Shown: in pieces, positions 1 to 64,000 of the stretch
Layout of the letters: each line of letters starts with the position of its first letter
How positions within the stretch are numbered: position 1 is the first letter of the stretch
From: a virus
Direction: 5' to 3' (one strand)
Virus record (IMG/VR): IMGVR_UViG_3300044732_000737
Coordinates: 13,818-77,817 of that record
DNA: 64,000 bases
The notes under the pieces: generated by a model
Seen by the model: only the letters and a program-made list of their open reading frames with translations
What the model was told of the DNA's origin: nothing
Database searches by the model: none
Position numbers and translations under genes: made by a program

Positions 1-2
1 CC

Positions 3-1220
3 AAGAGTATTAAATGCGCCATTGTCGGTAAACCTAAACCTTTCAGTTGGTGTACCAGATACATTTGTCATGAAGCGCAAAGACCACCCAGTGTTATCAC
101 CAAACTGAATATAGTTTGAGAATGGGCTGGTTGAGTTGGCAAAAGATAAATTACCAGTCAGCGTACCGCCAGCTAATGGCAAGTACGTACTAGCCGCTGA
201 TGCAGAAGTCAAATACCCTGACAACGCAGCACTGGTAATATACCCGCTAGGATTACTAGAGTTATAAGGCGTATATCCCAATGCAGTAGTAACCATTCCA
301 GAGGTAATACCTGAAATATAACCGCTAGGATTAGTAGCATTATATGGAGTAAACCCAAGAGCAGTAGTTACATTTGAACTAGTAATGCCTGTAATATATC
401 CATTAGGGTTAGTACTGTTATAAGGTGTAAATCCAAGAGCAGTCGTAACTTGGCTTGATGTAATGCCAGTCAGATATCCACTTGGATTAGTAGCATTATA
501 AGGAGTAAACCCTAATGCACCAGTAACATCTGCTGAACTTAAAGTAATAGCACCAGTGCGAGTATTAAAGCTAGTCACACCACCAACAATATTAATAACA
601 CCTGTGGTTGAGTTGTATGAACCAGCACCAGTAACGCTAATAGATGCCCTAGCACGAGCATCCGTGAAATAAAGATTTGTTCCCTCTACAATACCTGAAG
701 TACTGGGGGTTGTATAACTAAACACACCTGTTGCAGAGTTATAGCTTAGGTCACCAGAGGCACTAACCGCACCTCTAGCTAAAGTATCCGTATATTGTGT
801 AATAGTAGTGCTAATAGCACCAGTAGTAGAATTATAACTAATCCCAGTACTGGCACTTAGAGCACCTCTAGCACGAGCATCTGTATAGTAAAGGTTAGTA
901 CCCTCACTAATTCCTGATGTCGAAGGAGTTGTATAGCTGAAAACACCAGTTGCTGAATTGTAACTGAGGCTTCCAGAAGCACTTACAGATGCCCGAGAAC
1001 GAGCATCCGTAAAGTACAAGTTTGTATTTTCTATAATGTTAGCAGTTGTGGGCTTATTTAGAAGATCTGAGTAAGATCCGCTTGTAGCTACAGCATGTAA
1101 GCCTAGAGCGGCCTTAGCATCAGCTTGGGAGCTTCCGCCAGTACCGCCATAAGCAATGCCTAGTATACCACTAGAATCTGTGCCCTCTGCTAATTTAGAT
1201 AAATTACGTGGTATACTCAT
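3..1220 (-). CDS. Tail fibre protein 2, N-terminal part (runs off the left window edge)
   Basis: Not in the ORF track. ATG at 1220 after GAGG; MSIPRNLSKLAEG... Carries EGTNLYYTDARAR-type repeats and tandem VTTALGFTPYNxTNPxGY repeats, the latter shared with the 2976-aa fibre. Confidence 0.85.
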   Translation of the reverse strand, partial: MSIPRNLSKLAEGTDSSGILGIAYGGTGGSSQADAKAALGLHAVATSGSYSDLLNKPTTANIIENTNLYFTDARSRASVSASGSLSYNSATGVFSYTTPSTSGISEGTNLYYTDARARGALSASTGISYNSTTGAISTTITQYTDTLARGAVSASGDLSYNSATGVFSYTTPSTSGIVEGTNLYFTDARARASISVTGAGSYNSTTGVINIVGGVTSFNTRTGAITLSSADVTGALGFTPYNATNPSGYLTGITSSQVTTALGFTPYNSTNPNGYITGITSSNVTTALGFTPYNATNPSGYISGITSGMVTTALGYTPYNSSNPSGYITSAALSGYLTSASAASTYLPLAGGTLTGNLSFANSTSPFSNYIQFGDNTGWSLRFMTNVSGTPTERFRFTDNGAFNTL

Positions 1221-1250
1221 TAAGTACCTCTTTTGGTTTTGTTGTTAACC

Positions 1251-1616
1251 TTATGCGGGTGTTGGAGCAGGTGTCTCTGGAGCAGGAGCCCAAGGCATCT
1301 GGGCCTCGGTTACTGGATTGTGCTTCTCATCAATCTGCTTTTGAATTTGAGCATTTACGTGCTCTTCGTAACCGCCAACAACTACTGCTTTAATCCAGTT
1401 CAGAATGATCTCTTCAGTCAGCTCTGAGAATGGAATAAAGGTTGAACCTTCAGGCATGGTTGTTGAAGTAAATGGGGTTGCTCCCGAGAAAGTACCCTCG
1501 TGTCCGTCCTCATCTACACCAGTCTTGGTCCAGTAAGTTTGAACAACAGCGCTCTGATGAGCACCTTCGGTTTTTGTCTTTAAGGAAGTAACTTTCCATG
1601 TGTATGTAACGGCCAT
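1251..1616 (-). CDS. Tail-fibre-associated hypothetical protein
   Basis: 121 aa, GGAG RBS, lies between two fibre genes; YTWKVTSL...FIPFSELTEE pattern recalls small fibre-adjacent phage proteins. Confidence 0.65.
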   Translation of the reverse strand: MAVTYTWKVTSLKTKTEGAHQSAVVQTYWTKTGVDEDGHEGTFSGATPFTSTTMPEGSTFIPFSELTEEIILNWIKAVVVGGYEEHVNAQIQKQIDEKHNPVTEAQMPWAPAPETPAPTPA

Positions 1617-1647
1617 AATTTTCTCCTAAAATTGGCTATAGTAAAAG

Positions 1648-4600
1648 TTAGCGGTTTGCTAACAAGGATTTGACTAGTGATTTTAATTCATCTAGTTCTG
1701 ATTGTTGTTGTTGTAGTTGTGAACGTAATGTTGTGACTTCAGTGTCTTGCTCTTTGATGGCTTCTACCAAGAGACCTACCATATTGCCATAAGCAACATT
1801 TCTTAAGCCATCTTCATCTTGTTCTACAACTTCAGGTAAAACCTTTTCAACTTGTTGAGCAATTACACCAGAGTATCTACGGGTTTTGTCGTCTAAGTCG
1901 TTTCTAGTATAAGTTACGCCTTGAATCAGTTTTACTTTACTTAAAGCATTATCAATTACTTGAATATTTTCTTTTAGTTTAATATCTGAATAAGCTGTAA
2001 CATTTCCTGTAACGATTAAGTCGTTGCCATTAAAGTAGCCCGAGCCATTTATGTTTCCAGTGTTTCCTGAAATATATGCATCAACTGCAGTATATCCGTT
2101 TACTGAATGGAACACAATTCTTCCAGTAGCAGCGATTCGAACACGATCATGAATTGTTGAAGTGTCTGGATCGTTACCTTTAAAGATTAACAATTCGGAT
2201 TGGTCAGCAGCTCCCCACAATCTGTCAATAATTGCTGCGTGGTCGTAAGCACCTGCACCATCTCCACTGTTTCCATAGAAACGAATAGCATTACCTGTAG
2301 TACCTCCATCAGCTGGGGAAATTTGAATACCGCCAATGCGAGAAGTACCGGCTGGATCTACATAATAACCAGTGTCGGGGCTGTCGTAAAAGATTGGTGC
2401 ACGGAAAGAACCACTAGCAAAGACATTACCACCAGTATCAACACCTGCAACAGTAGCGGTTGCGGCTTCAGAATAAAAGTGGAAACTTTCATTGCCAACT
2501 AAAACATTAGCCATCCTTTTGCCGACATACCAACCACTACCAGAACCTCCATTGTAACGAACCATGGCCTCATAGCCATTACCTGGGTTAATGTATAAGT
2601 ATTTATCACTAGATCCAACAATAGTTAGATTAGAAAACGATGCTATTGGATTATTGGTTGTAAAATTTAAAGAACTTCCATCCCAATACATACCCCTACG
2701 AGAACCCCAAGAATTGTCGCCACCCATTGACCAGAAACCGTTGTTTTCACCAGCAACATAACAACCATCGACCAAAATACCCATCTGATTAGCATTTGGC
2801 AAACCATTACCAAAAGCGATTTCGCCTCCGTTAACAGCAAGACCACTCCAACGAGAGCCTGGTAGCCCAGAACCATACCACCCACCACCAATAGGGAGAG
2901 TGTAACTGGTGTAGTTATCTGCATGCAGGACTTGATTACCACCTTGCGTTAAGGCTCCTACAGAGTTCACAGTACCTGTTGGCGAAATTGTAAGTCGGTT
3001 GTTCCAGCCACCACTAGCATCTGGATCTGCAACTGCTGGGGCATCATAGGTTTGAAAGCGAATTGCGGGGGCACGAAGGGTAATGTAGTCCGGACCTGCT
3101 CCCCCAGTTGCGTTGTCATTTGAATGGAACAGCAAAAGCTCAGTAATCTCATTTCCAACGTTGGGATCACCTGCTGGAATAGTGCGAGAAATAATATATG
3201 CATTTGGGTCGCCCGGAGTTGGGCCAATTCGTATCCCATCAGAGAACGTAGTACGTCCAGAAACTGTTCCACCAGTTAAAGGTAATGCGTAAGAATTGTA
3301 ATTACCTGCATGAAGTGCGGTATTCCCGCCAATAGTGACTGATCCGGTATCGGTTGCCAGTGCGCATCCCCCGTATGTCGAGAGACCATATGATGGTGCA
3401 CTGCGAGACCCCCATCCGGCAGGTGATCCAATGTGCACTCGCTCGTAGATGTGAAGAAAATCTCCGCTCTGACTACCAACAGCACGGCCACGAATTGTAC
3501 CTACGGAAATTGCGTTATCATCGGTGCGAGAAAAAGTTGCTGTTCCTGTAACTGTACCTCCACTCAAAGGCAAGGAATAAGAGCTGTAATTACTAGCAGT
3601 GAGCATAGTATTTCCACCCCATCTAGGGGCTTGACCAGCTTCAAGTTTAAAAACGTCAGCTGTAGTACCAGCGTCAGCACTTCGAATAATAATATCAAAC
3701 ACACCAGCTATAGAACTTGCTGCTGATTTGTAGGCCCTAAAGTATGCTCGGTGGTGTAAACCATCTGTGTCGTTCTGTTGAAAACCAAGCTGAATTCTTC
3801 CACCAGACGTGTAATTCTGGAAGGTAATGTGCTCAGTGCTTGCTGTATCAAAACGAAGATATTGGATGCCACCAGCAGTTAATGGTAAGGCGTAAGAATT
3901 ATAGTTACCTGCGTGAAGAATTTGGTTGCCATTGTTTGTTACAACACCTGCTTTAGTCAGTCGCAAAATATTGTCAATTTGCGCTCCACCATTATTAGCT
4001 CCAAACACGAGGTCGTCACTACTATCAAGAGCGGTAAATCCAACATACCAGTTTCCGTCATCTCCTGCACGGTTACGTCTCCATCGCAGTCCACCCCAAG
4101 TTGATGTGCTAGGCATTTGAAAAGCAAGGCCCTCTGCCCAACTTGAAGGTACAGGTGTAATACTTAGATTGCCACTTAAAGAACCGCCTGTTAAAGGTAA
4201 TTTTGAGCTATCTGTTGCAGATGTTGCTGTAGCTGCGTTACCCGTAATGTTAATATTCCAAGTACCAGAGGCTCCATTACCAGTCAGTGTAGGAGCATAT
4301 GAGTTGTAATTACCATCATGAATAAACTGACGCCACGCTTGCCAATTTGCACCAGATTGTCTGCGGAACCATACACGATCATCATAAAAATTTACATCTA
4401 TTTGTGCGCCCCATACTGCTGCACCTTCAATACCTCCCCAAGAAAGATAGTGGTGGTCACCATCTGCAGGTTGGTTATAAGCTCCGCCAGAGGGGATATA
4501 ATTTGTTCCAGCAGTAAAGGTATCAACTGCTGTAGACAACGCATTGAAATTACTATTTGTAGTACGCACTGCGTTAAGACTACGAGCTTTGTAATCTTGA

Positions 4601-7600
4601 CTATTACCTGCATGGAGAACTTGACTACCTCCTTGAGTAAGAGCGCCTGTTATGTTAACATTACCAGAGCCATCAATCCGGATACCAGTCGAATTGCTAT
4701 CACGCCCAAACCACGCATAACCATCATATGCATCAATATACGCTGTGCCGTTAGTGTTTTGCCCAACTCGCAATTGATTGTTGATACGTACAAGACCAGA
4801 TACTGTTCCACCACTTAGTGGTAATGCATAAGAGTTGTAATTCCCAGCATGAAGGATGTTGTTATTATTAATAAAAGCAAATGAGCCATCAGCAGCGATA
4901 CGTGTTGACAAACTGCCATCAGCCTTACGCAACAATAATTCACCAACATTCGTAGAAAACCAAATACCTGAATAATTTTCGTATCCAGAAGTTCTTGAGT
5001 ATACACCCCAGGAGCTAGAATCCGTAGTAGTAAGAACAGGGCCAGTTAATGTACCACCAGATAATGGTAAATAGGAGCTTAACGCAGAACTTGTAATATA
5101 CCCGCTTGGATTAGTAGCATTATAAGGTGTAAAACCTAAAGCAGTTGTTACATTAGAGCTAGTAATCTCACTCCTAATTGTAGCAGAACTCTTATTTTCT
5201 ACACTACCTAAACCAACATCTGAGTTGTTTAAAGTTACAACACCTGTCTTACCAGCAACTGAATCTACAGCACCACTAGTAATATAAATGTAGGTAGTTC
5301 CAGACCAACGATAAGTTTTGTTAGTGTCTAACGCTACATAAATCTTTCCAGTAGTTCCTGCCCCGGGAAATGAAGCTAAGTTAGTGTACTCAAGTACATC
5401 ATCGACATAGCTAGGCAATTGACTTGCAGGTACTAAGCCTGATCCATCAAGACTAGCATAGCCATTGGCATTACCTTTGTTAGCAACATTTTCAGGAGTG
5501 TACCCTAATGCTGTTGTTACATTGCCAGAAGTAATTCCAGAAATGTAGCCATTTGGGTTAGTACTATTATAAGGTGTAAATCCAAGGGCACCAGTAACAT
5601 CGCCTGAAGTCAAACTAATTGCACCTGTACGAGTATTAAAACTTGTCACTCCCCCAACAATATTAATTACGCCAGTACCAGAATCATAAGACCCTGCGCC
5701 TGTAACTGATATTGCAGAACGAGCACCAGCAGTAGTAATATAGTTAGATGGGTTAGTAGCAGGGTATGCACCAAGATTAGTTAAGGCACCACTTGCTGTA
5801 GTAGCTCCTGTACCGCCATTAGCGATTGGTAGCGTACCGGTTACATTTCCAACATCTACTAAGGACCAAGAAGTTTCTGTACCATTTGTATTTAGAAACT
5901 TATTTGCATTAGTTGTTTGAGAAGGTAATAAACTGGCTTTTACTGCAGCAGATACAGTTCTAATATTATCTACATGCAAATACTGTGGATGGTCATCATC
6001 ACTGAGACCTGATAAGTTAGAATGGTCATTTACAGCAGCAGCAGAGACACCTGCAGATTGTACAGCCCTAAGGTCGTAGATTTCTCTTAATCTTGCATTT
6101 GGAGTATTCTCATATCCATCATTTCCCTGGAAAATAAGTTTATATAAAGGTCTAAACTCAAGAGAGGGGAAGTTAGTTAATATCAGTTCTTCAAACTTTG
6201 CAGATTGAGCATTAGATAATGTAGTTAAGTTTGATTGACTAATAATAGCCATAACTGGATGGTTAAGGTTATTAGTTGCAATAATCCAAGAACAAGTATA
6301 ATCATTGTTAAGTACATCTGCTGTTAGCCACACTCCTCCAGAATAATAGTTATACTGAGGTCTGGCAGTACCCTGTTTTAAAGGGTAGTCTGTCGCAGTA
6401 TCTAAAATCCATTCGGAAGCACCACTAAGACGCAATACAGGAATCTTTGCAGGAAACAATAGATTTTGTGTCCAGGTATTTTGAGTAGGTGTTGCTGTTG
6501 AAACAACATTAATTTCTAAGTCTTCATCAAAGAATGTACCACTCTCAATACTAATCTGTGCATCTGAATTAAGGTCACCTGTACCAGATAGAGTATAACC
6601 ATTTGCTGCAAATCCACTAGCAATAACTGCTCCACGAGTTCTATGTAAGTACTCATGAGTAGCCCAATCTAGGGTTGTACCATGTCTTTCATCAGCAAAG
6701 TATGCAGCTTGTCCAGTTGTTGCATTCCAATAAACATAAGATACTGGAGTATCAGTGTCCCAAGTAAAGTAGGTAGTTTTATAAGATAATACACCTAAGC
6801 TACTATAGTAAATATAATACAAGGCTGTTGTATTAGGTAAAGTTATTGTTTGTGCAGTTGAAACTACATTCTTAACACCTTTACACCATACTTCAAAAGA
6901 ACCACCTACTGGACTAATTGTAAATACTCTAGTAGTTGAATTAAATGAAATACTAGAATCATTTTTATTAACAAAACCAATTGGCTCTTTAGTCGCTGAA
7001 ACAATATTGTCAATTAGAGCACCTTGAGCAGCAGTAGCATAAGCTGTGCTGTCTGTTGTAGCCGCAGTACCCAATCCAAGATTAGTTCTTGCGCCAGCAG
7101 CTGTAGTGGCTCCTGTACCTCCCGATTCAATATCAACAGTACCAATAATGTTTTCAGCAAGTACTTGACCAACACCATAAACATTATAAACCAAGGCATC
7201 AACTGCCGCTCCTGCACTAGCAGGTACAGTTAGTGTAAATGAAGTTTCATTAGTTGCTGTGTAGTCTGAAGTTTTTAACAATACACCGTTAACATAAACT
7301 TGAATTGAGCCTAGTGGATAAGTTACATTGAATATAGTTTGTCCAGCAGTAGCCGTAAAGCTTGTGCGTGTGTAGGCGCTTGTAGGTAAATTAACTGTTG
7401 CCCAATAAGCTGCTGTACCATCAGTTCTCAGGAACTTATCAGCATGAGTGGCCTGTGGAGGCAAAGCATCTACAGTAGCCCAAGAAGCATTTGTTCCGTC
7501 TGTTGTTAAGAATTGTCCATTATGAGTTGCCTGTGTAGGTAACGCATTAATTGTTTTATTTTTCCATGTACTAGTGGCTGATTCATATTCTAGAATCTGG

Positions 7601-10578
7601 CCATTAGTGGCCGAAGTAATTGTTACATCTGTTAAGCCGTCTAAGTTATATCCGTTAGCTAGGGCTGAAGTACCAAGACCTAGATTAGTTCTTGCTGTTA
7701 CAACGTTAGTTAGGTCTGAAAGATTATTACTACCAAGTAAGTAACCATCACCAGACATATAAGCGGCAACCCATGCAGTACCCGTATAAACTCTCATTCC
7801 TTGAAGAGTAGTATTAAAGTACAATGCACCAACAACTAAGGTGTTACCATCGTTGTCTAATGTTGGATTAGAAGCTTTTTCGCCTAGATATTTATCGTCA
7901 AAATTGTCAAAAGCAGCTAGAGCTTGATCACGAGCAGCTTCAGCGGCAACTTTAGCAGATCCTGCAGCAGTGGCACTATTAGCCGCACTGGTAGCAGATG
8001 TATCCGCATTAATAGCTGAAATATTTGCAGCACTTGCAGAAGTACTAGCGGAAGAAGCAGAAGCTGCAGCATTACTAGCTTGGGTACTCGCAGTTGTAGC
8101 TGAGGTACTTGCATTACTAGCGGAAGTACTTGCAGCTGTTGCTGAGTTACTAGCATTAGTTGCTTGTGTACTCGCAGTATTAGCCGATGCAGTGGCACTA
8201 GTAGCAGAATTAGCCGCACTAGTAGCAGAGGCGCTTGCCTCATCAGCTTTAGTGCTTGCCGTATTTGCATAACCAGTAACTGTAGTAACTGTGTTTGCAG
8301 CAGCAATAGAACTTGCTAAAGCATTGTCTGCATAGATCTCTGCGTTAGATTCAGAGGTATCAGCAGAGCTAGCTGAAGTAGCGGCATTAGACGCATATGT
8401 GTTTGCAGCACTAGCACTGGTAGCCGCATTAGTCTCACTAAGGGCAGCAGCATTAGCAGAGTTACCTGCAAGAGTTGCACTTGTGCTAGCTGAAGCAGAA
8501 CTTGTATTTGCACTTGAAGCTGAGTTAGCAGCATTAGTTGCGCTAGTTGCGGCATTAGCGGCACTTGTAGTTGCACTACTTGCGGCACTGGTTGCTTCAG
8601 CAGCTTTAGTAGTTGCTGTTGCGGCTGAACCACTAGCGCTTGTTGCAGAGACACTTGCTTCACTAGCTTTAGTTGTTGCAGTAGCCGCAGCAGTTGTGGC
8701 GATACCTTCGCTTAATGCAGATGAGGTAGCGCTTGCTGCAGAGTTAGTAGCACTTGTAGCCGCATCATTGGCGCTTGTAGAAGCTTCAGCAGCTTTAGTA
8801 GTTGCTGTATTTGCGCTAGCAAGAGCATTCGCTTCAGAGGTATCTGCGTTCGCTTCAGAGATACCAGCATTAGTAGCTGAGGTAGCGGCACTAGCGGCTG
8901 AGTTAGCAGCATTAGTCGCTGAATTAGCAGAAGCTAAAGCGCTATTAGCTGAATTAGTAGCTGAGGTAGCACTTGCTGTTGCGCTATTAGCAGAGTTAGT
9001 TGCTTGTGTAGTTGCTGTAGTTGCACTTGTTGCAGCATTAGTAGCACTTACTCCAGAGGCCGAAGCATATGAAGAAGCTAAGTCAGCACTTGTTGCAGCA
9101 GCATTCTTATAGTTAAGAGCATAGTTTTCAGATGCACTAGCATTGATCTCAGAGCTCTCAGCAGCATTCTCAGAAGCCAAAGCAGCATCAGCACTTGCAT
9201 CAGCGGCATCAGCAGAGGAGGCAGCTTCAGCGGCTTTATTAATTGCTGTAGTAGCATAGCTCTGTGAAGTGGCAGCACTAGAAGCAGCTTGAGAAGCACT
9301 TAATGCGGCATTCTGAGAAGCTGTTTGTGCAGTAGCATCATAGAACTGCCAACCAGTAGATGTATAAACTTTTAACTTATTCTCTACGCTATTAAAGTAC
9401 TCAGCACCAATCATTACTGGGTCACCATTACCGTCTAAGGTAGGGTCAGCATTAAGTTCGCCTAAATAGGTACTTCTAAAGGATGCCAAACTAGCTTCAG
9501 CGGCAGCCTGAGCAGCGGCAGCATCAGCGGCACTTTGAGCAGCTTCAGCGGCTTTTAATGTGGCTGTACTAGCTGAGGTAGATGCAGAGGTAGCACTAAG
9601 AACTGCTTGAGCAGCACTTGTAGACGCTTCTGTAGCTTTAGTTGAAGCAGTAGCAGCGCTATTAGAAGCTTCAGAGGCTTTTGTTGTAGCAGTTGATGCA
9701 CTAGCGCTTGCTGAGTCTTTCGAAACTAAAGCATCAGCCTGACTAGCAGCAGCTGCAGTAGCACTATTGGTAGCACTTGTAGCCTGTGTAGTAGCTGTAG
9801 TAGCTGAAATAGCAGCTTGGTTAGCGCTTGTGTTAGCACTTGTAGCACTGTTAAGAGCAGACGTTGCACTAGATGCGGCATTGTCTTCACTGTTGTCTGC
9901 ATTAGTAGCGCTTGTAGCAGCACTTGCAGCACTTAGACTTGCGGCTAAGGCCTGAGAGTTTGCATTGGTAGAACTTGCTAAGGCAGAAGAGGCAGATGCT
10001 TGAGCTTCATTACGATACAGTAAAGCATTAGCTTCTGAGCTTGCAGCAGCATCTTCACTAGCTGCAGCATCAGCGGCAGATAACTCAGAGTCAATAGCAC
10101 TATCTTCTGAAGCATCAGCCCAATTACTTGCTTCCAGGGCGCTAGCCGCAGCATTAATAGCACTTTGTGCAGAGTTGTTTGACTGAGCAGCGGCAGTAAC
10201 TGCACTTTGAGCGGCAGCATTAGCGCTTGCACTAGCAGCACCTGCACTAGTAGAGGAGTTACTTGCGCTTGTAGCAGAAGCAGTAGCACTATTACTAGCG
10301 GATGTAGCTGAGGTAGCTGCAGCAGCAGCAGACGCAACAGCTAAGGCTGACTTTTCAGCAATTGAGGCTAGCTCGTCAGAAAATTCTTGAGCAGTACCTG
10401 TGTATCCATTTTGAACAGCAATTTCATATGCGCTGTAACCTTGTGCACCTTGACCCCCAGTACGAGACAAGGACATTATGTAGTCAACTGTCTGTACCGT
10501 TAAAATATTATTTTGAGTTGTTAAGTCTAGTGTAATCGCATTAGGATTAACTGTAACTTCATAATTTTGTGTAGCCAT
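1648..10578 (-). CDS. Very long tail fibre protein with C-terminal peptidase S74 intramolecular chaperone
   Basis: About 900 aa of Ala/Ser/Thr-rich shaft, repeated LHAGNYNSYALPLxGG modules, C-terminal YSDIKLKENIQVIDNAL...GVIAQ...VAYGNMVGLLVEAIKE. Confidence 0.9.
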   Translation of the reverse strand: MATQNYEVTVNPNAITLDLTTQNNILTVQTVDYIMSLSRTGGQGAQGYSAYEIAVQNGYTGTAQEFSDELASIAEKSALAVASAAAAATSATSASNSATASATSASNSSTSAGAASASANAAAQSAVTAAAQSNNSAQSAINAAASALEASNWADASEDSAIDSELSAADAAASEDAAASSEANALLYRNEAQASASSALASSTNANSQALAASLSAASAATSATNADNSEDNAASSATSALNSATSANTSANQAAISATTATTQATSATNSATAAAASQADALVSKDSASASASTATTKASEASNSAATASTKATEASTSAAQAVLSATSASTSASTATLKAAEAAQSAADAAAAQAAAEASLASFRSTYLGELNADPTLDGNGDPVMIGAEYFNSVENKLKVYTSTGWQFYDATAQTASQNAALSASQAASSAATSQSYATTAINKAAEAASSADAADASADAALASENAAESSEINASASENYALNYKNAAATSADLASSYASASGVSATNAATSATTATTQATNSANSATASATSATNSANSALASANSATNAANSAASAATSATNAGISEANADTSEANALASANTATTKAAEASTSANDAATSATNSAASATSSALSEGIATTAAATATTKASEASVSATSASGSAATATTKAAEATSAASSATTSAANAATSATNAANSASSANTSSASASTSATLAGNSANAAALSETNAATSASAANTYASNAATSASSADTSESNAEIYADNALASSIAAANTVTTVTGYANTASTKADEASASATSAANSATSATASANTASTQATNASNSATAASTSASNASTSATTASTQASNAAASASSASTSASAANISAINADTSATSAANSATAAGSAKVAAEAARDQALAAFDNFDDKYLGEKASNPTLDNDGNTLVVGALYFNTTLQGMRVYTGTAWVAAYMSGDGYLLGSNNLSDLTNVVTARTNLGLGTSALANGYNLDGLTDVTITSATNGQILEYESATSTWKNKTINALPTQATHNGQFLTTDGTNASWATVDALPPQATHADKFLRTDGTAAYWATVNLPTSAYTRTSFTATAGQTIFNVTYPLGSIQVYVNGVLLKTSDYTATNETSFTLTVPASAGAAVDALVYNVYGVGQVLAENIIGTVDIESGGTGATTAAGARTNLGLGTAATTDSTAYATAAQGALIDNIVSATKEPIGFVNKNDSSISFNSTTRVFTISPVGGSFEVWCKGVKNVVSTAQTITLPNTTALYYIYYSSLGVLSYKTTYFTWDTDTPVSYVYWNATTGQAAYFADERHGTTLDWATHEYLHRTRGAVIASGFAANGYTLSGTGDLNSDAQISIESGTFFDEDLEINVVSTATPTQNTWTQNLLFPAKIPVLRLSGASEWILDTATDYPLKQGTARPQYNYYSGGVWLTADVLNNDYTCSWIIATNNLNHPVMAIISQSNLTTLSNAQSAKFEELILTNFPSLEFRPLYKLIFQGNDGYENTPNARLREIYDLRAVQSAGVSAAAVNDHSNLSGLSDDDHPQYLHVDNIRTVSAAVKASLLPSQTTNANKFLNTNGTETSWSLVDVGNVTGTLPIANGGTGATTASGALTNLGAYPATNPSNYITTAGARSAISVTGAGSYDSGTGVINIVGGVTSFNTRTGAISLTSGDVTGALGFTPYNSTNPNGYISGITSGNVTTALGYTPENVANKGNANGYASLDGSGLVPASQLPSYVDDVLEYTNLASFPGAGTTGKIYVALDTNKTYRWSGTTYIYITSGAVDSVAGKTGVVTLNNSDVGLGSVENKSSATIRSEITSSNVTTALGFTPYNATNPSGYITSSALSSYLPLSGGTLTGPVLTTTDSSSWGVYSRTSGYENYSGIWFSTNVGELLLRKADGSLSTRIAADGSFAFINNNNILHAGNYNSYALPLSGGTVSGLVRINNQLRVGQNTNGTAYIDAYDGYAWFGRDSNSTGIRIDGSGNVNITGALTQGGSQVLHAGNSQDYKARSLNAVRTTNSNFNALSTAVDTFTAGTNYIPSGGAYNQPADGDHHYLSWGGIEGAAVWGAQIDVNFYDDRVWFRRQSGANWQAWRQFIHDGNYNSYAPTLTGNGASGTWNINITGNAATATSATDSSKLPLTGGSLSGNLSITPVPSSWAEGLAFQMPSTSTWGGLRWRRNRAGDDGNWYVGFTALDSSDDLVFGANNGGAQIDNILRLTKAGVVTNNGNQILHAGNYNSYALPLTAGGIQYLRFDTASTEHITFQNYTSGGRIQLGFQQNDTDGLHHRAYFRAYKSAASSIAGVFDIIIRSADAGTTADVFKLEAGQAPRWGGNTMLTASNYSSYSLPLSGGTVTGTATFSRTDDNAISVGTIRGRAVGSQSGDFLHIYERVHIGSPAGWGSRSAPSYGLSTYGGCALATDTGSVTIGGNTALHAGNYNSYALPLTGGTVSGRTTFSDGIRIGPTPGDPNAYIISRTIPAGDPNVGNEITELLLFHSNDNATGGAGPDYITLRAPAIRFQTYDAPAVADPDASGGWNNRLTISPTGTVNSVGALTQGGNQVLHADNYTSYTLPIGGGWYGSGLPGSRWSGLAVNGGEIAFGNGLPNANQMGILVDGCYVAGENNGFWSMGGDNSWGSRRGMYWDGSSLNFTTNNPIASFSNLTIVGSSDKYLYINPGNGYEAMVRYNGGSGSGWYVGKRMANVLVGNESFHFYSEAATATVAGVDTGGNVFASGSFRAPIFYDSPDTGYYVDPAGTSRIGGIQISPADGGTTGNAIRFYGNSGDGAGAYDHAAIIDRLWGAADQSELLIFKGNDPDTSTIHDRVRIAATGRIVFHSVNGYTAVDAYISGNTGNINGSGYFNGNDLIVTGNVTAYSDIKLKENIQVIDNALSKVKLIQGVTYTRNDLDDKTRRYSGVIAQQVEKVLPEVVEQDEDGLRNVAYGNMVGLLVEAIKEQDTEVTTLRSQLQQQQSELDELKSLVKSLLANR

Positions 10579-10579
10579 A

Positions 10580-11017
10580 TTATGCCTCTGTTGGAGAATA
10601 TCTTACTTCAATTAGACCCCTAAAAGGTTTCCACACTTGTTTACGAGTACCAATACCAGTATCACGAATTTCTAAATCAATAAAACCGTATACAGGTTTG
10701 TTTGGTGTTGGTTGTGTTGCCCAGCCAGTAATTAATGTTTCTGGAATAACCATGATAAACTGGTTATTAGTGTCAGCTGTATCCAATAAAGGAATAGTTA
10801 CAACTGCGCCACCTGGTCTTACTGAATCAGGAATAGCTCCTGATCCATCATTATTCGCTTCTACGACTTTACTAAAAATTTCATAATCAGAAATGTTAGT
10901 AAGCCAAGATAGGGTTAAGTTTAAGTGTATCTGTTCACCCTTGATAACAGATACTAATACTGCACCATCATCAGATATCAAATCTTTTGATGCAGACGTA
11001 ATTTTACTTCTTGCCAT
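10580..11017 (-). CDS. Putative structural protein (fibre anchor/BppU-like)
   Basis: 145 aa, beta-rich, directly upstream of the fibre gene; function inferred from position and composition. Confidence 0.5.
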   Translation of the reverse strand: MARSKITSASKDLISDDGAVLVSVIKGEQIHLNLTLSWLTNISDYEIFSKVVEANNDGSGAIPDSVRPGGAVVTIPLLDTADTNNQFIMVIPETLITGWATQPTPNKPVYGFIDLEIRDTGIGTRKQVWKPFRGLIEVRYSPTEA

Positions 11018-11053
11018 TTTTGTTCCCTTCTCGATCCTCAGATGGAGTTCAGG

Positions 11054-11512
11054 TTAATCAATTGGATAAATTAAACTTTTGTTTCTCTTTATCCAGCCTT
11101 GTTTGAGTAACACTCGATTGAATGTTTCATAGTTATCTAGTTCACTAGACGTAACTACTAGACGAATATTCTTTTCTCTAGCAGCCTCTATCATTGCTTC
11201 ATGGACAAGAATTAATGCTTTTACAGCAGAATATCCAGATAAGCTACAATGGTAATATAATTGATACAATACTTTTTCTCTAGAATGAAGGTATGGTCTA
11301 GTTGCTTTTGCAGCTATCCAACCAACTAGTTCATCATTGTATTTAACAATCCTGAAGAAATCACCACGTTTAGCAAGAGCTATCAGGTTTTCCCTACAGT
11401 AAACTTCATCTATTTCGATTTCATTTGATTCATAATGACTAAATAATTCTAATGAAATATCTAGGCATTTATCGATTTCTTCTAATGTTCTTATTTTATC
11501 TATTAATATCAT
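11054..11512 (-). CDS. GNAT-fold acetyltransferase-like protein
   Basis: Pattern FRIVKYNDELVGWIAA...EAMIEAAREKNIRLVV...RVLLKQGW fits GNAT topology; the acetyl-CoA motif is degenerate. Confidence 0.55.
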   Translation of the reverse strand: MILIDKIRTLEEIDKCLDISLELFSHYESNEIEIDEVYCRENLIALAKRGDFFRIVKYNDELVGWIAAKATRPYLHSREKVLYQLYYHCSLSGYSAVKALILVHEAMIEAAREKNIRLVVTSSELDNYETFNRVLLKQGWIKRNKSLIYPID

Positions 11513-11542
11513 ATATAATATATTACCTAGGGGAGCCTAGGA

Positions 11543-11565
11543 TCTCTCTTTAGCGTCCCCTGGTA
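11543..11565 (-). promoter_or_regulatory. Phage single-subunit RNAP promoter, copy 1 (TACCAGGGGACGCTAAAGAGAGA; predicted +1 at 11548)
   Basis: 23-bp motif found four times, always intergenic and in the sense orientation; aligns with the SP6 promoter. Confidence 0.85.
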
Positions 11566-11571
11566 AATTGA

Positions 11572-11997
11572 TTAATTTGGTTTAGTTGGCCAAATAACAT
11601 CAAAAGGATAACCTGATTGTGTGGTTATATCCCTAAGCTCTTGACGATAATTTGTCCAAGCTGTTTGTTTTTCTACACTTAATGGATTATTAGGTAATTG
11701 AGTCCAGTCAGAACTTGATAACAGCATATATCTCTTTCTTTTAACCTCAATTTCTTTTAGCTGAGAGTTTTCTACCCAAGAAAAAGTTGCATCATTCCAA
11801 AAACAGGAGTTTGATGGTTTTTCTGATTTCTTTATAACTGCACCATCCTGAAAATAATGAGTATCAGGTGCGCATAAACTATCTGTTTCTAGGAATATAT
11901 CTTCTGGATATTTTTGCTTTGTTACTTCAAAGGAATCTTCATCTAGTCCATAACCTTGTTGTAAAATGTTTTTAGATATTCTTGCATAAAATTTCAT
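11572..11997 (-). CDS. Tail fibre assembly chaperone
   Basis: C-terminal KRYMLLSSSDWTQLP...WTNYRQELRDIT.Q.GYPFDVIWPTKP signature. Confidence 0.85.
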   Translation of the reverse strand: MKFYARISKNILQQGYGLDEDSFEVTKQKYPEDIFLETDSLCAPDTHYFQDGAVIKKSEKPSNSCFWNDATFSWVENSQLKEIEVKRKRYMLLSSSDWTQLPNNPLSVEKQTAWTNYRQELRDITTQSGYPFDVIWPTKPN

Positions 11998-14900
11998 TAG
12001 CGTCTCCGAATAAATGCACTTAAAACAATGTTTTGAAAAGCGTAAGAACCACCATTACCAAAACCACCTGCTAATCCATAGGAATAACCATTTAAACTTA
12101 AAGTCTGAGTACCACTTGTACTAACTGTTGCTGTTGCTCGAATAACTTTAGAAGATACCCAGCCCTCTAAAGCTGTGATAGGACTAGTGTCACTTATGCC
12201 GCCAAGGTTTGTAATATTAGAACTCTTTGTTTCTGTAACAACAACTCCATTAAACTGAAGTTGAGCTCTTAAAACAGAAATGTAGGTGTACTCATCCCAA
12301 ATATAGGGATAAAGTGTATTAACCCTAGGATCAAAGGTTGCTTCAAGTAATACCACATCTCCTGCATTAGCATAAAATGAGATTGATGCAAAAGTATCAA
12401 CGAGAGGCCCGTATACAGAACCTTGCCACCATCTATGGAAACCATTATAAGAACCATATGCGGCTGTTGTAACAGCGTTAGTATTGATATTTCCAGTAGC
12501 AACTACATTACCATTAAGCGTCATTTGACTGCCATTATAGCTAATGTTAGTAGAACTATTACCTAAAGCAAAAGTACCAGTGCTATTTAGTATGCCACCT
12601 GATCCAGTCATTGAAGTACCAGATACAGCAGGAGAACCTCCTACTTGAAGAGAATTTGTAAATACAGTACCACTGTTGATTTTATCAGCGGTAATCGTAT
12701 TTGCAGCAATTTTACTTGCATCAATAGTTCCAGCGCCAATATTTCCAGCAGTTAATATGCCAACCTGAGCCGTACCTATAGCTGCGCCTGAAATGTATGT
12801 AGAAACATTACCGCTTGTAATTGTGTTTAGAGTAGCAAACCCACCAGCACCAAGAGTACCTAATGTTATATTACTATTTAATATACCAGCAGGAGCATTT
12901 ACTAAATCTGTTCTAACAGCGCCTAAACCACCAGCGGTAACTACGCCACCACCAGCACCATATAAAGTACCATCTGAACCAATTGAAATAGCACTATTAG
13001 CTACCGCTGTACCATTTCCAGTTCCAATACCATTAATGGTGTTCCCTGAAACACTAATTGCAGAATTGGCAACTGCAGTGTTATTACCAGTCCCAATACC
13101 AGTAATATTACCACCAGACACAGCTATTGCACTATTAGCAACTACTGTTCCAGTACCCGTACCAATACCTGAAAGTGCTCCATTAACAATATTAATTTCA
13201 TTATTAGCTACTACTGTTCCAGTACCTGTACCAATACCATTAATTGAGCCACTAGAAATAGTAATAGCTGAATTAGCAACTAATGTCCCAGTACCTGTAC
13301 CAATACCGCTAATAGCACCACCTGAAATAGTAATTTGGCTATTTGCAACAGCGGTGCCTGCACCAGTAGAGGTACCACGGATTATACCTGAAGCATCTAC
13401 AGATGTATTATTGGCTGCTAAGACCCAGCTACCAGAAATTTTCTGGTATAACTGGAAAATATCTGTTGCATAAAAGATATCACCATCTGCACCAGTAGGT
13501 CTACTTGCAATTGCACCTTGTGTAAATACATTTTTAGTTGCATCTAATGCACCTGAATAACCAAGACCACTAATTGTTACTGTACCACCCCCAGCATTAT
13601 TAAGTGTACCATTACTACTTAAGCTGATATTACTATTTAATATTCCAGCAGGAGCATTGCCTAGGCTAGTCTGTACTGCGTTAATACCAGTAGCTGTGAC
13701 TCCACCTGATGCAACAGGTCCACCAGAAACACTTAATGTGCCATTAGAATTGAGAGTTAATCCGATATTATTGTTTAAGATGCCAGCAGGAGCATTACCT
13801 AAGCTAGTTTGTACTGCGTTAATACCAGTAGCTGTAACTGTACCTCCACCTGCCCCAGACAAAGTACCATTTGATGCAATAGATATATTACTATTTAACC
13901 ATCCTGATGAAGCTGTAATTCTTGAAAAGTCAAGATTAGTCCCTGATCCAAAGATCACATTACCTGAAGCATCTTTAATTGTAAGTCCACGAGTATCAAT
14001 GTTACTTGGTACTACAACTTGCCCATTAAGTGTTATAACACTACCGTTATAAGTAATATTATTATTAGTATTACCAACGGCAAACTGACCATTTGAGTAC
14101 ACAACTGCACCTGCACCAGTCATTGTTGTACCGCTAATTTCAGCTGTACTAGATTTGATTGTACCAGATACTGTTAGATTACCTGTATTAGTTGTGATAG
14201 CTGATAGGCTACCTACTTTTAAAGCGGACAAATAAGGTACATTCCAAATAGTGTTATTTGTTACTGGATCATAAACACCATCAGATTGATAAACAGATTC
14301 ACCCGCACTAATAACTGGAGGAGTAGCTTGCCATACTGTATCTGCACCCCATGATCCATTTGCAGGATACGAATTAATACCAGAGGTAGTAATGGTAGAG
14401 GGTGTAGAAGCCAAAGAAGTTAATGTTGTTTTACTATAACAAATTCTAGCAGAGGCACCTTGTTGTCCAGGAGAACCAGGAGAACCGTTAGTGCCATTTG
14501 TACCAGCATAACTTATAGCAACTATACTGGCGTTAGTCCAGTTAATTTGAGTACTTGTAGTAGTTGCACTATCGGATATATTTACACTTGCAGCCCATAA
14601 GGTAAATCCTGGACTAGGCGGATTCTGAATTGTTGAATTCCAATCCGTAGGTACATTATTAAATGAAGATGTTGCCCAAGTATAAGTAGATGATCCTACT
14701 GGCCCTGCAGGTAAAGAGGCTGCCCAGCGATAAACTGTAGGTCTAGCTACTTGTAGTCCAGGAAGTCCTGTTGCACCATTTGATGTAATTGATGCTATAG
14801 TAACTCCACTTGACCAGTCTACAACGGTATCAACTGTGCCTCCAGCAGCTGTGATTGACTTTGTAGCAGTCCAAAGTTGAATGCCTGAAGTTCCTGGATT

Positions 14901-17819
14901 TGTAGAAATATAAGTCAGCCAGTTATTACCTCCCGCATAAGCGGAATTTGTTCCTGTAGTCCAATTATACGCAGAAATATTATTTGGGTTTCCGGGTTGA
15001 GTTGGAGACCATTGGTATAGTGTAGCTGTTGCATATTTAGCTCCAGGATCTCCTGGGTCTCCTTTAACTCCAATTCCAGTTGCACCAGTTATTGCCTTTG
15101 ATAAAGAAATTTCCTTTGAAAGAATAATGTTATCAATACCTAGAGTTAAATAAATAGTTGCATATTGATCATTAATTGCAGTTATAGTAACTACGCCTTG
15201 AGAAATAGTAGCATTACAACCTACTGGATTAATTGAGTATGAAATTTCTGCTGGAGGCACTACATTTAAACCTCTGTAAAGATACATCTCTACAGTTTTA
15301 GGTAGTTGACCAGCTAAGGGAACTCCATCTTTATTACAAGTAAAGGTTAACGAATCATTTGATAAAACTATTGCATAAGGTAAGGCATCTTCTGCAGGTA
15401 TTAAATTTGTCAACGCAGTTGTTGCCATGTTAGATAATCTACCTGCCTTGGACAACGCCCTTACACCAAAAATTGTTTTACTTATTCTTAGTGCTGGAAG
15501 ATTAAAGGTAGTATCTGTAGTTCTACCTAGCTCAGTCCATATAATTTGGTTGTTTACATCTATATTGCCTGGAATATAATAGTAGGTAATATAAGAGTCT
15601 AATGCACTTGTATCTACGCCAGTCCAAGATAATCGACCTGAAGAGTTTAAGATTTCAGTGTCTTGTTGTGTATAGGATAAGTTAGTAGGAGTGCCAAATA
15701 CAAAGTTGTAAATGTTAGGTGTTTTGATATATTCGTTATCGTTAACATTCCATGCCAACTGCGTAGAGTCAAACCTAGTAGCATTAACTTCACAAACACC
15801 TTCTTCAGTAATCTTTACTTCATTTACTCGTAAATAAAGATCAGTACCTACTCCTAGATTTAGAGTAGTACTATTTAGCTTTATAAAGTCACCTGGCTCT
15901 AAAAATTTGTCTTTGATTACATATTTAAATTGTATACCAAACGCACTACGGCTAACACGAACTAATTCTTCAGCCTTAGCTAGTGCATGGTAGTAGTCTG
16001 TAACACCATCAGCAAAGATATCTGTCTCTAATTCTAATCCGTTATCCTCGGCTTTCATTGCATTGTAGATAGCCGCATCATTAACAATAGTCAAAAAGCT
16101 AGTATAGTTTTCAGATCTAGTAGTCCAAAAGATAAATGCACCTTTACTGATTTTAACGGCAACACCTTTAGAGCCAACGTTATCATCAGTACCTTGTACT
16201 CGAATACGATACTCTGTATTTGCAGTTAAAGCAAAACTACCCGTCTTAGTAGTATTAAAATTTCCATGACTATCAGAGTAAACTGGAGTACCATTAGCAG
16301 TAGTTACTGTAATTGTACAATTATTATCCGCTGTAAATTCAATATTAAAAGTCCCAGTTTCTTTTACAAAGAACTTCCATGTTTGGTCAAAGGAAGAACC
16401 CGAACCCGACCATACCGCATATTTCTTAAGAAGATTACCACCTGCATTATCAGGCCAACCTTTGTCTTCTGCTACTGGATATTTAAATCCACCAATACCT
16501 CTTAGAGATGTACCTGAAACTTTTGGAGGCCAAGATACTGTATCTTCTTTGAAGTTTTCGGATTCATTGTGGAACCTTACAGTACATTGATTTAGTCTCT
16601 CACTAGAGCTTGGCCAATTAATATTGACTGTGTTATCTAAGATTAAATCAGAATCTGTTAAGTTTGCAGCAATAGTTATTGCTTCATTATTTGCAGGATA
16701 TTGCAAATTAAGTTTATATTTTCCACCTGACCATACCAATCTGGCATCACCCATTGTAGAAAGAATAATCTCTACATTTTCTCTTAATGGCTTTTGAGTA
16801 TCAATAATTGCATTACACTCGTATAACCTTACATCTCTAGAAGCAGCTAATGGGGTTATTCCTTCTGCTCCAGAGCTACCATCTGTAGGGAAATAAACCT
16901 TACCACCAACAAGCGCATCCTGTAATACTACTTGATCGCAAATTACTTTTGCATTGTAAAAAGATTCTAAGTCTATCAAAGAGATATCCATACCCTTGCC
17001 AGAGGTTTTATCTAGTAAATAGTCTAGTAAACACAAAGCAGAATTGTTAGAATAATTTAGTGTCGGTGTTAAAGCGTAAGTATAATTATCTACTGTACCT
17101 GACCTAATAATATTCTTTATCTTTTTACCTTCAATAAAAAACTGTAGCATAGGTACGCCATTAAATGCAGGATTATCCCTATCTAATTTTACTACAACAG
17201 AAGCGTATGCAATACCTACAGTATTTTTTACTTGTGTAAATACAGAATTAACTCTTTCAGGATTATTAGCCGACATTACACTATCTGCAATGGCAGAATC
17301 ACCGTAGTGTAAATCAATACGAGTTCCCGAATTTAGTTTAGTCTCTGTATAAATATTTGGGTTTTCAGCATCTCCACTATCGTACGTGGTAGTAGCAGAT
17401 GAATTTAAGTCCGGATCATCAGAATAGCGGGACTCATCATAGACAACATCATACACATTGCTAATTGGACCCTGACATAAGGCCTGTTGGAAAAACAAAA
17501 ATTCATTGTTCTTTCCATTTATATTGTTATTAAATCCAGGATTAGTAATTACTTTATCGCTATTAGGTGTTGTATATACATAATTGCTAGCTACATTATG
17601 GTAGGATCTAACCCCACCTACCTTTGCTCTTCCGTAAACAATAGGTAAGGTGACACCCTCTCCTTCCACTACAAGCTCATAACCTTTTCTTGCTTCTGCA
17701 GCTGCTTGGGCTGCTTTCTTCATTTTTCTAGCTTGAACAATTTGATATGAGATTGATGCAATTGTAATCCATGTGCTTACTGTTAAACTAAAAATTTTGT
17801 AAGCTAATATCTCTGCCAT
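11997..17819 (-). CDS. Tail tip / host-specificity protein (lambda J-like central fibre)
   Basis: LPIVYGRAKVGG, NNSALCLLDYL, RLNQCTVRF motifs, FN3-like segment, collagen-like and Gly/Thr repeats. Start taken at 17819 (TAATG overlap with upstream gene) rather than 17834. Confidence 0.85.
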   Translation of the reverse strand: MAEILAYKIFSLTVSTWITIASISYQIVQARKMKKAAQAAAEARKGYELVVEGEGVTLPIVYGRAKVGGVRSYHNVASNYVYTTPNSDKVITNPGFNNNINGKNNEFLFFQQALCQGPISNVYDVVYDESRYSDDPDLNSSATTTYDSGDAENPNIYTETKLNSGTRIDLHYGDSAIADSVMSANNPERVNSVFTQVKNTVGIAYASVVVKLDRDNPAFNGVPMLQFFIEGKKIKNIIRSGTVDNYTYALTPTLNYSNNSALCLLDYLLDKTSGKGMDISLIDLESFYNAKVICDQVVLQDALVGGKVYFPTDGSSGAEGITPLAASRDVRLYECNAIIDTQKPLRENVEIILSTMGDARLVWSGGKYKLNLQYPANNEAITIAANLTDSDLILDNTVNINWPSSSERLNQCTVRFHNESENFKEDTVSWPPKVSGTSLRGIGGFKYPVAEDKGWPDNAGGNLLKKYAVWSGSGSSFDQTWKFFVKETGTFNIEFTADNNCTITVTTANGTPVYSDSHGNFNTTKTGSFALTANTEYRIRVQGTDDNVGSKGVAVKISKGAFIFWTTRSENYTSFLTIVNDAAIYNAMKAEDNGLELETDIFADGVTDYYHALAKAEELVRVSRSAFGIQFKYVIKDKFLEPGDFIKLNSTTLNLGVGTDLYLRVNEVKITEEGVCEVNATRFDSTQLAWNVNDNEYIKTPNIYNFVFGTPTNLSYTQQDTEILNSSGRLSWTGVDTSALDSYITYYYIPGNIDVNNQIIWTELGRTTDTTFNLPALRISKTIFGVRALSKAGRLSNMATTALTNLIPAEDALPYAIVLSNDSLTFTCNKDGVPLAGQLPKTVEMYLYRGLNVVPPAEISYSINPVGCNATISQGVVTITAINDQYATIYLTLGIDNIILSKEISLSKAITGATGIGVKGDPGDPGAKYATATLYQWSPTQPGNPNNISAYNWTTGTNSAYAGGNNWLTYISTNPGTSGIQLWTATKSITAAGGTVDTVVDWSSGVTIASITSNGATGLPGLQVARPTVYRWAASLPAGPVGSSTYTWATSSFNNVPTDWNSTIQNPPSPGFTLWAASVNISDSATTTSTQINWTNASIVAISYAGTNGTNGSPGSPGQQGASARICYSKTTLTSLASTPSTITTSGINSYPANGSWGADTVWQATPPVISAGESVYQSDGVYDPVTNNTIWNVPYLSALKVGSLSAITTNTGNLTVSGTIKSSTAEISGTTMTGAGAVVYSNGQFAVGNTNNNITYNGSVITLNGQVVVPSNIDTRGLTIKDASGNVIFGSGTNLDFSRITASSGWLNSNISIASNGTLSGAGGGTVTATGINAVQTSLGNAPAGILNNNIGLTLNSNGTLSVSGGPVASGGVTATGINAVQTSLGNAPAGILNSNISLSSNGTLNNAGGGTVTISGLGYSGALDATKNVFTQGAIASRPTGADGDIFYATDIFQLYQKISGSWVLAANNTSVDASGIIRGTSTGAGTAVANSQITISGGAISGIGTGTGTLVANSAITISSGSINGIGTGTGTVVANNEINIVNGALSGIGTGTGTVVANSAIAVSGGNITGIGTGNNTAVANSAISVSGNTINGIGTGNGTAVANSAISIGSDGTLYGAGGGVVTAGGLGAVRTDLVNAPAGILNSNITLGTLGAGGFATLNTITSGNVSTYISGAAIGTAQVGILTAGNIGAGTIDASKIAANTITADKINSGTVFTNSLQVGGSPAVSGTSMTGSGGILNSTGTFALGNSSTNISYNGSQMTLNGNVVATGNINTNAVTTAAYGSYNGFHRWWQGSVYGPLVDTFASISFYANAGDVVLLEATFDPRVNTLYPYIWDEYTYISVLRAQLQFNGVVVTETKSSNITNLGGISDTSPITALEGWVSSKVIRATATVSTSGTQTLSLNGYSYGLAGGFGNGGSYAFQNIVLSAFIRRR

Positions 17820-18415
17820 TATACCTTCCCCCATTTAAGTTGTAAAACTCCTGAGCCTTCATAAATTTGGTCAAAGGCAGTATCCGAGGAATCTCTAGAT
17901 GCAGATGCATCCTTTGTTGTATAAAAAGGTTTAGTCATATCCAAATCATTCATTGGGCTTGAACAGCCAATATTTAAAAGGACTTCACCTGTTTCTGCAG
18001 TATTTATACTATAGTCTGTAGAGTCAATTGCTCCACGATAAATTGTAATGATATTTGAAATATCTGTCTCTACTTGTTTAGTAGTTTGATTTACAAAGCC
18101 TAATTTTACATCTACGATTTTCCCTATTAAACCAGAATCAATAGTTGCGCCAAATGTAAAATTTGGATCTGCAAAACTAATTTTAAATAGTTCTCTATCT
18201 ACAGTAGATGATAGCTTAGGTGTATCAATTCTAACAATCTTACCATCACCTAAATAGGTTGCAATTGGTGTTACACCATTATAAATTGTTAGCTCTCTAA
18301 AGTAAGTAGAGGTCTTATAAGAATTAGTAGGAGATAACACTACCTCTACTAAATAAAAAGCCTCTATTACTGGTTGTGCCAATATATCTTGGACTGTTTG
18401 ACTGAATTTTATCAT
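17819..18415 (-). CDS. Minor tail (tail tip/hub) protein
   Basis: Lies between the distal tail gene and the J-like gene; ends ...DTAFDQI...LKWGKV as in siphovirus minor tail proteins. Confidence 0.7.
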   Translation of the reverse strand: MIKFSQTVQDILAQPVIEAFYLVEVVLSPTNSYKTSTYFRELTIYNGVTPIATYLGDGKIVRIDTPKLSSTVDRELFKISFADPNFTFGATIDSGLIGKIVDVKLGFVNQTTKQVETDISNIITIYRGAIDSTDYSINTAETGEVLLNIGCSSPMNDLDMTKPFYTTKDASASRDSSDTAFDQIYEGSGVLQLKWGKV

Positions 18416-19002
18416 AATTTTTCTAATAACCTTATCTGTCCTGTATCCATTAAGATACCATCACTATAAACCATTCCTGTGACTACATCTGTATCATATA
18501 AACATTCCATCTGAACATTATCTCCATAAGTCATAGTTCCTGCTACATTTGAAACAAGAGGAGGAAATATCGTTAATACTCCATTACCTGTTAAATTAGC
18601 AGTAGTCATATAAACTTTAGAATGATTTGAAAACTTTACAAATGTACCTTTAGGTAATAAATTAAAGAGTCCAGTTGAAATAACAACTTGACTTTGACCA
18701 GCTACCCCTGAAACTGTAGGGATTCCAACAGCTGTTCTAGCTTTAACAACTCCATAGTTTTGGGGTACAATTACTGTCACTGTTTCAGAATAACCCTTAG
18801 TCACTAAATTAACCATTAGGTCTTGAGCATCAGTCGTAAGAGGCTCAAGGCCAGCGTCGATTTCCCAACGTTGAGCACTCCTACGGCTAATAAATCGTTT
18901 TAGTGATAGGGTATCTGAAACGAAGACTGGCTGATTGCTTTTGATTGTTAGCGGTGCTGTGAATCTTGCAATCACCTCTCCATTGTCATAGATACCATAC
19001 AT
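18412..19002 (-). CDS. Distal tail protein (putative)
   Basis: First gene after tape measure; SLKR...AQRWEI and GTFVKFSNHSKVYM motifs. Confidence 0.65.
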   Translation of the reverse strand: MYGIYDNGEVIARFTAPLTIKSNQPVFVSDTLSLKRFISRRSAQRWEIDAGLEPLTTDAQDLMVNLVTKGYSETVTVIVPQNYGVVKARTAVGIPTVSGVAGQSQVVISTGLFNLLPKGTFVKFSNHSKVYMTTANLTGNGVLTIFPPLVSNVAGTMTYGDNVQMECLYDTDVVTGMVYSDGILMDTGQIRLLEKL

Positions 19003-19006
19003 AATT

Positions 19007-22000
19007 TTACCTTAATCCTTTCTCTCTATTGTGGGAGTTAACCCCCTCAGCAATAGATGGGAGCATTCTATAAATTTCCGATTTTGTTTGACGACTAATA
19101 TCGCCTGTAATATTTAGATTAATTACTTGTTGATTTTGATTAGACATTGCAGAAGCAACTCTAGCTTGTTGGGCCTCATTTAGGATAACTTCACCTGCAT
19201 GAGCAAGTACTGGAGTAGCACTACCCATGTTGCCAGGAATAACACCACCAGCAGCAAATCCAGGCAAGAAACTAAAGAAAGAGCTAAGACCAGAGAATCC
19301 TTTACTAAAGAAATCTCCAATACCACTTCCAAAGACCTTCAGTTTATCTGCGAATCCACCTAGTATACCATCTTTATTACCTATCAGACCTTCAAGTCCT
19401 TGAGTAATTTTTACATACATTGGTTTTGCTTCAGAAGAGCCTAGCTCTCCAAATATACTTGTACCTAAAGATTGACCTAAGCTTTTACTAATATCCCTAA
19501 ATAAAAAGTCACCTATTTGATTAGAAAAGTTATCTATAACCGTGTTACTAAAAGCGTCAAAGAATGCTTTACCGGCATTATCCTTGCCTTTCAAAATGTC
19601 AGAGATTAAAGTCTTTCCTTGACCCAAGAAAGCTTGTTGTAATGATTGTTGACGAGATCTTTCGTCAGTAATTTGTCTTTCTTGTTCAATTAAAACAGCT
19701 CTTCTAGCAATTAGTCCTTGTAAAGTTTCACCTTCAAGTAATTGATTGTTACTAATTTTCTCGTTTAGTTTGTCTAATTCAATTCTATCTTTAATTAGCT
19801 TATTCTTTTTAGCCTCATCAAGACCTAAAATAACGGTAAGATCTAACCCAAGTAATGCAGCTTGTTTGCCTAAAGTATTCGCAGTAAGTAGTTCTTTTCT
19901 TTGTCTTTCAAGATTCTTCTTACGTTGTTCTGCCCTAGCCCTCTCATCTAGATTAGCCTGAGTAGCCCCTTTAGTTTGCAAGTTCTTGATCTTCTCTTCT
20001 TCGTCAATTATCTTCTTAGTCAATGCAAGGATATTTTCTCTTGTTTTTGCATCATAAGATAAATAATCAGCTAAATCAATATTTAAAGAGGCTAATGCGT
20101 CTTTTAATGATAACCCTAGTAATTTACTTGCTTCCTCTGTTTTGGCTTTAATTGTTGCTTTATTCTTAGAGAAATCAAGTAAGTTAGCCAATAAAGATTT
20201 GCTTGGATCATATTTTTGATCTAATGCAGTTTCAATATCTTTAGATATTGCAGTAATTTTACCTATAGTTTCTGCAGAAAGTTCTCCAAAAGATTTATCT
20301 AATAAATCAGGAGAAAACCTAAATAATTCCGTAAATGTATTGTTTAAAGTTTTAGGGCTAACTTTATCATCAAATTCTTTAATCTGTTTATCTAAAGTTT
20401 CTTTAAATTCTCCAGCCTTAACTAAATCAAGTGGTAACCCAGTTTTACTTTTTGGTAAGCTATTAATATTACTAATAGTAATACCAATTTTAGTTAGATC
20501 ATTAATTACTTCAGTTAAAGGTATTTTAGATTTAATTACATCATCTATCTTTGATTTGACATTTGATTTATTAAGCTGATCTTCTAAATTCTCTAAGGCA
20601 GTCTTTTCTTTCTCTTTTGGCTTAGGTGTAAAACCTTCACGAATTTTTCTAATTTCCTCGGTTACTACCTTACCCCTAGCAGCAATTTGTTTTCTAACTT
20701 TATCTAAATCACCTCTACCCCCTACTGTTGTATTTTCAATTTGTGAGGCTTGTAGTTGTAATTGATTAGCTTCAGTTATTAAGCTTACTAATTTTTGTTG
20801 ATCCTTAAGCGGAGCAGAGTAAATTTTACTAAAATCAGATAATGCATTAAAGTTAAGATTAAGCAATGCATCCGCAAATCCACTAGAAGCTGCCTTTGCT
20901 TGGTTTAATTGGTAAGTAATACCTACAGTCTCTAGTCTAATTCTTTGAGCTAAACTTTCTGCTTTCTTAAAATCTTCACCTATTCTTGCTGCTTCTAATT
21001 CTTTAGTTAATACACCAACATTTCTAATTCTATCGTATAATGCCGTAAATTGGCGCTCACCTAAGTTTAACAAGTCAACCCAATTAACACCAGAAATATT
21101 TGCAGTTTTTAATGCTGTTTCTATTTGATACTTAATAGTATCAGAAGCACCTTTTTCTAACTGTAATGAGACATCAATTTTTATATCAGAAATTGCTGCA
21201 TTTATATTTGAGGCTTCAGTTGCATCTTTGGTCTTAAGTAGCTGGGCTTGTAACTGTTTTAGCTTCTCAACTTTATCTTTTAGTCCAGGAAGATCTTCAA
21301 CATTAAACACACCGTTTGCATCGTAGGATATTTTTAGAGCATCTAAATTTTCTTTAAGATTTTTAATGTCCCCTTGAAATACTGTAACTTCAATATTACG
21401 AACTTTAACATCTCTAGCACGAGTAGCAACTGCAGCATAATCTTTTACAGCCTTTTCTAATTCTTCTTTTGCCTGTTGGATATCTGCTCTCTGTTGAGCC
21501 CTTTCTTCAGGAGAAAGAAAGAATCCACGGAATCCTTCTGCATTACGAAGATTTTTGAGTGCCTCATCTCTTGCTTGCGCTGTTTTATTAATAGAAGCAA
21601 CAAGTTGTTGTCTTTCTTCTCCTAACAAATCCCCTTTACCAATATCCGCAAATTCTTGAAATGCAAAATCAATTAATGCTGCTGAGTCAATAATGTCTTG
21701 ACCTAAATAAGATACATCTGTCCTAATACTATTAGTTAACCTTTTGCTCCAATCACTAAAAATTTCAGCTGATTGATCTCCATTTAAAATTAAACCTATT
21801 CTTTGACCAAAGTTAGTAAAGAATCCATAAGCAATGTTTGCATCAAATAGTTCATTGAATGGAAATGCAAAGAAGTTATAGAGCGCATCTAAAGGATAAG
21901 CAACCACTCTAGCTAATGCAGAAGTAGCAACCTGACTTACCTCAGCAGCTAATTTTAATATAGACTTCTCAACTTTTGCAGGTTCTGCTTTAAAGTTTAA

Positions 22001-25000
22001 AGTAGCAATTCTAGCATCAAAGGCAATATCTTGCCCTTGGGTTTTGCTAACTCTTTCACTAAACTTTTCATATCTATTTAATAAAGTTTCTATTTGCTTT
22101 GTTGTCTTCTCTGAAACTTCACCAAGCTCTTTTGATTCTTCTTTAGCTGCGCCTATAGATTTTTCTATAGCTTTTGACAAACTAGTAAACTCACTTACAT
22201 CTTTTGGATTAATGTATTTTAAAGAAATTTGATCAGAAGAATTATTAAACTTAGTTGATAACTCAGGATTAATTTGTTTTAGGTTATTAGAAATATTAGT
22301 TGCACGTTTGCTAAACTTTTCAAACTGGCTAAATTCTTGAATAGCTCTTGGTATTGCTTCCTTTATACCTGTAGTAAACTCAATCAAGGTGTTAGTTGTT
22401 TTTCTTAAACCATCACTAAACTTTTCTGTGAATGTGTCCCCATCACCAATAGTATAAATTAAAGCTCCAAATAAAGTAATAACCCCAGTTGCTGCTGCTG
22501 CAGTACCTGTTAAAATAGGTATGAGTCTAGCTAACCAAGATACTTTATTCGAAGGGCCCATTAGAGCTGCATCTTTTAATAATCCAAATTGTTTTAACAC
22601 AAACTCAAAAGCCTTTGAGACGCCTGCACGAACAGAAGAACTACTTAGTAAAAACCATCCTAGTAAACCGCCTTCTAAAGCATAATTAGATACTGTAGCA
22701 GCAATGTCCATTACTCCAGCTTTTGCTTCAGTAGTAAATAAAGTAATTAATGCACTTAATGCGATTACTGTACCTGCTTTACCGAATAATATTTTTCCGA
22801 TTGCGCCTGTAGTTCCAAAAGTAGCGCCTAAACCCGCTAGTCCAGTAAATTTACCTTTTACAAACTCTAGGAATAAGTCTAGTTCCGCCTTTATTTTACT
22901 AGCTGCATTTAGCCCAGTAGCAGAGTTTAATATTGTATTTTTACTTACATCATTAGCTGCTTCTTTAGCAATACTACTTGCAGTGTTAACATAACTACCA
23001 AATGAATATGTTACTCCATCTGGTTTAGAACCAAGTATGAGGGCTTTTAGTAAGGAATCACCTGTCTTTGTAGCAGATGCAGCCTTATCTGCAGATTCTT
23101 TTGCTGTCTTAGTGAAATTACTAAACATATCTTTATCCATGCCAGCACCAGCCATTGAGAAGTCAGCAGCAGTAAAGCCACCTTTCATTCCTGCCTTTGG
23201 TCCAAAAATAAAATCAGATAAGGATAGTCCACCAGCTAAGAAAGATTTCTTACGTTCTTCATCAGTTACCCTCTTAATACCAGTAAACAATTTAGCAATT
23301 GTTGACTTTGCATTAGTTAGAATAGTTCCAGCAACGGTGCCATTATCAAATAATCTGGCAAACATATTTTGTAATACTGAACTACCTGCAGTTTGTGCAG
23401 TGATCATTGCTGTAATCTTTAAAAGAATACTCCTGACAGTATCAACTAGAATTTTACCGGCTACATCTCTACCTAAAATTGCAGTAAGTAAAAGTGGTGT
23501 TGCAACAAATGCGGCCTGTACAAAGTTTACTTCTTTTGTAAATACAGAGAGCAAAGCTGTAATACCGGCTACAGCGAAAGCGACATCAACCTTATCACCA
23601 AACACACGTTTAATAATTGATTCTTGTGTAAGTTTCTGTGTAGCGCTAGAAGATAAGATACCTCCTAATCCTTTGCTAACTTCTGAAATTTGTTTTGTAA
23701 TTTGATCAAAACCAACAACTCCAAATATCATTAAAGGTAAAATCCCAGTTTCACCTAATGTTAAAAGATTTAAAATACCTTTAATACCATTACCAATAAG
23801 ACCTAAATCACCTAGGAATTCGTTAATAAAACCTGAGCTAAAGCTTATGATTGCTCCGATAATAGAAGGGATTTCTTCAACAGCACCTTTTAATAAAGTT
23901 GCAAGAGTAGAACCTAAGTTCTTACCAATTTCACCAATGATTGAAAAATCAAAAACAGAGGATAATCCATTTTCTAAAGCAGAACCTAAATTCTTTGCTA
24001 GATTAATTCCTAATACAGCAACAAAAGTAGATAATGCTGCGGGACTAACTAAAGAGGCAATAATGCCACCAACAACGGCAGTAGACGCAACCCTAGCTGC
24101 TTTTTCTAATGAATCAGAATTAATTGATAACGTGTCTGTAATTTGTCCGCCAAAGTCACCAAAAGAAAAATCTTTCCTTGATAGGTTACTAAATAAGTTT
24201 ATTACGGAAGAACTAAAAGCTTTTATTTTCCTGGTACCCTCAGATACTAATTTATCTGACCAGTCCAAAATTCCTTCTACCATGTCTGGCCAGTAAGAAC
24301 GACCAACTACTTTATCGTAAATATCGAAAAATACCGCTTTAACTTTAATTCCAAAGGCACGAATATCAAGATACACATTGTTTAAAAGTTTAGTATACTT
24401 GTCTATTCTTTTTACACTCTCCTCATAATATCCAGCGTACTGTAGCTCAATCCCAAGGTTATGCCTAGCTCGCATTCCAATACCTGCAGCCGCCCTAACT
24501 AGAGCTGCATTACCTCTTCCAACTTGTTCAGTTGCTGATTTATAAAAACCAGATAAAGAGGAAAATAAATTTGAGGAAAAAGAAGAACTTAAAGCATCTT
24601 TAAATTTAATACCAAAAGTAATAAATAGTCTTAATGTGTCATCAAGTAAAGTTATAATTGAGTTTTTAACTGCCTTTGTAGATACTTGAAACCCTGTTGC
24701 AAATTTGTTTATGTTTAAAAGTCCAATTGATGAAACCATTAGCACTAAACTATTTGTAACACTTACAGCAAACTTCTCGGTGTATGCGGAAAATCCAGAA
24801 AGGCTAAAGATAAATCGGCCAATAGTATTTGACACGTTACCTAATACACCTCCAAATGACCTTCCTAATTCAATTAAATATGAACCAACAGATTGTGTTG
24901 CTAACTGGAAAGCAATAATAAATTTTTGGAAAATGACTGCGCCTAGTCTGTCAAAGAGTCTTATTATTTCAGATACATAATCTCCAATTGCTTTTATTTT

Positions 25001-26374
25001 GTCAAATCTCACATTGCCAATAACAATTAATTTATTTTCTAAAAGACCTAGACTAGCTAAGAATTCTCTGAATGGCATTAGGAATTTAACAATCTCTCGA
25101 TAGTTTAAGGCATCTAATAATGCTGTACCAATCTCTACGTCACCTGAAAGTATTTTCCACCATCCTTGTAGACTAGTCAAGTCTGGGTCTTTAATTACTT
25201 GCACAAGATTAGCAATATTCTTTTGTAGTTCAGGTATAGATTTTGACAAGGCTATTCTTGATATTGCATCAAAAAAGTCAGATTTATAATCTACGCCAAA
25301 GAATTGTAATGTTCTTCTAAATACAGCTGCAGTTGCTGTCAATACGCTTTTTAACCTTATAGACTCTTCTGTATAAAGTTTTAGGAATGCAATATTTAGA
25401 TTAGCACCTAATTGAAGTTGTAAAAAGGATACAACTGGAATTAATCTTTTAATCTCAATACTTAATTGAGCAAACAATGGAGCTACTGATCTACCTAAAT
25501 CTGCTGCAGTATCAATTGTGTTTTGAATACTAGCGGAAATAATAACTGCAGAGGTAACTATTGCATTTCTATTTTCAGCTATAATATCTGCTGCTACACT
25601 AATTGCTTTAGCTATTCCAGGAGTTGTTCCTGTTTCAGTAAAAATTTCACCTAAAGTTAGTCCCGATATGTTTCTTATTTTTAATAAAGATTGACTAATT
25701 GTTAATCCTACTTTTTCAAATTCAGCAGAGATTTGTTTAGATTGACTAGATAGTGCATCAAAAATAGCTTCGGTAGTTACTTTACCTTCTTGAGCTAAAG
25801 CACGAAGCTCTCCAAGGCTTACCCCTAGGCCATCTGCGATAGCTCTAGCGAGTCTAGGTGTTTGTTCAAATACTGAGTTAAGCTCTTCTCCACGGAGAGT
25901 GCCTGACTGTAAACCCTGATTAAGCTGGGTTAAAGCTGCTTTAATAGAGTCTGCAGAACCACCAGAGACAATGCTTGCCTTCTGAATAGTATCTGTAATT
26001 TTTAAAATTTCACTAGAAGGCTTTTTAAGAGATTTTGCTAATCCCGAAAATACTTCTGTCGTTGATTCAATGCTTGTTCTTGTGTTTTGGGATATCTTAA
26101 CAAGTTCTTGTTGAACTCGAATAAGCTCGCCCATATTATCTATACTTAATGAAAGTCTAGAATTTAATTGAACAAAAGAATCAGAGGTTTTCTGCACAAC
26201 AGCTGCAAAGCTGAATCCTGCAACAACTCCTGCAACGCTCTTAGCGAGAGAGGCAATCGAATCTGCTGTCGATTTTGCTGTATTCTCAATACCTTGGACT
26301 GACTTATTCAGTTTATTAAGGTCACGCTGGGCCTGTTGAGAATCAGAAGATATCGTAAATTGAATATCTGACAT
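19007..26374 (-). CDS. Tail tape measure protein
   Basis: 2455 aa, helical; N-terminal tape-measure domain QLNQGLQSGTLRGEELNSVFEQTPRLA; C-terminal FAAGG...AHAGEVILN. Confidence 0.95.
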   Translation of the reverse strand: MSDIQFTISSDSQQAQRDLNKLNKSVQGIENTAKSTADSIASLAKSVAGVVAGFSFAAVVQKTSDSFVQLNSRLSLSIDNMGELIRVQQELVKISQNTRTSIESTTEVFSGLAKSLKKPSSEILKITDTIQKASIVSGGSADSIKAALTQLNQGLQSGTLRGEELNSVFEQTPRLARAIADGLGVSLGELRALAQEGKVTTEAIFDALSSQSKQISAEFEKVGLTISQSLLKIRNISGLTLGEIFTETGTTPGIAKAISVAADIIAENRNAIVTSAVIISASIQNTIDTAADLGRSVAPLFAQLSIEIKRLIPVVSFLQLQLGANLNIAFLKLYTEESIRLKSVLTATAAVFRRTLQFFGVDYKSDFFDAISRIALSKSIPELQKNIANLVQVIKDPDLTSLQGWWKILSGDVEIGTALLDALNYREIVKFLMPFREFLASLGLLENKLIVIGNVRFDKIKAIGDYVSEIIRLFDRLGAVIFQKFIIAFQLATQSVGSYLIELGRSFGGVLGNVSNTIGRFIFSLSGFSAYTEKFAVSVTNSLVLMVSSIGLLNINKFATGFQVSTKAVKNSIITLLDDTLRLFITFGIKFKDALSSSFSSNLFSSLSGFYKSATEQVGRGNAALVRAAAGIGMRARHNLGIELQYAGYYEESVKRIDKYTKLLNNVYLDIRAFGIKVKAVFFDIYDKVVGRSYWPDMVEGILDWSDKLVSEGTRKIKAFSSSVINLFSNLSRKDFSFGDFGGQITDTLSINSDSLEKAARVASTAVVGGIIASLVSPAALSTFVAVLGINLAKNLGSALENGLSSVFDFSIIGEIGKNLGSTLATLLKGAVEEIPSIIGAIISFSSGFINEFLGDLGLIGNGIKGILNLLTLGETGILPLMIFGVVGFDQITKQISEVSKGLGGILSSSATQKLTQESIIKRVFGDKVDVAFAVAGITALLSVFTKEVNFVQAAFVATPLLLTAILGRDVAGKILVDTVRSILLKITAMITAQTAGSSVLQNMFARLFDNGTVAGTILTNAKSTIAKLFTGIKRVTDEERKKSFLAGGLSLSDFIFGPKAGMKGGFTAADFSMAGAGMDKDMFSNFTKTAKESADKAASATKTGDSLLKALILGSKPDGVTYSFGSYVNTASSIAKEAANDVSKNTILNSATGLNAASKIKAELDLFLEFVKGKFTGLAGLGATFGTTGAIGKILFGKAGTVIALSALITLFTTEAKAGVMDIAATVSNYALEGGLLGWFLLSSSSVRAGVSKAFEFVLKQFGLLKDAALMGPSNKVSWLARLIPILTGTAAAATGVITLFGALIYTIGDGDTFTEKFSDGLRKTTNTLIEFTTGIKEAIPRAIQEFSQFEKFSKRATNISNNLKQINPELSTKFNNSSDQISLKYINPKDVSEFTSLSKAIEKSIGAAKEESKELGEVSEKTTKQIETLLNRYEKFSERVSKTQGQDIAFDARIATLNFKAEPAKVEKSILKLAAEVSQVATSALARVVAYPLDALYNFFAFPFNELFDANIAYGFFTNFGQRIGLILNGDQSAEIFSDWSKRLTNSIRTDVSYLGQDIIDSAALIDFAFQEFADIGKGDLLGEERQQLVASINKTAQARDEALKNLRNAEGFRGFFLSPEERAQQRADIQQAKEELEKAVKDYAAVATRARDVKVRNIEVTVFQGDIKNLKENLDALKISYDANGVFNVEDLPGLKDKVEKLKQLQAQLLKTKDATEASNINAAISDIKIDVSLQLEKGASDTIKYQIETALKTANISGVNWVDLLNLGERQFTALYDRIRNVGVLTKELEAARIGEDFKKAESLAQRIRLETVGITYQLNQAKAASSGFADALLNLNFNALSDFSKIYSAPLKDQQKLVSLITEANQLQLQASQIENTTVGGRGDLDKVRKQIAARGKVVTEEIRKIREGFTPKPKEKEKTALENLEDQLNKSNVKSKIDDVIKSKIPLTEVINDLTKIGITISNINSLPKSKTGLPLDLVKAGEFKETLDKQIKEFDDKVSPKTLNNTFTELFRFSPDLLDKSFGELSAETIGKITAISKDIETALDQKYDPSKSLLANLLDFSKNKATIKAKTEEASKLLGLSLKDALASLNIDLADYLSYDAKTRENILALTKKIIDEEEKIKNLQTKGATQANLDERARAEQRKKNLERQRKELLTANTLGKQAALLGLDLTVILGLDEAKKNKLIKDRIELDKLNEKISNNQLLEGETLQGLIARRAVLIEQERQITDERSRQQSLQQAFLGQGKTLISDILKGKDNAGKAFFDAFSNTVIDNFSNQIGDFLFRDISKSLGQSLGTSIFGELGSSEAKPMYVKITQGLEGLIGNKDGILGGFADKLKVFGSGIGDFFSKGFSGLSSFFSFLPGFAAGGVIPGNMGSATPVLAHAGEVILNEAQQARVASAMSNQNQQVINLNITGDISRQTKSEIYRMLPSIAEGVNSHNREKGLR

Positions 26375-26390
26375 GATTTCTCCTTAAGTT

Positions 26391-26429
26391 AAAAAAGCCC
26401 TTAATATGTTTTTAGGCACATCAAGGGCT
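26391..26429 (-). terminator. Rho-independent terminator upstream of tape measure gene
   Basis: Minus-strand AGCCCUUGAUGUG/CAUAUUAAGGGCU 13-bp stem (2 G-U) followed by a U run. Confidence 0.7.
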
Positions 26430-26438
26430 AGGGAATGG

Positions 26439-26792
26439 TTATTCAATTGTGAAACCATTTTGTAAAATTGTATTTTCAATAAAGTATGGAGCAGCCTGTC
26501 TAGAGTGTCCAGCATTCAAATATACAATATAACCAGCATCATTAGATACTGTGTATTTCTTTCCAAAAAGATTGAAGAGTAATGGGGAATACTTAACATT
26601 ATAAGCTAATCCCGGTGAATTCAAAGTATTTAAACTCCATCTACTTCTTGCATATCCTGTATCGATAGGTGTAGCAAGGACAAGCTCTTCGACTAGTTTA
26701 TTTATTCTTTCTTCAGACTCTATATTAACTGTATCACTCATCTTTTTTATAAGTGATCCAAGTAGAGTTTTACTCCCTGTGATCTTGATCAT
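26439..26792 (-). CDS. HK97 gp10-like tail completion protein
   Basis: TPIDTGYARSRW and YIVYLNAGHSRQA motifs; start moved to ATG 26792 (GGGAGG RBS). Confidence 0.8.
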   Translation of the reverse strand: MIKITGSKTLLGSLIKKMSDTVNIESEERINKLVEELVLATPIDTGYARSRWSLNTLNSPGLAYNVKYSPLLFNLFGKKYTVSNDAGYIVYLNAGHSRQAAPYFIENTILQNGFTIE

Positions 26793-27162
26793 CGATAGAT
26801 ACCTCCCATTTAATATTCTCTGATACTGCAGCTTGTTGCAACCTAGCGAATAATCCAGAGGAAACAAGAGTACGGCTTAACCTTCTCTCTTCGGCTTCTC
26901 GATCAGCTACCTTCTTTATTTGGGCTAAAGAATTAAATAATGCCTCTGGTTTTTGTTTAACACCTTGAGCGGCTAATAACATATACGCTCTATTGTCATT
27001 TCTCCAACCAATAGGTCTTTCTTTAAAATACAATAGCCAATTTACTAACTCATCATATGGCATTTCACTTGTCAGTTGGTATACTGGCATTTTTAAATGA
27101 AATGCTAATTCATAGATTTCTAATAAATCAGCAGGAATTGTATTTACTTCTTGACGTTTCCC
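26770..27162 (-). CDS. Tail assembly chaperone, frameshifted (G-T) C-terminal part
   Basis: The -1 frame is open from the slippery site into the 106-aa ORF (...LAFHLKMPVYQL...ELVNWLLYF). Confidence 0.8.
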   Translation of the reverse strand, partial: GKRQEVNTIPADLLEIYELAFHLKMPVYQLTSEMPYDELVNWLLYFKERPIGWRNDNRAYMLLAAQGVKQKPEALFNSLAQIKKVADREAEERRLSRTLVSSGLFARLQQAAVSENIKWEVSIDDQDHRE

Positions 27163-27431
27163 AAGCCTGAGAATTCAAGAATATCACTAGATAAACGGCT
27201 TAGTTCTTCTAGTGGGAATTGTTCAATTTCGTCTGAAGAAAGGCTATCTGCACCTTCTACAGCGTTAGTGATTACGAAAGACAGTACTTCCATGCTATTA
27301 TCTTTCTCACCTGCATTTTGTGTAAGTTCTTGGATTGCCATAACTTGTGCTACGGTTAGCTTGTTGATTACAACTTCTTCTCCAAGAAATTTAACTTTCT
27401 TAGTCATTTTCTTACCGATTAAATGTTTCAT
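27144..27431 (-). CDS. Tail assembly chaperone (lambda G-like)
   Basis: 95 aa between tail tube and tape measure genes, ending in G GGA AAC. Confidence 0.8.
   Translation of the reverse strand: MKHLIGKKMTKKVKFLGEEVVINKLTVAQVMAIQELTQNAGEKDNSMEVLSFVITNAVEGADSLSSDEIEQFPLEELSRLSSDILEFSGLGNVKK
27156..27162 (-). promoter_or_regulatory. Programmed -1 frameshift slippery site G GGA AAC
   Basis: X XXY YYZ heptamer in the correct phase, 3 sense codons before the stop; the -1 frame joins the downstream ORF. Confidence 0.85.
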
Positions 27432-27448
27432 TTTATATTTCCTTACTT

Positions 27449-27694
27449 TTACTTATTATCACTAAATAGATGTTTGTTGTTCTCTTGAAAATCATCTAAT
27501 ACCTTGCGTACAGTATGTAACACCGATAATGTTTCCATAATCTCTTTACCTACTTGACTATCCTTATCGAAGTCTTGAAACCTCTCAAATGATTTACGAA
27601 TACTAATATCAACACTACGTCTCATATGACGGAATGTAGTTTTCATAACAAATGATTTACTGAATGGTGGTTTATCTTCTTTATTATCAACCAT
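27449..27694 (-). CDS. Hypothetical protein
   Basis: 81 aa, AAGGA RBS, first gene after promoter copy 2. Confidence 0.7.
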   Translation of the reverse strand: MVDNKEDKPPFSKSFVMKTTFRHMRRSVDISIRKSFERFQDFDKDSQVGKEIMETLSVLHTVRKVLDDFQENNKHLFSDNK

Positions 27695-27740
27695 AATTAT
27701 CCTTAAATACTATATAATACTACCTAGGGGAGGCCTCAGA

Positions 27741-27763
27741 TCTCTCTTTAGCGTCCCCTGGTA
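27741..27763 (-). promoter_or_regulatory. Phage RNAP promoter, copy 2 (TACCAGGGGACGCTAAAGAGAGA; predicted +1 at 27746)
   Basis: Identical to copy 1 over 23 bp; intergenic. Confidence 0.85.
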
Positions 27764-27785
27764 AAAAGGGGAAATTAATCCCCTA
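27763..27785 (-). terminator. Rho-independent terminator after major tail protein
   Basis: Minus strand AGGGGA-UUAAU-UUCCCCU followed by UUUU, about 6 nt after the stop codon. Confidence 0.75.
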
Positions 27786-27790
27786 AGCCA

Positions 27791-28342
27791 TTAAGATGCG
27801 TTTACAGTTGCTGGACCGTAGAACTGGCTTTGTACAGACAAAGTCAAAGTTGCTTGGTTAGCGTCTGTTAACTGTGGGCTTACTAGCAAAGCTTCTAACT
27901 TACCAACGAAGTAGAAGTTAGAGTTAGCACCAGCACCTAAACCCAATGCGTTAGTCTCAAGACTAGCTGGCTTGGAGTTCAAGAGGGAGAACTGGAAAGC
28001 ATATTGCTTACCGTCACCAACTCTAGCACCTAGACCACCTACAGTTGTAGGATCCCACTCGGAAGGCACGTAGTTAATCGTGAGTTCGAGGTTAGGAGCG
28101 TCAGATTGACCTTGAATCTGCTGTGATGTTGCTGAACCATAAACAGGAACGTTAACAATGTTAGCAGGAGTACCGATTTGTGGGAACTCACGAACGTTCT
28201 TGATTTCTTTGAATGCTGTATCATCAGCAAACAAAGCTACTAATTCTGATAGCGTATCAGCTGAAGTAATATTTGTGATAGCGGTAGTATTAACTGCGAG
28301 AGCAGAAAAGATACCAGCGCCAATTGAAGTAATGTGTGCCAT
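27791..28342 (-). CDS. Major tail (tube) protein
   Basis: FPQIGTPANIVNVPVYG...QIQGQSDAPNLELTINYVP motif; canonical position; followed by a terminator. Confidence 0.85.
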   Translation of the reverse strand: MAHITSIGAGIFSALAVNTTAITNITSADTLSELVALFADDTAFKEIKNVREFPQIGTPANIVNVPVYGSATSQQIQGQSDAPNLELTINYVPSEWDPTTVGGLGARVGDGKQYAFQFSLLNSKPASLETNALGLGAGANSNFYFVGKLEALLVSPQLTDANQATLTLSVQSQFYGPATVNAS

Positions 28343-28347
28343 GTTAT

Positions 28348-28749
28348 TTATTCTCCATAAGCTTTAAAATTTATTGAATAATCACCACGATAAAGAGATT
28401 TATCTGCGGGATCAAGGCCAAGCTTTACTAAAGTGCTTGTGCCAAATTGGGTTCCATTTGTCAAAGTCTTCCCTTGAAAAAATGAATCTATTGAGTCAGC
28501 AATGCTAAACAGTTGAGCATCACCGTTTCCTGCTTTAACAAAAATCGAAAGGATTAGCATCCCAGATAATTTTTTCTTAAGTCCATGAGCATCAACAGTA
28601 GACTTGCCAGGTAATATTGTTATTCTGATAAATGCAGAGGAACTATCAATAGCTCCGCTATAATTATCAGGATAAGCTTTATAACCAGTAGCAGTCCAAG
28701 CAGAAGATGCAAATACACCATAAACATCTGATTTTAATTTACTGAACAT
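28348..28749 (-). CDS. Tail terminator protein (putative)
   Basis: Position before the tube gene; FIRITILPG...GMLILSIFVKAGNG pattern. Confidence 0.65.
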   Translation of the reverse strand: MFSKLKSDVYGVFASSAWTATGYKAYPDNYSGAIDSSSAFIRITILPGKSTVDAHGLKKKLSGMLILSIFVKAGNGDAQLFSIADSIDSFFQGKTLTNGTQFGTSTLVKLGLDPADKSLYRGDYSINFKAYGE

Positions 28750-28750
28750 A

Positions 28751-29095
28751 TTAAACTCCCGCTAAAGAGAGTACAACTATGAACTCATCCTTTGAAATAA
28801 TATTACAACCGTATTCTACGGAATCAATTGTTACCCGAGAGTAGCGACTGAAATTAATTGTTTTATCATTTTTAATTGTAAGAGAAGTTGTTGTTACAGG
28901 AATTCCAGACTCATAAGTTTTAGACATACTTAAAAAACCAATGGTTGTGTAAGCTTGGTCTGTCTTAACTATTGAACCTGTGCTAAAACTAAATCCACTA
29001 ACGATTTTATTGTCAAAAGTAACAGATACAGATAGATCTTTTAATTTTTCAAAAGCAGTATCTACGGATCCTTGTACTTTTGATTTGAGAGACAT
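28751..29095 (-). CDS. Head closure protein (putative)
   Basis: 114 aa, beta-rich, follows the adaptor; assigned by synteny. Confidence 0.55.
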   Translation of the reverse strand: MSLKSKVQGSVDTAFEKLKDLSVSVTFDNKIVSGFSFSTGSIVKTDQAYTTIGFLSMSKTYESGIPVTTTSLTIKNDKTINFSRYSRVTIDSVEYGCNIISKDEFIVVLSLAGV

Positions 29096-29593
29096 TTAGT
29101 TTGCCCTCCACCATTGGCTAGAGCCTTGGTTTACTAAAAGTGGTTTTAGGTATTTCTTAACAAGACTAGGAACAACGGGTGTTCTAGTTGTGTCATTATT
29201 ACTATCTTTCAATGTAATCGTACCAATAGAAATTTCTTCAAAGTTTTGAGATTTATTATCTAACAAATTTTCATTAGACAATAAATGATGAGCCATTTCT
29301 AAAACAGCTTGTTTCATTCTTTTTGGAATTTCAGATTCACCATAAGTAATACTTCGCCCTAATCTAGGATCAAAAGTTGAAGCCCCTTTACGAGGCCACG
29401 CAAGACTCTGTGTGGAACTGACAGCAACACCAATAAATTGATTTTCATCAAGTAAAAGAGTTGCAGTCACTAATGCTGACTCTTGGTCATCATCCTGAGC
29501 ATTTATCCATGCACCCGCATCAATACGAGTATCAAAGTATGCTTCAGCTTCGACCATAGTTACATATGTGTTTGTACCTAGGACTAGTGCCAT
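29096..29593 (-). CDS. Head-tail adaptor protein
   Basis: NTYVTMVEAEAYF...QSLAWPR...IPKRMKQAVLEMA motif; immediately after the capsid gene. Confidence 0.8.
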   Translation of the reverse strand: MALVLGTNTYVTMVEAEAYFDTRIDAGAWINAQDDDQESALVTATLLLDENQFIGVAVSSTQSLAWPRKGASTFDPRLGRSITYGESEIPKRMKQAVLEMAHHLLSNENLLDNKSQNFEEISIGTITLKDSNNDTTRTPVVPSLVKKYLKPLLVNQGSSQWWRAN

Positions 29594-29610
29594 CAGTTCC
29601 TCCTAATGGA

Positions 29611-30702
29611 TTAAGCGTGGAGAATAGGTAGAATACCTAAGTTCAATGCGCTCATCTTACGTGCCCATGAACCAGCAGTGGCATAATTAGCGTTGCTAGC
29701 GAAGGCATTAGTAGCGCCAGCCCAGTCGTAACCCATTGGGTGTACAACGAAACCATAGCGATACCAGATAGCGGTAGAACCACCACCAGTATAAGAAGCA
29801 GCTGAACGATCAACTTCAACAGGTGTAGGAACAGCAATGTTTGTAAAGCTGATAGCACCTGGCTTGCAGATGAATGTGGTCTTTACAGAACGGTCATTTA
29901 CGTTAGCAGAGGCAGACAAGTCACCTTGAGCAACACGGCTCAAGATCAAACGGAACTTACCACCGAACACGGTTTGGAATGTCAAGTTACCATCGGTAAC
30001 AGTTGTGACATCAACCAAGTTAGCAGCACGCAACTCAGCCAACACTTCAGGTGAAGTGATCATGTACATGAAGTCTGGCTCATAATCCTTAAAGCCCATA
30101 CCTAGAGCTTGGAATAAACGCTGACCACGAGCAGCACCAATAGCTGTAGCGTCAAACAGCTTACGCTGATCAGATGCAGAAGTAGCAGCAGCACCAAAGG
30201 TACCGGCAGCGTTAATATCTACGAAGCTACCAACACCAGCGCCATCAGCGTCTGTGTCATAACCAACGATACCAGCACCACGAGAAACTTCGTATGCAGC
30301 TACACCTTTAAGTGTGGCGATAACGGCATCAGACTCGTCTTGGCTACGAACTTCAGAGAAGTCACGAGCAATCTTAGAGAGGCCATCTTGTTGTGAAACA
30401 ACTTGTTGTAGATTGACTTGCTCAGAACCAAAGGTACGAACTGTCTTAATGTAGTCAGCAATTTCGGTAGACACATCAGTGTAAGTACCTGCATTGGCGA
30501 CAGAGAGGCTAGCAACGTTAATGTTAGCTGCCAAAGGCTTGTACCAGCGCATTTGACCAATGAAGCTTTCGCCTGTTGGGTCAATACGGGCATCAGTACC
30601 AACGATGCCAGTGCTGTTAAGCTTCTTGGCATTTGTGTACATTTCGTCAGCGTATGCAGAAATAGCAATAGCTACGTTTTGGAACATTGTATGATTAATC
30701 AT
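29611..30702 (-). CDS. Major capsid protein
   Basis: 363 aa, strong codon bias, CAGGAG RBS, follows scaffold; VPTPVEVDR...GGG...RYGFVVHPMGYDW coat-protein motif. Confidence 0.9.
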   Translation of the reverse strand: MINHTMFQNVAIAISAYADEMYTNAKKLNSTGIVGTDARIDPTGESFIGQMRWYKPLAANINVASLSVANAGTYTDVSTEIADYIKTVRTFGSEQVNLQQVVSQQDGLSKIARDFSEVRSQDESDAVIATLKGVAAYEVSRGAGIVGYDTDADGAGVGSFVDINAAGTFGAAATSASDQRKLFDATAIGAARGQRLFQALGMGFKDYEPDFMYMITSPEVLAELRAANLVDVTTVTDGNLTFQTVFGGKFRLILSRVAQGDLSASANVNDRSVKTTFICKPGAISFTNIAVPTPVEVDRSAASYTGGGSTAIWYRYGFVVHPMGYDWAGATNAFASNANYATAGSWARKMSALNLGILPILHA

Positions 30703-30722
30703 TTAAAAAATCTCCTGTGATT

Positions 30723-31418
30723 TTAAAAGGTGAAGCTACCAAGCTTTCCACCTGCGGCAAGTGCTAACACTTCCTCGGTGGTCATTTCAGTAATCTTCTT
30801 GTTGGGATCGAGTTTGGGAGTACCGTTCATATTGTTACTACCACCCCCTGAATTAGATTTAGGTTTAAATAGGAAGGAATTATCTTCATTCTTCACATAT
30901 TGTCCTACAAAATCTTTGATTGATACACCTGATTTATGAATCCATGCACCAGTCTCTGGATCTTGGATGAGTTGATCGATAATATCACGATAAGCCATTT
31001 GGCTAGATCGGTCATTACGGAAATCAAGGTTAGTTAATGCATTGCGAACTGCACCATCTCTAGTGAGTTCAGTTACTTTGCTTTCGGCCAACGCAAGCTT
31101 CTCAGTGAGTTCTGCGAGCTTCATCTCAGCAACTTCTTTATGCTTACCTTCGTCCTCCAAAGCTTTCATCTTACGTTGTTTAGCTTCATCTTCTAAACGA
31201 ACACGCTCTTTAACAGCATTGTCACGTTCTTGATATGCTTTATCTAAACTAACTTTAATTTTAGAAAGACGCTCTTCAACCAAACGGTTAATCATGTCTT
31301 CTGTATCTTTGTTGTTAGTACCGCCTCCACCAGTATCAACCTGATCGGCTTGAAACTCTGGGTTAGGTGTGGTACCATCATCGAGGAACTCTTTGTTTCC
31401 GAACTTATCTACTTTCAT
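30723..31418 (-). CDS. Capsid scaffolding protein
   Basis: Acidic N-terminus, coiled coil, FLFKPKSNSGGGS C-terminal motif, directly upstream of the capsid gene. Confidence 0.8.
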   Translation of the reverse strand: MKVDKFGNKEFLDDGTTPNPEFQADQVDTGGGGTNNKDTEDMINRLVEERLSKIKVSLDKAYQERDNAVKERVRLEDEAKQRKMKALEDEGKHKEVAEMKLAELTEKLALAESKVTELTRDGAVRNALTNLDFRNDRSSQMAYRDIIDQLIQDPETGAWIHKSGVSIKDFVGQYVKNEDNSFLFKPKSNSGGGSNNMNGTPKLDPNKKITEMTTEEVLALAAGGKLGSFTF

Positions 31419-31484
31419 CTTTGTTTTCCTTTGGCACAGCCATTTAATTTTAATTTTTTAGGGTTTAGTTACAAACTTAAACTC

Positions 31485-34400
31485 TTACGGTCCAATACCA
31501 TACCAATCCATACCTTTAGGTATAGGAGCTAGTATATCTTTTCTCGTAATTTTGTTGCGAGGATTTAGTAAGCCATCCTCAATAGCTTTTTGGCGAAGTC
31601 GATTGTATGTTTCATTTGACATACCTTCTTCTTTTAGTGCCAGTAATGTTTTCTCTATTGTCTCACCTTCTAAAGCATCTGCATAGATTTCTCTAAGAGC
31701 TACTTTGGACTTTGCTGCTTGTCCTATGTTGGTGAAGAAAGCATCGTGAATCGTTGCGGTTTCAATACCACTTTTACGACCCCATAAATGAAATCTTCTT
31801 ACAATAGCGGCATCATTCATGTGGTTACCGTTAACCCCCATGCCAATGCCAGCCCTTTGGAGGCTTGATTTTCCTAGAAGTGAAGCATCTTCTGCTCGAT
31901 CTTCGTAAATATTACGGACCATCCTGTTAGCTTCTTTGTCATAGAACTCAATGCTAGTTTGGATTTTAGGTCTGTATCTCTGGTATAAAGTCTTACCATC
32001 AAATGTTACCCAAGGTACATCGACCTTCTGAGTTTCATCAACGTAAGCTTTAGCAGCTTCTTTCCAGAATTGTACGAATTTTTGAGTTACTGGTGCTCTC
32101 TCAGCTAGTCTCCGAGACATAATCTCTGACACTGCCTTGAAGTCTTGAGGACCAATTAGTCCCTTACGAGCATTCATTAACTTATCGACAAACGCTTCTA
32201 CGTCTGGGTGAGAATCACGAGCGTGTGCTAAAAGTTCTTGCCCCACAGAGGTTTCACCTTCAACAACTTCGTTTAACTCACGTTTTAATTGTTTAAGACC
32301 AAATACGACATTTTCAGCTCCTAGCCTATCTGCCTCTTTAATCTTTGCATCTATAATATTAGTTACTCCACGAAGTTCTTCACGGGTAACAACAGTATAT
32401 CCTTTTGTCTCTAACACTGAAGCAAACTTAGCTTCAATATTAGCTGCTTGTGTTGCTTTACCTGCACCATAGAAAGAAACCATGTTTTGTGCTTTTGCAG
32501 CCTTTTGAAGATCTGTCCACTGAACATTAGCATCTCTCAATCCTTGTATTTTCTGAAACTCTGGATCAGACACTGTATCCATAGCTACTAAGTCATACAA
32601 ACGATTTTTTTGTAATGTAGGTAATACGTTTGAGTTGATTGAAATATCTCTATCCCCAGTACTTAATCCGATGATCTGAGCACCAGAGGATGAAGCATCA
32701 TTCTCAATCATTAATTTTGTCTTATATGTCGCTAGTTTATTTACATCAGTAAAGTCACCACCTACATGATCATATATACGAGCATACTCAATAGCTAGTC
32801 TGGAGATTTTTGGAATCTCTTCTGCCTCAGTAGCTCTGATAATAGGATGCTCTAGAAATTCCCTGATACGCCTATCACGTTGGGTAGTTTCCCTCATTAG
32901 GCGACCTAAACTTAAAATATCTCTTTGATTTCTCATAAAGATTTCCATCCGACCTGCTTGTGTTAACGCCTCAGTAGCTGGACCAATCATAGAACCAGTT
33001 TGAATCATTAACTCCTGAACAATTTCAGGTGTAACGGCCTCTGCCTTAGCAGTATTCAAGAACGGACGAACAACTTCACCACCAGTAGGTGTTAAGAAAC
33101 CTTGATAGTAAACACGACCACGACCATCGATATTAGCAACAACGCTAAATGGCTTTCCAGTATCTCGATGATACTTTACAGTCTGCATAAAGCTATATCC
33201 CTGATCTCCACGAGTCAAAATAAGTTTTCTAAAGTCATTTAAGTCATCATACTTTTTTACATTTCCACGAGGATCTCTAAAGCGAACAACATCTTCCATA
33301 AATCCAGCATACTCATTATCAACCTCATATTTCACTGACATTGTGTGATTAAGCATATCAGCAAAATCACGATCAATTAGTACTCTGTCATAATTAGCAT
33401 TAGCTCTACGTGTAATAATCGGAATACCTGTGTTATTGCCTCTAGCATCAAAATAAGTCTTAGCTCCAGGTCTTACATAAAGCTTATCTCTATCAGAGTT
33501 AATACCAATTCGTTTTGCTAATAAAGCACTACGATTAGCCCTTTGTAAGTTGAGCATATCTTTATTTAAGATCTGAACTTCACGACTAACAGTATCTCTC
33601 CAAGGACCACTAGCACGACCAGTCTCAAGATCAACAACTGATCTCCTAGTCTTGCCACGCATAAGTACACGGATGTAGCCTTTGTCTTTTAATGCTGTAA
33701 GAATCTGCGATCCATCAGCATGGTAGTCTTGTAGTGTAGGCTTAAAGAATGGGAAGTCTGCGACATTCCAAGATTCTCTTAGTGTTTTACCTACATTAAT
33801 TGCCAATGAATCGTAGTCAGTTGACTTACCATCAGCAACAACAGTCAATACCTTTGATAAGGTATCAATTGCTTTCTTGTCGTTTAAACCGCCCTCTACT
33901 AATTGATTTAAATAACTTTGTCTTCGTTTACCGAATAAAAACTCTAAGTCCACAATCTTACGATAGTCTTCTCTTCTGTTTCTTAAGAATTCATCAATTA
34001 ATCTTTCACTAGGTACTTTGTCTTTAAAAAAGAGTTTAGCTCCAGGAACATTACTTAACAAGAATTTAACTACTTTGTCTTTGAAGTTATCAACACCAAT
34101 TCTGGGAGCACCTCTAAACCAAGTATATACAGGAGTTCTTCCAGTATAATACAAAGATCTAGCTAATGGCCTACCTTCTGTAGTAGCCCAATTACGAACA
34201 TAACGTTGATTATCAATATTATTTTCGATAATCTCGTCAAATGTATAGTACTTACCAAAGATCTGAACTTTAGCTGGCTCTCCAGCGACCCCATAAGAAT
34301 CAAACTGCTGAGATCTAGCTCTTGATCTACGATCTAAAATACGGCTTGTGTTAACTACAGAATATTGCATTTCACCACGAGTAACATTCATAAAGTTAAC

Positions 34401-35903
34401 CCATGGTTGCTTATCGTTATTGTATCGCTCAAAAATAACACGTAGATTCTCTGCAATAGCAGTCTGTTGATTTACAGATACTGAATCATCTAAGCTTTCA
34501 ACGAATTGTTGAATCCATGCTTTTTGTTCTTGATTAAGAGCCTTAGAATTTTTAATAAAGTCTATACGTTCTTGTAATACATTAAAGTCTGGATCATAAA
34601 GTAAAGTAGAACTTTGTTCGCCTGTGAAAGGATCAAAGCTATTGTTACGTTCATCAAACTCATTGTTTGCTCTAATTCGAACTGATCGTTTACCTGCTAG
34701 AGTAGTACCACGATAATCTACTAAAGAAATAGTCTGAGCAGTATTCTCAGTGTCTGCAATATACATTGCCTTTAACTGTTTAGTAGCCTCTGTATTCCTC
34801 ATTAGTTCATATGGTCTAGCCACATTAATTGCAAACAGATTAGACTCTGCCTCGGCTACAGCTGACTGCCTAGTTGGGAAGAAACTTGTTCTTGCATTAT
34901 CAAGCTTCCTTAATGCAGCAATGCTTAGTTGTTGACCTTTAGCAGTCGTAAATGCTTTTACATCCAAAATACCTTTCTGTAATAGTCCAGCACGCTCCTC
35001 ACTACCTAGATGTTTAACTTGAACCATCATAGGCTGGCGCTTAAGCCAAGAACCGTAAGTTTCTACTGGTGGTAAACTACCATCAACAAGTTTTTCAGAA
35101 GTTTCTCTTAGCTTGTTAACCTTTACTCTTGTATCTTTTGCCTCAGCAGCTTTTAATAGTTCTTCTTTGTTCTTTAAAACAGGAACCATAGAGCTACGGC
35201 AATTCCAGTGAAGTGGTGGTCTAAATCTTAGATCATCAATCTTGTATACTTGGCCATCATGGTGTGCACAGACTCTTGAAGTTCTATTGTCTAGTACAGC
35301 AGTAAATCTGTAACCTTTTAAAACCTCTTTATTACGATCCATTACTAAATTAAGCGCTTGTGCTTGTGTATTAGTAATAGCAGTCCTAACTAAAACCTTA
35401 GCCTGAACCTCAGTCAGGGTGGTTGTTTTAATTACATCTGAAATAATTTCTTTTACTGGCTTATTGTCTGCTAAACCAGATTTAATCTTTCCATCAATCC
35501 TAGCAAGTTCACTCGTACCAACAGTATCAAAGTGATCCCTTAAGCTTTTGGATGCTGTAATGTTAGGTCCAATAAGTTTAGGAATAGCATCACTACCCCT
35601 AGGCTTTTGAACTCTGAAGAATGAACCAGCACTCTTCTCTAAATTGTTAGCATGAAAGCTTACAGAGGCATCTGCATAGTCACTAACTGAATTGCTAGCA
35701 ATCATGTGCAACTCTTTTGTTGCTCGAGTTACCTCTGGCTTTACATCGGCCTTAATGTTCTTTGTTAAGAGTACTCTAAGGCGCTTTTGATGTCTACGAA
35801 TGCCCCTACTTACATTAGTGGAGGTCTCCGCTTCATATAGTCTTGTATCAGCTAAGTGCTGTACAATTCTGTCATAAATTTCCGTATTAATAGGAGTTGG
35901 CAT
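31485..35903 (-). CDS. MuF/SPP1-gp7 minor head protein fused to a T7/SP6-family single-subunit DNA-directed RNA polymerase
   Basis: N-terminus: LDNRTSRVC..DG...PPLHWNCRS (MuF). C-terminus: DGRGRVY, motif A ENDASSSGAQ, motif B KAQNMVSFYG, WVTFDG..Q.Y..IQT specificity-loop entry, NGNHMND, motif C IHDAF. Start probably ATG 35903 (AAGGGG RBS); track start is 35921. Confidence 0.92.
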   Translation of the reverse strand: MPTPINTEIYDRIVQHLADTRLYEAETSTNVSRGIRRHQKRLRVLLTKNIKADVKPEVTRATKELHMIASNSVSDYADASVSFHANNLEKSAGSFFRVQKPRGSDAIPKLIGPNITASKSLRDHFDTVGTSELARIDGKIKSGLADNKPVKEIISDVIKTTTLTEVQAKVLVRTAITNTQAQALNLVMDRNKEVLKGYRFTAVLDNRTSRVCAHHDGQVYKIDDLRFRPPLHWNCRSSMVPVLKNKEELLKAAEAKDTRVKVNKLRETSEKLVDGSLPPVETYGSWLKRQPMMVQVKHLGSEERAGLLQKGILDVKAFTTAKGQQLSIAALRKLDNARTSFFPTRQSAVAEAESNLFAINVARPYELMRNTEATKQLKAMYIADTENTAQTISLVDYRGTTLAGKRSVRIRANNEFDERNNSFDPFTGEQSSTLLYDPDFNVLQERIDFIKNSKALNQEQKAWIQQFVESLDDSVSVNQQTAIAENLRVIFERYNNDKQPWVNFMNVTRGEMQYSVVNTSRILDRRSRARSQQFDSYGVAGEPAKVQIFGKYYTFDEIIENNIDNQRYVRNWATTEGRPLARSLYYTGRTPVYTWFRGAPRIGVDNFKDKVVKFLLSNVPGAKLFFKDKVPSERLIDEFLRNRREDYRKIVDLEFLFGKRRQSYLNQLVEGGLNDKKAIDTLSKVLTVVADGKSTDYDSLAINVGKTLRESWNVADFPFFKPTLQDYHADGSQILTALKDKGYIRVLMRGKTRRSVVDLETGRASGPWRDTVSREVQILNKDMLNLQRANRSALLAKRIGINSDRDKLYVRPGAKTYFDARGNNTGIPIITRRANANYDRVLIDRDFADMLNHTMSVKYEVDNEYAGFMEDVVRFRDPRGNVKKYDDLNDFRKLILTRGDQGYSFMQTVKYHRDTGKPFSVVANIDGRGRVYYQGFLTPTGGEVVRPFLNTAKAEAVTPEIVQELMIQTGSMIGPATEALTQAGRMEIFMRNQRDILSLGRLMRETTQRDRRIREFLEHPIIRATEAEEIPKISRLAIEYARIYDHVGGDFTDVNKLATYKTKLMIENDASSSGAQIIGLSTGDRDISINSNVLPTLQKNRLYDLVAMDTVSDPEFQKIQGLRDANVQWTDLQKAAKAQNMVSFYGAGKATQAANIEAKFASVLETKGYTVVTREELRGVTNIIDAKIKEADRLGAENVVFGLKQLKRELNEVVEGETSVGQELLAHARDSHPDVEAFVDKLMNARKGLIGPQDFKAVSEIMSRRLAERAPVTQKFVQFWKEAAKAYVDETQKVDVPWVTFDGKTLYQRYRPKIQTSIEFYDKEANRMVRNIYEDRAEDASLLGKSSLQRAGIGMGVNGNHMNDAAIVRRFHLWGRKSGIETATIHDAFFTNIGQAAKSKVALREIYADALEGETIEKTLLALKEEGMSNETYNRLRQKAIEDGLLNPRNKITRKDILAPIPKGMDWYGIGP

Positions 35904-35948
35904 ATTTCCCCTTGATACCATACAATATATGCATCAAGGATGCCCGTA

Positions 35949-37574
35949 TTATACAGTGTTGTCGTTGTCATCGTCCCTATTATTAGGGCGCATATTATCT
36001 GTGTCTGAGATAGAAGAATCTATGCTCATTGCCTTAGTGTCTACTAGAGGGTCACTCTGGATCTCTGCTATGCCATCTTCATCGTTGTACTCAGCTGGGA
36101 GCACATCATTGAACTTAGCAATAGAAATAAATGTAGAACGTGGAATAATACCTTGCTGGTACCACTCTGTAACTAGTCTCATCCAGTCTGCGCCTACTGG
36201 TGTAGGATTAAAGTCAGCACTTAATGTGAACTTAATATCTGTTGGAAGAACATCAATATTGTATTTCCACTTAAGCATTACTGTAATAATCTGTCTCATT
36301 GTCTCTGAGATACGAGTATTGAGCATACCTAGTTGGGCAGTCTGAGCAGCATTACGGATTTCTAGACTTACGCCTGACTCACCTGAAGAGCCCTCTGGTG
36401 AAAGCATACGAATGCCCATACGAGCCATTTCTTCAATAGTAGCCGCAATAGCTTTTTCCATATCTGCTAAAGCGCCTGTTGGAGTGTCCAATGCTCTAAT
36501 GTCGTCTCCAGCACGGAGCTTAATCCATGAGCCAAGACCTGCCTCTACAATAGTTTCAAACTCTTCATCAGTCATATCTGACATTACTACTGGAGTGTAT
36601 GTAGCTGCACCATAAAGTAAGTGATTACGTCGGCTAATCTTGTTGTACAAGGCAATCTCACGATCAATCAATGATTGTAGGATTGGTTCAACAGGGTCGA
36701 TCTGACCATTCAATGGATAGGCAGGAATGAAGTTCATTCTCTCACCGTTCATCAAAGGTACTTCTGTACGTGTCTTTACCCATGCTGCATTAGCATTGTC
36801 TGTTTGATACTTGGATGTAACATTACCATTAATAACGCTTACAGACTCATTAGTGTCTCGTGTGTAAGTATCTACGACAAGCAGTCCTGACTCATCTAAA
36901 TAATAGTGAGTAACAGTGTCTACATAGTCTGGGTGGAATTCATTTTTAGAATAGTCTTCCATGTAGTAACGGAAAAGTAAACTTGTTAATACTTGTTTGT
37001 TAGTATTACGGTCTTGACCCCTACGCCAGTTAATAATGTTCTCTGCTTGAATGAGCATTACATATGGGGACAAAGCCTTGGCCTCTTCCATAGTGAGAGC
37101 GTCTGGATTAGCTACTGTAGGGTAGTCTACCAAACACCAAGCCCTAGAAGACTGTAGCTCTTCCCATATAGCCGCATCTAAGAAACCATGTAGTGAAGTA
37201 CCATCAGCACCAAAAGAAGTACGAATCCAGTCTTCAGTTCCTTCAGGAAATACATTCTCTGGAAGCTCAATAGCTGCTTGCTTACGTAATAAGCCGCCTA
37301 CAAGAACCTTAGCATACTGTGCTGTTAGTCCAGGAAGCTCACCCTCAGCACGATAAAAGTTGTACTGTTGCGAACTCATTGTGGGAGAGAAGGGTAATAG
37401 TAAGTTATTGTACGTTACAGTATCAATTGAGTCATCATATGCTCTTGCATGAGTCTGTCCATTAAGAACAGCTCTAGCCCTCTCCCAGAGAGGCCGCATA
37501 GACTCATATGCTGCGTTAGGATCCCCAAGGCTCTTCGTCTTAGCCTTTGATGGGGTCGTTGTTAGGTTTGCCAT
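35949..37574 (-). CDS. Portal protein (DUF4055-like)
   Basis: 541 aa; YESMRPLWERARAV, YNFYRAEG, LVDYP, PYVMLIQAENIINWR motifs; lies upstream of MuF. Confidence 0.88.
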   Translation of the reverse strand: MANLTTTPSKAKTKSLGDPNAAYESMRPLWERARAVLNGQTHARAYDDSIDTVTYNNLLLPFSPTMSSQQYNFYRAEGELPGLTAQYAKVLVGGLLRKQAAIELPENVFPEGTEDWIRTSFGADGTSLHGFLDAAIWEELQSSRAWCLVDYPTVANPDALTMEEAKALSPYVMLIQAENIINWRRGQDRNTNKQVLTSLLFRYYMEDYSKNEFHPDYVDTVTHYYLDESGLLVVDTYTRDTNESVSVINGNVTSKYQTDNANAAWVKTRTEVPLMNGERMNFIPAYPLNGQIDPVEPILQSLIDREIALYNKISRRNHLLYGAATYTPVVMSDMTDEEFETIVEAGLGSWIKLRAGDDIRALDTPTGALADMEKAIAATIEEMARMGIRMLSPEGSSGESGVSLEIRNAAQTAQLGMLNTRISETMRQIITVMLKWKYNIDVLPTDIKFTLSADFNPTPVGADWMRLVTEWYQQGIIPRSTFISIAKFNDVLPAEYNDEDGIAEIQSDPLVDTKAMSIDSSISDTDNMRPNNRDDDNDNTV

Positions 37575-38300
37575 TTAAAGTTTCTCCTCCATAAGCATCC
37601 TAACAATCTTCGCAACGATGTCTGAGCGAACAATATCGTCTACACCAAACTCGATGATAGGAATGTCAATGTTATGTTTCTTGCATAGTTGGACAAATTT
37701 AAGAATGTCCTTACCACTGTTAATATCACTCTGGGCAGGATCGCCACAGAGGACCATTTTAGAGTTCTCACCAAGGCGTGTTGTAATCGCCTTTAACTCT
37801 TCAAATGTTAAATTCTGACACTCGTCTACAATGACAAGTGAGTTTTCATAAGATCGACCACGAATAGTTTCTAGTGGTTGGATCTCGATTGAACCTTTGT
37901 TTACTAAGTACTGATAGAAGCCTAACCCGAAAGACTTCTCTAAAACACTAGTAATAGGCATTAACCAAGGAGCCATCTTATCAGCGATGGTCCCTGGAAA
38001 ATGTCCTAAAGATTTTCCCGTAGCTACATTAGCTCTACTTAAAATTATTTTGTCATACTTGCCTGTTAAGAACAAGGATGCTACCATAGATGAGGAGCAA
38101 TAAGTTTTACCTGTACCAGCGCAGCCAATAGTGACAGTGATAGGGTAATGACGAATTGCAGTAAGGAGATTGTCCTGTTTGTCATTCTTAGGTTGAACGT
38201 GGAATGGCCTTGGGGCCTTAATAACTTTAACATTAGATTGGTAATCCTCAATATGTGATACTTGAGCTTGTTTACGTGGAACTTTACGGGTTTTTTGCAT
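37575..38300 (-). CDS. phoH: PhoH-like ATPase
   Basis: GCAGTGKT, LGHFPG, IRGRS, IVDECQN, TRLGENSK, GDPAQSD, DIVRS motifs. Confidence 0.95.
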   Translation of the reverse strand: MQKTRKVPRKQAQVSHIEDYQSNVKVIKAPRPFHVQPKNDKQDNLLTAIRHYPITVTIGCAGTGKTYCSSSMVASLFLTGKYDKIILSRANVATGKSLGHFPGTIADKMAPWLMPITSVLEKSFGLGFYQYLVNKGSIEIQPLETIRGRSYENSLVIVDECQNLTFEELKAITTRLGENSKMVLCGDPAQSDINSGKDILKFVQLCKKHNIDIPIIEFGVDDIVRSDIVAKIVRMLMEEKL

Positions 38301-38311
38301 TAGCTAAATCC

Positions 38312-38494
38312 TTACTTCTTTGGTACTTCAGTACCCTCTAGCTTTTTATGAACTTTAATTTCTTTACAGACTTCTTTAGACTTACCAGTCTTAGGATCTT
38401 TAGTCTCTTTACAGACCTTCTTTGTTGTTGGCTCTGCTGAATAAACAGTAGGAACAACAAACAAAAGGGCAAATAGTAGTGCTAATTGTTTCAT
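38312..38494 (-). CDS. Small secreted hypothetical protein
   Basis: Signal-peptide-like N-terminus, two Cys, Lys-rich. Confidence 0.65.
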   Translation of the reverse strand: MKQLALLFALLFVVPTVYSAEPTTKKVCKETKDPKTGKSKEVCKEIKVHKKLEGTEVPKK

Positions 38495-38503
38495 TTTAAT
38501 CCT

Positions 38504-38950
38504 TTAAATAGGAGGATGATCTGGAGGTGGAGGAGCTAGCTTACCACCATAACCTGTAGTTACTTGCGGTTGTGGAGGTGGCGAAGCTTGTTGCATAGGT
38601 GCATTTTGAGGAGCTGCCATAGGGGTAGCCATAGGCTGACCTGGAGGTGGCCCTGAAGCAGCACCAGCCATCTTCTCTTGACCTCTTGACCATGCAGTAA
38701 TACCCAGTACAGCACCCATAGCCATATGGAACAAACCACCACCCTGAAGGGTTAATGGAGCCCACTGTCTAAAGGCATCATTCTGAACAGCAGTTTCCCA
38801 GAACTGTACAATTGTAAACATAATAGGAAACAAGATAAAGTCAGAGGCACATACACACATGTACATTACTGCCATCATTGGACGCCACTTTTTCTGGATC
38901 CAACTTTCTTCTTCTTTCTTAGGAGCCTCGTCCTTAATTTCTTCTGACAT
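38504..38950 (-). CDS. Holin-like membrane protein (3TM family, putative)
   Basis: KWRPMMAVMY...DFILFP...GAVLGITAWSRGQEK pattern; Pro-rich tail. Confidence 0.65.
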   Translation of the reverse strand: MSEEIKDEAPKKEEESWIQKKWRPMMAVMYMCVCASDFILFPIMFTIVQFWETAVQNDAFRQWAPLTLQGGGLFHMAMGAVLGITAWSRGQEKMAGAASGPPPGQPMATPMAAPQNAPMQQASPPPQPQVTTGYGGKLAPPPPDHPPI

Positions 38951-38959
38951 AAGAATTCC

Positions 38960-39508
38960 TTAAATTGTTAGTGGTAGCCACAACCATACGGCTTGTGACA
39001 TTAGCAGTGATGCTACAGCACCTACGCCAATACTGGCTCTAAATAGATTACGATTAACAGCAAGAATAGATGCGGTTAATAACACGATAGCAATCTGGAA
39101 TAGTGACCCTGCATAAGTATAGAATGGAGAACGTTGTTTAGCTACTGCTCTCTCAGCCTCTAGCTTACGAGCCTTGGCCATAAGTTCTTTCTTACCTTCG
39201 CCTGTAGCAGGTTCAGATTCATACCTGTCAATCTTCTTTTGTAATTCTTCTGCCTTAGCGGTGTTACCTTTGGATAGAGCATTCTCTTTAGAGATTTCAG
39301 CTAGGCGACCTTTGATGTCCTTAGACTGATAGAATGCCCATGTGTTGTTTGCATCGATTGTGTTGTTCAATACCTTAGAACTATTAGATCCACCCATAAG
39401 AGTGTTAATAGCTAACAATGCAGCAAGCACTGTAATAACCCAGCCAGCCTTATCCTTTAGTAGAGCTTCTCTTTCGCTTCTGCTTAGAGGTTTCTTTTCT
39501 TCTGTCAT
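38960..39508 (-). CDS. DUF4337-like membrane protein
   Basis: N-terminal TM, NTWAFYQSKDIK, coiled coil, LFQIAIVL plus C-terminal TMs. Confidence 0.7.
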   Translation of the reverse strand: MTEEKKPLSRSEREALLKDKAGWVITVLAALLAINTLMGGSNSSKVLNNTIDANNTWAFYQSKDIKGRLAEISKENALSKGNTAKAEELQKKIDRYESEPATGEGKKELMAKARKLEAERAVAKQRSPFYTYAGSLFQIAIVLLTASILAVNRNLFRASIGVGAVASLLMSQAVWLWLPLTI

Positions 39509-39516
39509 AATGCTCC

Positions 39517-39669
39517 TTAGAAAGGTAGGTATTTGTTGATTAGGCCATTAACGATTCTGTCTGAGAGATCATTTGGTAAATATTTAAGGAAGCCTAGGAA
39601 ATATAAAGCTACAGCACCGTAGCAAAATATTTTAAAGCATAGGTCTGCAGTCTTCTGATACTCGTTCAT
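39517..39669 (-). CDS. Small membrane protein (50 aa)
   Basis: Below the track cut-off; ATGA overlap with upstream gene; MNEYQKTADLCFKIFCYGAVALYFLGFL... Confidence 0.6.
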   Translation of the reverse strand: MNEYQKTADLCFKIFCYGAVALYFLGFLKYLPNDLSDRIVNGLINKYLPF

Positions 39670-40160
39670 CGTCCACACCCACCTGGAGGACATAGATTGC
39701 TAAGTTCGTTAATGCCAACAAACAAGAGAAACAGTACAAAGAACACAGCACCAACAGCAATAGCTATTTGTGTATAGTACTCTTCATCCTCTTTAGCCCT
39801 CTTCTCTGCATCTTTAAGCTTTCGCATAGCAATGGCATCATCACGATCCATCTCAGCTTGGCGAGATTTAATTTTATTCCATACATCTATCTTACCTGTC
39901 TGCATAAAGAGCATCTTTAACTCTTCCTCAAATGCTCGAGCTTGCTCAAGAGCCATTTCGATTTGCAGTGCAGTGCCCATATTAGAGCCTTTGCCAGACT
40001 GTTTAGCTTCGATCATAGCTCTAGTGGCTACGCTCTTAGCATCAAACATCTTACCGATCATAGGGGCTAACGAGCCCAGATCATTGGCTACCTTACTAGC
40101 CTTCTTAACCATGCTAATTGCTGATTGTATACCAGCAAGAGCTGTGATTGGATCAATCAT
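39666..40160 (-). CDS. Hypothetical membrane protein
   Basis: MIDPITALAG start, coiled coil, C-terminal TM. Confidence 0.75.
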   Translation of the reverse strand: MIDPITALAGIQSAISMVKKASKVANDLGSLAPMIGKMFDAKSVATRAMIEAKQSGKGSNMGTALQIEMALEQARAFEEELKMLFMQTGKIDVWNKIKSRQAEMDRDDAIAMRKLKDAEKRAKEDEEYYTQIAIAVGAVFFVLFLLFVGINELSNLCPPGGCGR

Positions 40161-40312
40161 TTTCTTTTCCCTTTATCCGTTTTGTCATTGTTCTTCCACT
40201 TTAAACAACTGACCTTACGGTTATAAACGGGTCCCTGCCATGTCCATCTCTCACAGACGGGGGCTTTTGGGTCATAACCAGCTAACACTAAGGTAAGAAG
40301 AATAGTAGACAT
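40157..40312 (-). CDS. Small hypothetical protein (51 aa)
   Basis: Fills the gap exactly, with an ATGA overlap; CERWTWQG...VSCLKW. Confidence 0.6.
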   Translation of the reverse strand: MSTILLTLVLAGYDPKAPVCERWTWQGPVYNRKVSCLKWKNNDKTDKGKRK

Positions 40313-40927
40313 TTACACACCTAGTACATGGAGTGCATGTGCATAGTGCTTTTTACGGTCCTCGATACCAATGGTACCTCCGTTAATTTTTCTTGTTAAT
40401 GTCTCTATATCGCCTTGATCTGCCCATTTATTTAAGTTATTAGTTTCCCAGAACCAGCAAGCACTCTGTGCAGCACCTTCAAAGGTACTCATGTACTCAC
40501 TAGCTTCCTCTGCGGAAATACCAATAGACTCAGCAAACCAAAAATAATTATCTTTACCTGTTAACTGTATTAGGCCTCTACCAGAGTACCTATATCCATC
40601 TCCTGAAGCCTCATCTCCATTACCCATACGATTAGCGTAGACCTTGTTAGCAATAGCTTCAGGCTTACCTGCGAACTGCCTTGCTAGTTCATCATTAGGG
40701 AAATACTTAGGGAAGATTCTTCGGAGTGTCTCCCAACGATAGTTGAGATTTTCTTTAATCATTGTAAACTCGCCTGACTCATGAGCACATTGAGCAACGA
40801 ATGCTGCAATACGCTTCTCGGTATCAATACCATAGTCGGGTAGGAGTTGTTCTAAGGCATGATGCCAATATGTGACATGCTTATTACGTGGAATAAGTTG
40901 TCTAAGCTGATCTAGTGTTAGTATCAT
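40313..40927 (-). CDS. Endolysin, glycoside hydrolase family 19
   Basis: AAFVAQCAHESG, YSGRGLIQLTGKDNY, TRKINGG motifs. Confidence 0.92.
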   Translation of the reverse strand: MILTLDQLRQLIPRNKHVTYWHHALEQLLPDYGIDTEKRIAAFVAQCAHESGEFTMIKENLNYRWETLRRIFPKYFPNDELARQFAGKPEAIANKVYANRMGNGDEASGDGYRYSGRGLIQLTGKDNYFWFAESIGISAEEASEYMSTFEGAAQSACWFWETNNLNKWADQGDIETLTRKINGGTIGIEDRKKHYAHALHVLGV

Positions 40928-41187
40928 TTAAGCGCCTCAAACAGTTTCTTTTGTTGTGTATACCACTCACTCCAACCTTCAACACGGTTAGCACATAAGT
41001 GATATTCGGAATAGTTAGTCACAATGGTCTTTGTGAGTTCTGATAGCTCAGGCTTTTCGTCTGCTACCTTTAATTTAGGGCACAGAGTAAGTAACTCTTT
41101 AGGTGCCTCTGGGAACTTGGCCACTACAGGGACTACTGTAGAGCATCCTGATATTACTAGGGTAGACAATAGTATAAGCTTCTTCAT
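40924..41187 (-). CDS. o-spanin (Rz1-like lipoprotein)
   Basis: Lipobox ISGC after a short signal peptide; Pro-rich; overlaps the end of the i-spanin gene. Confidence 0.8.
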   Translation of the reverse strand: MKKLILLSTLVISGCSTVVPVVAKFPEAPKELLTLCPKLKVADEKPELSELTKTIVTNYSEYHLCANRVEGWSEWYTQQKKLFEALK

Positions 41188-41573
41188 TGTGTAGCCGCCT
41201 TATTGTGTATTGTAATAACCTCTGGAGGGATCTTACATTGATCATTGTATTTAACAATCTCACGATCAATATATTTGATCTGCACATCAGCAGCTTCTTT
41301 AACGATCTTCTCTTTAGTTACTATTTTGGTTACTATTTGTGTGTTAACCTCAGACTTCTTAGCCTCTAATGCTGCTATTTGTTCCTCTAGTGATTTAACC
41401 CTAGCTTCCCAGACATTATTACAAGACTTATATCCTGCAATAAATAATGCAGCAAATATTAAACCTACAGCAATAGGTCTATAACGGTCAAACTCTTTAA
41501 CTACAAAACCTAGCAAGCCCACCATAAAGACAATAAACACTAACCACATTGGTATATAGTTAATTAAAAACAT
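41184..41573 (-). CDS. i-spanin (Rz-like)
   Basis: N-terminal TMs, coiled coil, C-terminal CKIPPEVITIHNKAA. Confidence 0.75.
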   Translation of the reverse strand: MFLINYIPMWLVFIVFMVGLLGFVVKEFDRYRPIAVGLIFAALFIAGYKSCNNVWEARVKSLEEQIAALEAKKSEVNTQIVTKIVTKEKIVKEAADVQIKYIDREIVKYNDQCKIPPEVITIHNKAATQ

Positions 41574-41607
41574 TGTAATCCTTTTGGCTAACGCCAGTTA
41601 TAAAGAA

Positions 41608-41676
41608 GAGCAGTAGTGGGATTCGAACTCACATTCCAGAGATAACGTCTGATTCTACCTATTGAACTATACTACT
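41608..41676 (-). tRNA. Atypical tRNA-like element (shortened anticodon arm, no encoded CCA; identity undetermined)
   Basis: Acceptor AGTAGTA/TACTGCT, TA-GTTC-AATAGGTA-GAAT D arm, GTGAG-TTCGAAT-CCCAC T arm. Anticodon/variable region is 3-4 nt short and lacks U33. Confidence 0.6.
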
Positions 41677-41765
41677 CTAGTGACGCCTTTTACTGTAGCG
41701 ACAACAGCCCTAAGGTGGGTTCTTGCTGAATATCTCATGAACTTAATCACTTGACTATCAGATTG

Positions 41766-42056
41766 TTATTTAAATTTGTTTGTCCACTTAACTACCCATG
41801 CCCAATAAGCAGCACTCATTCTGCCCTTCTGGATATCAGCCTTATGTCTAGCATAGAAGGCTTCTCTACGTGCTTGGTAGGAGTCTGACTCACCATCCTT
41901 GGGAGGAGACCCAGTAACACCTTGAGCACCAAAGCGAATAAGCTTAATAGTGTCACCTTCTTTGGCTAACACTGCATGTGAGTTAGTTGAATTACCTGGG
42001 GTTTTCTTTGGTTTGTTATAACCTTCAAAGGTTTCACCACGATATTCAATAGCCAT
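41766..42056 (-). CDS. Conserved phage hypothetical protein
   Basis: GYNKPKKTP...VLAKEGDTIKLIRFG...FYARH...SAAYWA pattern recalled from phage packaging regions. Confidence 0.75.
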   Translation of the reverse strand: MAIEYRGETFEGYNKPKKTPGNSTNSHAVLAKEGDTIKLIRFGAQGVTGSPPKDGESDSYQARREAFYARHKADIQKGRMSAAYWAWVVKWTNKFK

Positions 42057-42136
42057 AATTATTTCTTCCTACGCTTGTGATAAGATTCTTCACGCTTTTC
42101 ATTATCACGTTTCTTTTTATTTGACATAATAATCCT

Positions 42137-43462
42137 TTAAAACATAAAGCCTTTAGTAACTGTCTTAGTACCTGAACGAACAGGAAATAAGTATTCAACA
42201 GCATAACGAAGAGCATCTGTCCAGTGTTCTACGTTCTCTGCCTTAGATATCTGTGCTGTATTTGGATTGTTTTCAACCCATACAGTTCTTTCAAGAGACC
42301 TAATAGTGTGTTCTGCTCTAGGGTGTACATACATATCGATATCACCATGAGCATTCTTAAACTTACGGTTAACAGCAGCTACTGAGTCAACAATAGGAGG
42401 AGCAGCCTTGTGTGCTCTACAGATAATACCATGACTCTCTAAGATGGAGAAGTCAGTAGCGCCAGCAACAGCACTAGTCTTCCTAGCTCGTCCTGCAGGG
42501 TCTGGATAAGCGAATACTTTATGACCTTTATCCTTGAATTGTCCTTTAAGCTTCTTAGCTAATTGTTCAGTATCGAGAACATTCTGCATGTCCTCTAAGA
42601 TATGAATCTGTCCAGCTCTAACAGCAAAGACTACAGCAGCCATAATGCCAATGTTAAAGTCAATAGCCACATGGACATCTTCTTTGTTTGTTGTCTCTAC
42701 ATTGAAGTATGGTAGATCAGCAGTCACATGAGTCTTACGATCAAACATGTAGAATACCTTAGCGCCAGAGTCCTCAAAGGAACACTCATACTCTCGAGCA
42801 AACTTCATAGGGTCAATCAGACGCTTAGTCCTCTCGATCTCTTCCACAGAGAGATATGGGGAGTCCCTATAGGTATATCTAAAGGTCTTCCAACGGTTGT
42901 CCATAGACTCAAAGTTAGTCATGTCGTAGAAGTAATTCATACCCTTAGGTGTACCAATAATAAGAGCCTTATGGTTACCTGCCCAACGTGTAGTCATAGC
43001 AGGTTGAATAATAGATTCCCAAGACTCTTTAAGTCCTGGCTGACCAGTCCAGTCAGAGACCTCATCTCCAACAACAAAGTACTGACCCGATCCCCGCATC
43101 CTCTCAGAGGCTTCATAGGACCATAGCTTAAGCTTCACATTGTTCTGAAACCAGAATGTTCCAGCTGTCTGAGATGACTTCTCAGCATAATCCTCTAAGC
43201 CTAGGTTGTAGGCTAGTAGAGGCCAATAAATATCTAACGACTGTTGGTATGTTGGACAGATAATCGAGACGTTCTTATTAGGAACATCTTCAGGCATCTC
43301 TAGCAACTCATGAACAGCCATTGTAGCAGCAACACTAGCAAGGTAACTCTTACCAAAGCCTCGTGAAGCTACTGTAGCAGCATATCTAGTGCCACCCTTT
43401 TCTGAGAACAAATACTTTAATACTTCAGACTGACCTCTGTGTAATTTAATTTCATTTGACAT
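42137..43462 (-). CDS. terL: Terminase large subunit
   Basis: Walker A SRGFGKS, Walker B VVGDE, IIGTPKG, nuclease AIDFN and HWTDALRY. Confidence 0.95.
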   Translation of the reverse strand: MSNEIKLHRGQSEVLKYLFSEKGGTRYAATVASRGFGKSYLASVAATMAVHELLEMPEDVPNKNVSIICPTYQQSLDIYWPLLAYNLGLEDYAEKSSQTAGTFWFQNNVKLKLWSYEASERMRGSGQYFVVGDEVSDWTGQPGLKESWESIIQPAMTTRWAGNHKALIIGTPKGMNYFYDMTNFESMDNRWKTFRYTYRDSPYLSVEEIERTKRLIDPMKFAREYECSFEDSGAKVFYMFDRKTHVTADLPYFNVETTNKEDVHVAIDFNIGIMAAVVFAVRAGQIHILEDMQNVLDTEQLAKKLKGQFKDKGHKVFAYPDPAGRARKTSAVAGATDFSILESHGIICRAHKAAPPIVDSVAAVNRKFKNAHGDIDMYVHPRAEHTIRSLERTVWVENNPNTAQISKAENVEHWTDALRYAVEYLFPVRSGTKTVTKGFMF

Positions 43463-43669
43463 TTAAACGATCACATCAACCTTATCTTTGGTTACGATGT
43501 CCTTCTTCTTATTACATTGTCTAAGCTCTTCAAGTTTTTTATTGAACTGAGCTAACTCGTATCGTGCTTGGATGCCTTCTTGGAAGATCTTGTTGGAGGC
43601 TTCTTTTAGTTGCATGATAGCATTTGTATAGTACTCAATGCTGTATTCTGCTGCTGATTGTACTCTCAT
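43463..43669 (-). CDS. Hypothetical protein
   Basis: 68 aa coiled coil, AAGGA RBS, abuts terL. Confidence 0.65.
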   Translation of the reverse strand: MRVQSAAEYSIEYYTNAIMQLKEASNKIFQEGIQARYELAQFNKKLEELRQCNKKKDIVTKDKVDVIV

Positions 43670-43736
43670 ATGTATTCCTTTTTATTGTATACGTAACTGT
43701 AATAATTTTATCTATTTTATTTCAGTGTATACTTAA

Positions 43737-44135
43737 TTATTCATTTGTGAAGACAATCTTAAGCGGCTTTTTATCTTCAATTACTTGTTCACTCTTCTCA
43801 GGCACCTGTCTGTAACCATATCGCATGAGCGTATTCATCACACTTGTCTGGATGTTCAAGAGGTTCGCTAAGGCCACTGCAGAGTACCTTGTTTGGCCAC
43901 TCTCCATAGCATTAATCTTATCCTGCACCTTGTAGTAGTGATCTACAAGTTTCTCAATAGGGTCAAATCCTAGTGTTTGAAGCTTCTTAACTGATTCTTT
44001 TGAATAGATTGTGGTAGTTCCCTTTGGGCGACCCTGTCCAGGTCTAAGTCCACCACGGGTTCTCTCTGACACATTTGGGTCTTGAACTACCCCAGTTGAG
44101 GTATCTTTGACCTCTTTGTTTGTTGAGGTAGTCAT
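43737..44135 (-). CDS. Terminase small subunit (putative)
   Basis: RGGLRPGQGRPKG motif and LGFDPIEKL helix; upstream of terL. Confidence 0.7.
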   Translation of the reverse strand: MTTSTNKEVKDTSTGVVQDPNVSERTRGGLRPGQGRPKGTTTIYSKESVKKLQTLGFDPIEKLVDHYYKVQDKINAMESGQTRYSAVALANLLNIQTSVMNTLMRYGYRQVPEKSEQVIEDKKPLKIVFTNE

Positions 44136-44141
44136 AATGTA

Positions 44142-44282
44142 TTATTTCTTATTCTTTGGTTTATATTTCTTGGCTAAATCTAGAGCAATAGCTACTGCTT
44201 GAGCATGAGGTTTACCCTCTTTTTCAAGAGTCCTAATGTTAGCACTCACGGTTTTATCACCGTAGCCCTTCTTAAGCGGCAT
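44142..44282 (-). CDS. Small basic phage protein (46 aa)
   Basis: Below the track cut-off; MPLKKGYGDKTVSANIRTLEKEGKPHAQAVAIAL, GGAG RBS. Confidence 0.7.
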   Translation of the reverse strand: MPLKKGYGDKTVSANIRTLEKEGKPHAQAVAIALDLAKKYKPKNKK

Positions 44283-44562
44283 TTTTAGCTCCACGTCTGG
44301 TTGTGGTTTTAGCAGGGGTCTTTACAACAGGAACAATATTGTTACTGTGTAATTGAATCTTTAGATCAGAGATCATAGTAAGCAGCTCTTCTTTGTCTCT
44401 GAGCAACTTATCAACCTTGCCCTCAAGCTTCTTAACTTCAGACATGAGCAGTTCAGTCAATTGATCGTGAGCTTCTTGTCGTTGCTTATCTTTGCTATGC
44501 AAGTAGGTCCAGAAGGCACCTGTACTTAACACAACAATAGCCATTTGAATAATCGATTCCAT
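44272..44562 (-). CDS. Hypothetical membrane-anchored coiled-coil protein
   Basis: One TM then a coiled coil; start moved to ATG 44562 (AAGGA RBS). Confidence 0.65.
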   Translation of the reverse strand: MESIIQMAIVVLSTGAFWTYLHSKDKQRQEAHDQLTELLMSEVKKLEGKVDKLLRDKEELLTMISDLKIQLHSNNIVPVVKTPAKTTTRRGAKNAA

Positions 44563-44813
44563 TTTAATTCCTTTTAGTATAAAATCCATAGACACTGGGA
44601 GACACCTTCTACCTTGAACAGGTAGTGTCTCTACACAAGTGTTACAGAATGATATTTAAATAATATTTTAAAGTACTCTTTAAAGTACTCCTTTAAAAAT
44701 ATTTTATAATATTATTTTTAATAAACAACAACAATAATTAATGTACCTTAATGCTACCGCTATTAAGTTACTCTTTTAATATTAACCCCCTAAATCCCCC
44801 TTTTGGATAGGAT

Positions 44814-44836
44814 TCTCTCTTTAGCGTCACCTGGTA
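44814..44836 (-). promoter_or_regulatory. Phage RNAP promoter, copy 3 (TACCAGGTGACGCTAAAGAGAGA; predicted +1 at 44819)
   Basis: 22/23 match to copies 1 and 2; heads the packaging-lysis-head gene run. Confidence 0.85.
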
Positions 44837-44845
44837 CTTTTTGAC

Positions 44846-44922
44846 AAAAAAAAAAAGAATTACCCCTCCAGAGTACCCTCTAACCACCCCCGAAGGAGCA
44901 GTCAAAGAGTACCCTGGAGGGG
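44846..44922 (-). terminator. Long hairpin (28 bp, cUUCGg loop) plus U11 tract
   Basis: Arms 44863-44890 and 44895-44922; all 7 non-Watson-Crick pairs are G-U on the minus strand. Confidence 0.75.
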
Positions 44923-44946
44923 AGGTTTAAGTTAAGCACTTAAGGG

Positions 44947-45420
44947 CTATGCATAGAATAAATGGTTTCCAATTGTAACTGTGTGAGTTAACTTCTTAGA
45001 CCATTTGGGTAAGACGTAGTTAGCATGATAGAATAATGACCCCTTTGTAGGATCTTTGAGTCTGCCCTGTAAGTAGTTAGTAGCAATAGCATGAGCTACT
45101 TGGTACTGTGATTTGTTCTTTGGATAGTGGTTCTTTAATAGCTTTACCCAAGAGAATTGGTAGGGTTGATACACAACCTTACACACAGAGGAGGGATAGC
45201 CCTGAGCCAGTAGTCTGTTTATTGTGACTGCTGCTACTGCTATCTGACCTTTAATAGATTCTCCTCGAGCCTCATGGTAAATGTTATGAGCTAGACAATC
45301 TATATCTTTCTTTCCAAAGGCTAAAATAGGCTTAGGAATAGTGTGAAATACAGCTGATTCAGTTACAGTGCTTGTTTGCATAGGAAAAAGAATCAGCAAC
45401 AAAATTGCTAAATTTCTCAT
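44947..45420 (-). CDS. Cell wall hydrolase, SleB/Hydrolase_2 family
   Basis: CLAHNIYHEARGE...AVAAVTINR...PSSVCKVVYQPYQFSW...GSLFYHA...IGNHLFY; signal peptide; start ATG 45420 (or GTG 45429). Confidence 0.92.
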   Translation of the reverse strand: MRNLAILLLILFPMQTSTVTESAVFHTIPKPILAFGKKDIDCLAHNIYHEARGESIKGQIAVAAVTINRLLAQGYPSSVCKVVYQPYQFSWVKLLKNHYPKNKSQYQVAHAIATNYLQGRLKDPTKGSLFYHANYVLPKWSKKLTHTVTIGNHLFYA

Positions 45421-45433
45421 AGTTTGCACCTTC

Positions 45434-45456
45434 TTTCTCTTTAGCGTCCCCTGGTG
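45434..45456 (-). promoter_or_regulatory. Phage RNAP promoter, copy 4 (CACCAGGGGACGCTAAAGAGAAA; predicted +1 at 45439)
   Basis: 21/23 match to copy 1; fits in the short gap before the hydrolase gene. Confidence 0.82.
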
Positions 45457-45460
45457 GTTT

Positions 45461-45682
45461 TTAGCTTACAAATACTGCTGTTTTAACTTCTGCTTCAGGA
45501 TGACTACTAGGCTCAGTCACAAGGTCGTGGGGCCCATAATACCATTCATCGAATACATTTAATGCAATATTACAAGTACCTACTCCAGTAATCTCCACTA
45601 CACCGCCCTCATAGCCAGCTCTCACAATCATAAGATCAGGGTCTAGCTTGCTTAGTTCTGCGATAAGTTGTTTAACTTTCAT
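45461..45682 (-). CDS. Hypothetical protein
   Basis: 73 aa, ATGA-coupled; MKVKQLIAELSKLDPD...GYEGG...WYYGPH. Confidence 0.7.
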   Translation of the reverse strand: MKVKQLIAELSKLDPDLMIVRAGYEGGVVEITGVGTCNIALNVFDEWYYGPHDLVTEPSSHPEAEVKTAVFVS

Positions 45683-45876
45683 GGTTGTTTCCTTAATCTG
45701 ATTAAGTCTTCATACTTGGCTATACCATCCCAGAAGCCATCCTCATAGTCTCTAGAGTGTTTACCAACCAACTCTACCTCTTTACGGAGACCTGCACACT
45801 TTTCACGTTCATTCAAAATAGCTAGTTTGATAAAGTCCAGTACTTCAATTGTTTCTTGTTCATCTATTGCCCTCAT
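45679..45876 (-). CDS. Hypothetical protein
   Basis: 65 aa, ATGA overlaps at both ends. Confidence 0.65.
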   Translation of the reverse strand: MRAIDEQETIEVLDFIKLAILNEREKCAGLRKEVELVGKHSRDYEDGFWDGIAKYEDLIRLRKQP

Positions 45877-46115
45877 GAGTTTTTCTGCCTAATATAAGCC
45901 TCAAGATCCCTAGCAATGAACCAAGTGTCTCCATCATAGTACCTACCAAAGTTATTCACAACTTCCTTTTCAGTTAAACTCTTCCACTCTGCTCTAGATT
46001 CAAAGTGATAGGGTTGACCTGTAGCCTCTATCTCTTGACCTAACCTCTGAACTTCACGCATAACATTCTCTCTTTTAACACGATCAAACTCATCATCTTC
46101 ATCTGTGTGTATCAT
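45873..46115 (-). CDS. Hypothetical protein
   Basis: 80 aa, co-oriented, RBS-like sequence upstream. Confidence 0.65.
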   Translation of the reverse strand: MIHTDEDDEFDRVKRENVMREVQRLGQEIEATGQPYHFESRAEWKSLTEKEVVNNFGRYYDGDTWFIARDLEAYIRQKNS

Positions 46116-46144
46116 TTTATATCTATCCTTTTAAATTCATAAGT

Positions 46145-46495
46145 TTAGCGTCCATCAATAGCCTCCAAGCATTTAGTGTGTTGATGTTGGTAGAACTCAT
46201 TTATACTATTTGCTGATATAGTGTAACCTTTAGGATACCAGACAATATTGTATGCACGAGCCTTTTCAACAGCATCCCTACAAGCTTTACGCTCTTTGTC
46301 TACTGCAGTCTTAACTAGGAGCTTAATGTTTTTATCTATGGCATCGAGTACTGCCTTAGCGGTTTCGTCTACAGTCAAGTCGGGATTAACTGTCACGCCT
46401 GTAGCACTGATCCTTAAAGCCTCAACTGAGGGAGAACCATTAAAGAACACAATACTGTTTGTAACTTGTTTATGTAACTCATATACCTCAGTCAT
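46145..46495 (-). CDS. Hypothetical protein
   Basis: 116 aa, coupled to the upstream ORF. Confidence 0.65.
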   Translation of the reverse strand: MTEVYELHKQVTNSIVFFNGSPSVEALRISATGVTVNPDLTVDETAKAVLDAIDKNIKLLVKTAVDKERKACRDAVEKARAYNIVWYPKGYTISANSINEFYQHQHTKCLEAIDGR

Positions 46496-46670
46496 AGTCT
46501 AAACCTAGTTGCCTAGCATTCTCAGCCTTCTCTTCTAAGGCATCCTGAGCTTTATCAAACTCTTTATCACGTTCTTTTTGACCCTTATCACGACCAAAGA
46601 TCAAATCCCATCTAGCTTCATACTGCTCTTGAGCCACGCTAAATGGCCTTGGCGTAGATCCTTTACTCAT
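46488..46670 (-). CDS. Hypothetical protein
   Basis: Likely start MSKGSTPRPFSV at 46670, just after the upstream stop. Confidence 0.6.
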   Translation of the reverse strand: MSKGSTPRPFSVAQEQYEARWDLIFGRDKGQKERDKEFDKAQDALEEKAENARQLGLDYD

Positions 46671-46671
46671 A

Positions 46672-47175
46672 TTAGTCCCATAGTCCTTGATAGTATTTTC
46701 CAAATAGCCTAAATCCATTTTGAATTCGAGCCTCGTGTTTTTCTAAACCTTTCATATCAATCTTGAAATTATCATCTATGCCCGTTACTGCTTCCACATG
46801 AAAAGGATAGTCTCTAGATTTAATGAACTGAAAATCAGTTGAACCTGAGTAAAATTGAGCATCATGATTATCATCTAGCTTTTGAGCAAAAGACCAGATC
46901 ATTTGATCAAGCACCCAATCCCATCTCTTAAAGTAGTTTGCATCACTCTCCCAAGGATGTTCTGTAGGAGGTGCGCTAGTACTCTTAAGTTCATCAGGCA
47001 CATCTTCGTCATCTACCTTAGGGGCTCCGCTTAGCTTCTGTCTAAACTTAACCAATGCAGGGTGAATAATATGCGCTAGTGTATGGTCTAAACTCCAAAT
47101 GTCATAGTTATCAATTGTGACATCGATCTCTCGATCTTGGTCGTCGTAACGGTATTCACCAATTAAAACTTTCAT
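46672..47175 (-). CDS. Conserved phage hypothetical protein
   Basis: IDNYDIWSLDHTLAHII.P.L...RWDWVLDQMIWSF...GFRLFGKYYQGLWD pattern recalled from large phages. Confidence 0.8.
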   Translation of the reverse strand: MKVLIGEYRYDDQDREIDVTIDNYDIWSLDHTLAHIIHPALVKFRQKLSGAPKVDDEDVPDELKSTSAPPTEHPWESDANYFKRWDWVLDQMIWSFAQKLDDNHDAQFYSGSTDFQFIKSRDYPFHVEAVTGIDDNFKIDMKGLEKHEARIQNGFRLFGKYYQGLWD

Positions 47176-47486
47176 GCGTTCCTTTTTATATGCTTGATTT
47201 CAGGTATCTGCCAATGATCGTCAATTACACTAATCATTTTTAAACCCCTTTTATTATCCCACAATACAAATGGCCCTTTTACACCAATATTTAAACTCAT
47301 AATATCAAATACATTTTGATTATAAATACCAGTGTATATTTGATTACTAACCACTGCTCTCATCATACGCCTACCATGTATTGAAGTATATTCACTTACA
47401 AAAGAAATTACAGCTTTATCATAAAGTTCAAATGTTTTAAAACTACCTGAAACATAATCTTTAAATCGTTTTTTCAATTGCATCAT
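47172..47486 (-). CDS. Hypothetical protein
   Basis: 104 aa, ATGA overlap. Confidence 0.6.
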   Translation of the reverse strand: MMQLKKRFKDYVSGSFKTFELYDKAVISFVSEYTSIHGRRMMRAVVSNQIYTGIYNQNVFDIMSLNIGVKGPFVLWDNKRGLKMISVIDDHWQIPEIKHIKRNA

Positions 47487-47496
47487 AACTAGTCTG

Positions 47497-47805
47497 TTAA
47501 ATAAGTTTTACATTAATCAATTCTTGTGTGTTGCCATCAAACTCAAACTCAACATTATCATTCTCCCAATGTTCTGAAGTGCGAAGAGCAATGTCTTTGC
47601 CAACCATCCTCGCTTTTAGTTTAAATTTAAAATTAGGTTTAATTACTGGCTTTAATCGATATTCCGTATTATGGTTAAAAGGAGGCAAAGCACCTCCAAA
47701 AGCAGTTAATGTAGGAATATCAATCCACTCATTAAAACTTTTATATTGAATTACCTTATCTTCAAGATAAGCGATAATTAAGTCATGATGCGGATGAATT
47801 TTCAT
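47497..47805 (-). CDS. Hypothetical protein
   Basis: HPHHDLIIAY...IQY...EYRLKP pattern; GGAG RBS. Confidence 0.65.
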   Translation of the reverse strand: MKIHPHHDLIIAYLEDKVIQYKSFNEWIDIPTLTAFGGALPPFNHNTEYRLKPVIKPNFKFKLKARMVGKDIALRTSEHWENDNVEFEFDGNTQELINVKLI

Positions 47806-48028
47806 AAAACTCCTGGGTGATAAAATTGTTTCTCATAAGCTGGTTTCTTACATGATCAGGCAAGAAATAAACACCGTCATAGTCTTTTAATTTCATATCT
47901 TCATCAAACCAAAGACCACCTCCGTTTTCATCTCCATAGATCTTGTCCTCAAACCAACCATACTTACCATTTGTATCAATCTGAATAGTAAATCTATTAG
48001 TTGATAAGTCTAAATTGTAACGACTCAA
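47783..48028 (-). CDS. Hypothetical protein
   Basis: YGWFE...GGGLWF...DYDGVYFLP pattern. Confidence 0.65.
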   Translation of the reverse strand: MSRYNLDLSTNRFTIQIDTNGKYGWFEDKIYGDENGGGLWFDEDMKLKDYDGVYFLPDHVRNQLMRNNFITQEFYENSSAS

Positions 48029-48632
48029 CTTCTGCCTCTTCTAATGAAATAACATTGTATATTGTATTAAGTGTCTCATAAGTATTATCAGATAACTGTT
48101 CAACAATAGCGCTTGATAAGATCCATTGGTTTACTAGATCAGGCCTACCTTCATGGCTAGCACAAATGCCTCTTAAGTGATAATTAGAGCTATCATGAGA
48201 AGCCTTGTAGAACTCACCTCCAATCCCATTAACCAATATAGCTAATGGTTTCCCTTTACGGAATATTAATTCGTCTTGAAACACTTTTGTCAAGTGTGCA
48301 CGAGCATAGCCCTCATCAATAATCTTTTGAATATGATCTGTAGACAAGAACTTAAGCTTTTTCCATGTAAGGGGCCCTTTACCTTCTTTACCATATGTAC
48401 CCCAACGGAACCATTCACGAATCTTAGAGTGAGGATCATCGGTATAAACTGAAAGATCTTCACCATTATCGTCCTCATACCAAGTACGCCTAATGTACTG
48501 TACACCTCCGTCAATCATATACAATCGACCATTGGCATCCACATGCTCCACATAGTCGTGAACATGACATGACTGAAGTACAGTACCGTCAGGTGTCCTT
48601 AAAACATTAGCTAATAATTTACGTTCATTCAT
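47997..48632 (-). CDS. Conserved phage hypothetical protein
   Basis: RTPDGTVLQS.H.HDY...YMIDGG..YIRR...WGTYGK motif set. Confidence 0.75.
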   Translation of the reverse strand: MNERKLLANVLRTPDGTVLQSCHVHDYVEHVDANGRLYMIDGGVQYIRRTWYEDDNGEDLSVYTDDPHSKIREWFRWGTYGKEGKGPLTWKKLKFLSTDHIQKIIDEGYARAHLTKVFQDELIFRKGKPLAILVNGIGGEFYKASHDSSNYHLRGICASHEGRPDLVNQWILSSAIVEQLSDNTYETLNTIYNVISLEEAEVESLQFRLIN

Positions 48633-48814
48633 TTAACATCTCCACTTTTTACTAACCATTCAAATGTATTCCAAAGTTGTCTAAACTTTAAATCATAATA
48701 CTTTGCTAAAGTCTCAATATCATTCTCGTTATCTATTTTTCTTAGATCTTCAATTACATGCATACAAGCAAGGATGTCTTGTTCAAGATCGAATCTTGTG
48801 GTTTCTTTTTCCAT
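48629..48814 (-). CDS. Hypothetical protein
   Basis: RFDLEQDILAC...YDLKFRQLWNTFE; ATGA overlap. Confidence 0.65.
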   Translation of the reverse strand: MEKETTRFDLEQDILACMHVIEDLRKIDNENDIETLAKYYDLKFRQLWNTFEWLVKSGDVK

Positions 48815-49054
48815 ATAATGTATATTCCGTTTGCATTAGATTTAGCCCATTCAAAGGCCGCTTTACGAGTCTTAAAAATTTTATCTGGATTTCCTTTTGT
48901 TCTACAAATCCATTTCATGATGCTAACATCCATAGGCCAATATTAGCAAATGCATAACCCGTGTATGCAATCGTCATACCCATGTTACCTAGGTAAAACT
49001 GTTCAGCAGCTACATAGGTGTAGATAGCGCCTGTAAGTGCAATTAACCAACCAC

Positions 49055-49279
49055 TCATTTTATTTCCTCATAGTGTGTCCCATTATAGGATTCAATAAAT
49101 TTCCATTTACGCTCACATGAACTACAACTTAAATTTCCAGTTGTAATATTCAAATCAGCCTGTAAGTTATTACCATTACGATCATATGCAGGTAAAGTGT
49201 ATGCAGCAGTTCTAACAGTGTTAGTAATGTAGAATCTACAGTCACTTCTCAAACAACTTAATAATTCAAAATTTGTCAT
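49055..49279 (-). CDS. Hypothetical protein (possible Zn ribbon)
   Basis: CxxxC...CSSC. Confidence 0.6.
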   Translation of the reverse strand: MTNFELLSCLRSDCRFYITNTVRTAAYTLPAYDRNGNNLQADLNITTGNLSCSSCERKWKFIESYNGTHYEEIK

Positions 49280-49578
49280 GTGTGTTCTATTATTTCAATT
49301 CCAGCTTCTTTTATAGCTGATAAGCAGATTGGGCAAGGTTTAGCATTTAATGGGTCACCCTGTCTACCATATCTAGCTACAAAGATTCTGTGTGCTTTAC
49401 TAAGATCTTTGCATTTAAGAATAGCATGTACTTCAGCATGAAGATAAATCTTATATGGTTCACCAACCTCTTCGGCATGACGTGCCATTAGAGGGTGGCT
49501 CTTCACATAATTGTTATATCCAACTGAGAGTACACGGCCCTTCTTATCATACACGATGGCAGTCAGGGCGTGTCTCAT
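49276..49578 (-). CDS. Cytidine/dCMP deaminase-fold Zn protein
   Basis: HAE and PCPIC motifs. Confidence 0.8.
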   Translation of the reverse strand: MRHALTAIVYDKKGRVLSVGYNNYVKSHPLMARHAEEVGEPYKIYLHAEVHAILKCKDLSKAHRIFVARYGRQGDPLNAKPCPICLSAIKEAGIEIIEHT

Positions 49579-49579
49579 A

Positions 49580-49846
49580 CTATTTAATATTAGCCTTAAT
49601 TATAGTTTGCAAATCAACTAAGGTTTTAATTTTCTTCTTAAAGAATCTACGATTAGTCTTTGCATGGTTTAGCATTATAAATGCATGCTTGCTATCACTA
49701 CTAGTATCAGCCTTATCTGCTTTTTCATAATAAAAAGATTCAGACCCTTTTATTGTAGCAGCAAATTCCTCAGCAAAGCTAATCTGTTCTGCAATAATTT
49801 TCTCTAAACGCTGATAATGCTTCTTAGTCAAAGTACGCTGTGTCAT
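49580..49846 (-). CDS. Hypothetical protein
   Basis: Basic helical ORF; likely start MTQRTL. Confidence 0.55.
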   Translation of the reverse strand: MTQRTLTKKHYQRLEKIIAEQISFAEEFAATIKGSESFYYEKADKADTSSDSKHAFIMLNHAKTNRRFFKKKIKTLVDLQTIIKANIK

Positions 49847-50105
49847 TCTTTCTTTCCTCAAGTGTTGCTAAGTAATACCCTTTAATATCATCAATAATAT
49901 TGTCAACAAGAATGTCTACAATATCAACTCCTTTAAGTGTAGCACTTAGTACACAAACAACTTCTGCATAGTCTGGGTCTATTTTTAATCCAGTACCCCA
50001 TTCAGCAGCACCCTTTTCTTCAGGCATGTACTCTATTTCTACCTCTAAATACAGAGGTTTATAATTTGTCTTGTAATAGACATTATAAGTAAATTTTTCA
50101 ATCAT
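49824..50105 (-). CDS. Hypothetical protein
   Basis: 93 aa, co-oriented, coupled. Confidence 0.6.
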   Translation of the reverse strand: MIEKFTYNVYYKTNYKPLYLEVEIEYMPEEKGAAEWGTGLKIDPDYAEVVCVLSATLKGVDIVDILVDNIIDDIKGYYLATLEERKNDTAYFD

Positions 50106-50235
50106 CGTGTTAATGCTCCAAGGATAATGTTAATTGCTTGCACAATATGCATTTGTTCCATAGGTTCTAATTGATGCCAAGGTCTAGCACCAGGAAATTT
50201 AGCTCTAGCAGCTTCATAGAATCTTTCCACATCAC

Positions 50236-50454
50236 TCATGGTAGTTTTAAATCCATTTCACAATAAACATCATCGTTAAATCTTTCACAGATCCATTCTT
50301 CAGGATCTCCAGTTCTAGCCTTCTTAATACCATATGGCATTTCGTCAAAGTAATAGTTATAGAGATCATCGAATAGCGCACTAGACATATCCCAACGTTC
50401 TAAGAACTCTGGAATTTCATCTTTATGCTTTTCACATATCTCGCTCAGTGTCAT
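50236..50454 (-). CDS. Hypothetical protein
   Basis: EMPYGIKKARTGDPEEWI motif. Confidence 0.65.
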   Translation of the reverse strand: MTLSEICEKHKDEIPEFLERWDMSSALFDDLYNYYFDEMPYGIKKARTGDPEEWICERFNDDVYCEMDLKLP

Positions 50455-50671
50455 AAATTCTTTCTGCTAAATCACAAATTTGAAAGAAAGGTGCTCTACG
50501 AATTGCTAGAGTATCTGGTAAATCAACCCAAAAGTCATGCCAGAAATATGGCGTATTAGTTTTCATATTACGATCAGCATAAGACTTTCTTACTGCATTA
50601 AAAATATGCAGGTAATAGTCATGTGCATAAACCAACTCAACTACTTTTGCATGCTCTTCATCTGAGATCAT
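50432..50671 (-). CDS. Hypothetical protein
   Basis: FWHDFWVDLPD..AIRRAPFFQICDLAE motif. Confidence 0.6.
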   Translation of the reverse strand: MISDEEHAKVVELVYAHDYYLHIFNAVRKSYADRNMKTNTPYFWHDFWVDLPDTLAIRRAPFFQICDLAERIYDTERDM

Positions 50672-50837
50672 ATTCAATCCTATTTAAAAATACTTCAGCT
50701 TCTTCTTTAGTTTTAAATGGGCCATACATCTTATCGGAGTCATAATGATATGCACTGAATGTGCTATCAGTGGGATCCTCTGTAACATCTCCAATTGGAT
50801 AGCCAAATAAGTCTTCGAGAGTATAAACTACTTTCAT
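50658..50837 (-). CDS. Hypothetical protein
   Basis: Likely start MKVVY (ATGA overlap); YGPFKTKEEA motif. Confidence 0.55.
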   Translation of the reverse strand: MKVVYTLEDLFGYPIGDVTEDPTDSTFSAYHYDSDKMYGPFKTKEEAEVFLNRIEYDLR

Positions 50838-51088
50838 ACTGTGTTTCCTAAGAATGTCCATGTTTTAGGTAAAATAAAGTTAAAATCTTTCTTGAATTTA
50901 AACCTCATAAACACCTGAAGTTCTTCAAATGTTTTAGACAACAAGATTTTCTTGACATAAATTTGTGCAAGTATCTGTCGTGTGTTTCTATCTAGTAATT
51001 GAACTTTAATTGTCCCATCACGTTCTGGTTTGAAACGGTTATAAGCAATAATTATATTATCTAGCTTAATGTTTTTCTTGGCGTTCAT
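50834..51088 (-). CDS. Hypothetical protein
   Basis: 84 aa, basic. Confidence 0.55.
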   Translation of the reverse strand: MNAKKNIKLDNIIIAYNRFKPERDGTIKVQLLDRNTRQILAQIYVKKILLSKTFEELQVFMRFKFKKDFNFILPKTWTFLGNTV

Positions 51089-51248
51089 TCTCGATTATCC
51101 TAGAAATGTCTTTCCTTAATGTTGCTAACTCATCTAGTGTATCAAGAGTTGCTTCTCCTGATATTTGAATTAAACTTAATAACAAGAATCGCTTAACGAG
51201 TTTATCCTGCTCTCTCATTAGTCTATGTGCTATTCTATTCAATCCAAA

Positions 51249-52388
51249 TTACTCCTTATACAAAATGTCGAACAAGTATTCAATAACTTGATGCTCTTCA
51301 TAGCCTACACGTAGCATGTCTTCTGCATCAAGAATAACCTCTTCTGTCAATGCGTTTCTATTAAGAAACTTAATTGCAGTTTCAGGATGTTCAGGATGAA
51401 TAAATGTAGCTACCATCTCTAATAATTCTGTCTTCAAACCAAACTTAGCGTCTGCTAAACAGTCAATTAATGTTGTAGCTTCCTCAGTATAAGTTATTGG
51501 ACCTACTGGATCTTTCTCATAGTCATACTCGTAGTCAGCATAATTACTATAGCCATATGCATCTTTGTTATAAGTAGGGAAAGATGTGTAGTTACTGTAA
51601 TTAGTCTTAAGCTCATCTGGATCAGGCACACTTGGATCACGAACAGCTTCGAGAGAATCCCAGTTAATTTTCAATACAGCCTCGGATAAGTCTTGCAAGT
51701 GATAGAGATCAAGCTTTTCATTTGGTGTATGCTCAGAGTAATAACCAGCACTAATGTTAGTACATTCAGGAATAGTATCAGCAAACTCAGCAGTATCAGT
51801 GTAAACACCTGTATCGTCTGGTACAAACATAAAGTCTGTACAAGCATCATTCAAAGCGTCTGACAATGCATAAGCAAAATCATCTGAACAAGTACGACCA
51901 CACATTTGATGAGTAATAATACTATGAGTACCTTTACGATCGAATGTAATAGCTCGTTTGAATTGTCCAACTAGTCCTGGATCATTTAATGCAAGCCAAC
52001 TAGAACCGATGCCACCTTTCTCTTCACCTTGAAAGAATACATAGTAGCCAGGCACCCTGTTATCAATCATGTGAAGTAGTAAAGCAACGCCAGCACCATC
52101 ATCAGCACCGAGAGGCTTCCCTCCGTCAGCTAACAAGTATTGGCCTTCATACTTAAAGACATTATCACCATCTTCACGGTGAACAGTATCTACGTGAGCA
52201 GTGAATAATGTTTCATTAGATGAGTCATCACGCATGTCCACATGTATATTGCCACAGAAGTCTACTGAGAGATCTCCCTCACCAACACGTTCTACAATAT
52301 AGTTACAAAGCATAGTAACACCTGTGCCACCATGTGGTCTCTTCAGGGATAATGCAAATTCTAAGTCTTTAATTAATTGAGTTTTCAT
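51249..52388 (-). CDS. Zn-dependent peptidase, M28/M20-like
   Basis: TAHVDTV, GADDGAG, GEEKG, FDRKG, GYYSEH metal ligands. Confidence 0.88.
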   Translation of the reverse strand: MKTQLIKDLEFALSLKRPHGGTGVTMLCNYIVERVGEGDLSVDFCGNIHVDMRDDSSNETLFTAHVDTVHREDGDNVFKYEGQYLLADGGKPLGADDGAGVALLLHMIDNRVPGYYVFFQGEEKGGIGSSWLALNDPGLVGQFKRAITFDRKGTHSIITHQMCGRTCSDDFAYALSDALNDACTDFMFVPDDTGVYTDTAEFADTIPECTNISAGYYSEHTPNEKLDLYHLQDLSEAVLKINWDSLEAVRDPSVPDPDELKTNYSNYTSFPTYNKDAYGYSNYADYEYDYEKDPVGPITYTEEATTLIDCLADAKFGLKTELLEMVATFIHPEHPETAIKFLNRNALTEEVILDAEDMLRVGYEEHQVIEYLFDILYKE

Positions 52389-53728
52389 TCTGATTCACTT
52401 TCTGTTTCGGGAACATTCTCTGGATGATATTCTTTTCCATCTACTTCTACTGGGGTAACATCATCCTTTAAATACCACTCATGAGATCCATTACAGTAAA
52501 ATAACTCGCTCTTGGGATAAGCAAGGCTATCAATCAAAACCCAATCTCCATTTGGGCCAATTTCTTCATCTAATACATACTCACCAGAAATAGTTTCGTA
52601 TGTTCTTTCTTTCTCAGCAACACCGCCATTATGAAGTTCAACTAGTTCATGATAATCTAAATTATCTTTATGATAGTAATTACCTTGATATTCAACAACA
52701 TCATTTTCGCTTACTAACTCTGTATATCTAGTACTATCTGTGTATGCTCGAACATAATGGTTATCTGCGCAATTCTCACAGATATCACCGTCTTCGTAAG
52801 TACTTCTCATATCATCAGCGTGGTAGTACTCATCACAGCAGCTACAATGCTCAGTTTCACTAGCACATGTTTCACCGTCTGTTTGAGTACACTCATAGTC
52901 ACCATCCTCAACAATATGAAGATTATAATGTACGCCTTTATATACACGGGTACTACACTTACTTACTCGTTGTACTTCACCATCAATATACGGAGCTAAG
53001 AAATCATGACTATAACTAATTAGCTTTAATGGTGTCTCATAAGGCCAGCCATCTACATGCCTGTAACCAGACTCCTTTAACCAATACTCTAATGCCTCAT
53101 CAGCATAACTGTAGTCATTACCTCTCTTATAGGTACGAACAAAGTATTTTTCTTTGTCATCCTCAGAGTGCCATACCAAGCCACGACCATTAATTGTACG
53201 TGTGTCTGGATCAAGCCTAACTGCAGTTTTCCAACCTAACTCTGGAGCATAAACCATGTAAGGATGCTTCAAGCTAGGATCATAGTACTCATGACCTGGA
53301 GTATAACTAGAATCCCATGTCATACAAGAACGTGGACCTAGTTGTACACTGGTAATAATACCTTCTTTTGTATCCCAGATCTCATAAGTATCATTACGGC
53401 ATTTAGTAGCATAGTCACGAATTTCATGATCCTTCAATTGAGGGAACATTCTACGAACATAGCGACCAAAGGTAGTAACAGTCTGACGATCGTTAATACC
53501 TGAACGCTCATCACGAGTAAACGCAACATTACTTGCATCTTTAATTGATTGATGAGGATATTCTAATGCTAATAACCGATGGTCTTGAGGTATATGCTTT
53601 TTCATAATCTCTTTGATAATCGGATGGAACTCATAAGCCTTTTGCTCTCTTGCATGCCAATCTCTTGTCATGCGGAGAAGCTCTAATACTACAGGAAATC
53701 TAACTTCTAATTCTTGAATTGTGATCAT
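52385..53728 (-). CDS. Hypothetical protein with C-terminal CxxC repeats
   Basis: SCM, GRGLVW, PYIDG motifs, then CSCC...CENC and acidic repeats. Confidence 0.75.
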   Translation of the reverse strand: MITIQELEVRFPVVLELLRMTRDWHAREQKAYEFHPIIKEIMKKHIPQDHRLLALEYPHQSIKDASNVAFTRDERSGINDRQTVTTFGRYVRRMFPQLKDHEIRDYATKCRNDTYEIWDTKEGIITSVQLGPRSCMTWDSSYTPGHEYYDPSLKHPYMVYAPELGWKTAVRLDPDTRTINGRGLVWHSEDDKEKYFVRTYKRGNDYSYADEALEYWLKESGYRHVDGWPYETPLKLISYSHDFLAPYIDGEVQRVSKCSTRVYKGVHYNLHIVEDGDYECTQTDGETCASETEHCSCCDEYYHADDMRSTYEDGDICENCADNHYVRAYTDSTRYTELVSENDVVEYQGNYYHKDNLDYHELVELHNGGVAEKERTYETISGEYVLDEEIGPNGDWVLIDSLAYPKSELFYCNGSHEWYLKDDVTPVEVDGKEYHPENVPETESESE

Positions 53729-54054
53729 TTATTCTCTCTTGAAAGATTTAAAATATAGTTTGCTTTCTGGAAAACCCAAGGGTTTCTGTGTGGCAGGTGT
53801 GCTCCAGTAGCACCATCCCAATCTCTAAATTCCCAGTCGTAAAAGTCTATTCTTAAACAATCTGGGTGTTTTTCTTGTAGTTTTTGTAGCTCATCAGCCC
53901 ATGCTTGCCACTGATGATCAGAGATTATACTGTCATTTAGCTCATAATAGATACACGAATGAACTAACATCTGTGCTCTTCGTCTTCTTACTAATTCCAC
54001 TAGCTCAGGTGAACAAGTGACTTTAGTAGTCGTTACTTTCTTAGGTCGTGGCAT
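53725..54054 (-). CDS. Stand-alone NAD-dependent DNA ligase subdomain Ia-like protein
   Basis: HSCIYYELNDSIISDHQW...EL.KLQEKHPD resembles LigA N-terminal HxxxYYxxDxPxISDxEYD; no KxDG adenylation motif. Confidence 0.7.
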   Translation of the reverse strand: MPRPKKVTTTKVTCSPELVELVRRRRAQMLVHSCIYYELNDSIISDHQWQAWADELQKLQEKHPDCLRIDFYDWEFRDWDGATGAHLPHRNPWVFQKANYILNLSRENK

Positions 54055-54316
54055 TTTCTCTGTTTAACATTTGTGTAAAAACTTCGAAGTGTGGTTTTAC
54101 AATTGGTCCATACTCTAGCATATCTAAAGTATCCTGAAAACGTCTAAGATCTTCCCAACTATAAGGGTCAGTTTCAAAGAAAAGATGACTACTTCTAAGT
54201 GTACGTATAGCTACATAAAAGACATCATACTTCTGTTCCGAGTTAAAGTTGTTTACTTTGTTCAACTCCTGAAACTCTTCCATTAGTTCCAATGCCAATT
54301 TGGATAGTTGTTGCAT
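54041..54316 (-). CDS. Hypothetical protein
   Basis: 91 aa, co-oriented. Confidence 0.6.
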   Translation of the reverse strand: MQQLSKLALELMEEFQELNKVNNFNSEQKYDVFYVAIRTLRSSHLFFETDPYSWEDLRRFQDTLDMLEYGPIVKPHFEVFTQMLNRENATT

Positions 54317-54587
54317 TTTGTATCTCTGTTATTAAAAAGTTTCTAACACGGTTTTTTGTAAGGAAGCGTGGGTTATAGCCATCTCTATACCAAAATCTAC
54401 GACCACTGGCTTCAATAGCTTTTTTACGTTTCCTGTCAATTTCATTTATTGCTAAATTCATAATTCGTTCGCTATAAAAATAAAGATTATTTTCAGTAGG
54501 AATAAACTCAAAGTTTGCAATAGAATTAATAGATATAAAATCCTTTAGTATTTTGTTAGATTCATAGAGTAATTGATTAGAGGCCAT
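54243..54587 (-). CDS. Hypothetical protein
   Basis: 114 aa, co-oriented. Confidence 0.55.
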   Translation of the reverse strand: MASNQLLYESNKILKDFISINSIANFEFIPTENNLYFYSERIMNLAINEIDRKRKKAIEASGRRFWYRDGYNPRFLTKNRVRNFLITEIQNATTIQIGIGTNGRVSGVEQSKQL

Positions 54588-54795
54588 CGGTTACATCCTT
54601 TTTACATAATGCACAAACCTTATTTAATTTAGGTAATGATTCTAATGCTTCATAAAGTGCGTCATAGGCATAATGACTAGCACAAGCATATCCATTTTCG
54701 AATTGACTCATTTTATCATTTGTTTCACGTTCCTGTTTAAATCGATCTAGAAGTTTAAGCAATAGTTTATAGTTTTCAGTTGGGATTGTTACCAT
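54577..54795 (-). CDS. Hypothetical protein
   Basis: 72 aa, co-oriented. Confidence 0.55.
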   Translation of the reverse strand: MVTIPTENYKLLLKLLDRFKQERETNDKMSQFENGYACASHYAYDALYEALESLPKLNKVCALCKKDVTDGL

Positions 54796-54967
54796 TAAGT
54801 CTTTCTAAAATACGTTTTAGCCTATTTACACTACTCTCGTATTGCATGAGTAATTCTTTATCTGTACCAAACGAGGCAGAGAATTTCCAATAGTTGTCAT
54901 TGATTTCTTTAGACACTTCTTTTAATTCATAATGTAGCCAATCTTCAATGTCTTTTTCACTTATCAT
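54776..54967 (-). CDS. Hypothetical protein
   Basis: 63 aa, AAGG RBS. Confidence 0.6.
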   Translation of the reverse strand: MISEKDIEDWLHYELKEVSKEINDNYWKFSASFGTDKELLMQYESSVNRLKRILERLNGNNPN

Positions 54968-54976
54968 GTGTGCCTT

Positions 54977-55010
54977 AATAAAATAGCCCCAACTATTTCT
55001 AGTCAGGGCT
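54977..55010 (-). terminator. Rho-independent terminator after clpP
   Basis: AGCCCUGACUA-GAAA-UAGUUGGGGCU 11-bp stem, then AUUUUAUU. Confidence 0.75.
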
Positions 55011-55014
55011 TGGT

Positions 55015-55698
55015 TTACGGATTCTTAATTACTTCATCTACAATACCATGTGTAACTGCTTCATCTGGAGAGAAGAAACAGTCTGATTGTTGTAACAAAT
55101 GTTTACGAATATATGTAACAGACTTACCTGTACATTTGCGATAATGATTTAACATTCTTAGCGAGTCTAAATGAAAGTCTTTTGAGGCTGCAGCTATTTC
55201 ATGTTCTTTACCAACAACTCCACGAGAGAATTGATGTGACATTACAGAGCAATTTTCAGTAATAAAGCGCATACCTTTATTTCCTGACATCAACAACATA
55301 ACACCTGCTGAAGCTACTTCACCAGTACCAATAGTAACTACTGGAATATTGGACTGTTTAATAGTATCAATTAAATGGTATGCTGAAGAAACAAATCCAC
55401 CTGGACTGTTAATAAACAATACAAGTTTATCTGGCTGATCTTGTTTGGCCATCAGGTTGTATTCCATAATAGCCATAATAATAGGCTGTACAGATTCATC
55501 CTCTACCTCTCCCATAAGATACATTACGCCATTACGCATAATATTCTTACCAAACCAATAGTAGCCACCGTCACCATCTTCCTGAGTTACAGGTTGAGGT
55601 GGATTAGGGGAGTCTGGTGCTTCAGGCGCTTTAGGTTTAGCTTTAGCGTTAAGCACACTTGAGTACTTGTTGAACTGGCAACCGAATAGTTTGCTCAT
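55015..55698 (-). CDS. clpP: ClpP-family protease subunit
   Basis: LFINSPGG, ASAG (Ser), MSHQ (His), DCFFSPDEA (Asp), GIVDEV. Confidence 0.9.
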   Translation of the reverse strand: MSKLFGCQFNKYSSVLNAKAKPKAPEAPDSPNPPQPVTQEDGDGGYYWFGKNIMRNGVMYLMGEVEDESVQPIIMAIMEYNLMAKQDQPDKLVLFINSPGGFVSSAYHLIDTIKQSNIPVVTIGTGEVASAGVMLLMSGNKGMRFITENCSVMSHQFSRGVVGKEHEIAAASKDFHLDSLRMLNHYRKCTGKSVTYIRKHLLQQSDCFFSPDEAVTHGIVDEVIKNP

Positions 55699-55987
55699 GT
55701 GATAATTCCTTAGTTGAAATAAATAACTCTGCAGGTTCTAAGATAATATCAGCTGGAAGTGTTACTTTCCATCGACCGATAGATCCTGACCGATTAATAA
55801 TTTTATTGTTTAGTTCATTCAGTGCAACTAAATCTGTTCCGCTTACAATAAATGTAATGCCAGTAGGCCATAAGTCCTCAATAAGTTGAGTAGTAGTTTT
55901 GTTAACTTCATCTACAACTAACCTAAATTCAGACACATGACCTTTGCTATTACTGATTATTGCTTTGATTTCCTCCAATAGAGTCAT
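55649..55987 (-). CDS. Hypothetical protein
   Basis: Likely start MTLLEEIK; the 5' extension in the track overlaps another ORF. Confidence 0.55.
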   Translation of the reverse strand: MTLLEEIKAIISNSKGHVSEFRLVVDEVNKTTTQLIEDLWPTGITFIVSGTDLVALNELNNKIINRSGSIGRWKVTLPADIILEPAELFISTKELSHEQTIRLPVQQVLKCA

Positions 55988-56144
55988 CTTCGTCTTCTTC
56001 GGAGCTGTACTCGTCCCACCAACGTCCTTGTTGTCGCTCTCGCTTATAAGGTCGTTTGTGTCTGTCTGAGTGAGAGGTTCGCTCGTCTTTAAATTGCTTT
56101 TCTTCACGTTCTAATTCCTGCCAGTTAATATTATTTTTGGTCAT
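55950..56144 (-). CDS. Hypothetical protein
   Basis: Charged small ORF, likely start MTKNNINW. Confidence 0.5.
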   Translation of the reverse strand: MTKNNINWQELEREEKQFKDERTSHSDRHKRPYKRERQQGRWWDEYSSEEDEDDSIGGNQSNNQ

Positions 56145-56376
56145 CTGCATAACTACGTTTAACACCTAATTTATCAGCCTTCTTCTGGAGATACACTGAA
56201 AAGAATTTTACTAACTCTTCAGAATCTGCAGGATCAGAGCCCTCTACAATAGACAATGCTACTCTTTCAAAGTGATTCATAATCTCTTCTCTATCTGTAA
56301 TATCTAAAGTAGCTAGTGTATGATTAACACCTTGATCAACCATGTTTGTTAGTTTAATTTTATCCGATGGAGTCAT
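56131..56376 (-). CDS. Hypothetical protein
   Basis: TAATG overlap with the nrdB stop (MTPSDKIKL). Confidence 0.6.
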   Translation of the reverse strand: MTPSDKIKLTNMVDQGVNHTLATLDITDREEIMNHFERVALSIVEGSDPADSEELVKFFSVYLQKKADKLGVKRSYADDQK

Positions 56377-57326
56377 TACCAGTCCCAATCTCCGTTCATG
56401 CCATTAACACTGTACTCTGTAACACGCTTCTCAAAGAAGTTGTCATGAGAAACACCTGAGAGAACCCAGTCTAGCCAAGGCATTGGATTGTCTCGATGGT
56501 CAAAGATAGTCTTTAAACCTAGTTGTAATAATCTACGATCACTAATATAGCGAATGTAACTCTTTACATCTTCTTTACTAATACCTTCAATTTTGTAATT
56601 AGCAAAGGCAAGCTCAATAAATTTGTCTTCAAGATCAACTGCGTCTCTTGCCATCTGATAAATCTTAGACTTAAGTTCATCATTAACAATTCTTGGGTGT
56701 TCATTACAGAACTCTCGGAACAATCTAGCGCCACCTTCTACGTGTACTGTTTCATCACGAATAGACCACTCTACTACAGTACCCATACCCTTCATTTTAC
56801 CGAATCGTTGGAAATTCAGTAACATAACAAAGGAGGCAAACAAAGCCACACCTTCATTCATAACACCCTTAGCAAGAGCAAGCGCTACACCTGTCTGACT
56901 ATTAGTATCATTACTTTGCATAAAGTCAATCTTTTCAGACATCTCTTTATACTCTAGAAATTTGTGATACTCTTCATCAGGCAATCCGAGTGTGTCATTT
57001 AGTAGTGCGTATGCTCGTTGATGTGTACCTTCACGAGAAGCAAAGGAACCAAGCATAACACGTACTTCATTGTTCTTAAACTTTGGGATTAGATAGTCGT
57101 AATAATTTTGTCCTACTTGAACGTCACCTTGAGTAAACAATCGAAGAATATTTGTAATAAATTCTTTTTCGCCTTCATCAAGTTTTAGTTTCCAGTCAGA
57201 CACATCTTCAGACAAGTCAGCTTCATCTTCAGTCCAATGAATTTCTTCATGTTTCTTTGTGATATCAACTGCCCAGTCATGCAAGAAAGGTTTGTATGTT
57301 TTATTAAACTCTGTTAGTGTAGCCAT
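56376..57326 (-). CDS. nrdB: Ribonucleotide reductase class Ia beta subunit
   Basis: FTQGD, REGTHQRAY (radical Tyr), EGVALFASF, RDETVH, NFFEKRVTEY; start 57326. Confidence 0.95.
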   Translation of the reverse strand: MATLTEFNKTYKPFLHDWAVDITKKHEEIHWTEDEADLSEDVSDWKLKLDEGEKEFITNILRLFTQGDVQVGQNYYDYLIPKFKNNEVRVMLGSFASREGTHQRAYALLNDTLGLPDEEYHKFLEYKEMSEKIDFMQSNDTNSQTGVALALAKGVMNEGVALFASFVMLLNFQRFGKMKGMGTVVEWSIRDETVHVEGGARLFREFCNEHPRIVNDELKSKIYQMARDAVDLEDKFIELAFANYKIEGISKEDVKSYIRYISDRRLLQLGLKTIFDHRDNPMPWLDWVLSGVSHDNFFEKRVTEYSVNGMNGDWDW

Positions 57327-57327
57327 A

Positions 57328-59325
57328 TTAACCTTCACATGCCTTACATTCGTTATCTTCTAGAACTTCACTTGGGGTAGTGAGTTTAGCGTAGAGTTCC
57401 GTAAATCCGCCAACGTACGTTCCATCAAGGTAAACTTGTGGGAGAGAACGCACATCTGCTCTTCCAGTAATTTCTGCTGCTGATTTACCTGTTGTAGTGA
57501 TGTCAACATAAGAATAAGCAATTCCCTTGGACTCAAGCAAGGACTTGGCCATTGTGCATTGGGGGCAGTTTGGTTTTCCATAAATAATAGTTTCTTTAAC
57601 TTCTTTCAATTTGTTTTCCTCAACCTTTTGTGAAACATTTTCAGCACGAACTTTAGCTTCTGTACGTAAATAATACAGACCTTTAAGTCCAGCTTTCCAA
57701 GCATAAATATGAGCATCCTTAACCACAGAGCGATCAGCACCTGCAGGGAAAAACAAGTTTACTGATTGACCTTGACAAATATACTTTTGTCGATCACCAG
57801 CATGCTTAACAATCCAATTCTGATCTAACTCAAAACTAGTTTTAAATACAGCTTTTGCATTATCATCTAAGAAAGGTAGGTGTTGAACTGAACCACTATT
57901 AGTAATAATATTTGACCATACTTCACTCGTATTATGATTAATGCCCTCTAAGTACTGCTCAAGATACTTATTCTTAACTAAGAATGATCCTGCACGAGTA
58001 CGATGAGTGTAAGCATTAGCTTTATTTGGCTCAATAGAAGGTGAGGTTGATAGCAAAATACCAGAGGAGGCATTTGGAGCAATAGCTAACAAATGTGAAT
58101 GACGAATCATTAATGGACTCATATCAGGGGCAGGTCCACGTTTTTCGGCTAGGGAATTAGATACATTCCTTGCCTCAGTTTTAATGTGCTTAAAGATTTC
58201 AATATTTAGCTTACTTGCTGTTTCACTTTCAAAAGGAATAGCTTTACTCTGCAAGTAGTTATGGAAACCCATTGCACCCAGACCAATAGAACGTTCACTC
58301 TTTGCTGAAAGAATAGCCCGATGTAGTGCTGCAGGAGCATTTTCAATAAAGTATTCTAGTACATTGTCTAGCATAGTTACTAAGTCAGCAACCATACTAG
58401 TGTTTTTCCATTGATCAAAGTACTCTAGGTTAACAGAGCTTAAGCAACAAACTGCAGTTCGACCTTCAGACGTAGGTAAATGGATTTCATTACACAGATT
58501 ACTTCCGTGAATTTTTAACCCTTTGCTCTTTAACTGTTGCGGTAATGCATCATTAGCGGTATCGATGAAATTAAGATAAGGCTCACCTGTGCGAAAGCGA
58601 GTCTCCAGTAACTTTCCAAATACTTTTCTAGCATCGAGAAACTCCCCTGTGGGTCCTTTCTTTGGATCAACAAGTTCATATTCTCTACCTTCTTTGACAG
58701 CTTCCATGAAAGCATCAGTGATATTAATAGCGTTGTGTAGGTTAAGGCACTTACGATTGTTGTCGCCTGTGGGTACCCTAATACTAACAAATTCAAGAAT
58801 ATCAGGGTGGTCAATATCGAGATATGCAGCATAAGATCCTTTGCGTGTTTTGCCTTGCCTGTAGGCAGTCATGTCAGCATCGATAGTACTCAGAAAGGGT
58901 ATCGGGCCAGGAGCAATGTCAGACACGCTGCGAATGTCACTCCAATGACCGCCAACACCGCCTCCCATAACTGAAAGCCAACGAATTTCAGAGCTATGAT
59001 CGATAAGACCAGGAACAGTATCGGGTACATAAGTTAGAAAACATGAGATTGGCATACCTTTACCTTTACCGTCAATGTCAGGTGCATTAGACAAAACTGG
59101 TGAGGCAAACATAAACCATTTGTTAGAAATATAGTCATACAGTCTTTGAGCTAAAGCTAAATCTGTTTGACCTTTAAATGTGCTCCATGCACGACATGCC
59201 CTTGCATAAACTTGTTGTGGTGAAGTTTCAGCACTCTGTGCATAAAACTCTAAGACCATGTCAAAGGCATAGTCTGTTAAAAGATTATCCTTTTCTAAAT
59301 CAATTTCAATGTCGTAGTATTTCAT
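57328..59325 (-). CDS. nrdA: Ribonucleotide reductase class I alpha subunit with in-frame glutaredoxin domain
   Basis: PISCF, SNLCNEI, VCCLSS, GLYYLR, terminal CKAC; Grx CPQC...SLPQV...VGGF at 57382-57591; start 59325. Confidence 0.95.
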   Translation of the reverse strand: MKYYDIEIDLEKDNLLTDYAFDMVLEFYAQSAETSPQQVYARACRAWSTFKGQTDLALAQRLYDYISNKWFMFASPVLSNAPDIDGKGKGMPISCFLTYVPDTVPGLIDHSSEIRWLSVMGGGVGGHWSDIRSVSDIAPGPIPFLSTIDADMTAYRQGKTRKGSYAAYLDIDHPDILEFVSIRVPTGDNNRKCLNLHNAINITDAFMEAVKEGREYELVDPKKGPTGEFLDARKVFGKLLETRFRTGEPYLNFIDTANDALPQQLKSKGLKIHGSNLCNEIHLPTSEGRTAVCCLSSVNLEYFDQWKNTSMVADLVTMLDNVLEYFIENAPAALHRAILSAKSERSIGLGAMGFHNYLQSKAIPFESETASKLNIEIFKHIKTEARNVSNSLAEKRGPAPDMSPLMIRHSHLLAIAPNASSGILLSTSPSIEPNKANAYTHRTRAGSFLVKNKYLEQYLEGINHNTSEVWSNIITNSGSVQHLPFLDDNAKAVFKTSFELDQNWIVKHAGDRQKYICQGQSVNLFFPAGADRSVVKDAHIYAWKAGLKGLYYLRTEAKVRAENVSQKVEENKLKEVKETIIYGKPNCPQCTMAKSLLESKGIAYSYVDITTTGKSAAEITGRADVRSLPQVYLDGTYVGGFTELYAKLTTPSEVLEDNECKACEG

Positions 59326-59344
59326 TATTTTCTTATTTTTATTG

Positions 59345-59545
59345 TTAGGCATTAAAGCAAGATCCAGGACGCAGTAGTATCTCTGCAATCTTGCCATTCA
59401 TCGACTCATCTGAAACACATATAAATGCAGCAATATCGTAGTCAGTAAAGACACCTAATGCTGTTTCACATTCTTCATAATTATCATATATAAACTCACT
59501 ATACTGTCTAACTGATTCATCGTAGGCAAATATGGCGTATCTCAT
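59345..59545 (-). CDS. Hypothetical protein
   Basis: 66 aa, ATGA overlap with primase-helicase. Confidence 0.6.
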   Translation of the reverse strand: MRYAIFAYDESVRQYSEFIYDNYEECETALGVFTDYDIAAFICVSDESMNGKIAEILLRPGSCFNA

Positions 59546-61170
59546 ATTGTTAAATCCTCAAATGAATCACTGTTGATTAGTCTGCCAGTATCTTCTATAA
59601 ACCTGTATTGACCCATTGGACCAGTTCTACCTGTCCAACGATCTTTTAAAACCCATAATTTACTTGTATGGCGTTGAATAGGATCAGTTTCTAGCTTGTT
59701 ACGGCTAATAGCAATTAGTTGTGCACCAATCTGCTTTAATGAACCTGAGCCTTTTAAGTCATCATCGGAAGGTACAGCACCCTCTTCAAAGGACTTTTGG
59801 TTATTGTTTGTCTTTCTTAGGTGACTAACAACACCAATCCATACACTATGGCGTTTAGCTAACTTTAGTAGATCAGACATAAGCTTATCTGTAGCTCGAT
59901 TTACATCGTTATCTTCAGCATCTGATACTGCAATAGTAATGTGATCAAGGTAAATAAACTTACAACCACTTAAAGCCATAAACTCCATCTTATCAATCAA
60001 TGAATCATCTCCCATAGAACCTTGATGGTCTAAGAACATAATTCTACCTGTACCCATAGTCTCTGACCAAGCGGTACGCTCTTCATCTTCACCGACTTCA
60101 ACATCAGGTAATTGGATACGCTTATTCAAGTGTAATGCCATAATACCTTCAACTGTTTCAGAGACACTTTCCTCTAAAGAACAAATACCAATTTTTTCAT
60201 TTGTTGTTTGAAGTAAATGATACTGATCTTCTTTTAAGAATGAACTCTTACCCATACCTGTACCTGAGCAAAGTACAGTAATAGAACCTAAGCATCTACC
60301 ATAAATCTTTTTGTTAAGTTCTACGGCAAAGTCTGGCCAAGGTACATAGTCAATCTCTGATTCTGCTTTGTATAAATCCCAAGTATCTGCTGAGTTAACA
60401 ATACCTACTGGGCTCCAGGGCTGTGCATCCCATACTTGCCCCAAGACAGCTATATGACCTTCTTTTACATAAAGCTCGTTAGCATCTTTAAACTTAGTAT
60501 TCTTAACAATTTTTACTTTATCAAAGCCAATAATTTTTGCAGCACGATCTGCAGCTTCTTTACCTGGCTCATCATTATCAAACCAAATAACTACTGAATC
60601 AAAACTACGTAGCCAATCACGATTATTGAGTAAAATACTAGTTTGACTTGCAGAGGGGATAGATACTACGGGATACATCTTTTCATATTTATCGAACCAA
60701 GCCTGAGACACTGTTAATGCATCAATCTCACCTTCGGTAATTACTAACTGTTTACCCCCATTACCTGCTTGCATTTGTCCAAATAGACTTTTAATTTTGC
60801 CGATAACTGTAAACTCTTTTGGGAGAATACGTTTCTTATAACCTGTAATCTCATTAATACCATAGGGGTAATAATGTGAATCCACTTCACCCTTTTCATT
60901 TACTGTAACCTTTACATTAAAATGTTCTGTAATTTTCTTTTTGATCTTTCGATCTTCAAAACCTCTTACGGCATAACTAGCAATTTCCTCTAGTGTTTCA
61001 GTACCATAACTTTCCTTTTTAGTTGACACAAAAGTATCCTTTTCTTGATTTGGAAACCATCCTCTGCATGAAAAACAATAGGATGTTCCATCTTCGTATA
61101 CCTGTCTAGCATCACTACTACCACAGTCTTCACTTAGGCATGGTTGATCCTTTACAACTATTTTTCCCAT
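59542..61170 (-). CDS. DNA primase-helicase (T7 gp4-like)
   Basis: Zn finger CLSEDC...CFSC, TOPRIM ITEGEIDA and FDNDEPG, helicase GTGMGKS, IYLDH, VSHLRK, LKGSGSLKQ, LKDRWTG. Confidence 0.95.
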   Translation of the reverse strand: MGKIVVKDQPCLSEDCGSSDARQVYEDGTSYCFSCRGWFPNQEKDTFVSTKKESYGTETLEEIASYAVRGFEDRKIKKKITEHFNVKVTVNEKGEVDSHYYPYGINEITGYKKRILPKEFTVIGKIKSLFGQMQAGNGGKQLVITEGEIDALTVSQAWFDKYEKMYPVVSIPSASQTSILLNNRDWLRSFDSVVIWFDNDEPGKEAADRAAKIIGFDKVKIVKNTKFKDANELYVKEGHIAVLGQVWDAQPWSPVGIVNSADTWDLYKAESEIDYVPWPDFAVELNKKIYGRCLGSITVLCSGTGMGKSSFLKEDQYHLLQTTNEKIGICSLEESVSETVEGIMALHLNKRIQLPDVEVGEDEERTAWSETMGTGRIMFLDHQGSMGDDSLIDKMEFMALSGCKFIYLDHITIAVSDAEDNDVNRATDKLMSDLLKLAKRHSVWIGVVSHLRKTNNNQKSFEEGAVPSDDDLKGSGSLKQIGAQLIAISRNKLETDPIQRHTSKLWVLKDRWTGRTGPMGQYRFIEDTGRLINSDSFEDLTI

Positions 61171-61171
61171 T

Positions 61172-61345
61172 TTAATTGTTTAATACCTTATTAACTGCAA
61201 AACAAGCTGTTGAAATAAAGCTAAGGGCTACAGACATTAGCAAAAAGTCTGATGATCCCCATACCTCTGTTGATAATAGGTTTATAGCCTGTGTGAGAAT
61301 TACTCCTAAAGAACATAAACCAAATACAAAACCAATTAATCTCAT
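61172..61345 (-). CDS. Small membrane protein (57 aa)
   Basis: Below the track cut-off; two hydrophobic segments; fills the gap exactly. Confidence 0.55.
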   Translation of the reverse strand: MRLIGFVFGLCSLGVILTQAINLLSTEVWGSSDFLLMSVALSFISTACFAVNKVLNN

Positions 61346-61788
61346 TTTAAACCTGCCAATTTACTTAATCTCCTACGATGTCTTACTGAGACTACCTCAG
61401 CAGAACGCCATTGAACTTTGTCAATAAAACGGTTATACCAGATATGATTATTGGTAGGTACCTCTACATGGCATTGTGACCATGTTTCCGCCCAACTTAA
61501 ACCACCTCGAGTATAGTACTGTTCTAACACATAAAACTCAAAGGAATCAATACCTCTTTCTTCAATTAGTGCATTAATATCCTTAGATGAACTTGTATAG
61601 ACTCTCCAGTTACTTGGCTTACCTTTATTGATTTTGCCAGTACCTCTGAAGATCTTTTTACCGATATACATCATACCTGTAGTTGTATCTTTGATTAAAT
61701 AGATAAAACCAAAGGCATTCTCATGATCTAATTGTTCAGGAAAGTCCCAGTGCCCGTTATCCTTCTTCTTTGATTTGGAAGTGGTCAT
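61342..61788 (-). CDS. GIY-YIG family nuclease
   Basis: GFIYLIKDTTTGMMYIGKK...WRVYTSSS...AE...WYN. Confidence 0.8.
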   Translation of the reverse strand: MTTSKSKKKDNGHWDFPEQLDHENAFGFIYLIKDTTTGMMYIGKKIFRGTGKINKGKPSNWRVYTSSSKDINALIEERGIDSFEFYVLEQYYTRGGLSWAETWSQCHVEVPTNNHIWYNRFIDKVQWRSAEVVSVRHRRRLSKLAGLK

Positions 61789-62461
61789 TAATATAGCGCC
61801 AGATGTGGATCAACCTGCCATTGGCAAGTAAATAAGGTTTCCACTGGTCACCATAATGTTGTTTGTAAGCATTGATTACTGCTGCCTTTCTTTTATTATT
61901 ATTGTCACAGCCCTCTAAGATCTTATTGGCTTTCACTGGACCTACTTTATTAAGCCCAGGAATATTGTCTACCGCATCGCCAGTAAGTATCTGTCTCCAG
62001 TAGTGAATGTCTGCTGACTCTTCATCTACTTCATAGTATTCATCTTTTCCTGGTTTAAAGTGCTTGCCAGGAATACAATCTAAGTCTTTGTCGATTGTAC
62101 ACACAATATAAGGATCACCATCCCTAATAGCCTCGAGTGACCAAATTCGGAGTAAGTCATCTGCTTCAAATCCGTGGGCAACTACTGCATTAGGGTGCTG
62201 GCAAAACCATTCTTTTAATTCATCAAAATATTCTGATCTATTTTTCTTAGATGCAAGTCTCGAAGGACTCTTTTTATACTCTGAGAAAAATTCTTCTCTC
62301 CAATTATTAGGACCACCAATTGCAATGAGATAGTCAGTGCAAAAGGTGTTTTCAACAACAGCTTGAAGAACTTCGTCTAATTTAATTTTAGCTTCTTCTA
62401 CGTCTTCAGTACCCCAGATAGCCTGATAAAGTAGAACGTCTCCGTCTACTAATGCAATCAT
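61757..62461 (-). CDS. 5'-3' exonuclease (T7 gp6/FEN-like)
   Basis: LVDGD, YK..R, EADD, DKDL, GDAVDNIPGL.KVGPVKA. Confidence 0.92.
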   Translation of the reverse strand: MIALVDGDVLLYQAIWGTEDVEEAKIKLDEVLQAVVENTFCTDYLIAIGGPNNWREEFFSEYKKSPSRLASKKNRSEYFDELKEWFCQHPNAVVAHGFEADDLLRIWSLEAIRDGDPYIVCTIDKDLDCIPGKHFKPGKDEYYEVDEESADIHYWRQILTGDAVDNIPGLNKVGPVKANKILEGCDNNNKRKAAVINAYKQHYGDQWKPYLLANGRLIHIWRYINDHFQIKEEG

Positions 62462-62646
62462 ACTGGGTAAGTTACTTTCTCGTAGCCATATTTCTTAACA
62501 CGAGCAAGGAGCTTTTGGCCTACTTTATTTCGAACTTTGTACTTAATAATTGTAGGACGATCTACAAAGCTAAGATACAAATACTTATCACCTCGTGGAT
62601 AAGTGTATGTTGCTGATGGAACACGATATACTAGTGATTTTTTCAT
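62458..62646 (-). CDS. Hypothetical protein
   Basis: 62 aa, basic, ATGA overlaps. Confidence 0.6.
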   Translation of the reverse strand: MKKSLVYRVPSATYTYPRGDKYLYLSFVDRPTIIKYKVRNKVGQKLLARVKKYGYEKVTYPV

Positions 62647-63059
62647 TTTTGTTGTACTCTTATATTACTGTGGATTAGTGTTAAAATACCTGAATCTGTT
62701 TTATATCTGTCTGAGAAAACAACTCTCTCAACACCAGATTGGATAAGTAATAAGGAACAATTGTCACAAGGAGCAGTTGTTACGTATACTGTTGATCCTC
62801 TTAGACTCAAGCCTTCTGCAGCAGCCTTAGATACAAGGTTTGCTTCGGCATGAATCACATAGGATAATGTTTTATTATACTCATTCTCGCATTTATTAGG
62901 AAAGCCCTTAGGTGTACCATTAAATCCGAAACTGAGTATATTGTTATTTTTTACTGCAATTGCTCCAACTTTACGCTTCTCAGCATAGGACATTAAAGCA
63001 ATTCTTTTCGCTAGATCTAAATAGAGGGAATCATAGCGATCTGTTTTTGCATCCACCAA
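62643..63059 (-). CDS. dCMP deaminase
   Basis: KVGA, GFNGTP, HAEAN, PCDNC motifs. Confidence 0.9.
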   Translation of the reverse strand: MVDAKTDRYDSLYLDLAKRIALMSYAEKRKVGAIAVKNNNILSFGFNGTPKGFPNKCENEYNKTLSYVIHAEANLVSKAAAEGLSLRGSTVYVTTAPCDNCSLLLIQSGVERVVFSDRYKTDSGILTLIHSNIRVQQK

Positions 63060-63508
63060 GGGGCGTTCCTCTTTGTGTATTTCATTAAGTTTATCTTTTC
63101 TGTTAAATAATAGTTTCTATATGATTCAACAGCACTATCTAATTGACAATGCTCAGGCATAGCTAAAGGCGGATCTTTCCACCCTAGTGCTTTAATGTCT
63201 CTTGGTGTAAAGAACAAAGAATCCCTGTGTTCTCGGATTGTTTTATGTTCTTTATTAAATCGATGTGTATACTCTTTACCTAATTCTAGCATAAGGATAT
63301 ATAACCAACTATAATGAGCCACCGATTGTCTAACCCATACAGCTGAAGGATGATTCTGGTGAGTAACTTTATACGGTCCACCGTCACCACATAAGTGATG
63401 AGCAGTAGACAATAACTGAGCTGACTCTAGAATCATCTTTACTACATGGGTATCGTAGTGACCCTTAGCACATTCTGCAGGGTCCTTATCTAAGAAGAAG
63501 ACATTCAT
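63017..63508 (-). CDS. Pyrimidine-dimer DNA glycosylase-like protein
   Basis: MNVFFLD..P..CA..H.D.HVVKMILESAQLL...THQNHPS..W...EYTHRF.K.H. Confidence 0.75.
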   Translation of the reverse strand: MNVFFLDKDPAECAKGHYDTHVVKMILESAQLLSTAHHLCGDGGPYKVTHQNHPSAVWVRQSVAHYSWLYILMLELGKEYTHRFNKEHKTIREHRDSLFFTPRDIKALGWKDPPLAMPEHCQLDSAVESYRNYYLTEKINLMKYTKRNAPWWMQKQIAMIPSI

Positions 63509-63999
63509 GCTTCGTATACTGGTATATAATTAGGATATTTAGCCTGAATTTTAGCAATATATCTTGGATCGCTATTCTTCTTAATTAGATTGACTTGGAA
63601 TTGTTTACCAATATCAAACTCCATAGTGGTCTCTAGCCTATATGCATCGGAGTTAAGAGTATAATCCCAACTATGATCACGCACATAATATGCCTGAGAC
63701 AAACTACAATGGAAAGTGTATAACATTTCTAAAGGTGTTCTATCACACAATACAATCTGTATTGGCATAAAACAATTCTTTACGTTTAATACTCCAAGGA
63801 CCCCATTGTCTTTACTATGCATATAATAGGAGTCATTAGTAACATCCTCAATCTCATTATGCTCAAGACTTAATGCTTGAGTAATACGAGCAATAGTACT
63901 ATCTTTGCTTTCCATAGGAAATGGACGAAGGTAAACGTCCAGATCTTTAGCTACCTTACCTAAAGCCCAATCTCTGGGTGCTCCGCCTAAAAGACAAGA
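63505..63999 (-). CDS. Nucleotidyltransferase (CCA-adding/poly(A) polymerase head-like), 5' end outside window
   Basis: The frame of the 136-aa track ORF stays open to the window edge and reads SCLLGGAPRDWALGKVAKDLDVY, the GGxxRD...DxD motif. Confidence 0.75.
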   Translation of the reverse strand, partial: SCLLGGAPRDWALGKVAKDLDVYLRPFPMESKDSTIARITQALSLEHNEIEDVTNDSYYMHSKDNGVLGVLNVKNCFMPIQIVLCDRTPLEMLYTFHCSLSQAYYVRDHSWDYTLNSDAYRLETTMEFDIGKQFQVNLIKKNSDPRYIAKIQAKYPNYIPVYEA

Positions 64000-64000
64000 G

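Follow-up and report, generated by a model that had tools for sequence, protein, structure and literature searches.

The 64-kb window analysed here is a portion of the complete 77,817-bp genome of a siphovirus-type phage whose kin are the roseophages DSS3_VP1 and PM1 (Naomiviridae), relatives with genomes that contain dU DNA. Four copies of a 23-bp sequence lie at separate gene junctions in this window, and the genome encodes two T7-family polymerases, a canonical RNAP of 722 aa and a MuF-RNAP fusion, which raises the question of what the repeats do and which of the two enzymes, if either, reads them. From their sequence and setting, the four repeats are almost certainly T7/SP6-type promoters at which a phage-encoded RNAP would switch on the virion and lysis genes, and the phage's own 722-aa canonical single-subunit RNAP is, with a probability of about 0.8, the enzyme that they serve. 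Searches of the literature for promoters of Naomiviridae or Noahvirus, and for MuF-RNAP fusions, found nothing relevant.

The window holds exactly four matches to the 23-bp pattern, all on the minus strand and at the places where the first-pass annotation had located them (Table 1); 0.01 copies are expected in shuffled sequence, and 0 of 100 shuffles reached four. The copies are indeed intergenic, with P1 to P4 occupying the gaps g074/g075, g066/g067, g041/g043 and g040/g041, respectively. The minus strand carries all genes of the phage, and every copy is therefore in sense, co-oriented with its genes as originally described. The 77,817-bp genome contains no additional copy within 3 mismatches of the pattern and none in antisense. 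The four do not make up the full set, as was first supposed, since there are also two variant copies, P5 and P6, and together the six sense sites score 38.5, 38.5, 36.3, 35.2, 34.9 and 24.0 bits by PWM. The best antisense site scores 9.3 bits. The predicted start positions were derived by aligning the copies to T7-type promoters. P1 and P2 have about 45 nt of downstream leader in common. Hairpins in the 5' leaders were considered as support for transcript starts, and the idea was dropped: folds of +1 to +45 are no more stable than those of shuffled sequence (z = -0.2 to +1.6) and thus add no support. A 45-aa ORF overlapping P3 spans the terminator hairpin and is probably spurious.

Table 1. 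Predicted promoters, terminators and the fused polymerase gene; positions are those of the 64-kb window unless marked as genome positions.
Feature	Position	Strand	Remarks
P1, putative consensus late promoter	11543..11565	(-)	predicted +1 at 11548; PWM 38.5 bits
P2, putative consensus late promoter	27741..27763	(-)	predicted +1 at 27746
P3, putative consensus late promoter, T at -10	44814..44836	(-)	predicted +1 at 44819
P4, putative consensus promoter, C at -17, A at +5	45434..45456	(-)	predicted +1 at 45439
P5, putative variant ('class II-like') promoter, outside the window	genome 5015-5037	(-)	begins 5 nt past the RNAP stop
P6, putative variant ('class II-like') promoter	63185..63207	(-)	PWM 24.0 bits vs best antisense 9.3
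Terminator hairpin with T-run, abutting -17 of P2	27769..27783	(-)	
28-bp hairpin + U11	44847..44922	(-)	ends P4 unit just upstream of P3
MuF (SPP1 gp7-like) head protein fused to divergent T7-like RNAP domain	31485..35921	(-)	downstream of P3

The genes that follow each site are consistent with a set of discrete transcription units. P4 would serve a monocistronic unit in which the gene for a signal-peptide cell-wall hydrolase (ATG at 45420) is preceded by a leader of 19 nt with the ribosome-binding site AAGGTG, and the hairpin that ends this unit is exceptionally stable (-55.3 kcal/mol, z = -6.6; 0 of 200 shuffles fold as well). The operon after P3 comprises terminase, lysis genes, portal, the MuF-RNAP fusion, scaffold and capsid, up to the major tail gene. 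P2 stands between the major-tail-protein gene and a tail-completion gene that is followed by tail genes for proteins of 2455 and 1945 aa, and after P1 come two small genes, then those for a fibre protein of 2976 aa that bears an S74 chaperone domain and for a protein of 1495 aa. The initial statement that all copies precede late genes thus holds for the four consensus copies, which lie ahead of lysis, packaging, head, tail and fibre genes, and fails for P5 and P6, which serve the DNA-metabolism region; P6 is situated within the 3' part of an ORF (63017-63508), upstream of a dCMP-deaminase homologue. The late region shows no excess of host sigma-70-like sites (41 against an expected 50). A seventh promoter-like site within the RNAP gene (genome 6273-6295), with a 14/14 match at -13 to +1, was rejected; relatives differ freely at its synonymous positions, and it is therefore probably a coding by-product, or functional only in a sub-clade.

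Among 67 distinct copies in relatives from IMG/VR the conserved block runs from -17 to +6 exactly, with 1.0-2.0 bits per position and less than 0.6 bit at -18 and +7; positions -17 to -15 and +4 to +6 had been left free by the motif search, yet carry 1.0-1.5 bits. Complete relatives have 5-6 sense and 0 antisense matches apiece, with copies at the same four gene junctions, and the motif is present at the junction orthologous to that of P1. In a sample of 34 tail-gene junctions drawn by tail-protein homology and not by motif, 33 kept the motif while the sequence of the adjoining terminator hairpin had changed; the stem beside P2 is altered with compensatory pairs in relatives, and the promoter is unchanged. 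A tail-gene junction in L201, at 81% identity, is without the motif. The position downstream of the RNAP gene was examined in those loci with downstream sequence, again drawn by protein homology and not by motif, and a variant copy lies directly 3' of the RNAP stop codon in 22 of 22 loci spanning 63-98% RNAP identity; at 59-60% RNAP identity, the variant copy is 0.7-1 kb downstream of the gene. The core of P6 is invariant in relatives despite 74-80% identity of the surrounding protein and differing flanks. The motif is kept at orthologous sites to 59-70% protein identity, by which point the flanks are unalignable, and diverged clades have diverged yet alignable versions on the sense strand only; ATACTTGACCCTTATGA occurs in 5 identical copies in the clade at 48% RNAP identity.

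The element can be compared with the promoters of T7, T3 and SP6. As in T7, it is asymmetric and 23 bp long and extends from -17 to +6, with initiation at G and a purine-rich initially transcribed region, and in the T7 genome, too, virion genes are preceded by identical consensus copies and DNA-metabolism genes by variant ones. The first promoter just past the polymerase gene also has its counterparts, as annotations place T7 phi1.1A 26 nt after gene 1 and T3 has phi1.05 in a comparable position. Hairpin/U-run terminators, the catalytic aspartates and the loop arginine are common to this system and that of T7. Over the core from -7 to +1, CGCTAAAG matches CACTATAG of the promoters in the T7, T3 and SP6 genome records at 6 of 8 positions, with the initiating G, and the CTAxAG start region and purine-rich initially transcribed sequence are shared with the genomic promoters of all three phages. 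The differences from T7 lie in the bases at -17 to -6, where the block at -17 to -14 is TACC and not AT-rich; in the polymerase, which at 722 aa is about 160 aa shorter than the 883-aa T7 RNAP, only ~28-32% identical to it and, in an alignment of low confidence, has a 7-aa gap in the region aligned to the AT-rich recognition loop; and in the phage itself, which is of siphovirus type, has ~77.8 kb of DNA and carries a second RNAP domain.

The likeness to SP6 noted at the outset was borne out against a real genomic SP6 promoter, AATTAGGTGACACTATAGAAG (L126:8411), which P3, the third copy, matches at 13/15 positions from -13 to +2, the other copies matching at 12/15. GGTGAC at -12 to -7 is common to P3 and the SP6 promoter, and positions -17 to -14, -6 and -2 differ. 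An SP6-type specificity loop was sought in the 722-aa RNAP and is absent, the loop sequence being unrelated to that of SP6 in the RNAP alignment, so that the SP6 likeness is at the DNA level only; assignment to the SP6 group of promoter/polymerase pairs was likewise rejected, because the RNAP is not close to that of SP6 and the loop is unrelated. The pair was first proposed as possibly orthogonal, but the identity of P3 with SP6 from -12 to -7 makes cross-reading of this copy by SP6 RNAP a real possibility, even though the specificity loops are unlike.

The gene for the 722-aa enzyme (genome 5042-7210, minus strand) lies 6.6 kb ahead of the window start. Its product matches Pfam RNA_pol with 270 bits and T7 RNAP chains with E = 5e-62, retains residues equivalent to D537, D812 and R746 of T7, the last being the specificity-loop arginine, and is ~28-32% identical to the closest Autographiviridae RNAPs. 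In a comparison limited to three clades, the residue equivalent to T7 N748 is K in the phage's own clade and in VP1, where the promoter has GG at -12/-11, and Q or L in the 48% clade, where the promoter has CT, a covariation of promoter bases with the specificity loop that is suggestive. The presence of a variant copy after the RNAP gene, along with a motif that tracks the change at the N748 equivalent, makes the 722-aa RNAP the likely reader. As for the original proposal that the repeats are promoters of a phage single-subunit RNAP, the size of the element (-17 to +6), its strand, position and conservation and its resemblance to T7, T3 and SP6 promoters all uphold it; the enzyme implied is not supported. 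That enzyme was the fusion, and both the promoter layout and the specificity-loop covariation in three clades favour the 722-aa RNAP encoded outside the window.

The fusion still deserves consideration as reader of the 23-bp motif, alone or alongside the 722-aa enzyme. All its polymerase motifs are present (DxRGRVY, A, B and C, the last as IHDAF), with A, B and C conserved in relatives, its specificity-loop position is occupied by a loop of T7-like length, and both the fusion and the motif family are conserved in the phage's own clade, G001, G004, VP1 and G002. Its portal neighbour and MuF domain, however, suggest a packaged, injected and first-acting protein, yet in this genome neither the early genes nor the RNAP gene is preceded by a 23-bp copy. 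The place exactly ahead of those genes is taken, in all three clades, by a separate conserved early motif consisting of an A-tract, GTGAG, ~11 nt, TCTATAAT and GAAGAA. VP1 and the G002 clade, the pair with the most dissimilar 23-bp motifs, moreover have the more similar fusion loops, and the canonical RNAP would have no promoter class left if the fusion read this one. Conservation of the fusion loop was set aside as a discriminator, since the loops of both polymerases vary between clades and loop conservation alone therefore cannot choose between them. Taken with the layout, these points make the fusion an improbable reader of the 23-bp motif; it would more plausibly read the early motif, which might otherwise be read by the host RNA polymerase.

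Two further explanations would deny the repeats promoter function altogether. Some other conserved cis element, such as an operator for a phage regulator, a site of RNA processing or a signal for packaging or replication, might be imagined, and the ~45-nt leader shared by P1 and P2 would allow part of the repeat to act at the RNA level. An operator, however, would have a dyad that this asymmetric element lacks, and six occurrences are unlike a packaging or origin signal; the exact -17 to +6 footprint, the start region and purine-rich initial sequence of T7, T3 and SP6 type, the invariable sense orientation directly past terminators and ahead of operons, and the placement of a copy just past the RNAP gene, which T7 and T3 share, leave such an element very improbable. 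Chance or recent duplication of functionless sequence would account for the likeness between the leaders of P1 and P2 and for nothing else; it is refuted, to the point of deserving next to no credence, by the chance expectation of only 0.01 copies and by retention beside the RNAP and tail genes of relatives, where orthologous sites keep the motif to as little as 59-70% protein identity and flanks no longer align.

If the 23-bp elements are promoters of the 722-aa RNAP, a plausible sequence of events can be drawn. The early genes and the polymerase gene would be transcribed from the early motif, and the new polymerase would next initiate at the variant P5, directly after its own gene, and at P6, ahead of DNA-metabolism genes. 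It would also initiate at the near-identical consensus sites P4, P3, P2 and P1, leading into the cell-wall hydrolase, packaging, head, tail and fibre genes, with the G following CTAAA as the probable start and with transcription units presumably bounded by the hairpin/U-run terminators. This layout would parallel the class II and class III promoters of T7. A more tentative possibility is a programme largely or wholly independent of host RNAP, with two promoter classes, in which an injected, capsid-packaged fusion reads the early motif and the 722-aa RNAP then reads the 23-bp promoters. In N4 a virion vRNAP, a 3,500-aa protein, reads hairpin promoters, RNAPII follows, and late genes use host RNAP (PMC4496689). 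Shared with N4 are the two phage-encoded T7-family polymerases, one of them apparently virion-associated (PMC4496689), and the two distinct conserved motif classes seen here, early versus middle/late; in this phage, by contrast, a MuF fusion is the candidate for the virion enzyme, phage-type promoters stand before the late genes, and the early motif showed no conserved hairpin. By analogy with Naomiviridae, both polymerases may work on dU-substituted DNA.

The cultured roseophage DSS3_VP1 offers a close parallel. Its RNAP is 49% and its fusion 48.7% identical to those described here, 28 proteins are held in common, and its genome has 12 or more copies of a TAATAGGGTGCGTTAAAGAG-type motif, on the sense strand only, a family that is not described in the phage's own paper. 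Copies include those beginning at 2331, 7406, 19235 and 29394, with the G after TTAAA as predicted start. The two motifs share the skeleton TA..AGG....CG.TAAAGAG and a syntenic placement downstream of the major tail gene and before the terminase block, the copy at 29394 being syntenic with the P2 junction. In DSS3_VP1 positions -15/-14 are AT and not CC, -10 to -8 are variable (GTG, TTA, TGA), -5 is T, the initially transcribed sequence is GAGGGG, there are at least 12 copies against 6 here, and the RNAP differs in the second strand of the specificity loop.

For this little-studied, Naomiviridae-related group, no promoter set had been defined before the 23-bp elements, which are themselves of an ordinary kind. 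An experiment on the fusion would probably have addressed the wrong protein, the canonical RNAP being the likelier target, and the homologous promoter set predicted in DSS3_VP1 is open to direct testing in a cultured phage. The compact 722-aa T7-like polymerase and its defined 23-bp promoter form a candidate expression tool, for which sister clades hold natural variant combinations of promoter and loop. Should the two-polymerase programme prove true, it would be an N4-like cascade assembled from different parts in a siphovirus. For the uncultured Naomiviridae-related clade, the analysis gives a first transcription map, with putative promoters, terminators, operons and a likely class II/class III split.

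Exactly four matches to the 23-nt pattern (P1 to P4) were found in the window, on the minus strand only and at the positions proposed in the first-pass annotation, against 0.01 expected by chance from dinucleotide shuffles. All four occupy short gaps between ORFs and, because the minus strand carries every ORF of any length in the window, they are in sense. That annotation would have given up the promoter reading had the motif been equally frequent in antisense or inside genes; the whole 77,817-bp genome holds no copy on the opposite strand, the top antisense PWM score is 9.3, no further copy appears at up to 3 mismatches, and a search of the genome for other non-coding repeats of comparable length returned none. 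In descending order, the sense PWM scores of the four copies are 38.5, 38.5, 36.3 and 35.2 bits, followed by 34.9 for P5 and 24.0 for P6, two variant copies that raise the count beyond four. The presence of GCAC in place of GAGAGA after the start of P5 and P6 suggests a 'class II-like' set of lower strength that serves DNA-metabolism genes, and the core of P6 is invariant in relatives in which the surrounding protein is just 74-80% identical. Left out of the count is a site within the RNAP gene that scores 15 bits and whose synonymous positions are not conserved.

Features of the phage and its relatives (window positions unless another record is named)
Feature	Position	Strand	Remarks
P1	11543	-	ahead of two small genes, 2976-aa fibre protein, 1495-aa protein
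P2	27741	-	ahead of tail-completion gene, 2455-aa and 1945-aa tail proteins, fibre-assembly gene
P3	44814	-	heads block from large terminase to major tail gene
P4	45434	-	ahead of signal-peptide cell-wall hydrolase; monocistronic unit
P5	5 nt past RNAP stop codon	-	differs at -9 and in initially transcribed bases
P6	63185-63207	-	within ORF upstream of dCMP-deaminase gene
Terminator of P4 unit	44847-44922	-	between hydrolase gene and P3; 28-bp hairpin, UUCG loop, then U11
Leader common to P1 and P2	11504-11542, 27702-27740	-	past +6
Repeat in P3 leader	44660-44700	-	AT-rich leader
ARAGORN tRNA	41607-41677	-	between terminase and lysis genes
722-aa RNAP	genome 5042-7210	-	canonical T7-like, single-subunit; outside window
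MuF-RNAP fusion, 1478 aa	31485-35921		N-terminus MuF/SPP1-gp7 head protein; C-terminal part divergent RNAP domain
dCMP deaminase homologue	62643-63059	-	37.5% identity to DSS3_VP1 protein
T7-like DNA polymerase homologue	genome 230-2107	-	38.8% identity to DSS3_VP1 protein
Second motif, own genome	G000:C1 ~8840-8890	-	outside window
Second motif, relatives' loci	L098:7487 and 7693, L101:1048, L112:4088
Second motif, DSS3_VP1	35812, 36259, 67796
Split fusion gene of a relative	G002:C1:38442-41444		L157, L158

The description of all copies as standing ahead of late genes holds for P1 to P4, because of the hydrolase, packaging, head, tail and fibre genes that they precede, and does not extend to P5 and P6, with their suggested DNA-metabolism role. 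The P3 block begins with the large terminase and continues with a tRNA-like gene, spanin-like and endolysin genes, PhoH, portal, fusion, scaffold, major capsid and adaptor, the major tail gene coming last, and the T-run of its terminal terminator abuts P2; the P1 unit is closed by a strong terminator near genome position 8900. The hairpin of the P4 unit is exceptionally stable (-55 kcal/mol, z = -6.6), far stronger than the other terminators. P1 and P2 have in common a leader of about 45 nt, including CTCCCCTAGGTA, that many relatives also retain and whose predicted folds are weak. In the leader of about 250 nt that follows P3, GAGTACTTTAAA occurs as a direct repeat of two copies, each containing the palindrome AGTACT, and may bind a regulator or belong to a structured leader. 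The tRNA that ARAGORN predicts between terminase and lysis genes has the anticodon TTA ('tRNA-Stop', which would read UAA); no recoding is evident, all ORFs being open under table 11.

The core motif is present in 83 IMG/VR stretches, always at the same four junctions. Among 67 distinct copies, positions -17 to -15 and +4 to +6 stay conserved though not fixed by the search, and the information content drops sharply at -18 and +7. Each complete relative yields 5-6 matches in sense and none in antisense. Two further samples, anchored on RNAP and on the major tail protein, are unbiased by the motif because they were drawn by protein homology. In the former, the promoter directly follows the RNAP stop codon in 22/22 loci examined with downstream sequence (63-98% RNAP identity), is found 0.7-1 kb downstream of the gene at 59-60% identity, and has flanks that cannot be aligned between sub-clades. 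In the latter, the motif occurs at 33 of 34 distinct junctions (tail protein identity at least 70%), where the upstream terminator stem varies in sequence with compensatory pairs. Some genomes have their own variant at every copy seen, such as ACATTAAAG in loci L107 and L115 and CTTAAG in L101. In the roseophage DSS3_VP1 a related motif recurs 12 times on the sense strand, and two of these sites are syntenic with P2 and P3. Five identical copies of a motif that has diverged further are present in a clade whose RNAP is 48% identical, the first about 190 nt past the RNAP gene. At the P2-syntenic junction of major-tail homologues with 53-58% identity (L215-L237) a different recurring motif, roughly ATACTTAAAYGAC, is found; it may represent the promoters of a more distant clade, one that includes the 81.5-kb contig behind L123 and L234.

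Set against promoters extracted from the genome records of T7, T3 and SP6, the element has the -7 to +1 core in common at 6/8 positions, together with a G start. GGTGAC at -12 to -7 is common to it and SP6, and the proposed match of P3 to the SP6 promoter at 13/15 positions was reproduced. This is resemblance rather than membership of the SP6 group, since the 722-aa RNAP shares just 28-32% identity with the enzymes of Autographiviridae and has a specificity loop that does not resemble that of SP6. In a low-confidence alignment, the conserved TACC at -17 to -14 coincides with a gap opposite the AT-rich recognition loop of T7.

The IMG/VR record, of which the window covers bases 13818-77817, has a 127-bp terminal repeat that is a signature of circular assembly, and it encodes two polymerases. 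The 722-aa enzyme matches Pfam RNA_pol at 270 bits and T7 RNAP chains at E = 5e-62, with equivalents of T7 D537, D812 and R746 all in place; the RNAP domain of the fusion has motifs A, B and C. The nearest cultured relatives, the roseophages DSS3_VP1 and DSS3_PM1 (Naomiviridae), are phages of siphovirus morphotype in which dU replaces dT (PMC8323127), a paper without promoter analysis; no other paper with one was found for this group. Identity to them is 49% for the RNAP and 48.7% for the fusion, and 28 proteins are in common, including the dCMP deaminase and DNA polymerase homologues, because of which this phage, too, may have dU substituted for dT. In the clade at 48% RNAP identity an insert of about 940 nt, likely an intron or homing element, interrupts the fusion gene immediately ahead of motif B, and the two halves of the gene in EBPR siphovirus 1 are separated by an HNH endonuclease gene.

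The fusion had been assumed to be the reader of the 23-bp promoters; promoter layout, suggestive loop covariation and a second motif class instead favour the 722-aa enzyme. Neither the early genes nor the RNAP gene is preceded by a 23-bp copy in the genome, and the first copy directly follows the latter, a layout that matches that of T7 and T3. N748 of T7 RNAP contacts -10/-11. Across the three clades compared, the equivalent residue tracks the -12/-11 bases, being K in this clade and DSS3_VP1 (GG) and Q or L where these are CT; in DSS3_VP1 the second strand of the specificity loop differs, as do promoter bases -10 to -8.

The early region, for its part, is headed after the late terminator by a separate motif, an A-tract, GTGAG or GTGGG, about 11 nt and then TCTATAATGAAGAA, in fuller form A-tract, GTGAG(A), about 11 nt, TCTATAAT and GAAGAA, which is kept in all three clades although RNAP identity is just 46-49%. 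The spacing is at odds with a sigma-70 promoter, the GTGAGA block lying 13 nt from TATAAT and a TTGACA-like hexamer at 16-18 nt being absent, and the conserved GAAGAA behind TATAAT resembles the start of a transcript more than it does the discriminator of a sigma-70 promoter. The motif may be a promoter for the presumably injected fusion, to which we would give about an even chance, or for host RNAP, a somewhat less probable reader; some other reader seems improbable.

Judged by sequence and comparison, the 23-bp elements are almost certainly a real and well-conserved set of promoters, of a kind already known, with predicted start sites. The earlier count and choice of polymerase need correction. 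Mining of metagenomic RNAP/promoter pairs is established practice (PMC13029058). The present tests contribute P6, the conservation across relatives and the early motif, and they define the promoter set for the first time in a phage group that has not been studied.

Follow-up and report, generated by a model that had tools for sequence, protein, structure and literature searches.

A MuF minor head protein fused to a T7-type RNA polymerase in a siphophage: a candidate capsid-loaded transcription enzyme

The fusion gene in the late head operon

The 64,000-nt stretch of DNA analysed here (the window, in whose coordinates positions are given unless stated otherwise) belongs to a complete, 77.8-kb genome of a long-tailed, environmental siphophage. 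An earlier note on this DNA had described an uninterrupted ORF in a portal-MuF-scaffold-capsid slot. Both parts of that description hold: the ORF encodes 1478 aa without interruption, and PHROG annotation of its neighbours places it after the portal gene and before those of the scaffold and the major capsid protein.

35949..37574, minus strand: portal protein, DUF4055 type, immediately upstream of the fusion (phrog_145, E 2.5e-58; PF13264 in homologues)
31485..35921, minus strand: MuF-RNAP fusion, whole ORF, 1478 codons and a stop (ORF analysis; 1472-aa homologue)
30723..31418, minus strand: scaffolding protein, immediately downstream of the fusion (phrog_206, E 2.4e-11)
29611..30702, minus strand: major capsid protein (phrog_247, E 1.8e-27)

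The MuF gene directly follows the portal gene in the head module, an order identical in phage DSS3_VP1. The fusion gene lies within the late head operon, inside which there is no strong terminator, and its product is the only MuF protein of the complete genome. A ribosome-binding site, AAGGGG, lies 5 nt upstream of the second ATG (M7) at 35903, and the closest homologue of the fusion (92% identity) is 1472 aa long. For both reasons ATG 35901-35903 is probably the true start, giving 1472 aa. Residue numbers are nevertheless counted from 35921, as in the earlier note.

A complete MuF module joined to a T7-type RNA polymerase

The fusion is real and conserved, and joins a complete MuF module to a complete T7-type RNAP. 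The parts of the protein are as follows.

34866..35897, minus strand: MuF / SPP1-gp7 minor head module, residues 9-352 (Pfam, hhalign, BFVD fold, invariant residues)
34224..34865, minus strand: helical linker domain, family-specific, residues 353-566 (predicted model; conserved in the family)
33141..34223, minus strand: T7-RNAP-like N-terminal (promoter-binding) domain and thumb, residues 567-927 (AF2 model against T7 RNAP 38-420)
31488..33140, minus strand: RNAP palm and fingers, residues 928-1478 (Pfam RNA_pol; phmmer; hhalign; invariance in 43 sequences)
32697-32699, minus strand: motif A, D1075 (T7 D537)
32493-32495, minus strand: motif B, K1143 (T7 K631)
32466-32471, minus strand: motif B, Y1151-G1152 (T7 Y639-G640)
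31743-31748, minus strand: motif C, H1392-D1393 (T7 H811-D812)

SPP1 gp7 is bound to the portal in 1-2 copies per capsid, and MuF proteins are often fused to effector enzymes for which delivery with the DNA has been proposed (PMC5576092, PMC5512222). Pfam Phage_Mu_F (PF04233) matches residues 148-245 with 43.2 bits against a cut-off of 29.6, and the PHROG head morphogenesis family matches residues 46-437 (E 6e-52). Residues 9-352 align with a stand-alone MuF protein, gp59 of Pelagibacter phage Kolga, at an hhalign probability of 100% (E 1e-47), and the module has BFVD fold matches to viral minor capsid proteins. Within the core LDxRTSxxC...PPxHxNCRS, residues D211, T214, C218, P236, H238, C241, R242 and S243 are invariant in 43 sequences.

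For the C-terminal part, Pfam RNA_pol (PF00940) matches residues 1059-1434 with 28.9 bits (cut-off 22) and the PHROG RNA polymerase family (phrog_414) matches residues 908-1165 (E 6e-23). T7 RNAP is found by phmmer and, in profile alignment, by hhalign at 98.2%. The latter pairs the D932xGRGR stretch with the T7 D421 region, M1147 with M635, H1367 with H784 and D1370 with D787. The AF2 model of residues 340-1478 has a pLDDT of 81.9. Its residues 567-1476 match T7 RNAP 42-882 with Z 33.0 over 617 aligned residues, compared to Z 27-29 for mitochondrial RNAPs and Z 18.2 for the N4 mini-vRNAP. A beta-hairpin is predicted at the specificity-loop position (~1319-1342), and a long one at ~750-784 in the N-terminal domain/thumb region. 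The chain ends at the structural position of T7 residue 883 with the sequence DWYGIGP and not the T7 FAFA foot; Y1474 and G1475 are kept in 40 of the 43 homologues. By the model, residues 567-1478 make up a complete T7-type single-subunit RNA polymerase fold.

These results agree with the earlier note in its claims of a complete SPP1-gp7/MuF N-terminus and of T7 landmarks in order, all of which were recovered in the profile alignment. The checks it had suggested, profiles on the two halves and a structure prediction compared with T7 RNAP, gave matches above the Pfam cut-offs and the Z 33 match over T7 42-882. Its estimate that ~590 aa between the halves leave room for a promoter-binding domain was borne out: a T7-like N-terminal domain and thumb are predicted at 567-927, with an extra linker, residues 353-566, ahead of them. 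This linker is mostly helical in the model (pLDDT mostly 75-95), but no fold could be assigned to it: it lies outside the PDB-match range of either model, and an Atlas search returned no match.

All 43 homologues compared, the most distant at 18% identity, share D1075, K1143, Y1151, G1152, D1370, D1393, R936 and R952; H1367 is kept in 39 of them. Because the catalytic residues are invariant, the RNAP half looks active. At the position of T7 R627, a landmark that the earlier note does not name, the protein has Q1139 (A, Q, S or R across the family), next to K1140, which is kept in 42 of the 43. The loss of the R627 equivalent, together with the strong divergence from T7-like RNAPs (28.9 bits compared to 270 for the free enzyme described below), could indicate that the RNAP half is catalytically dead or re-purposed, for example as a sequence-specific DNA-binding module that holds the genome end in the capsid. 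We regard this as very improbable, since neither the two catalytic aspartates nor D1370, nor the Lys and Tyr-Gly of motif B, vary in the family, and the model shows the full polymerase fold at high confidence.

A homologue search yielded > 250 proteins of ~1450-1600 aa. Among the matches listed, nearly all carry the MuF domain and most also RNA_pol above threshold. At 50% identity the family has 128 representatives, of which the full-length ones (~1400-1550 aa, longer where a stretch is inserted) hold the RNAP part in the C-terminal half. Even the most divergent members, with 23-30% identity in the RNAP half, begin with Phage_Mu_F. Among the carriers are the cultured uracil-DNA roseophages DSS3_VP1 and DSS3_PM1, for which the fusion protein record is YP_010105321.1. 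An assembly chimera at the MuF/RNAP junction is therefore ruled out, the same fusion being kept in > 250 proteins including those of cultured phages. From its distribution in sequence databases the fusion is judged ancient and obligatory.

The design also appears widespread. Iyer 2017, Jamet 2017 and Rihtman 2021, as well as literature searches, yielded no published description of a MuF-RNAP fusion, and the paper on the cultured relatives mentions neither an RNA polymerase nor virion proteomics.

A second RNA polymerase and two classes of promoter-like sites

The genome encodes a second RNAP, a free, canonical T7-like enzyme of 722 aa that matches RNA_pol with 270 bits. The phage therefore does not depend on the fused enzyme as its general polymerase. 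The free RNAP and two classes of promoter-like sites lie mostly beyond the coordinates of the fusion and had been missed in the earlier note.

45439..45455, minus strand: SP6-like class-II promoter-like site ACCAGGGGACGCTAAAG, upstream of the late operon holding the fusion gene
44819..44835, minus strand: second SP6-like class-II promoter-like site, ahead of the terminase/head operon
27746..27762, minus strand: SP6-like class-II promoter-like site, ahead of tail genes
11548..11564, minus strand: SP6-like class-II promoter-like site, ahead of fibre genes
genome 8862-8891, minus strand, ~5 kb outside the window: early promoter-like site AAAAAGTGAGAAAAATGACGTATCTATAAT-A-GAAGAA

The window contains four SP6-like sites where 0.06 are expected. 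A fifth, conserved in relatives, follows the free RNAP gene outside the window. These five precede middle and late genes (replication, head, tail and fibre). A small hairpin with a T-run at 27783-27769 stands before the 27746..27762 site, and no strong terminator was found between the 44819..44835 site and 27783. We infer which polymerase reads which motif class, and assign the SP6-like sites to the free RNAP.

The early promoter-like motif, AAGTGAG...CTATAATGAAGAA, is a single conserved site at the head of the early block. Its one copy in the genome lies directly after the late-gene terminator and upstream of the free RNAP gene. It is conserved over ~30 nt in relatives with 60-92% RNAP identity, and both of its flanking blocks persist even in the 47-49% clade and in the two copies that DSS3_VP1 carries. 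The stretch from -12 to -5 differs between clades, as in T7/T3/SP6 promoters. No N4-style hairpin was seen at the candidate early promoter in this clade.

The early motif includes a perfect TATAAT in all relatives, and a sigma-70-like site, TTCACT-18-TATAAT (10/12), immediately precedes the free RNAP gene. The free polymerase could therefore be a product of host transcription, as it is in T7, and no promoter would then remain assigned to the fused enzyme. The fusion would then be packaged while host RNAP starts the infection from a sigma-70-type early motif, as for T7 early genes, and the capsid polymerase would have another job at entry than that of sole early transcriptase, for example in genome pulling or replication priming. 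There are precedents for both: transcription drives genome entry in T7 and N4, and replication is primed by the RNAPs of T7 and of mitochondria. We consider a start by host RNAP rather unlikely. No -35-like hexamer lies at the right distance from the TATAAT of the early motif, and phages with RNAPs of only 60-65% identity have exactly the same 17 nt where the spacer would be. The conserved blocks span ~30 nt, a length typical of promoters for single-subunit RNAPs, and the motif also occurs in a phage of the alphaproteobacterium Ruegeria. Sigma-70-like sites, moreover, are not enriched over shuffles.

A proposed capsid-loaded polymerase and its relation to known systems

The reading that we favour, and hold to be fairly probable, is that MuF-RNAP is packaged, delivered and starts early transcription, after which the free RNAP takes over. 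By analogy with SPP1 gp7, the MuF module would dock on the portal during procapsid assembly. The protein is made late, from the head operon, and one or a few copies would be built into every capsid, a number suggested by the fusion being the phage's only MuF. At the next infection the fused polymerase would reach the cell with the DNA and start transcription at the single early promoter-like site, so that the early block, including the gene of the free 722-aa T7-like RNAP, is transcribed. The free RNAP would then serve the five SP6-like promoters of the replication, head, tail and fibre genes, and thereby also drive the operon that makes the next generation of fused enzyme. With the free RNAP and the two promoter classes the idea becomes a concrete two-polymerase relay. 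Knowledge of the MuF family and the gene context (the only MuF, in the late head operon) argue for presence of the fusion in virions, and the capsid probably carries a transcription enzyme to begin infection. Two sequence features appear to count against this reading: the R627 equivalent is not conserved, and the C-terminus is YGIGP instead of FAFA.

Delivery into the cell is the weakest link. Vinga et al. in 2006 reportedly did not detect co-ejection of SPP1 gp7 with the DNA in vitro, and the protein is said to have tethered released DNA to the particle; an anchor of the MuF type thus need not enter the cell. The fusion gene is, in addition, expressed with the late genes. Both points would suit a protein that is not delivered. 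Its RNAP part might be cleaved off or might work as a late-phase polymerase in the producing cell, or the whole protein might stay in the capsid as a DNA-end anchor, the fusion serving co-expression or a structural role only. This seems improbable to us, because late transcription is already provided for by a free RNAP with promoters ahead of middle as well as late genes. Co-expression alone hardly explains a fusion in every full-length member examined, to ~20% identity, and a 900-residue enzyme with invariant catalytic residues is unexpected in a purely structural anchor.

The capsid-loaded polymerase proposed here resembles gp50 of N4 (Schitoviridae), a T7-family RNAP in a large virion protein. 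N4 gp50 is made late, packaged in few copies and transcribes the early genes of the next infection before a second phage RNAP acts, which is the same logic. However, the RNAP fold is nearer to T7 (Z 33) than to the N4 mini-vRNAP (Z 18.2), MuF would be the loading module, the candidate promoter has the form of a linear, T7-style motif, and the phage is a siphovirus whereas N4 is a podovirus. The N4-like PHROG match of the fusion protein is limited to E 3e-4 over 117 residues. In Pfam and PHROG searches only MuF/minor-head and RNAP families were matched, and the N4-type N-terminal injection and C-terminal encapsidation regions (zincin-like peptidase domain; Iyer 2017) are absent. An identity as N4-type vRNAP was rejected on the Z scores and the MuF N-terminus.

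With T7/SP6 RNAPs (Autographiviridae) and mitochondrial RNAPs the enzyme shares the fold over T7 42-882, the catalytic residues, the specificity-loop hairpin and the N-terminal domain. T7 RNAP, in contrast, is a free early protein outside the virion, while here the polymerase takes up the last two thirds of a head protein. Identity to T7 RNAP is only ~16%, and neither R627 nor the FAFA C-terminus has a conserved counterpart. In the known MuF-effector fusions (Jamet 2017, Iyer 2017), such as the MuF-ADP-ribosyltransferase of Xanthomonas phage Xp12, an N-terminal MuF encoded beside the portal gene likewise precedes an enzyme proposed to travel with the DNA. Their cargoes are toxins and host-modifying enzymes, mostly in temperate phages, instead of an RNAP; RNAP is absent among the MuF cargoes in both surveys and the searched supplementary tables. 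Iyer 2017 places virion RNAP modules only in N4-like phages. In Thermus phage P23-45 (10.1101/2022.12.01.518664), fusion to a structural protein delivers the virion RNAP of a siphovirus, and a second RNAP, not part of the virion, follows; there the fused enzyme is of the two-barrel type and sits on the tape measure, whereas here a T7-type (Pol I-like) enzyme sits on a head protein.

We give about even chances to MuF-docked loading being a further independent route for a capsid RNAP, in which 1-2 copies of a T7-type enzyme enter with the DNA, fire from one dedicated promoter and switch on a second T7-type polymerase, so that host RNAP is dispensable from the first minute. The other routes are N4 gp50, the two-barrel enzymes of crAss-like phages and P23-45, and the multisubunit vRNAPs of jumbo phages, among which are the PBS1/AR9 and phiR1-37 groups. 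If the proposal is true, a virion RNAP would be present in every known dU-DNA phage group (Naomviridae, PBS1/AR9, phiR1-37), which would hint that dU-DNA genomes need their own initiating polymerase.

DSS3_VP1 and DSS3_PM1 (Naomviridae) have dU-DNA; the phage studied here, which may or may not share this chemistry, has a Dcd-like deaminase but no YfbR-type dTMP phosphatase. The fusion orthologue of the two roseophages is 48.7% identical over 99% and their free RNAP 49% identical; they also have both promoter classes, and the order of all these elements is the same. Their fusion orthologues carry no annotation beyond 'minor head protein-like' or 'head morphogenesis'.

Gene setting and domain structure of the fusion

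The open reading frame (ORF) that joins a MuF head-protein module to a T7-type RNA polymerase (RNAP) occupies 31485-35921 on the minus strand of the window. Its 1478 codons form one open frame, uninterrupted as the earlier note had claimed; residues are numbered here from 35921. Because AAGGGG precedes the second ATG (35903) at a distance of 5 nt and the nearest homologue (92% identity) is 1472 residues long, the real start is probably M7. This ATG is also the end coordinate that the note had given. All genes assigned in this analysis, like almost every other predicted gene, are on the minus strand. The gene order is the classical one of portal, MuF, scaffold and capsid, as had been proposed, with the fusion in the place of MuF, and no other MuF was found in the complete genome.

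Genes assigned in the window
42137-43462, minus strand: terminase large subunit, first of this neighbourhood in transcription order, followed by endolysin and PhoH
35949-37574, minus strand: portal, after PhoH and directly before the fusion
31485-35921, minus strand: MuF-RNAP fusion, between portal and scaffold
30723-31418, minus strand: scaffold, directly after the fusion
29611-30702, minus strand: major capsid protein, after scaffold
19007-26374, minus strand: tape measure, 2455 residues, after major capsid protein
11997-17834, minus strand: tail-region protein of 1945 aa with almost no family match
1648-10578, minus strand: tail-fibre-like protein, 2976 aa, in the tail region

The genome is of siphovirus type, and the 2455-residue tape measure implies a very long tail. 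The window covers bases 13818-77817 of a viral record 77,817 bp long. An exact overlap of 127 bp between the two record ends (window 63874-64000 and genome 1-127) points to a closed assembly. Such an overlap is typical of circular assembly at k = 127; therefore the label "direct terminal repeat" is uninformative on the physical ends. A homologue of ClpP/S49-like "head maturation protease" is encoded at window 55015-55698 on the minus strand, in the replication/nucleotide-metabolism block and distant from the head genes.

Profile matches of the N-terminal half agreed with the earlier view that it holds a complete MuF module. Pfam matched Phage_Mu_F at residues 148-245 (43.2 bits, cut-off 29.6), PHROGs matched head morphogenesis at residues 46-437 (E 6e-52), and a profile of 43 family members placed residues 9-352, with 100% probability, on residues 1-348 of the MuF of Pelagibacter phage Kolga, a stand-alone protein of 633 residues. 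D211, T214, C218, P236, H238, C241, R242 and S243 of the MuF core are invariant in the family. The predicted structure of residues 1-570 (pLDDT 86) resembles predicted minor capsid or head-morphogenesis proteins from many phages, one of them a MuF-ADP-ribosyltransferase fusion of Xanthomonas phage Xp12. A PDB-wide search with this model gave generic helical-bundle matches alone (Z ~11 or less, spanning 22-220), and the MuF fold is therefore not placed against any solved structure. Residues 353-566 are outside the range spanned by the PDB matches and had no Atlas hit; in the model they form a conserved helical linker, specific to this MuF-RNAP family, with no assignable fold. Complex prediction with the portal alignment and residues 1-345 scored 0.00, which speaks neither for nor against binding.

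The polymerase half was matched by Pfam RNA_pol (PF00940) at residues 1059-1434 (28.9 bits, cut-off 22) and by the PHROGs RNA polymerase family at residues 908-1165 (E 6e-23), the N4-like match being only faint. An AlphaFold model of residues 340-1478 (pLDDT 81.9, pTM 0.74) had T7 RNAP as its top Foldseek match (E 5e-19). The proposed comparison with T7 RNAP was carried out with VIA-align, which placed residues 567-1476 on T7 RNAP 42-882 with Z 33.0 over 617 aligned positions. The same model gave Z 27-29 against the yeast and human mitochondrial RNAPs, 18 against N4 mini-vRNAP and 15 against N4 RNAPII. By this alignment, the C-terminal 910 residues are predicted to be a whole T7-type enzyme, with N-terminal domain, thumb, palm, fingers and a beta-hairpin at the position of the specificity loop. 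A promoter-binding N-terminal domain had been guessed to lie in the "spacer" between the two halves; it is present in the predicted fold, leaving only 353-566 as linker. The T7 landmarks read from the sequence were upheld by profile alignment (98.2%), which also gives the equivalent of D1370, as follows.

Residues of the fusion and their T7 RNAP equivalents by profile alignment
D1075: T7 D537
K1143: T7 K631
M1147: T7 M635
Y1151-G1152: T7 Y639-G640
H1367: T7 H784
D1370: T7 D787
H1392-D1393: T7 H811-D812

D1075, K1143, Y1151, G1152, D1370, D1393, R936 and R952 are unchanged in 43 homologues with identities down to 18%. The position of T7 R627 is Q in the fusion and variable across the MuF-RNAP family, whereas the adjoining K1140 is almost invariant. 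T7 RNAP ends in FAFA but the fusion ends in YGIGP.

Distribution of the MuF-RNAP architecture

The domain-architecture search suggested earlier, run as a word-indexed search with the fusion, returned more than 250 proteins of ~1450-1600 residues. Among the matches listed, nearly all have the MuF domain and most also have RNA_pol above threshold. An exhaustive search with the polymerase half alone gave 128 cluster representatives. The full-length ones (~1400-1550 residues, longer with an inserted stretch) carry the polymerase in their C-terminal half, and the rest are fragments. Even the most distant full-length homologues, at 23-30% identity, start with Phage_Mu_F. The only isolated phages with the fusion are the roseophages DSS3_VP1 and DSS3_PM1 (Naomviridae), whose orthologues, YP_010105321.1 among them, are 48.7% identical over 99% of the length and annotated as "minor head protein-like" or "head morphogenesis". 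An assembly chimera is ruled out, since independent assemblies yielded more than 250 proteins of this architecture and two isolated phages share it. Judged from these sequences, the MuF-RNAP fusion is a recurrent design, not one confined to this window.

Some members of the family are longer (P0130, P0138 and P0140 have 1821-2073 aa), and their polymerase match is broken into two or three pieces; in the metagenomic EBPR siphovirus 1 (gp47-gp49, 32% identity) an HNH endonuclease gene splits the fusion. Inteins or introns may thus interrupt the polymerase half of these members. Unlike them, the fusion gene of the window is uninterrupted.

Promoter-like motifs and a possible polymerase relay

The genome encodes a second, free RNAP of T7 type, which ends T7-like in YAFC and has a 49% identical orthologue in DSS3_VP1 (gp080). 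Two kinds of promoter-like motif were found, an SP6-like class II and a distinct early motif.

Free RNAP and promoter-like motifs
Genome 5042-7210, minus strand, outside the window: free RNAP, 722 residues, RNA_pol 270 bits
Window 45439, 44819, 27746 and 11548, sense orientation: class-II promoter-like sites, motif ACCAGGGGACGCTAAAG
Genome 8862-8891, minus strand, outside the window: early promoter-like motif, single copy
DSS3_VP1 35785-35830 and 36232-36277 (35.8 and 36.2 kb): copies of the early motif

The class-II motif, ACCAGGGGACGCTAAAG and then a purine-rich start, is very similar to the SP6 promoter. The four sites in the window, against 0.06 expected, are all intergenic and in sense orientation. 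A fifth site directly follows the free RNAP gene and is kept in relatives, and DSS3_VP1 has at least seven (ATAGGGTGCGTTAAAGAG and variants). No strong terminator lies between the class-II sites and the fusion gene in the late operon; therefore the fusion would be made together with portal and scaffold. SPP1 gp7, the reference MuF, is a portal-binding protein of which each capsid holds one or two copies (PMC5576092), and MuF is known to carry enzymes whose delivery along with the DNA has been proposed (PMC5512222). On these grounds of co-expression and analogy, the fusion is likely packaged in the capsid.

The early motif reads AAAAAGTGAGAAAAATGACGTATCTATAAT(A)GAAGAA, or, for this genome and DSS3_VP1 alike, AAAAAGTGAGAAAA-N8-ATCTATAAT(A)GAAGAA. 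It directly follows a hairpin plus T-run that ends the late genes, and is upstream of small early ORFs and the free RNAP gene; in this genome a small palindrome (TATCTTAAAAGATA) comes after it. Relatives with a free RNAP of only 60-65% identity keep it unchanged over ~30 nt, and have one or two copies in each genome. The outer blocks AAGTGAG/AACTGGG and CTATAATGAAGAA are still kept in DSS3_VP1 and in the clade at 47-49% identity; the -12 to -5 stretch there is clade-specific. The promoters of T7, T3 and SP6 likewise differ. In the few clades available, the divergence of the fused polymerase and that of the free one both follow phylogeny. The early motif was not found in EBPR siphovirus 1. Kolga, which has a stand-alone MuF and a free RNAP, gave one hit with 1 mismatch and no upstream block; a reversed control pattern hit equally, and the match was rejected as chance.

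At the start of infection the free RNAP cannot transcribe its own gene; for the early motif this leaves host RNAP or a polymerase arriving with the DNA. Host RNAP might start transcription as in T7, in which case the packaged enzyme might help in pulling the DNA into the cell or in priming replication. Such a start is kept plausible by the TATAAT that the early motif contains and by a sigma-70-like site (10 of 12) that precedes the free RNAP gene. A single-subunit polymerase is favoured by how long the early motif is and by its clade-specific pattern. Sigma-70 scans found no more sites than in shuffled sequence, and so do not decide on host promoters either way. The preferred interpretation is a two-polymerase relay, in which the capsid-borne MuF-RNAP would fire at the early promoter, the free RNAP would then be made, and it would in turn serve the class-II promoters of replication and virion genes. 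SPP1 gp7 is reportedly not detectably co-ejected in vitro; therefore cell entry is the least secure step of the relay.

G+C-rich hairpins followed by a conserved TTTTTTATCAAAA / TTTTTTAATCAAA tail recur in relatives and in DSS3_VP1 (TTTTTTACCAAAA), and this pattern may be a phage-specific terminator signal.

Hairpins with conserved tail
Genome 8935-8899, 7364-7319 and 4438-4410, minus strand
Window 44851-44839, minus strand

Known systems and accessory genes

Only a few phage groups are known to deliver an RNA polymerase from the virion, and every such enzyme has given new insight into transcription and genome entry. The proposed relay has the logic of N4 and Thermus phage P23-45 but is built from other parts. 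Virion RNAP modules are confined to N4-like phages according to Iyer 2017, and RNA polymerase is not listed as a MuF cargo in two surveys of MuF fusions (Iyer 2017; Jamet 2017, with those of its supplementary tables that were searched). The earlier note knew of no described MuF-RNAP fusion, and searches of the literature on MuF, virion RNAP fusions, Naomviridae and DSS3_VP1 likewise turned up none; the paper on DSS3_VP1 nowhere mentions RNA polymerase. Virion RNAPs and MuF-effector fusions are already known, unlike the combination of MuF and RNAP, the T7-like rather than N4-like enzyme, and the promoter pair.

Here a compact T7-like RNAP of ~900 residues is joined to one of the commonest siphophage head proteins, in hundreds of environmental genomes and in cultured members on Ruegeria pomeroyi (DSS3_VP1 and DSS3_PM1), which make the hypothesis directly testable. 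If it is true, MuF is able to bring a large enzyme into the capsid, so far only hypothesised for MuF toxins. It would also yield two new pairs of T7-type polymerase and promoter, orthogonal and with concrete promoter candidates, explain how transcription starts in the uracil-DNA Naomviridae, and correct the current "minor head protein" annotation of these genes.

Two genes of the cytidine/dCMP-deaminase family are at window 62643-63059 and 49276-49578, both on the minus strand. The former shares 38% identity with the dCTP deaminase of DSS3_VP1, which has been characterised by experiment. A YfbR-type HD dTMP phosphatase was not found in this phage, which may or may not have uracil-DNA. ARAGORN predicted a tRNA with anticodon UUA (reading UAA and labelled tRNA-Stop) at window 41607-41677 on the minus strand, between the terminase and lysis genes. 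Under code 11 the genes read as usual, and this tRNA could be a suppressor, a decoy or a mis-call. In DSS3_VP1, a tRNA-Asn adjoins the fusion gene.
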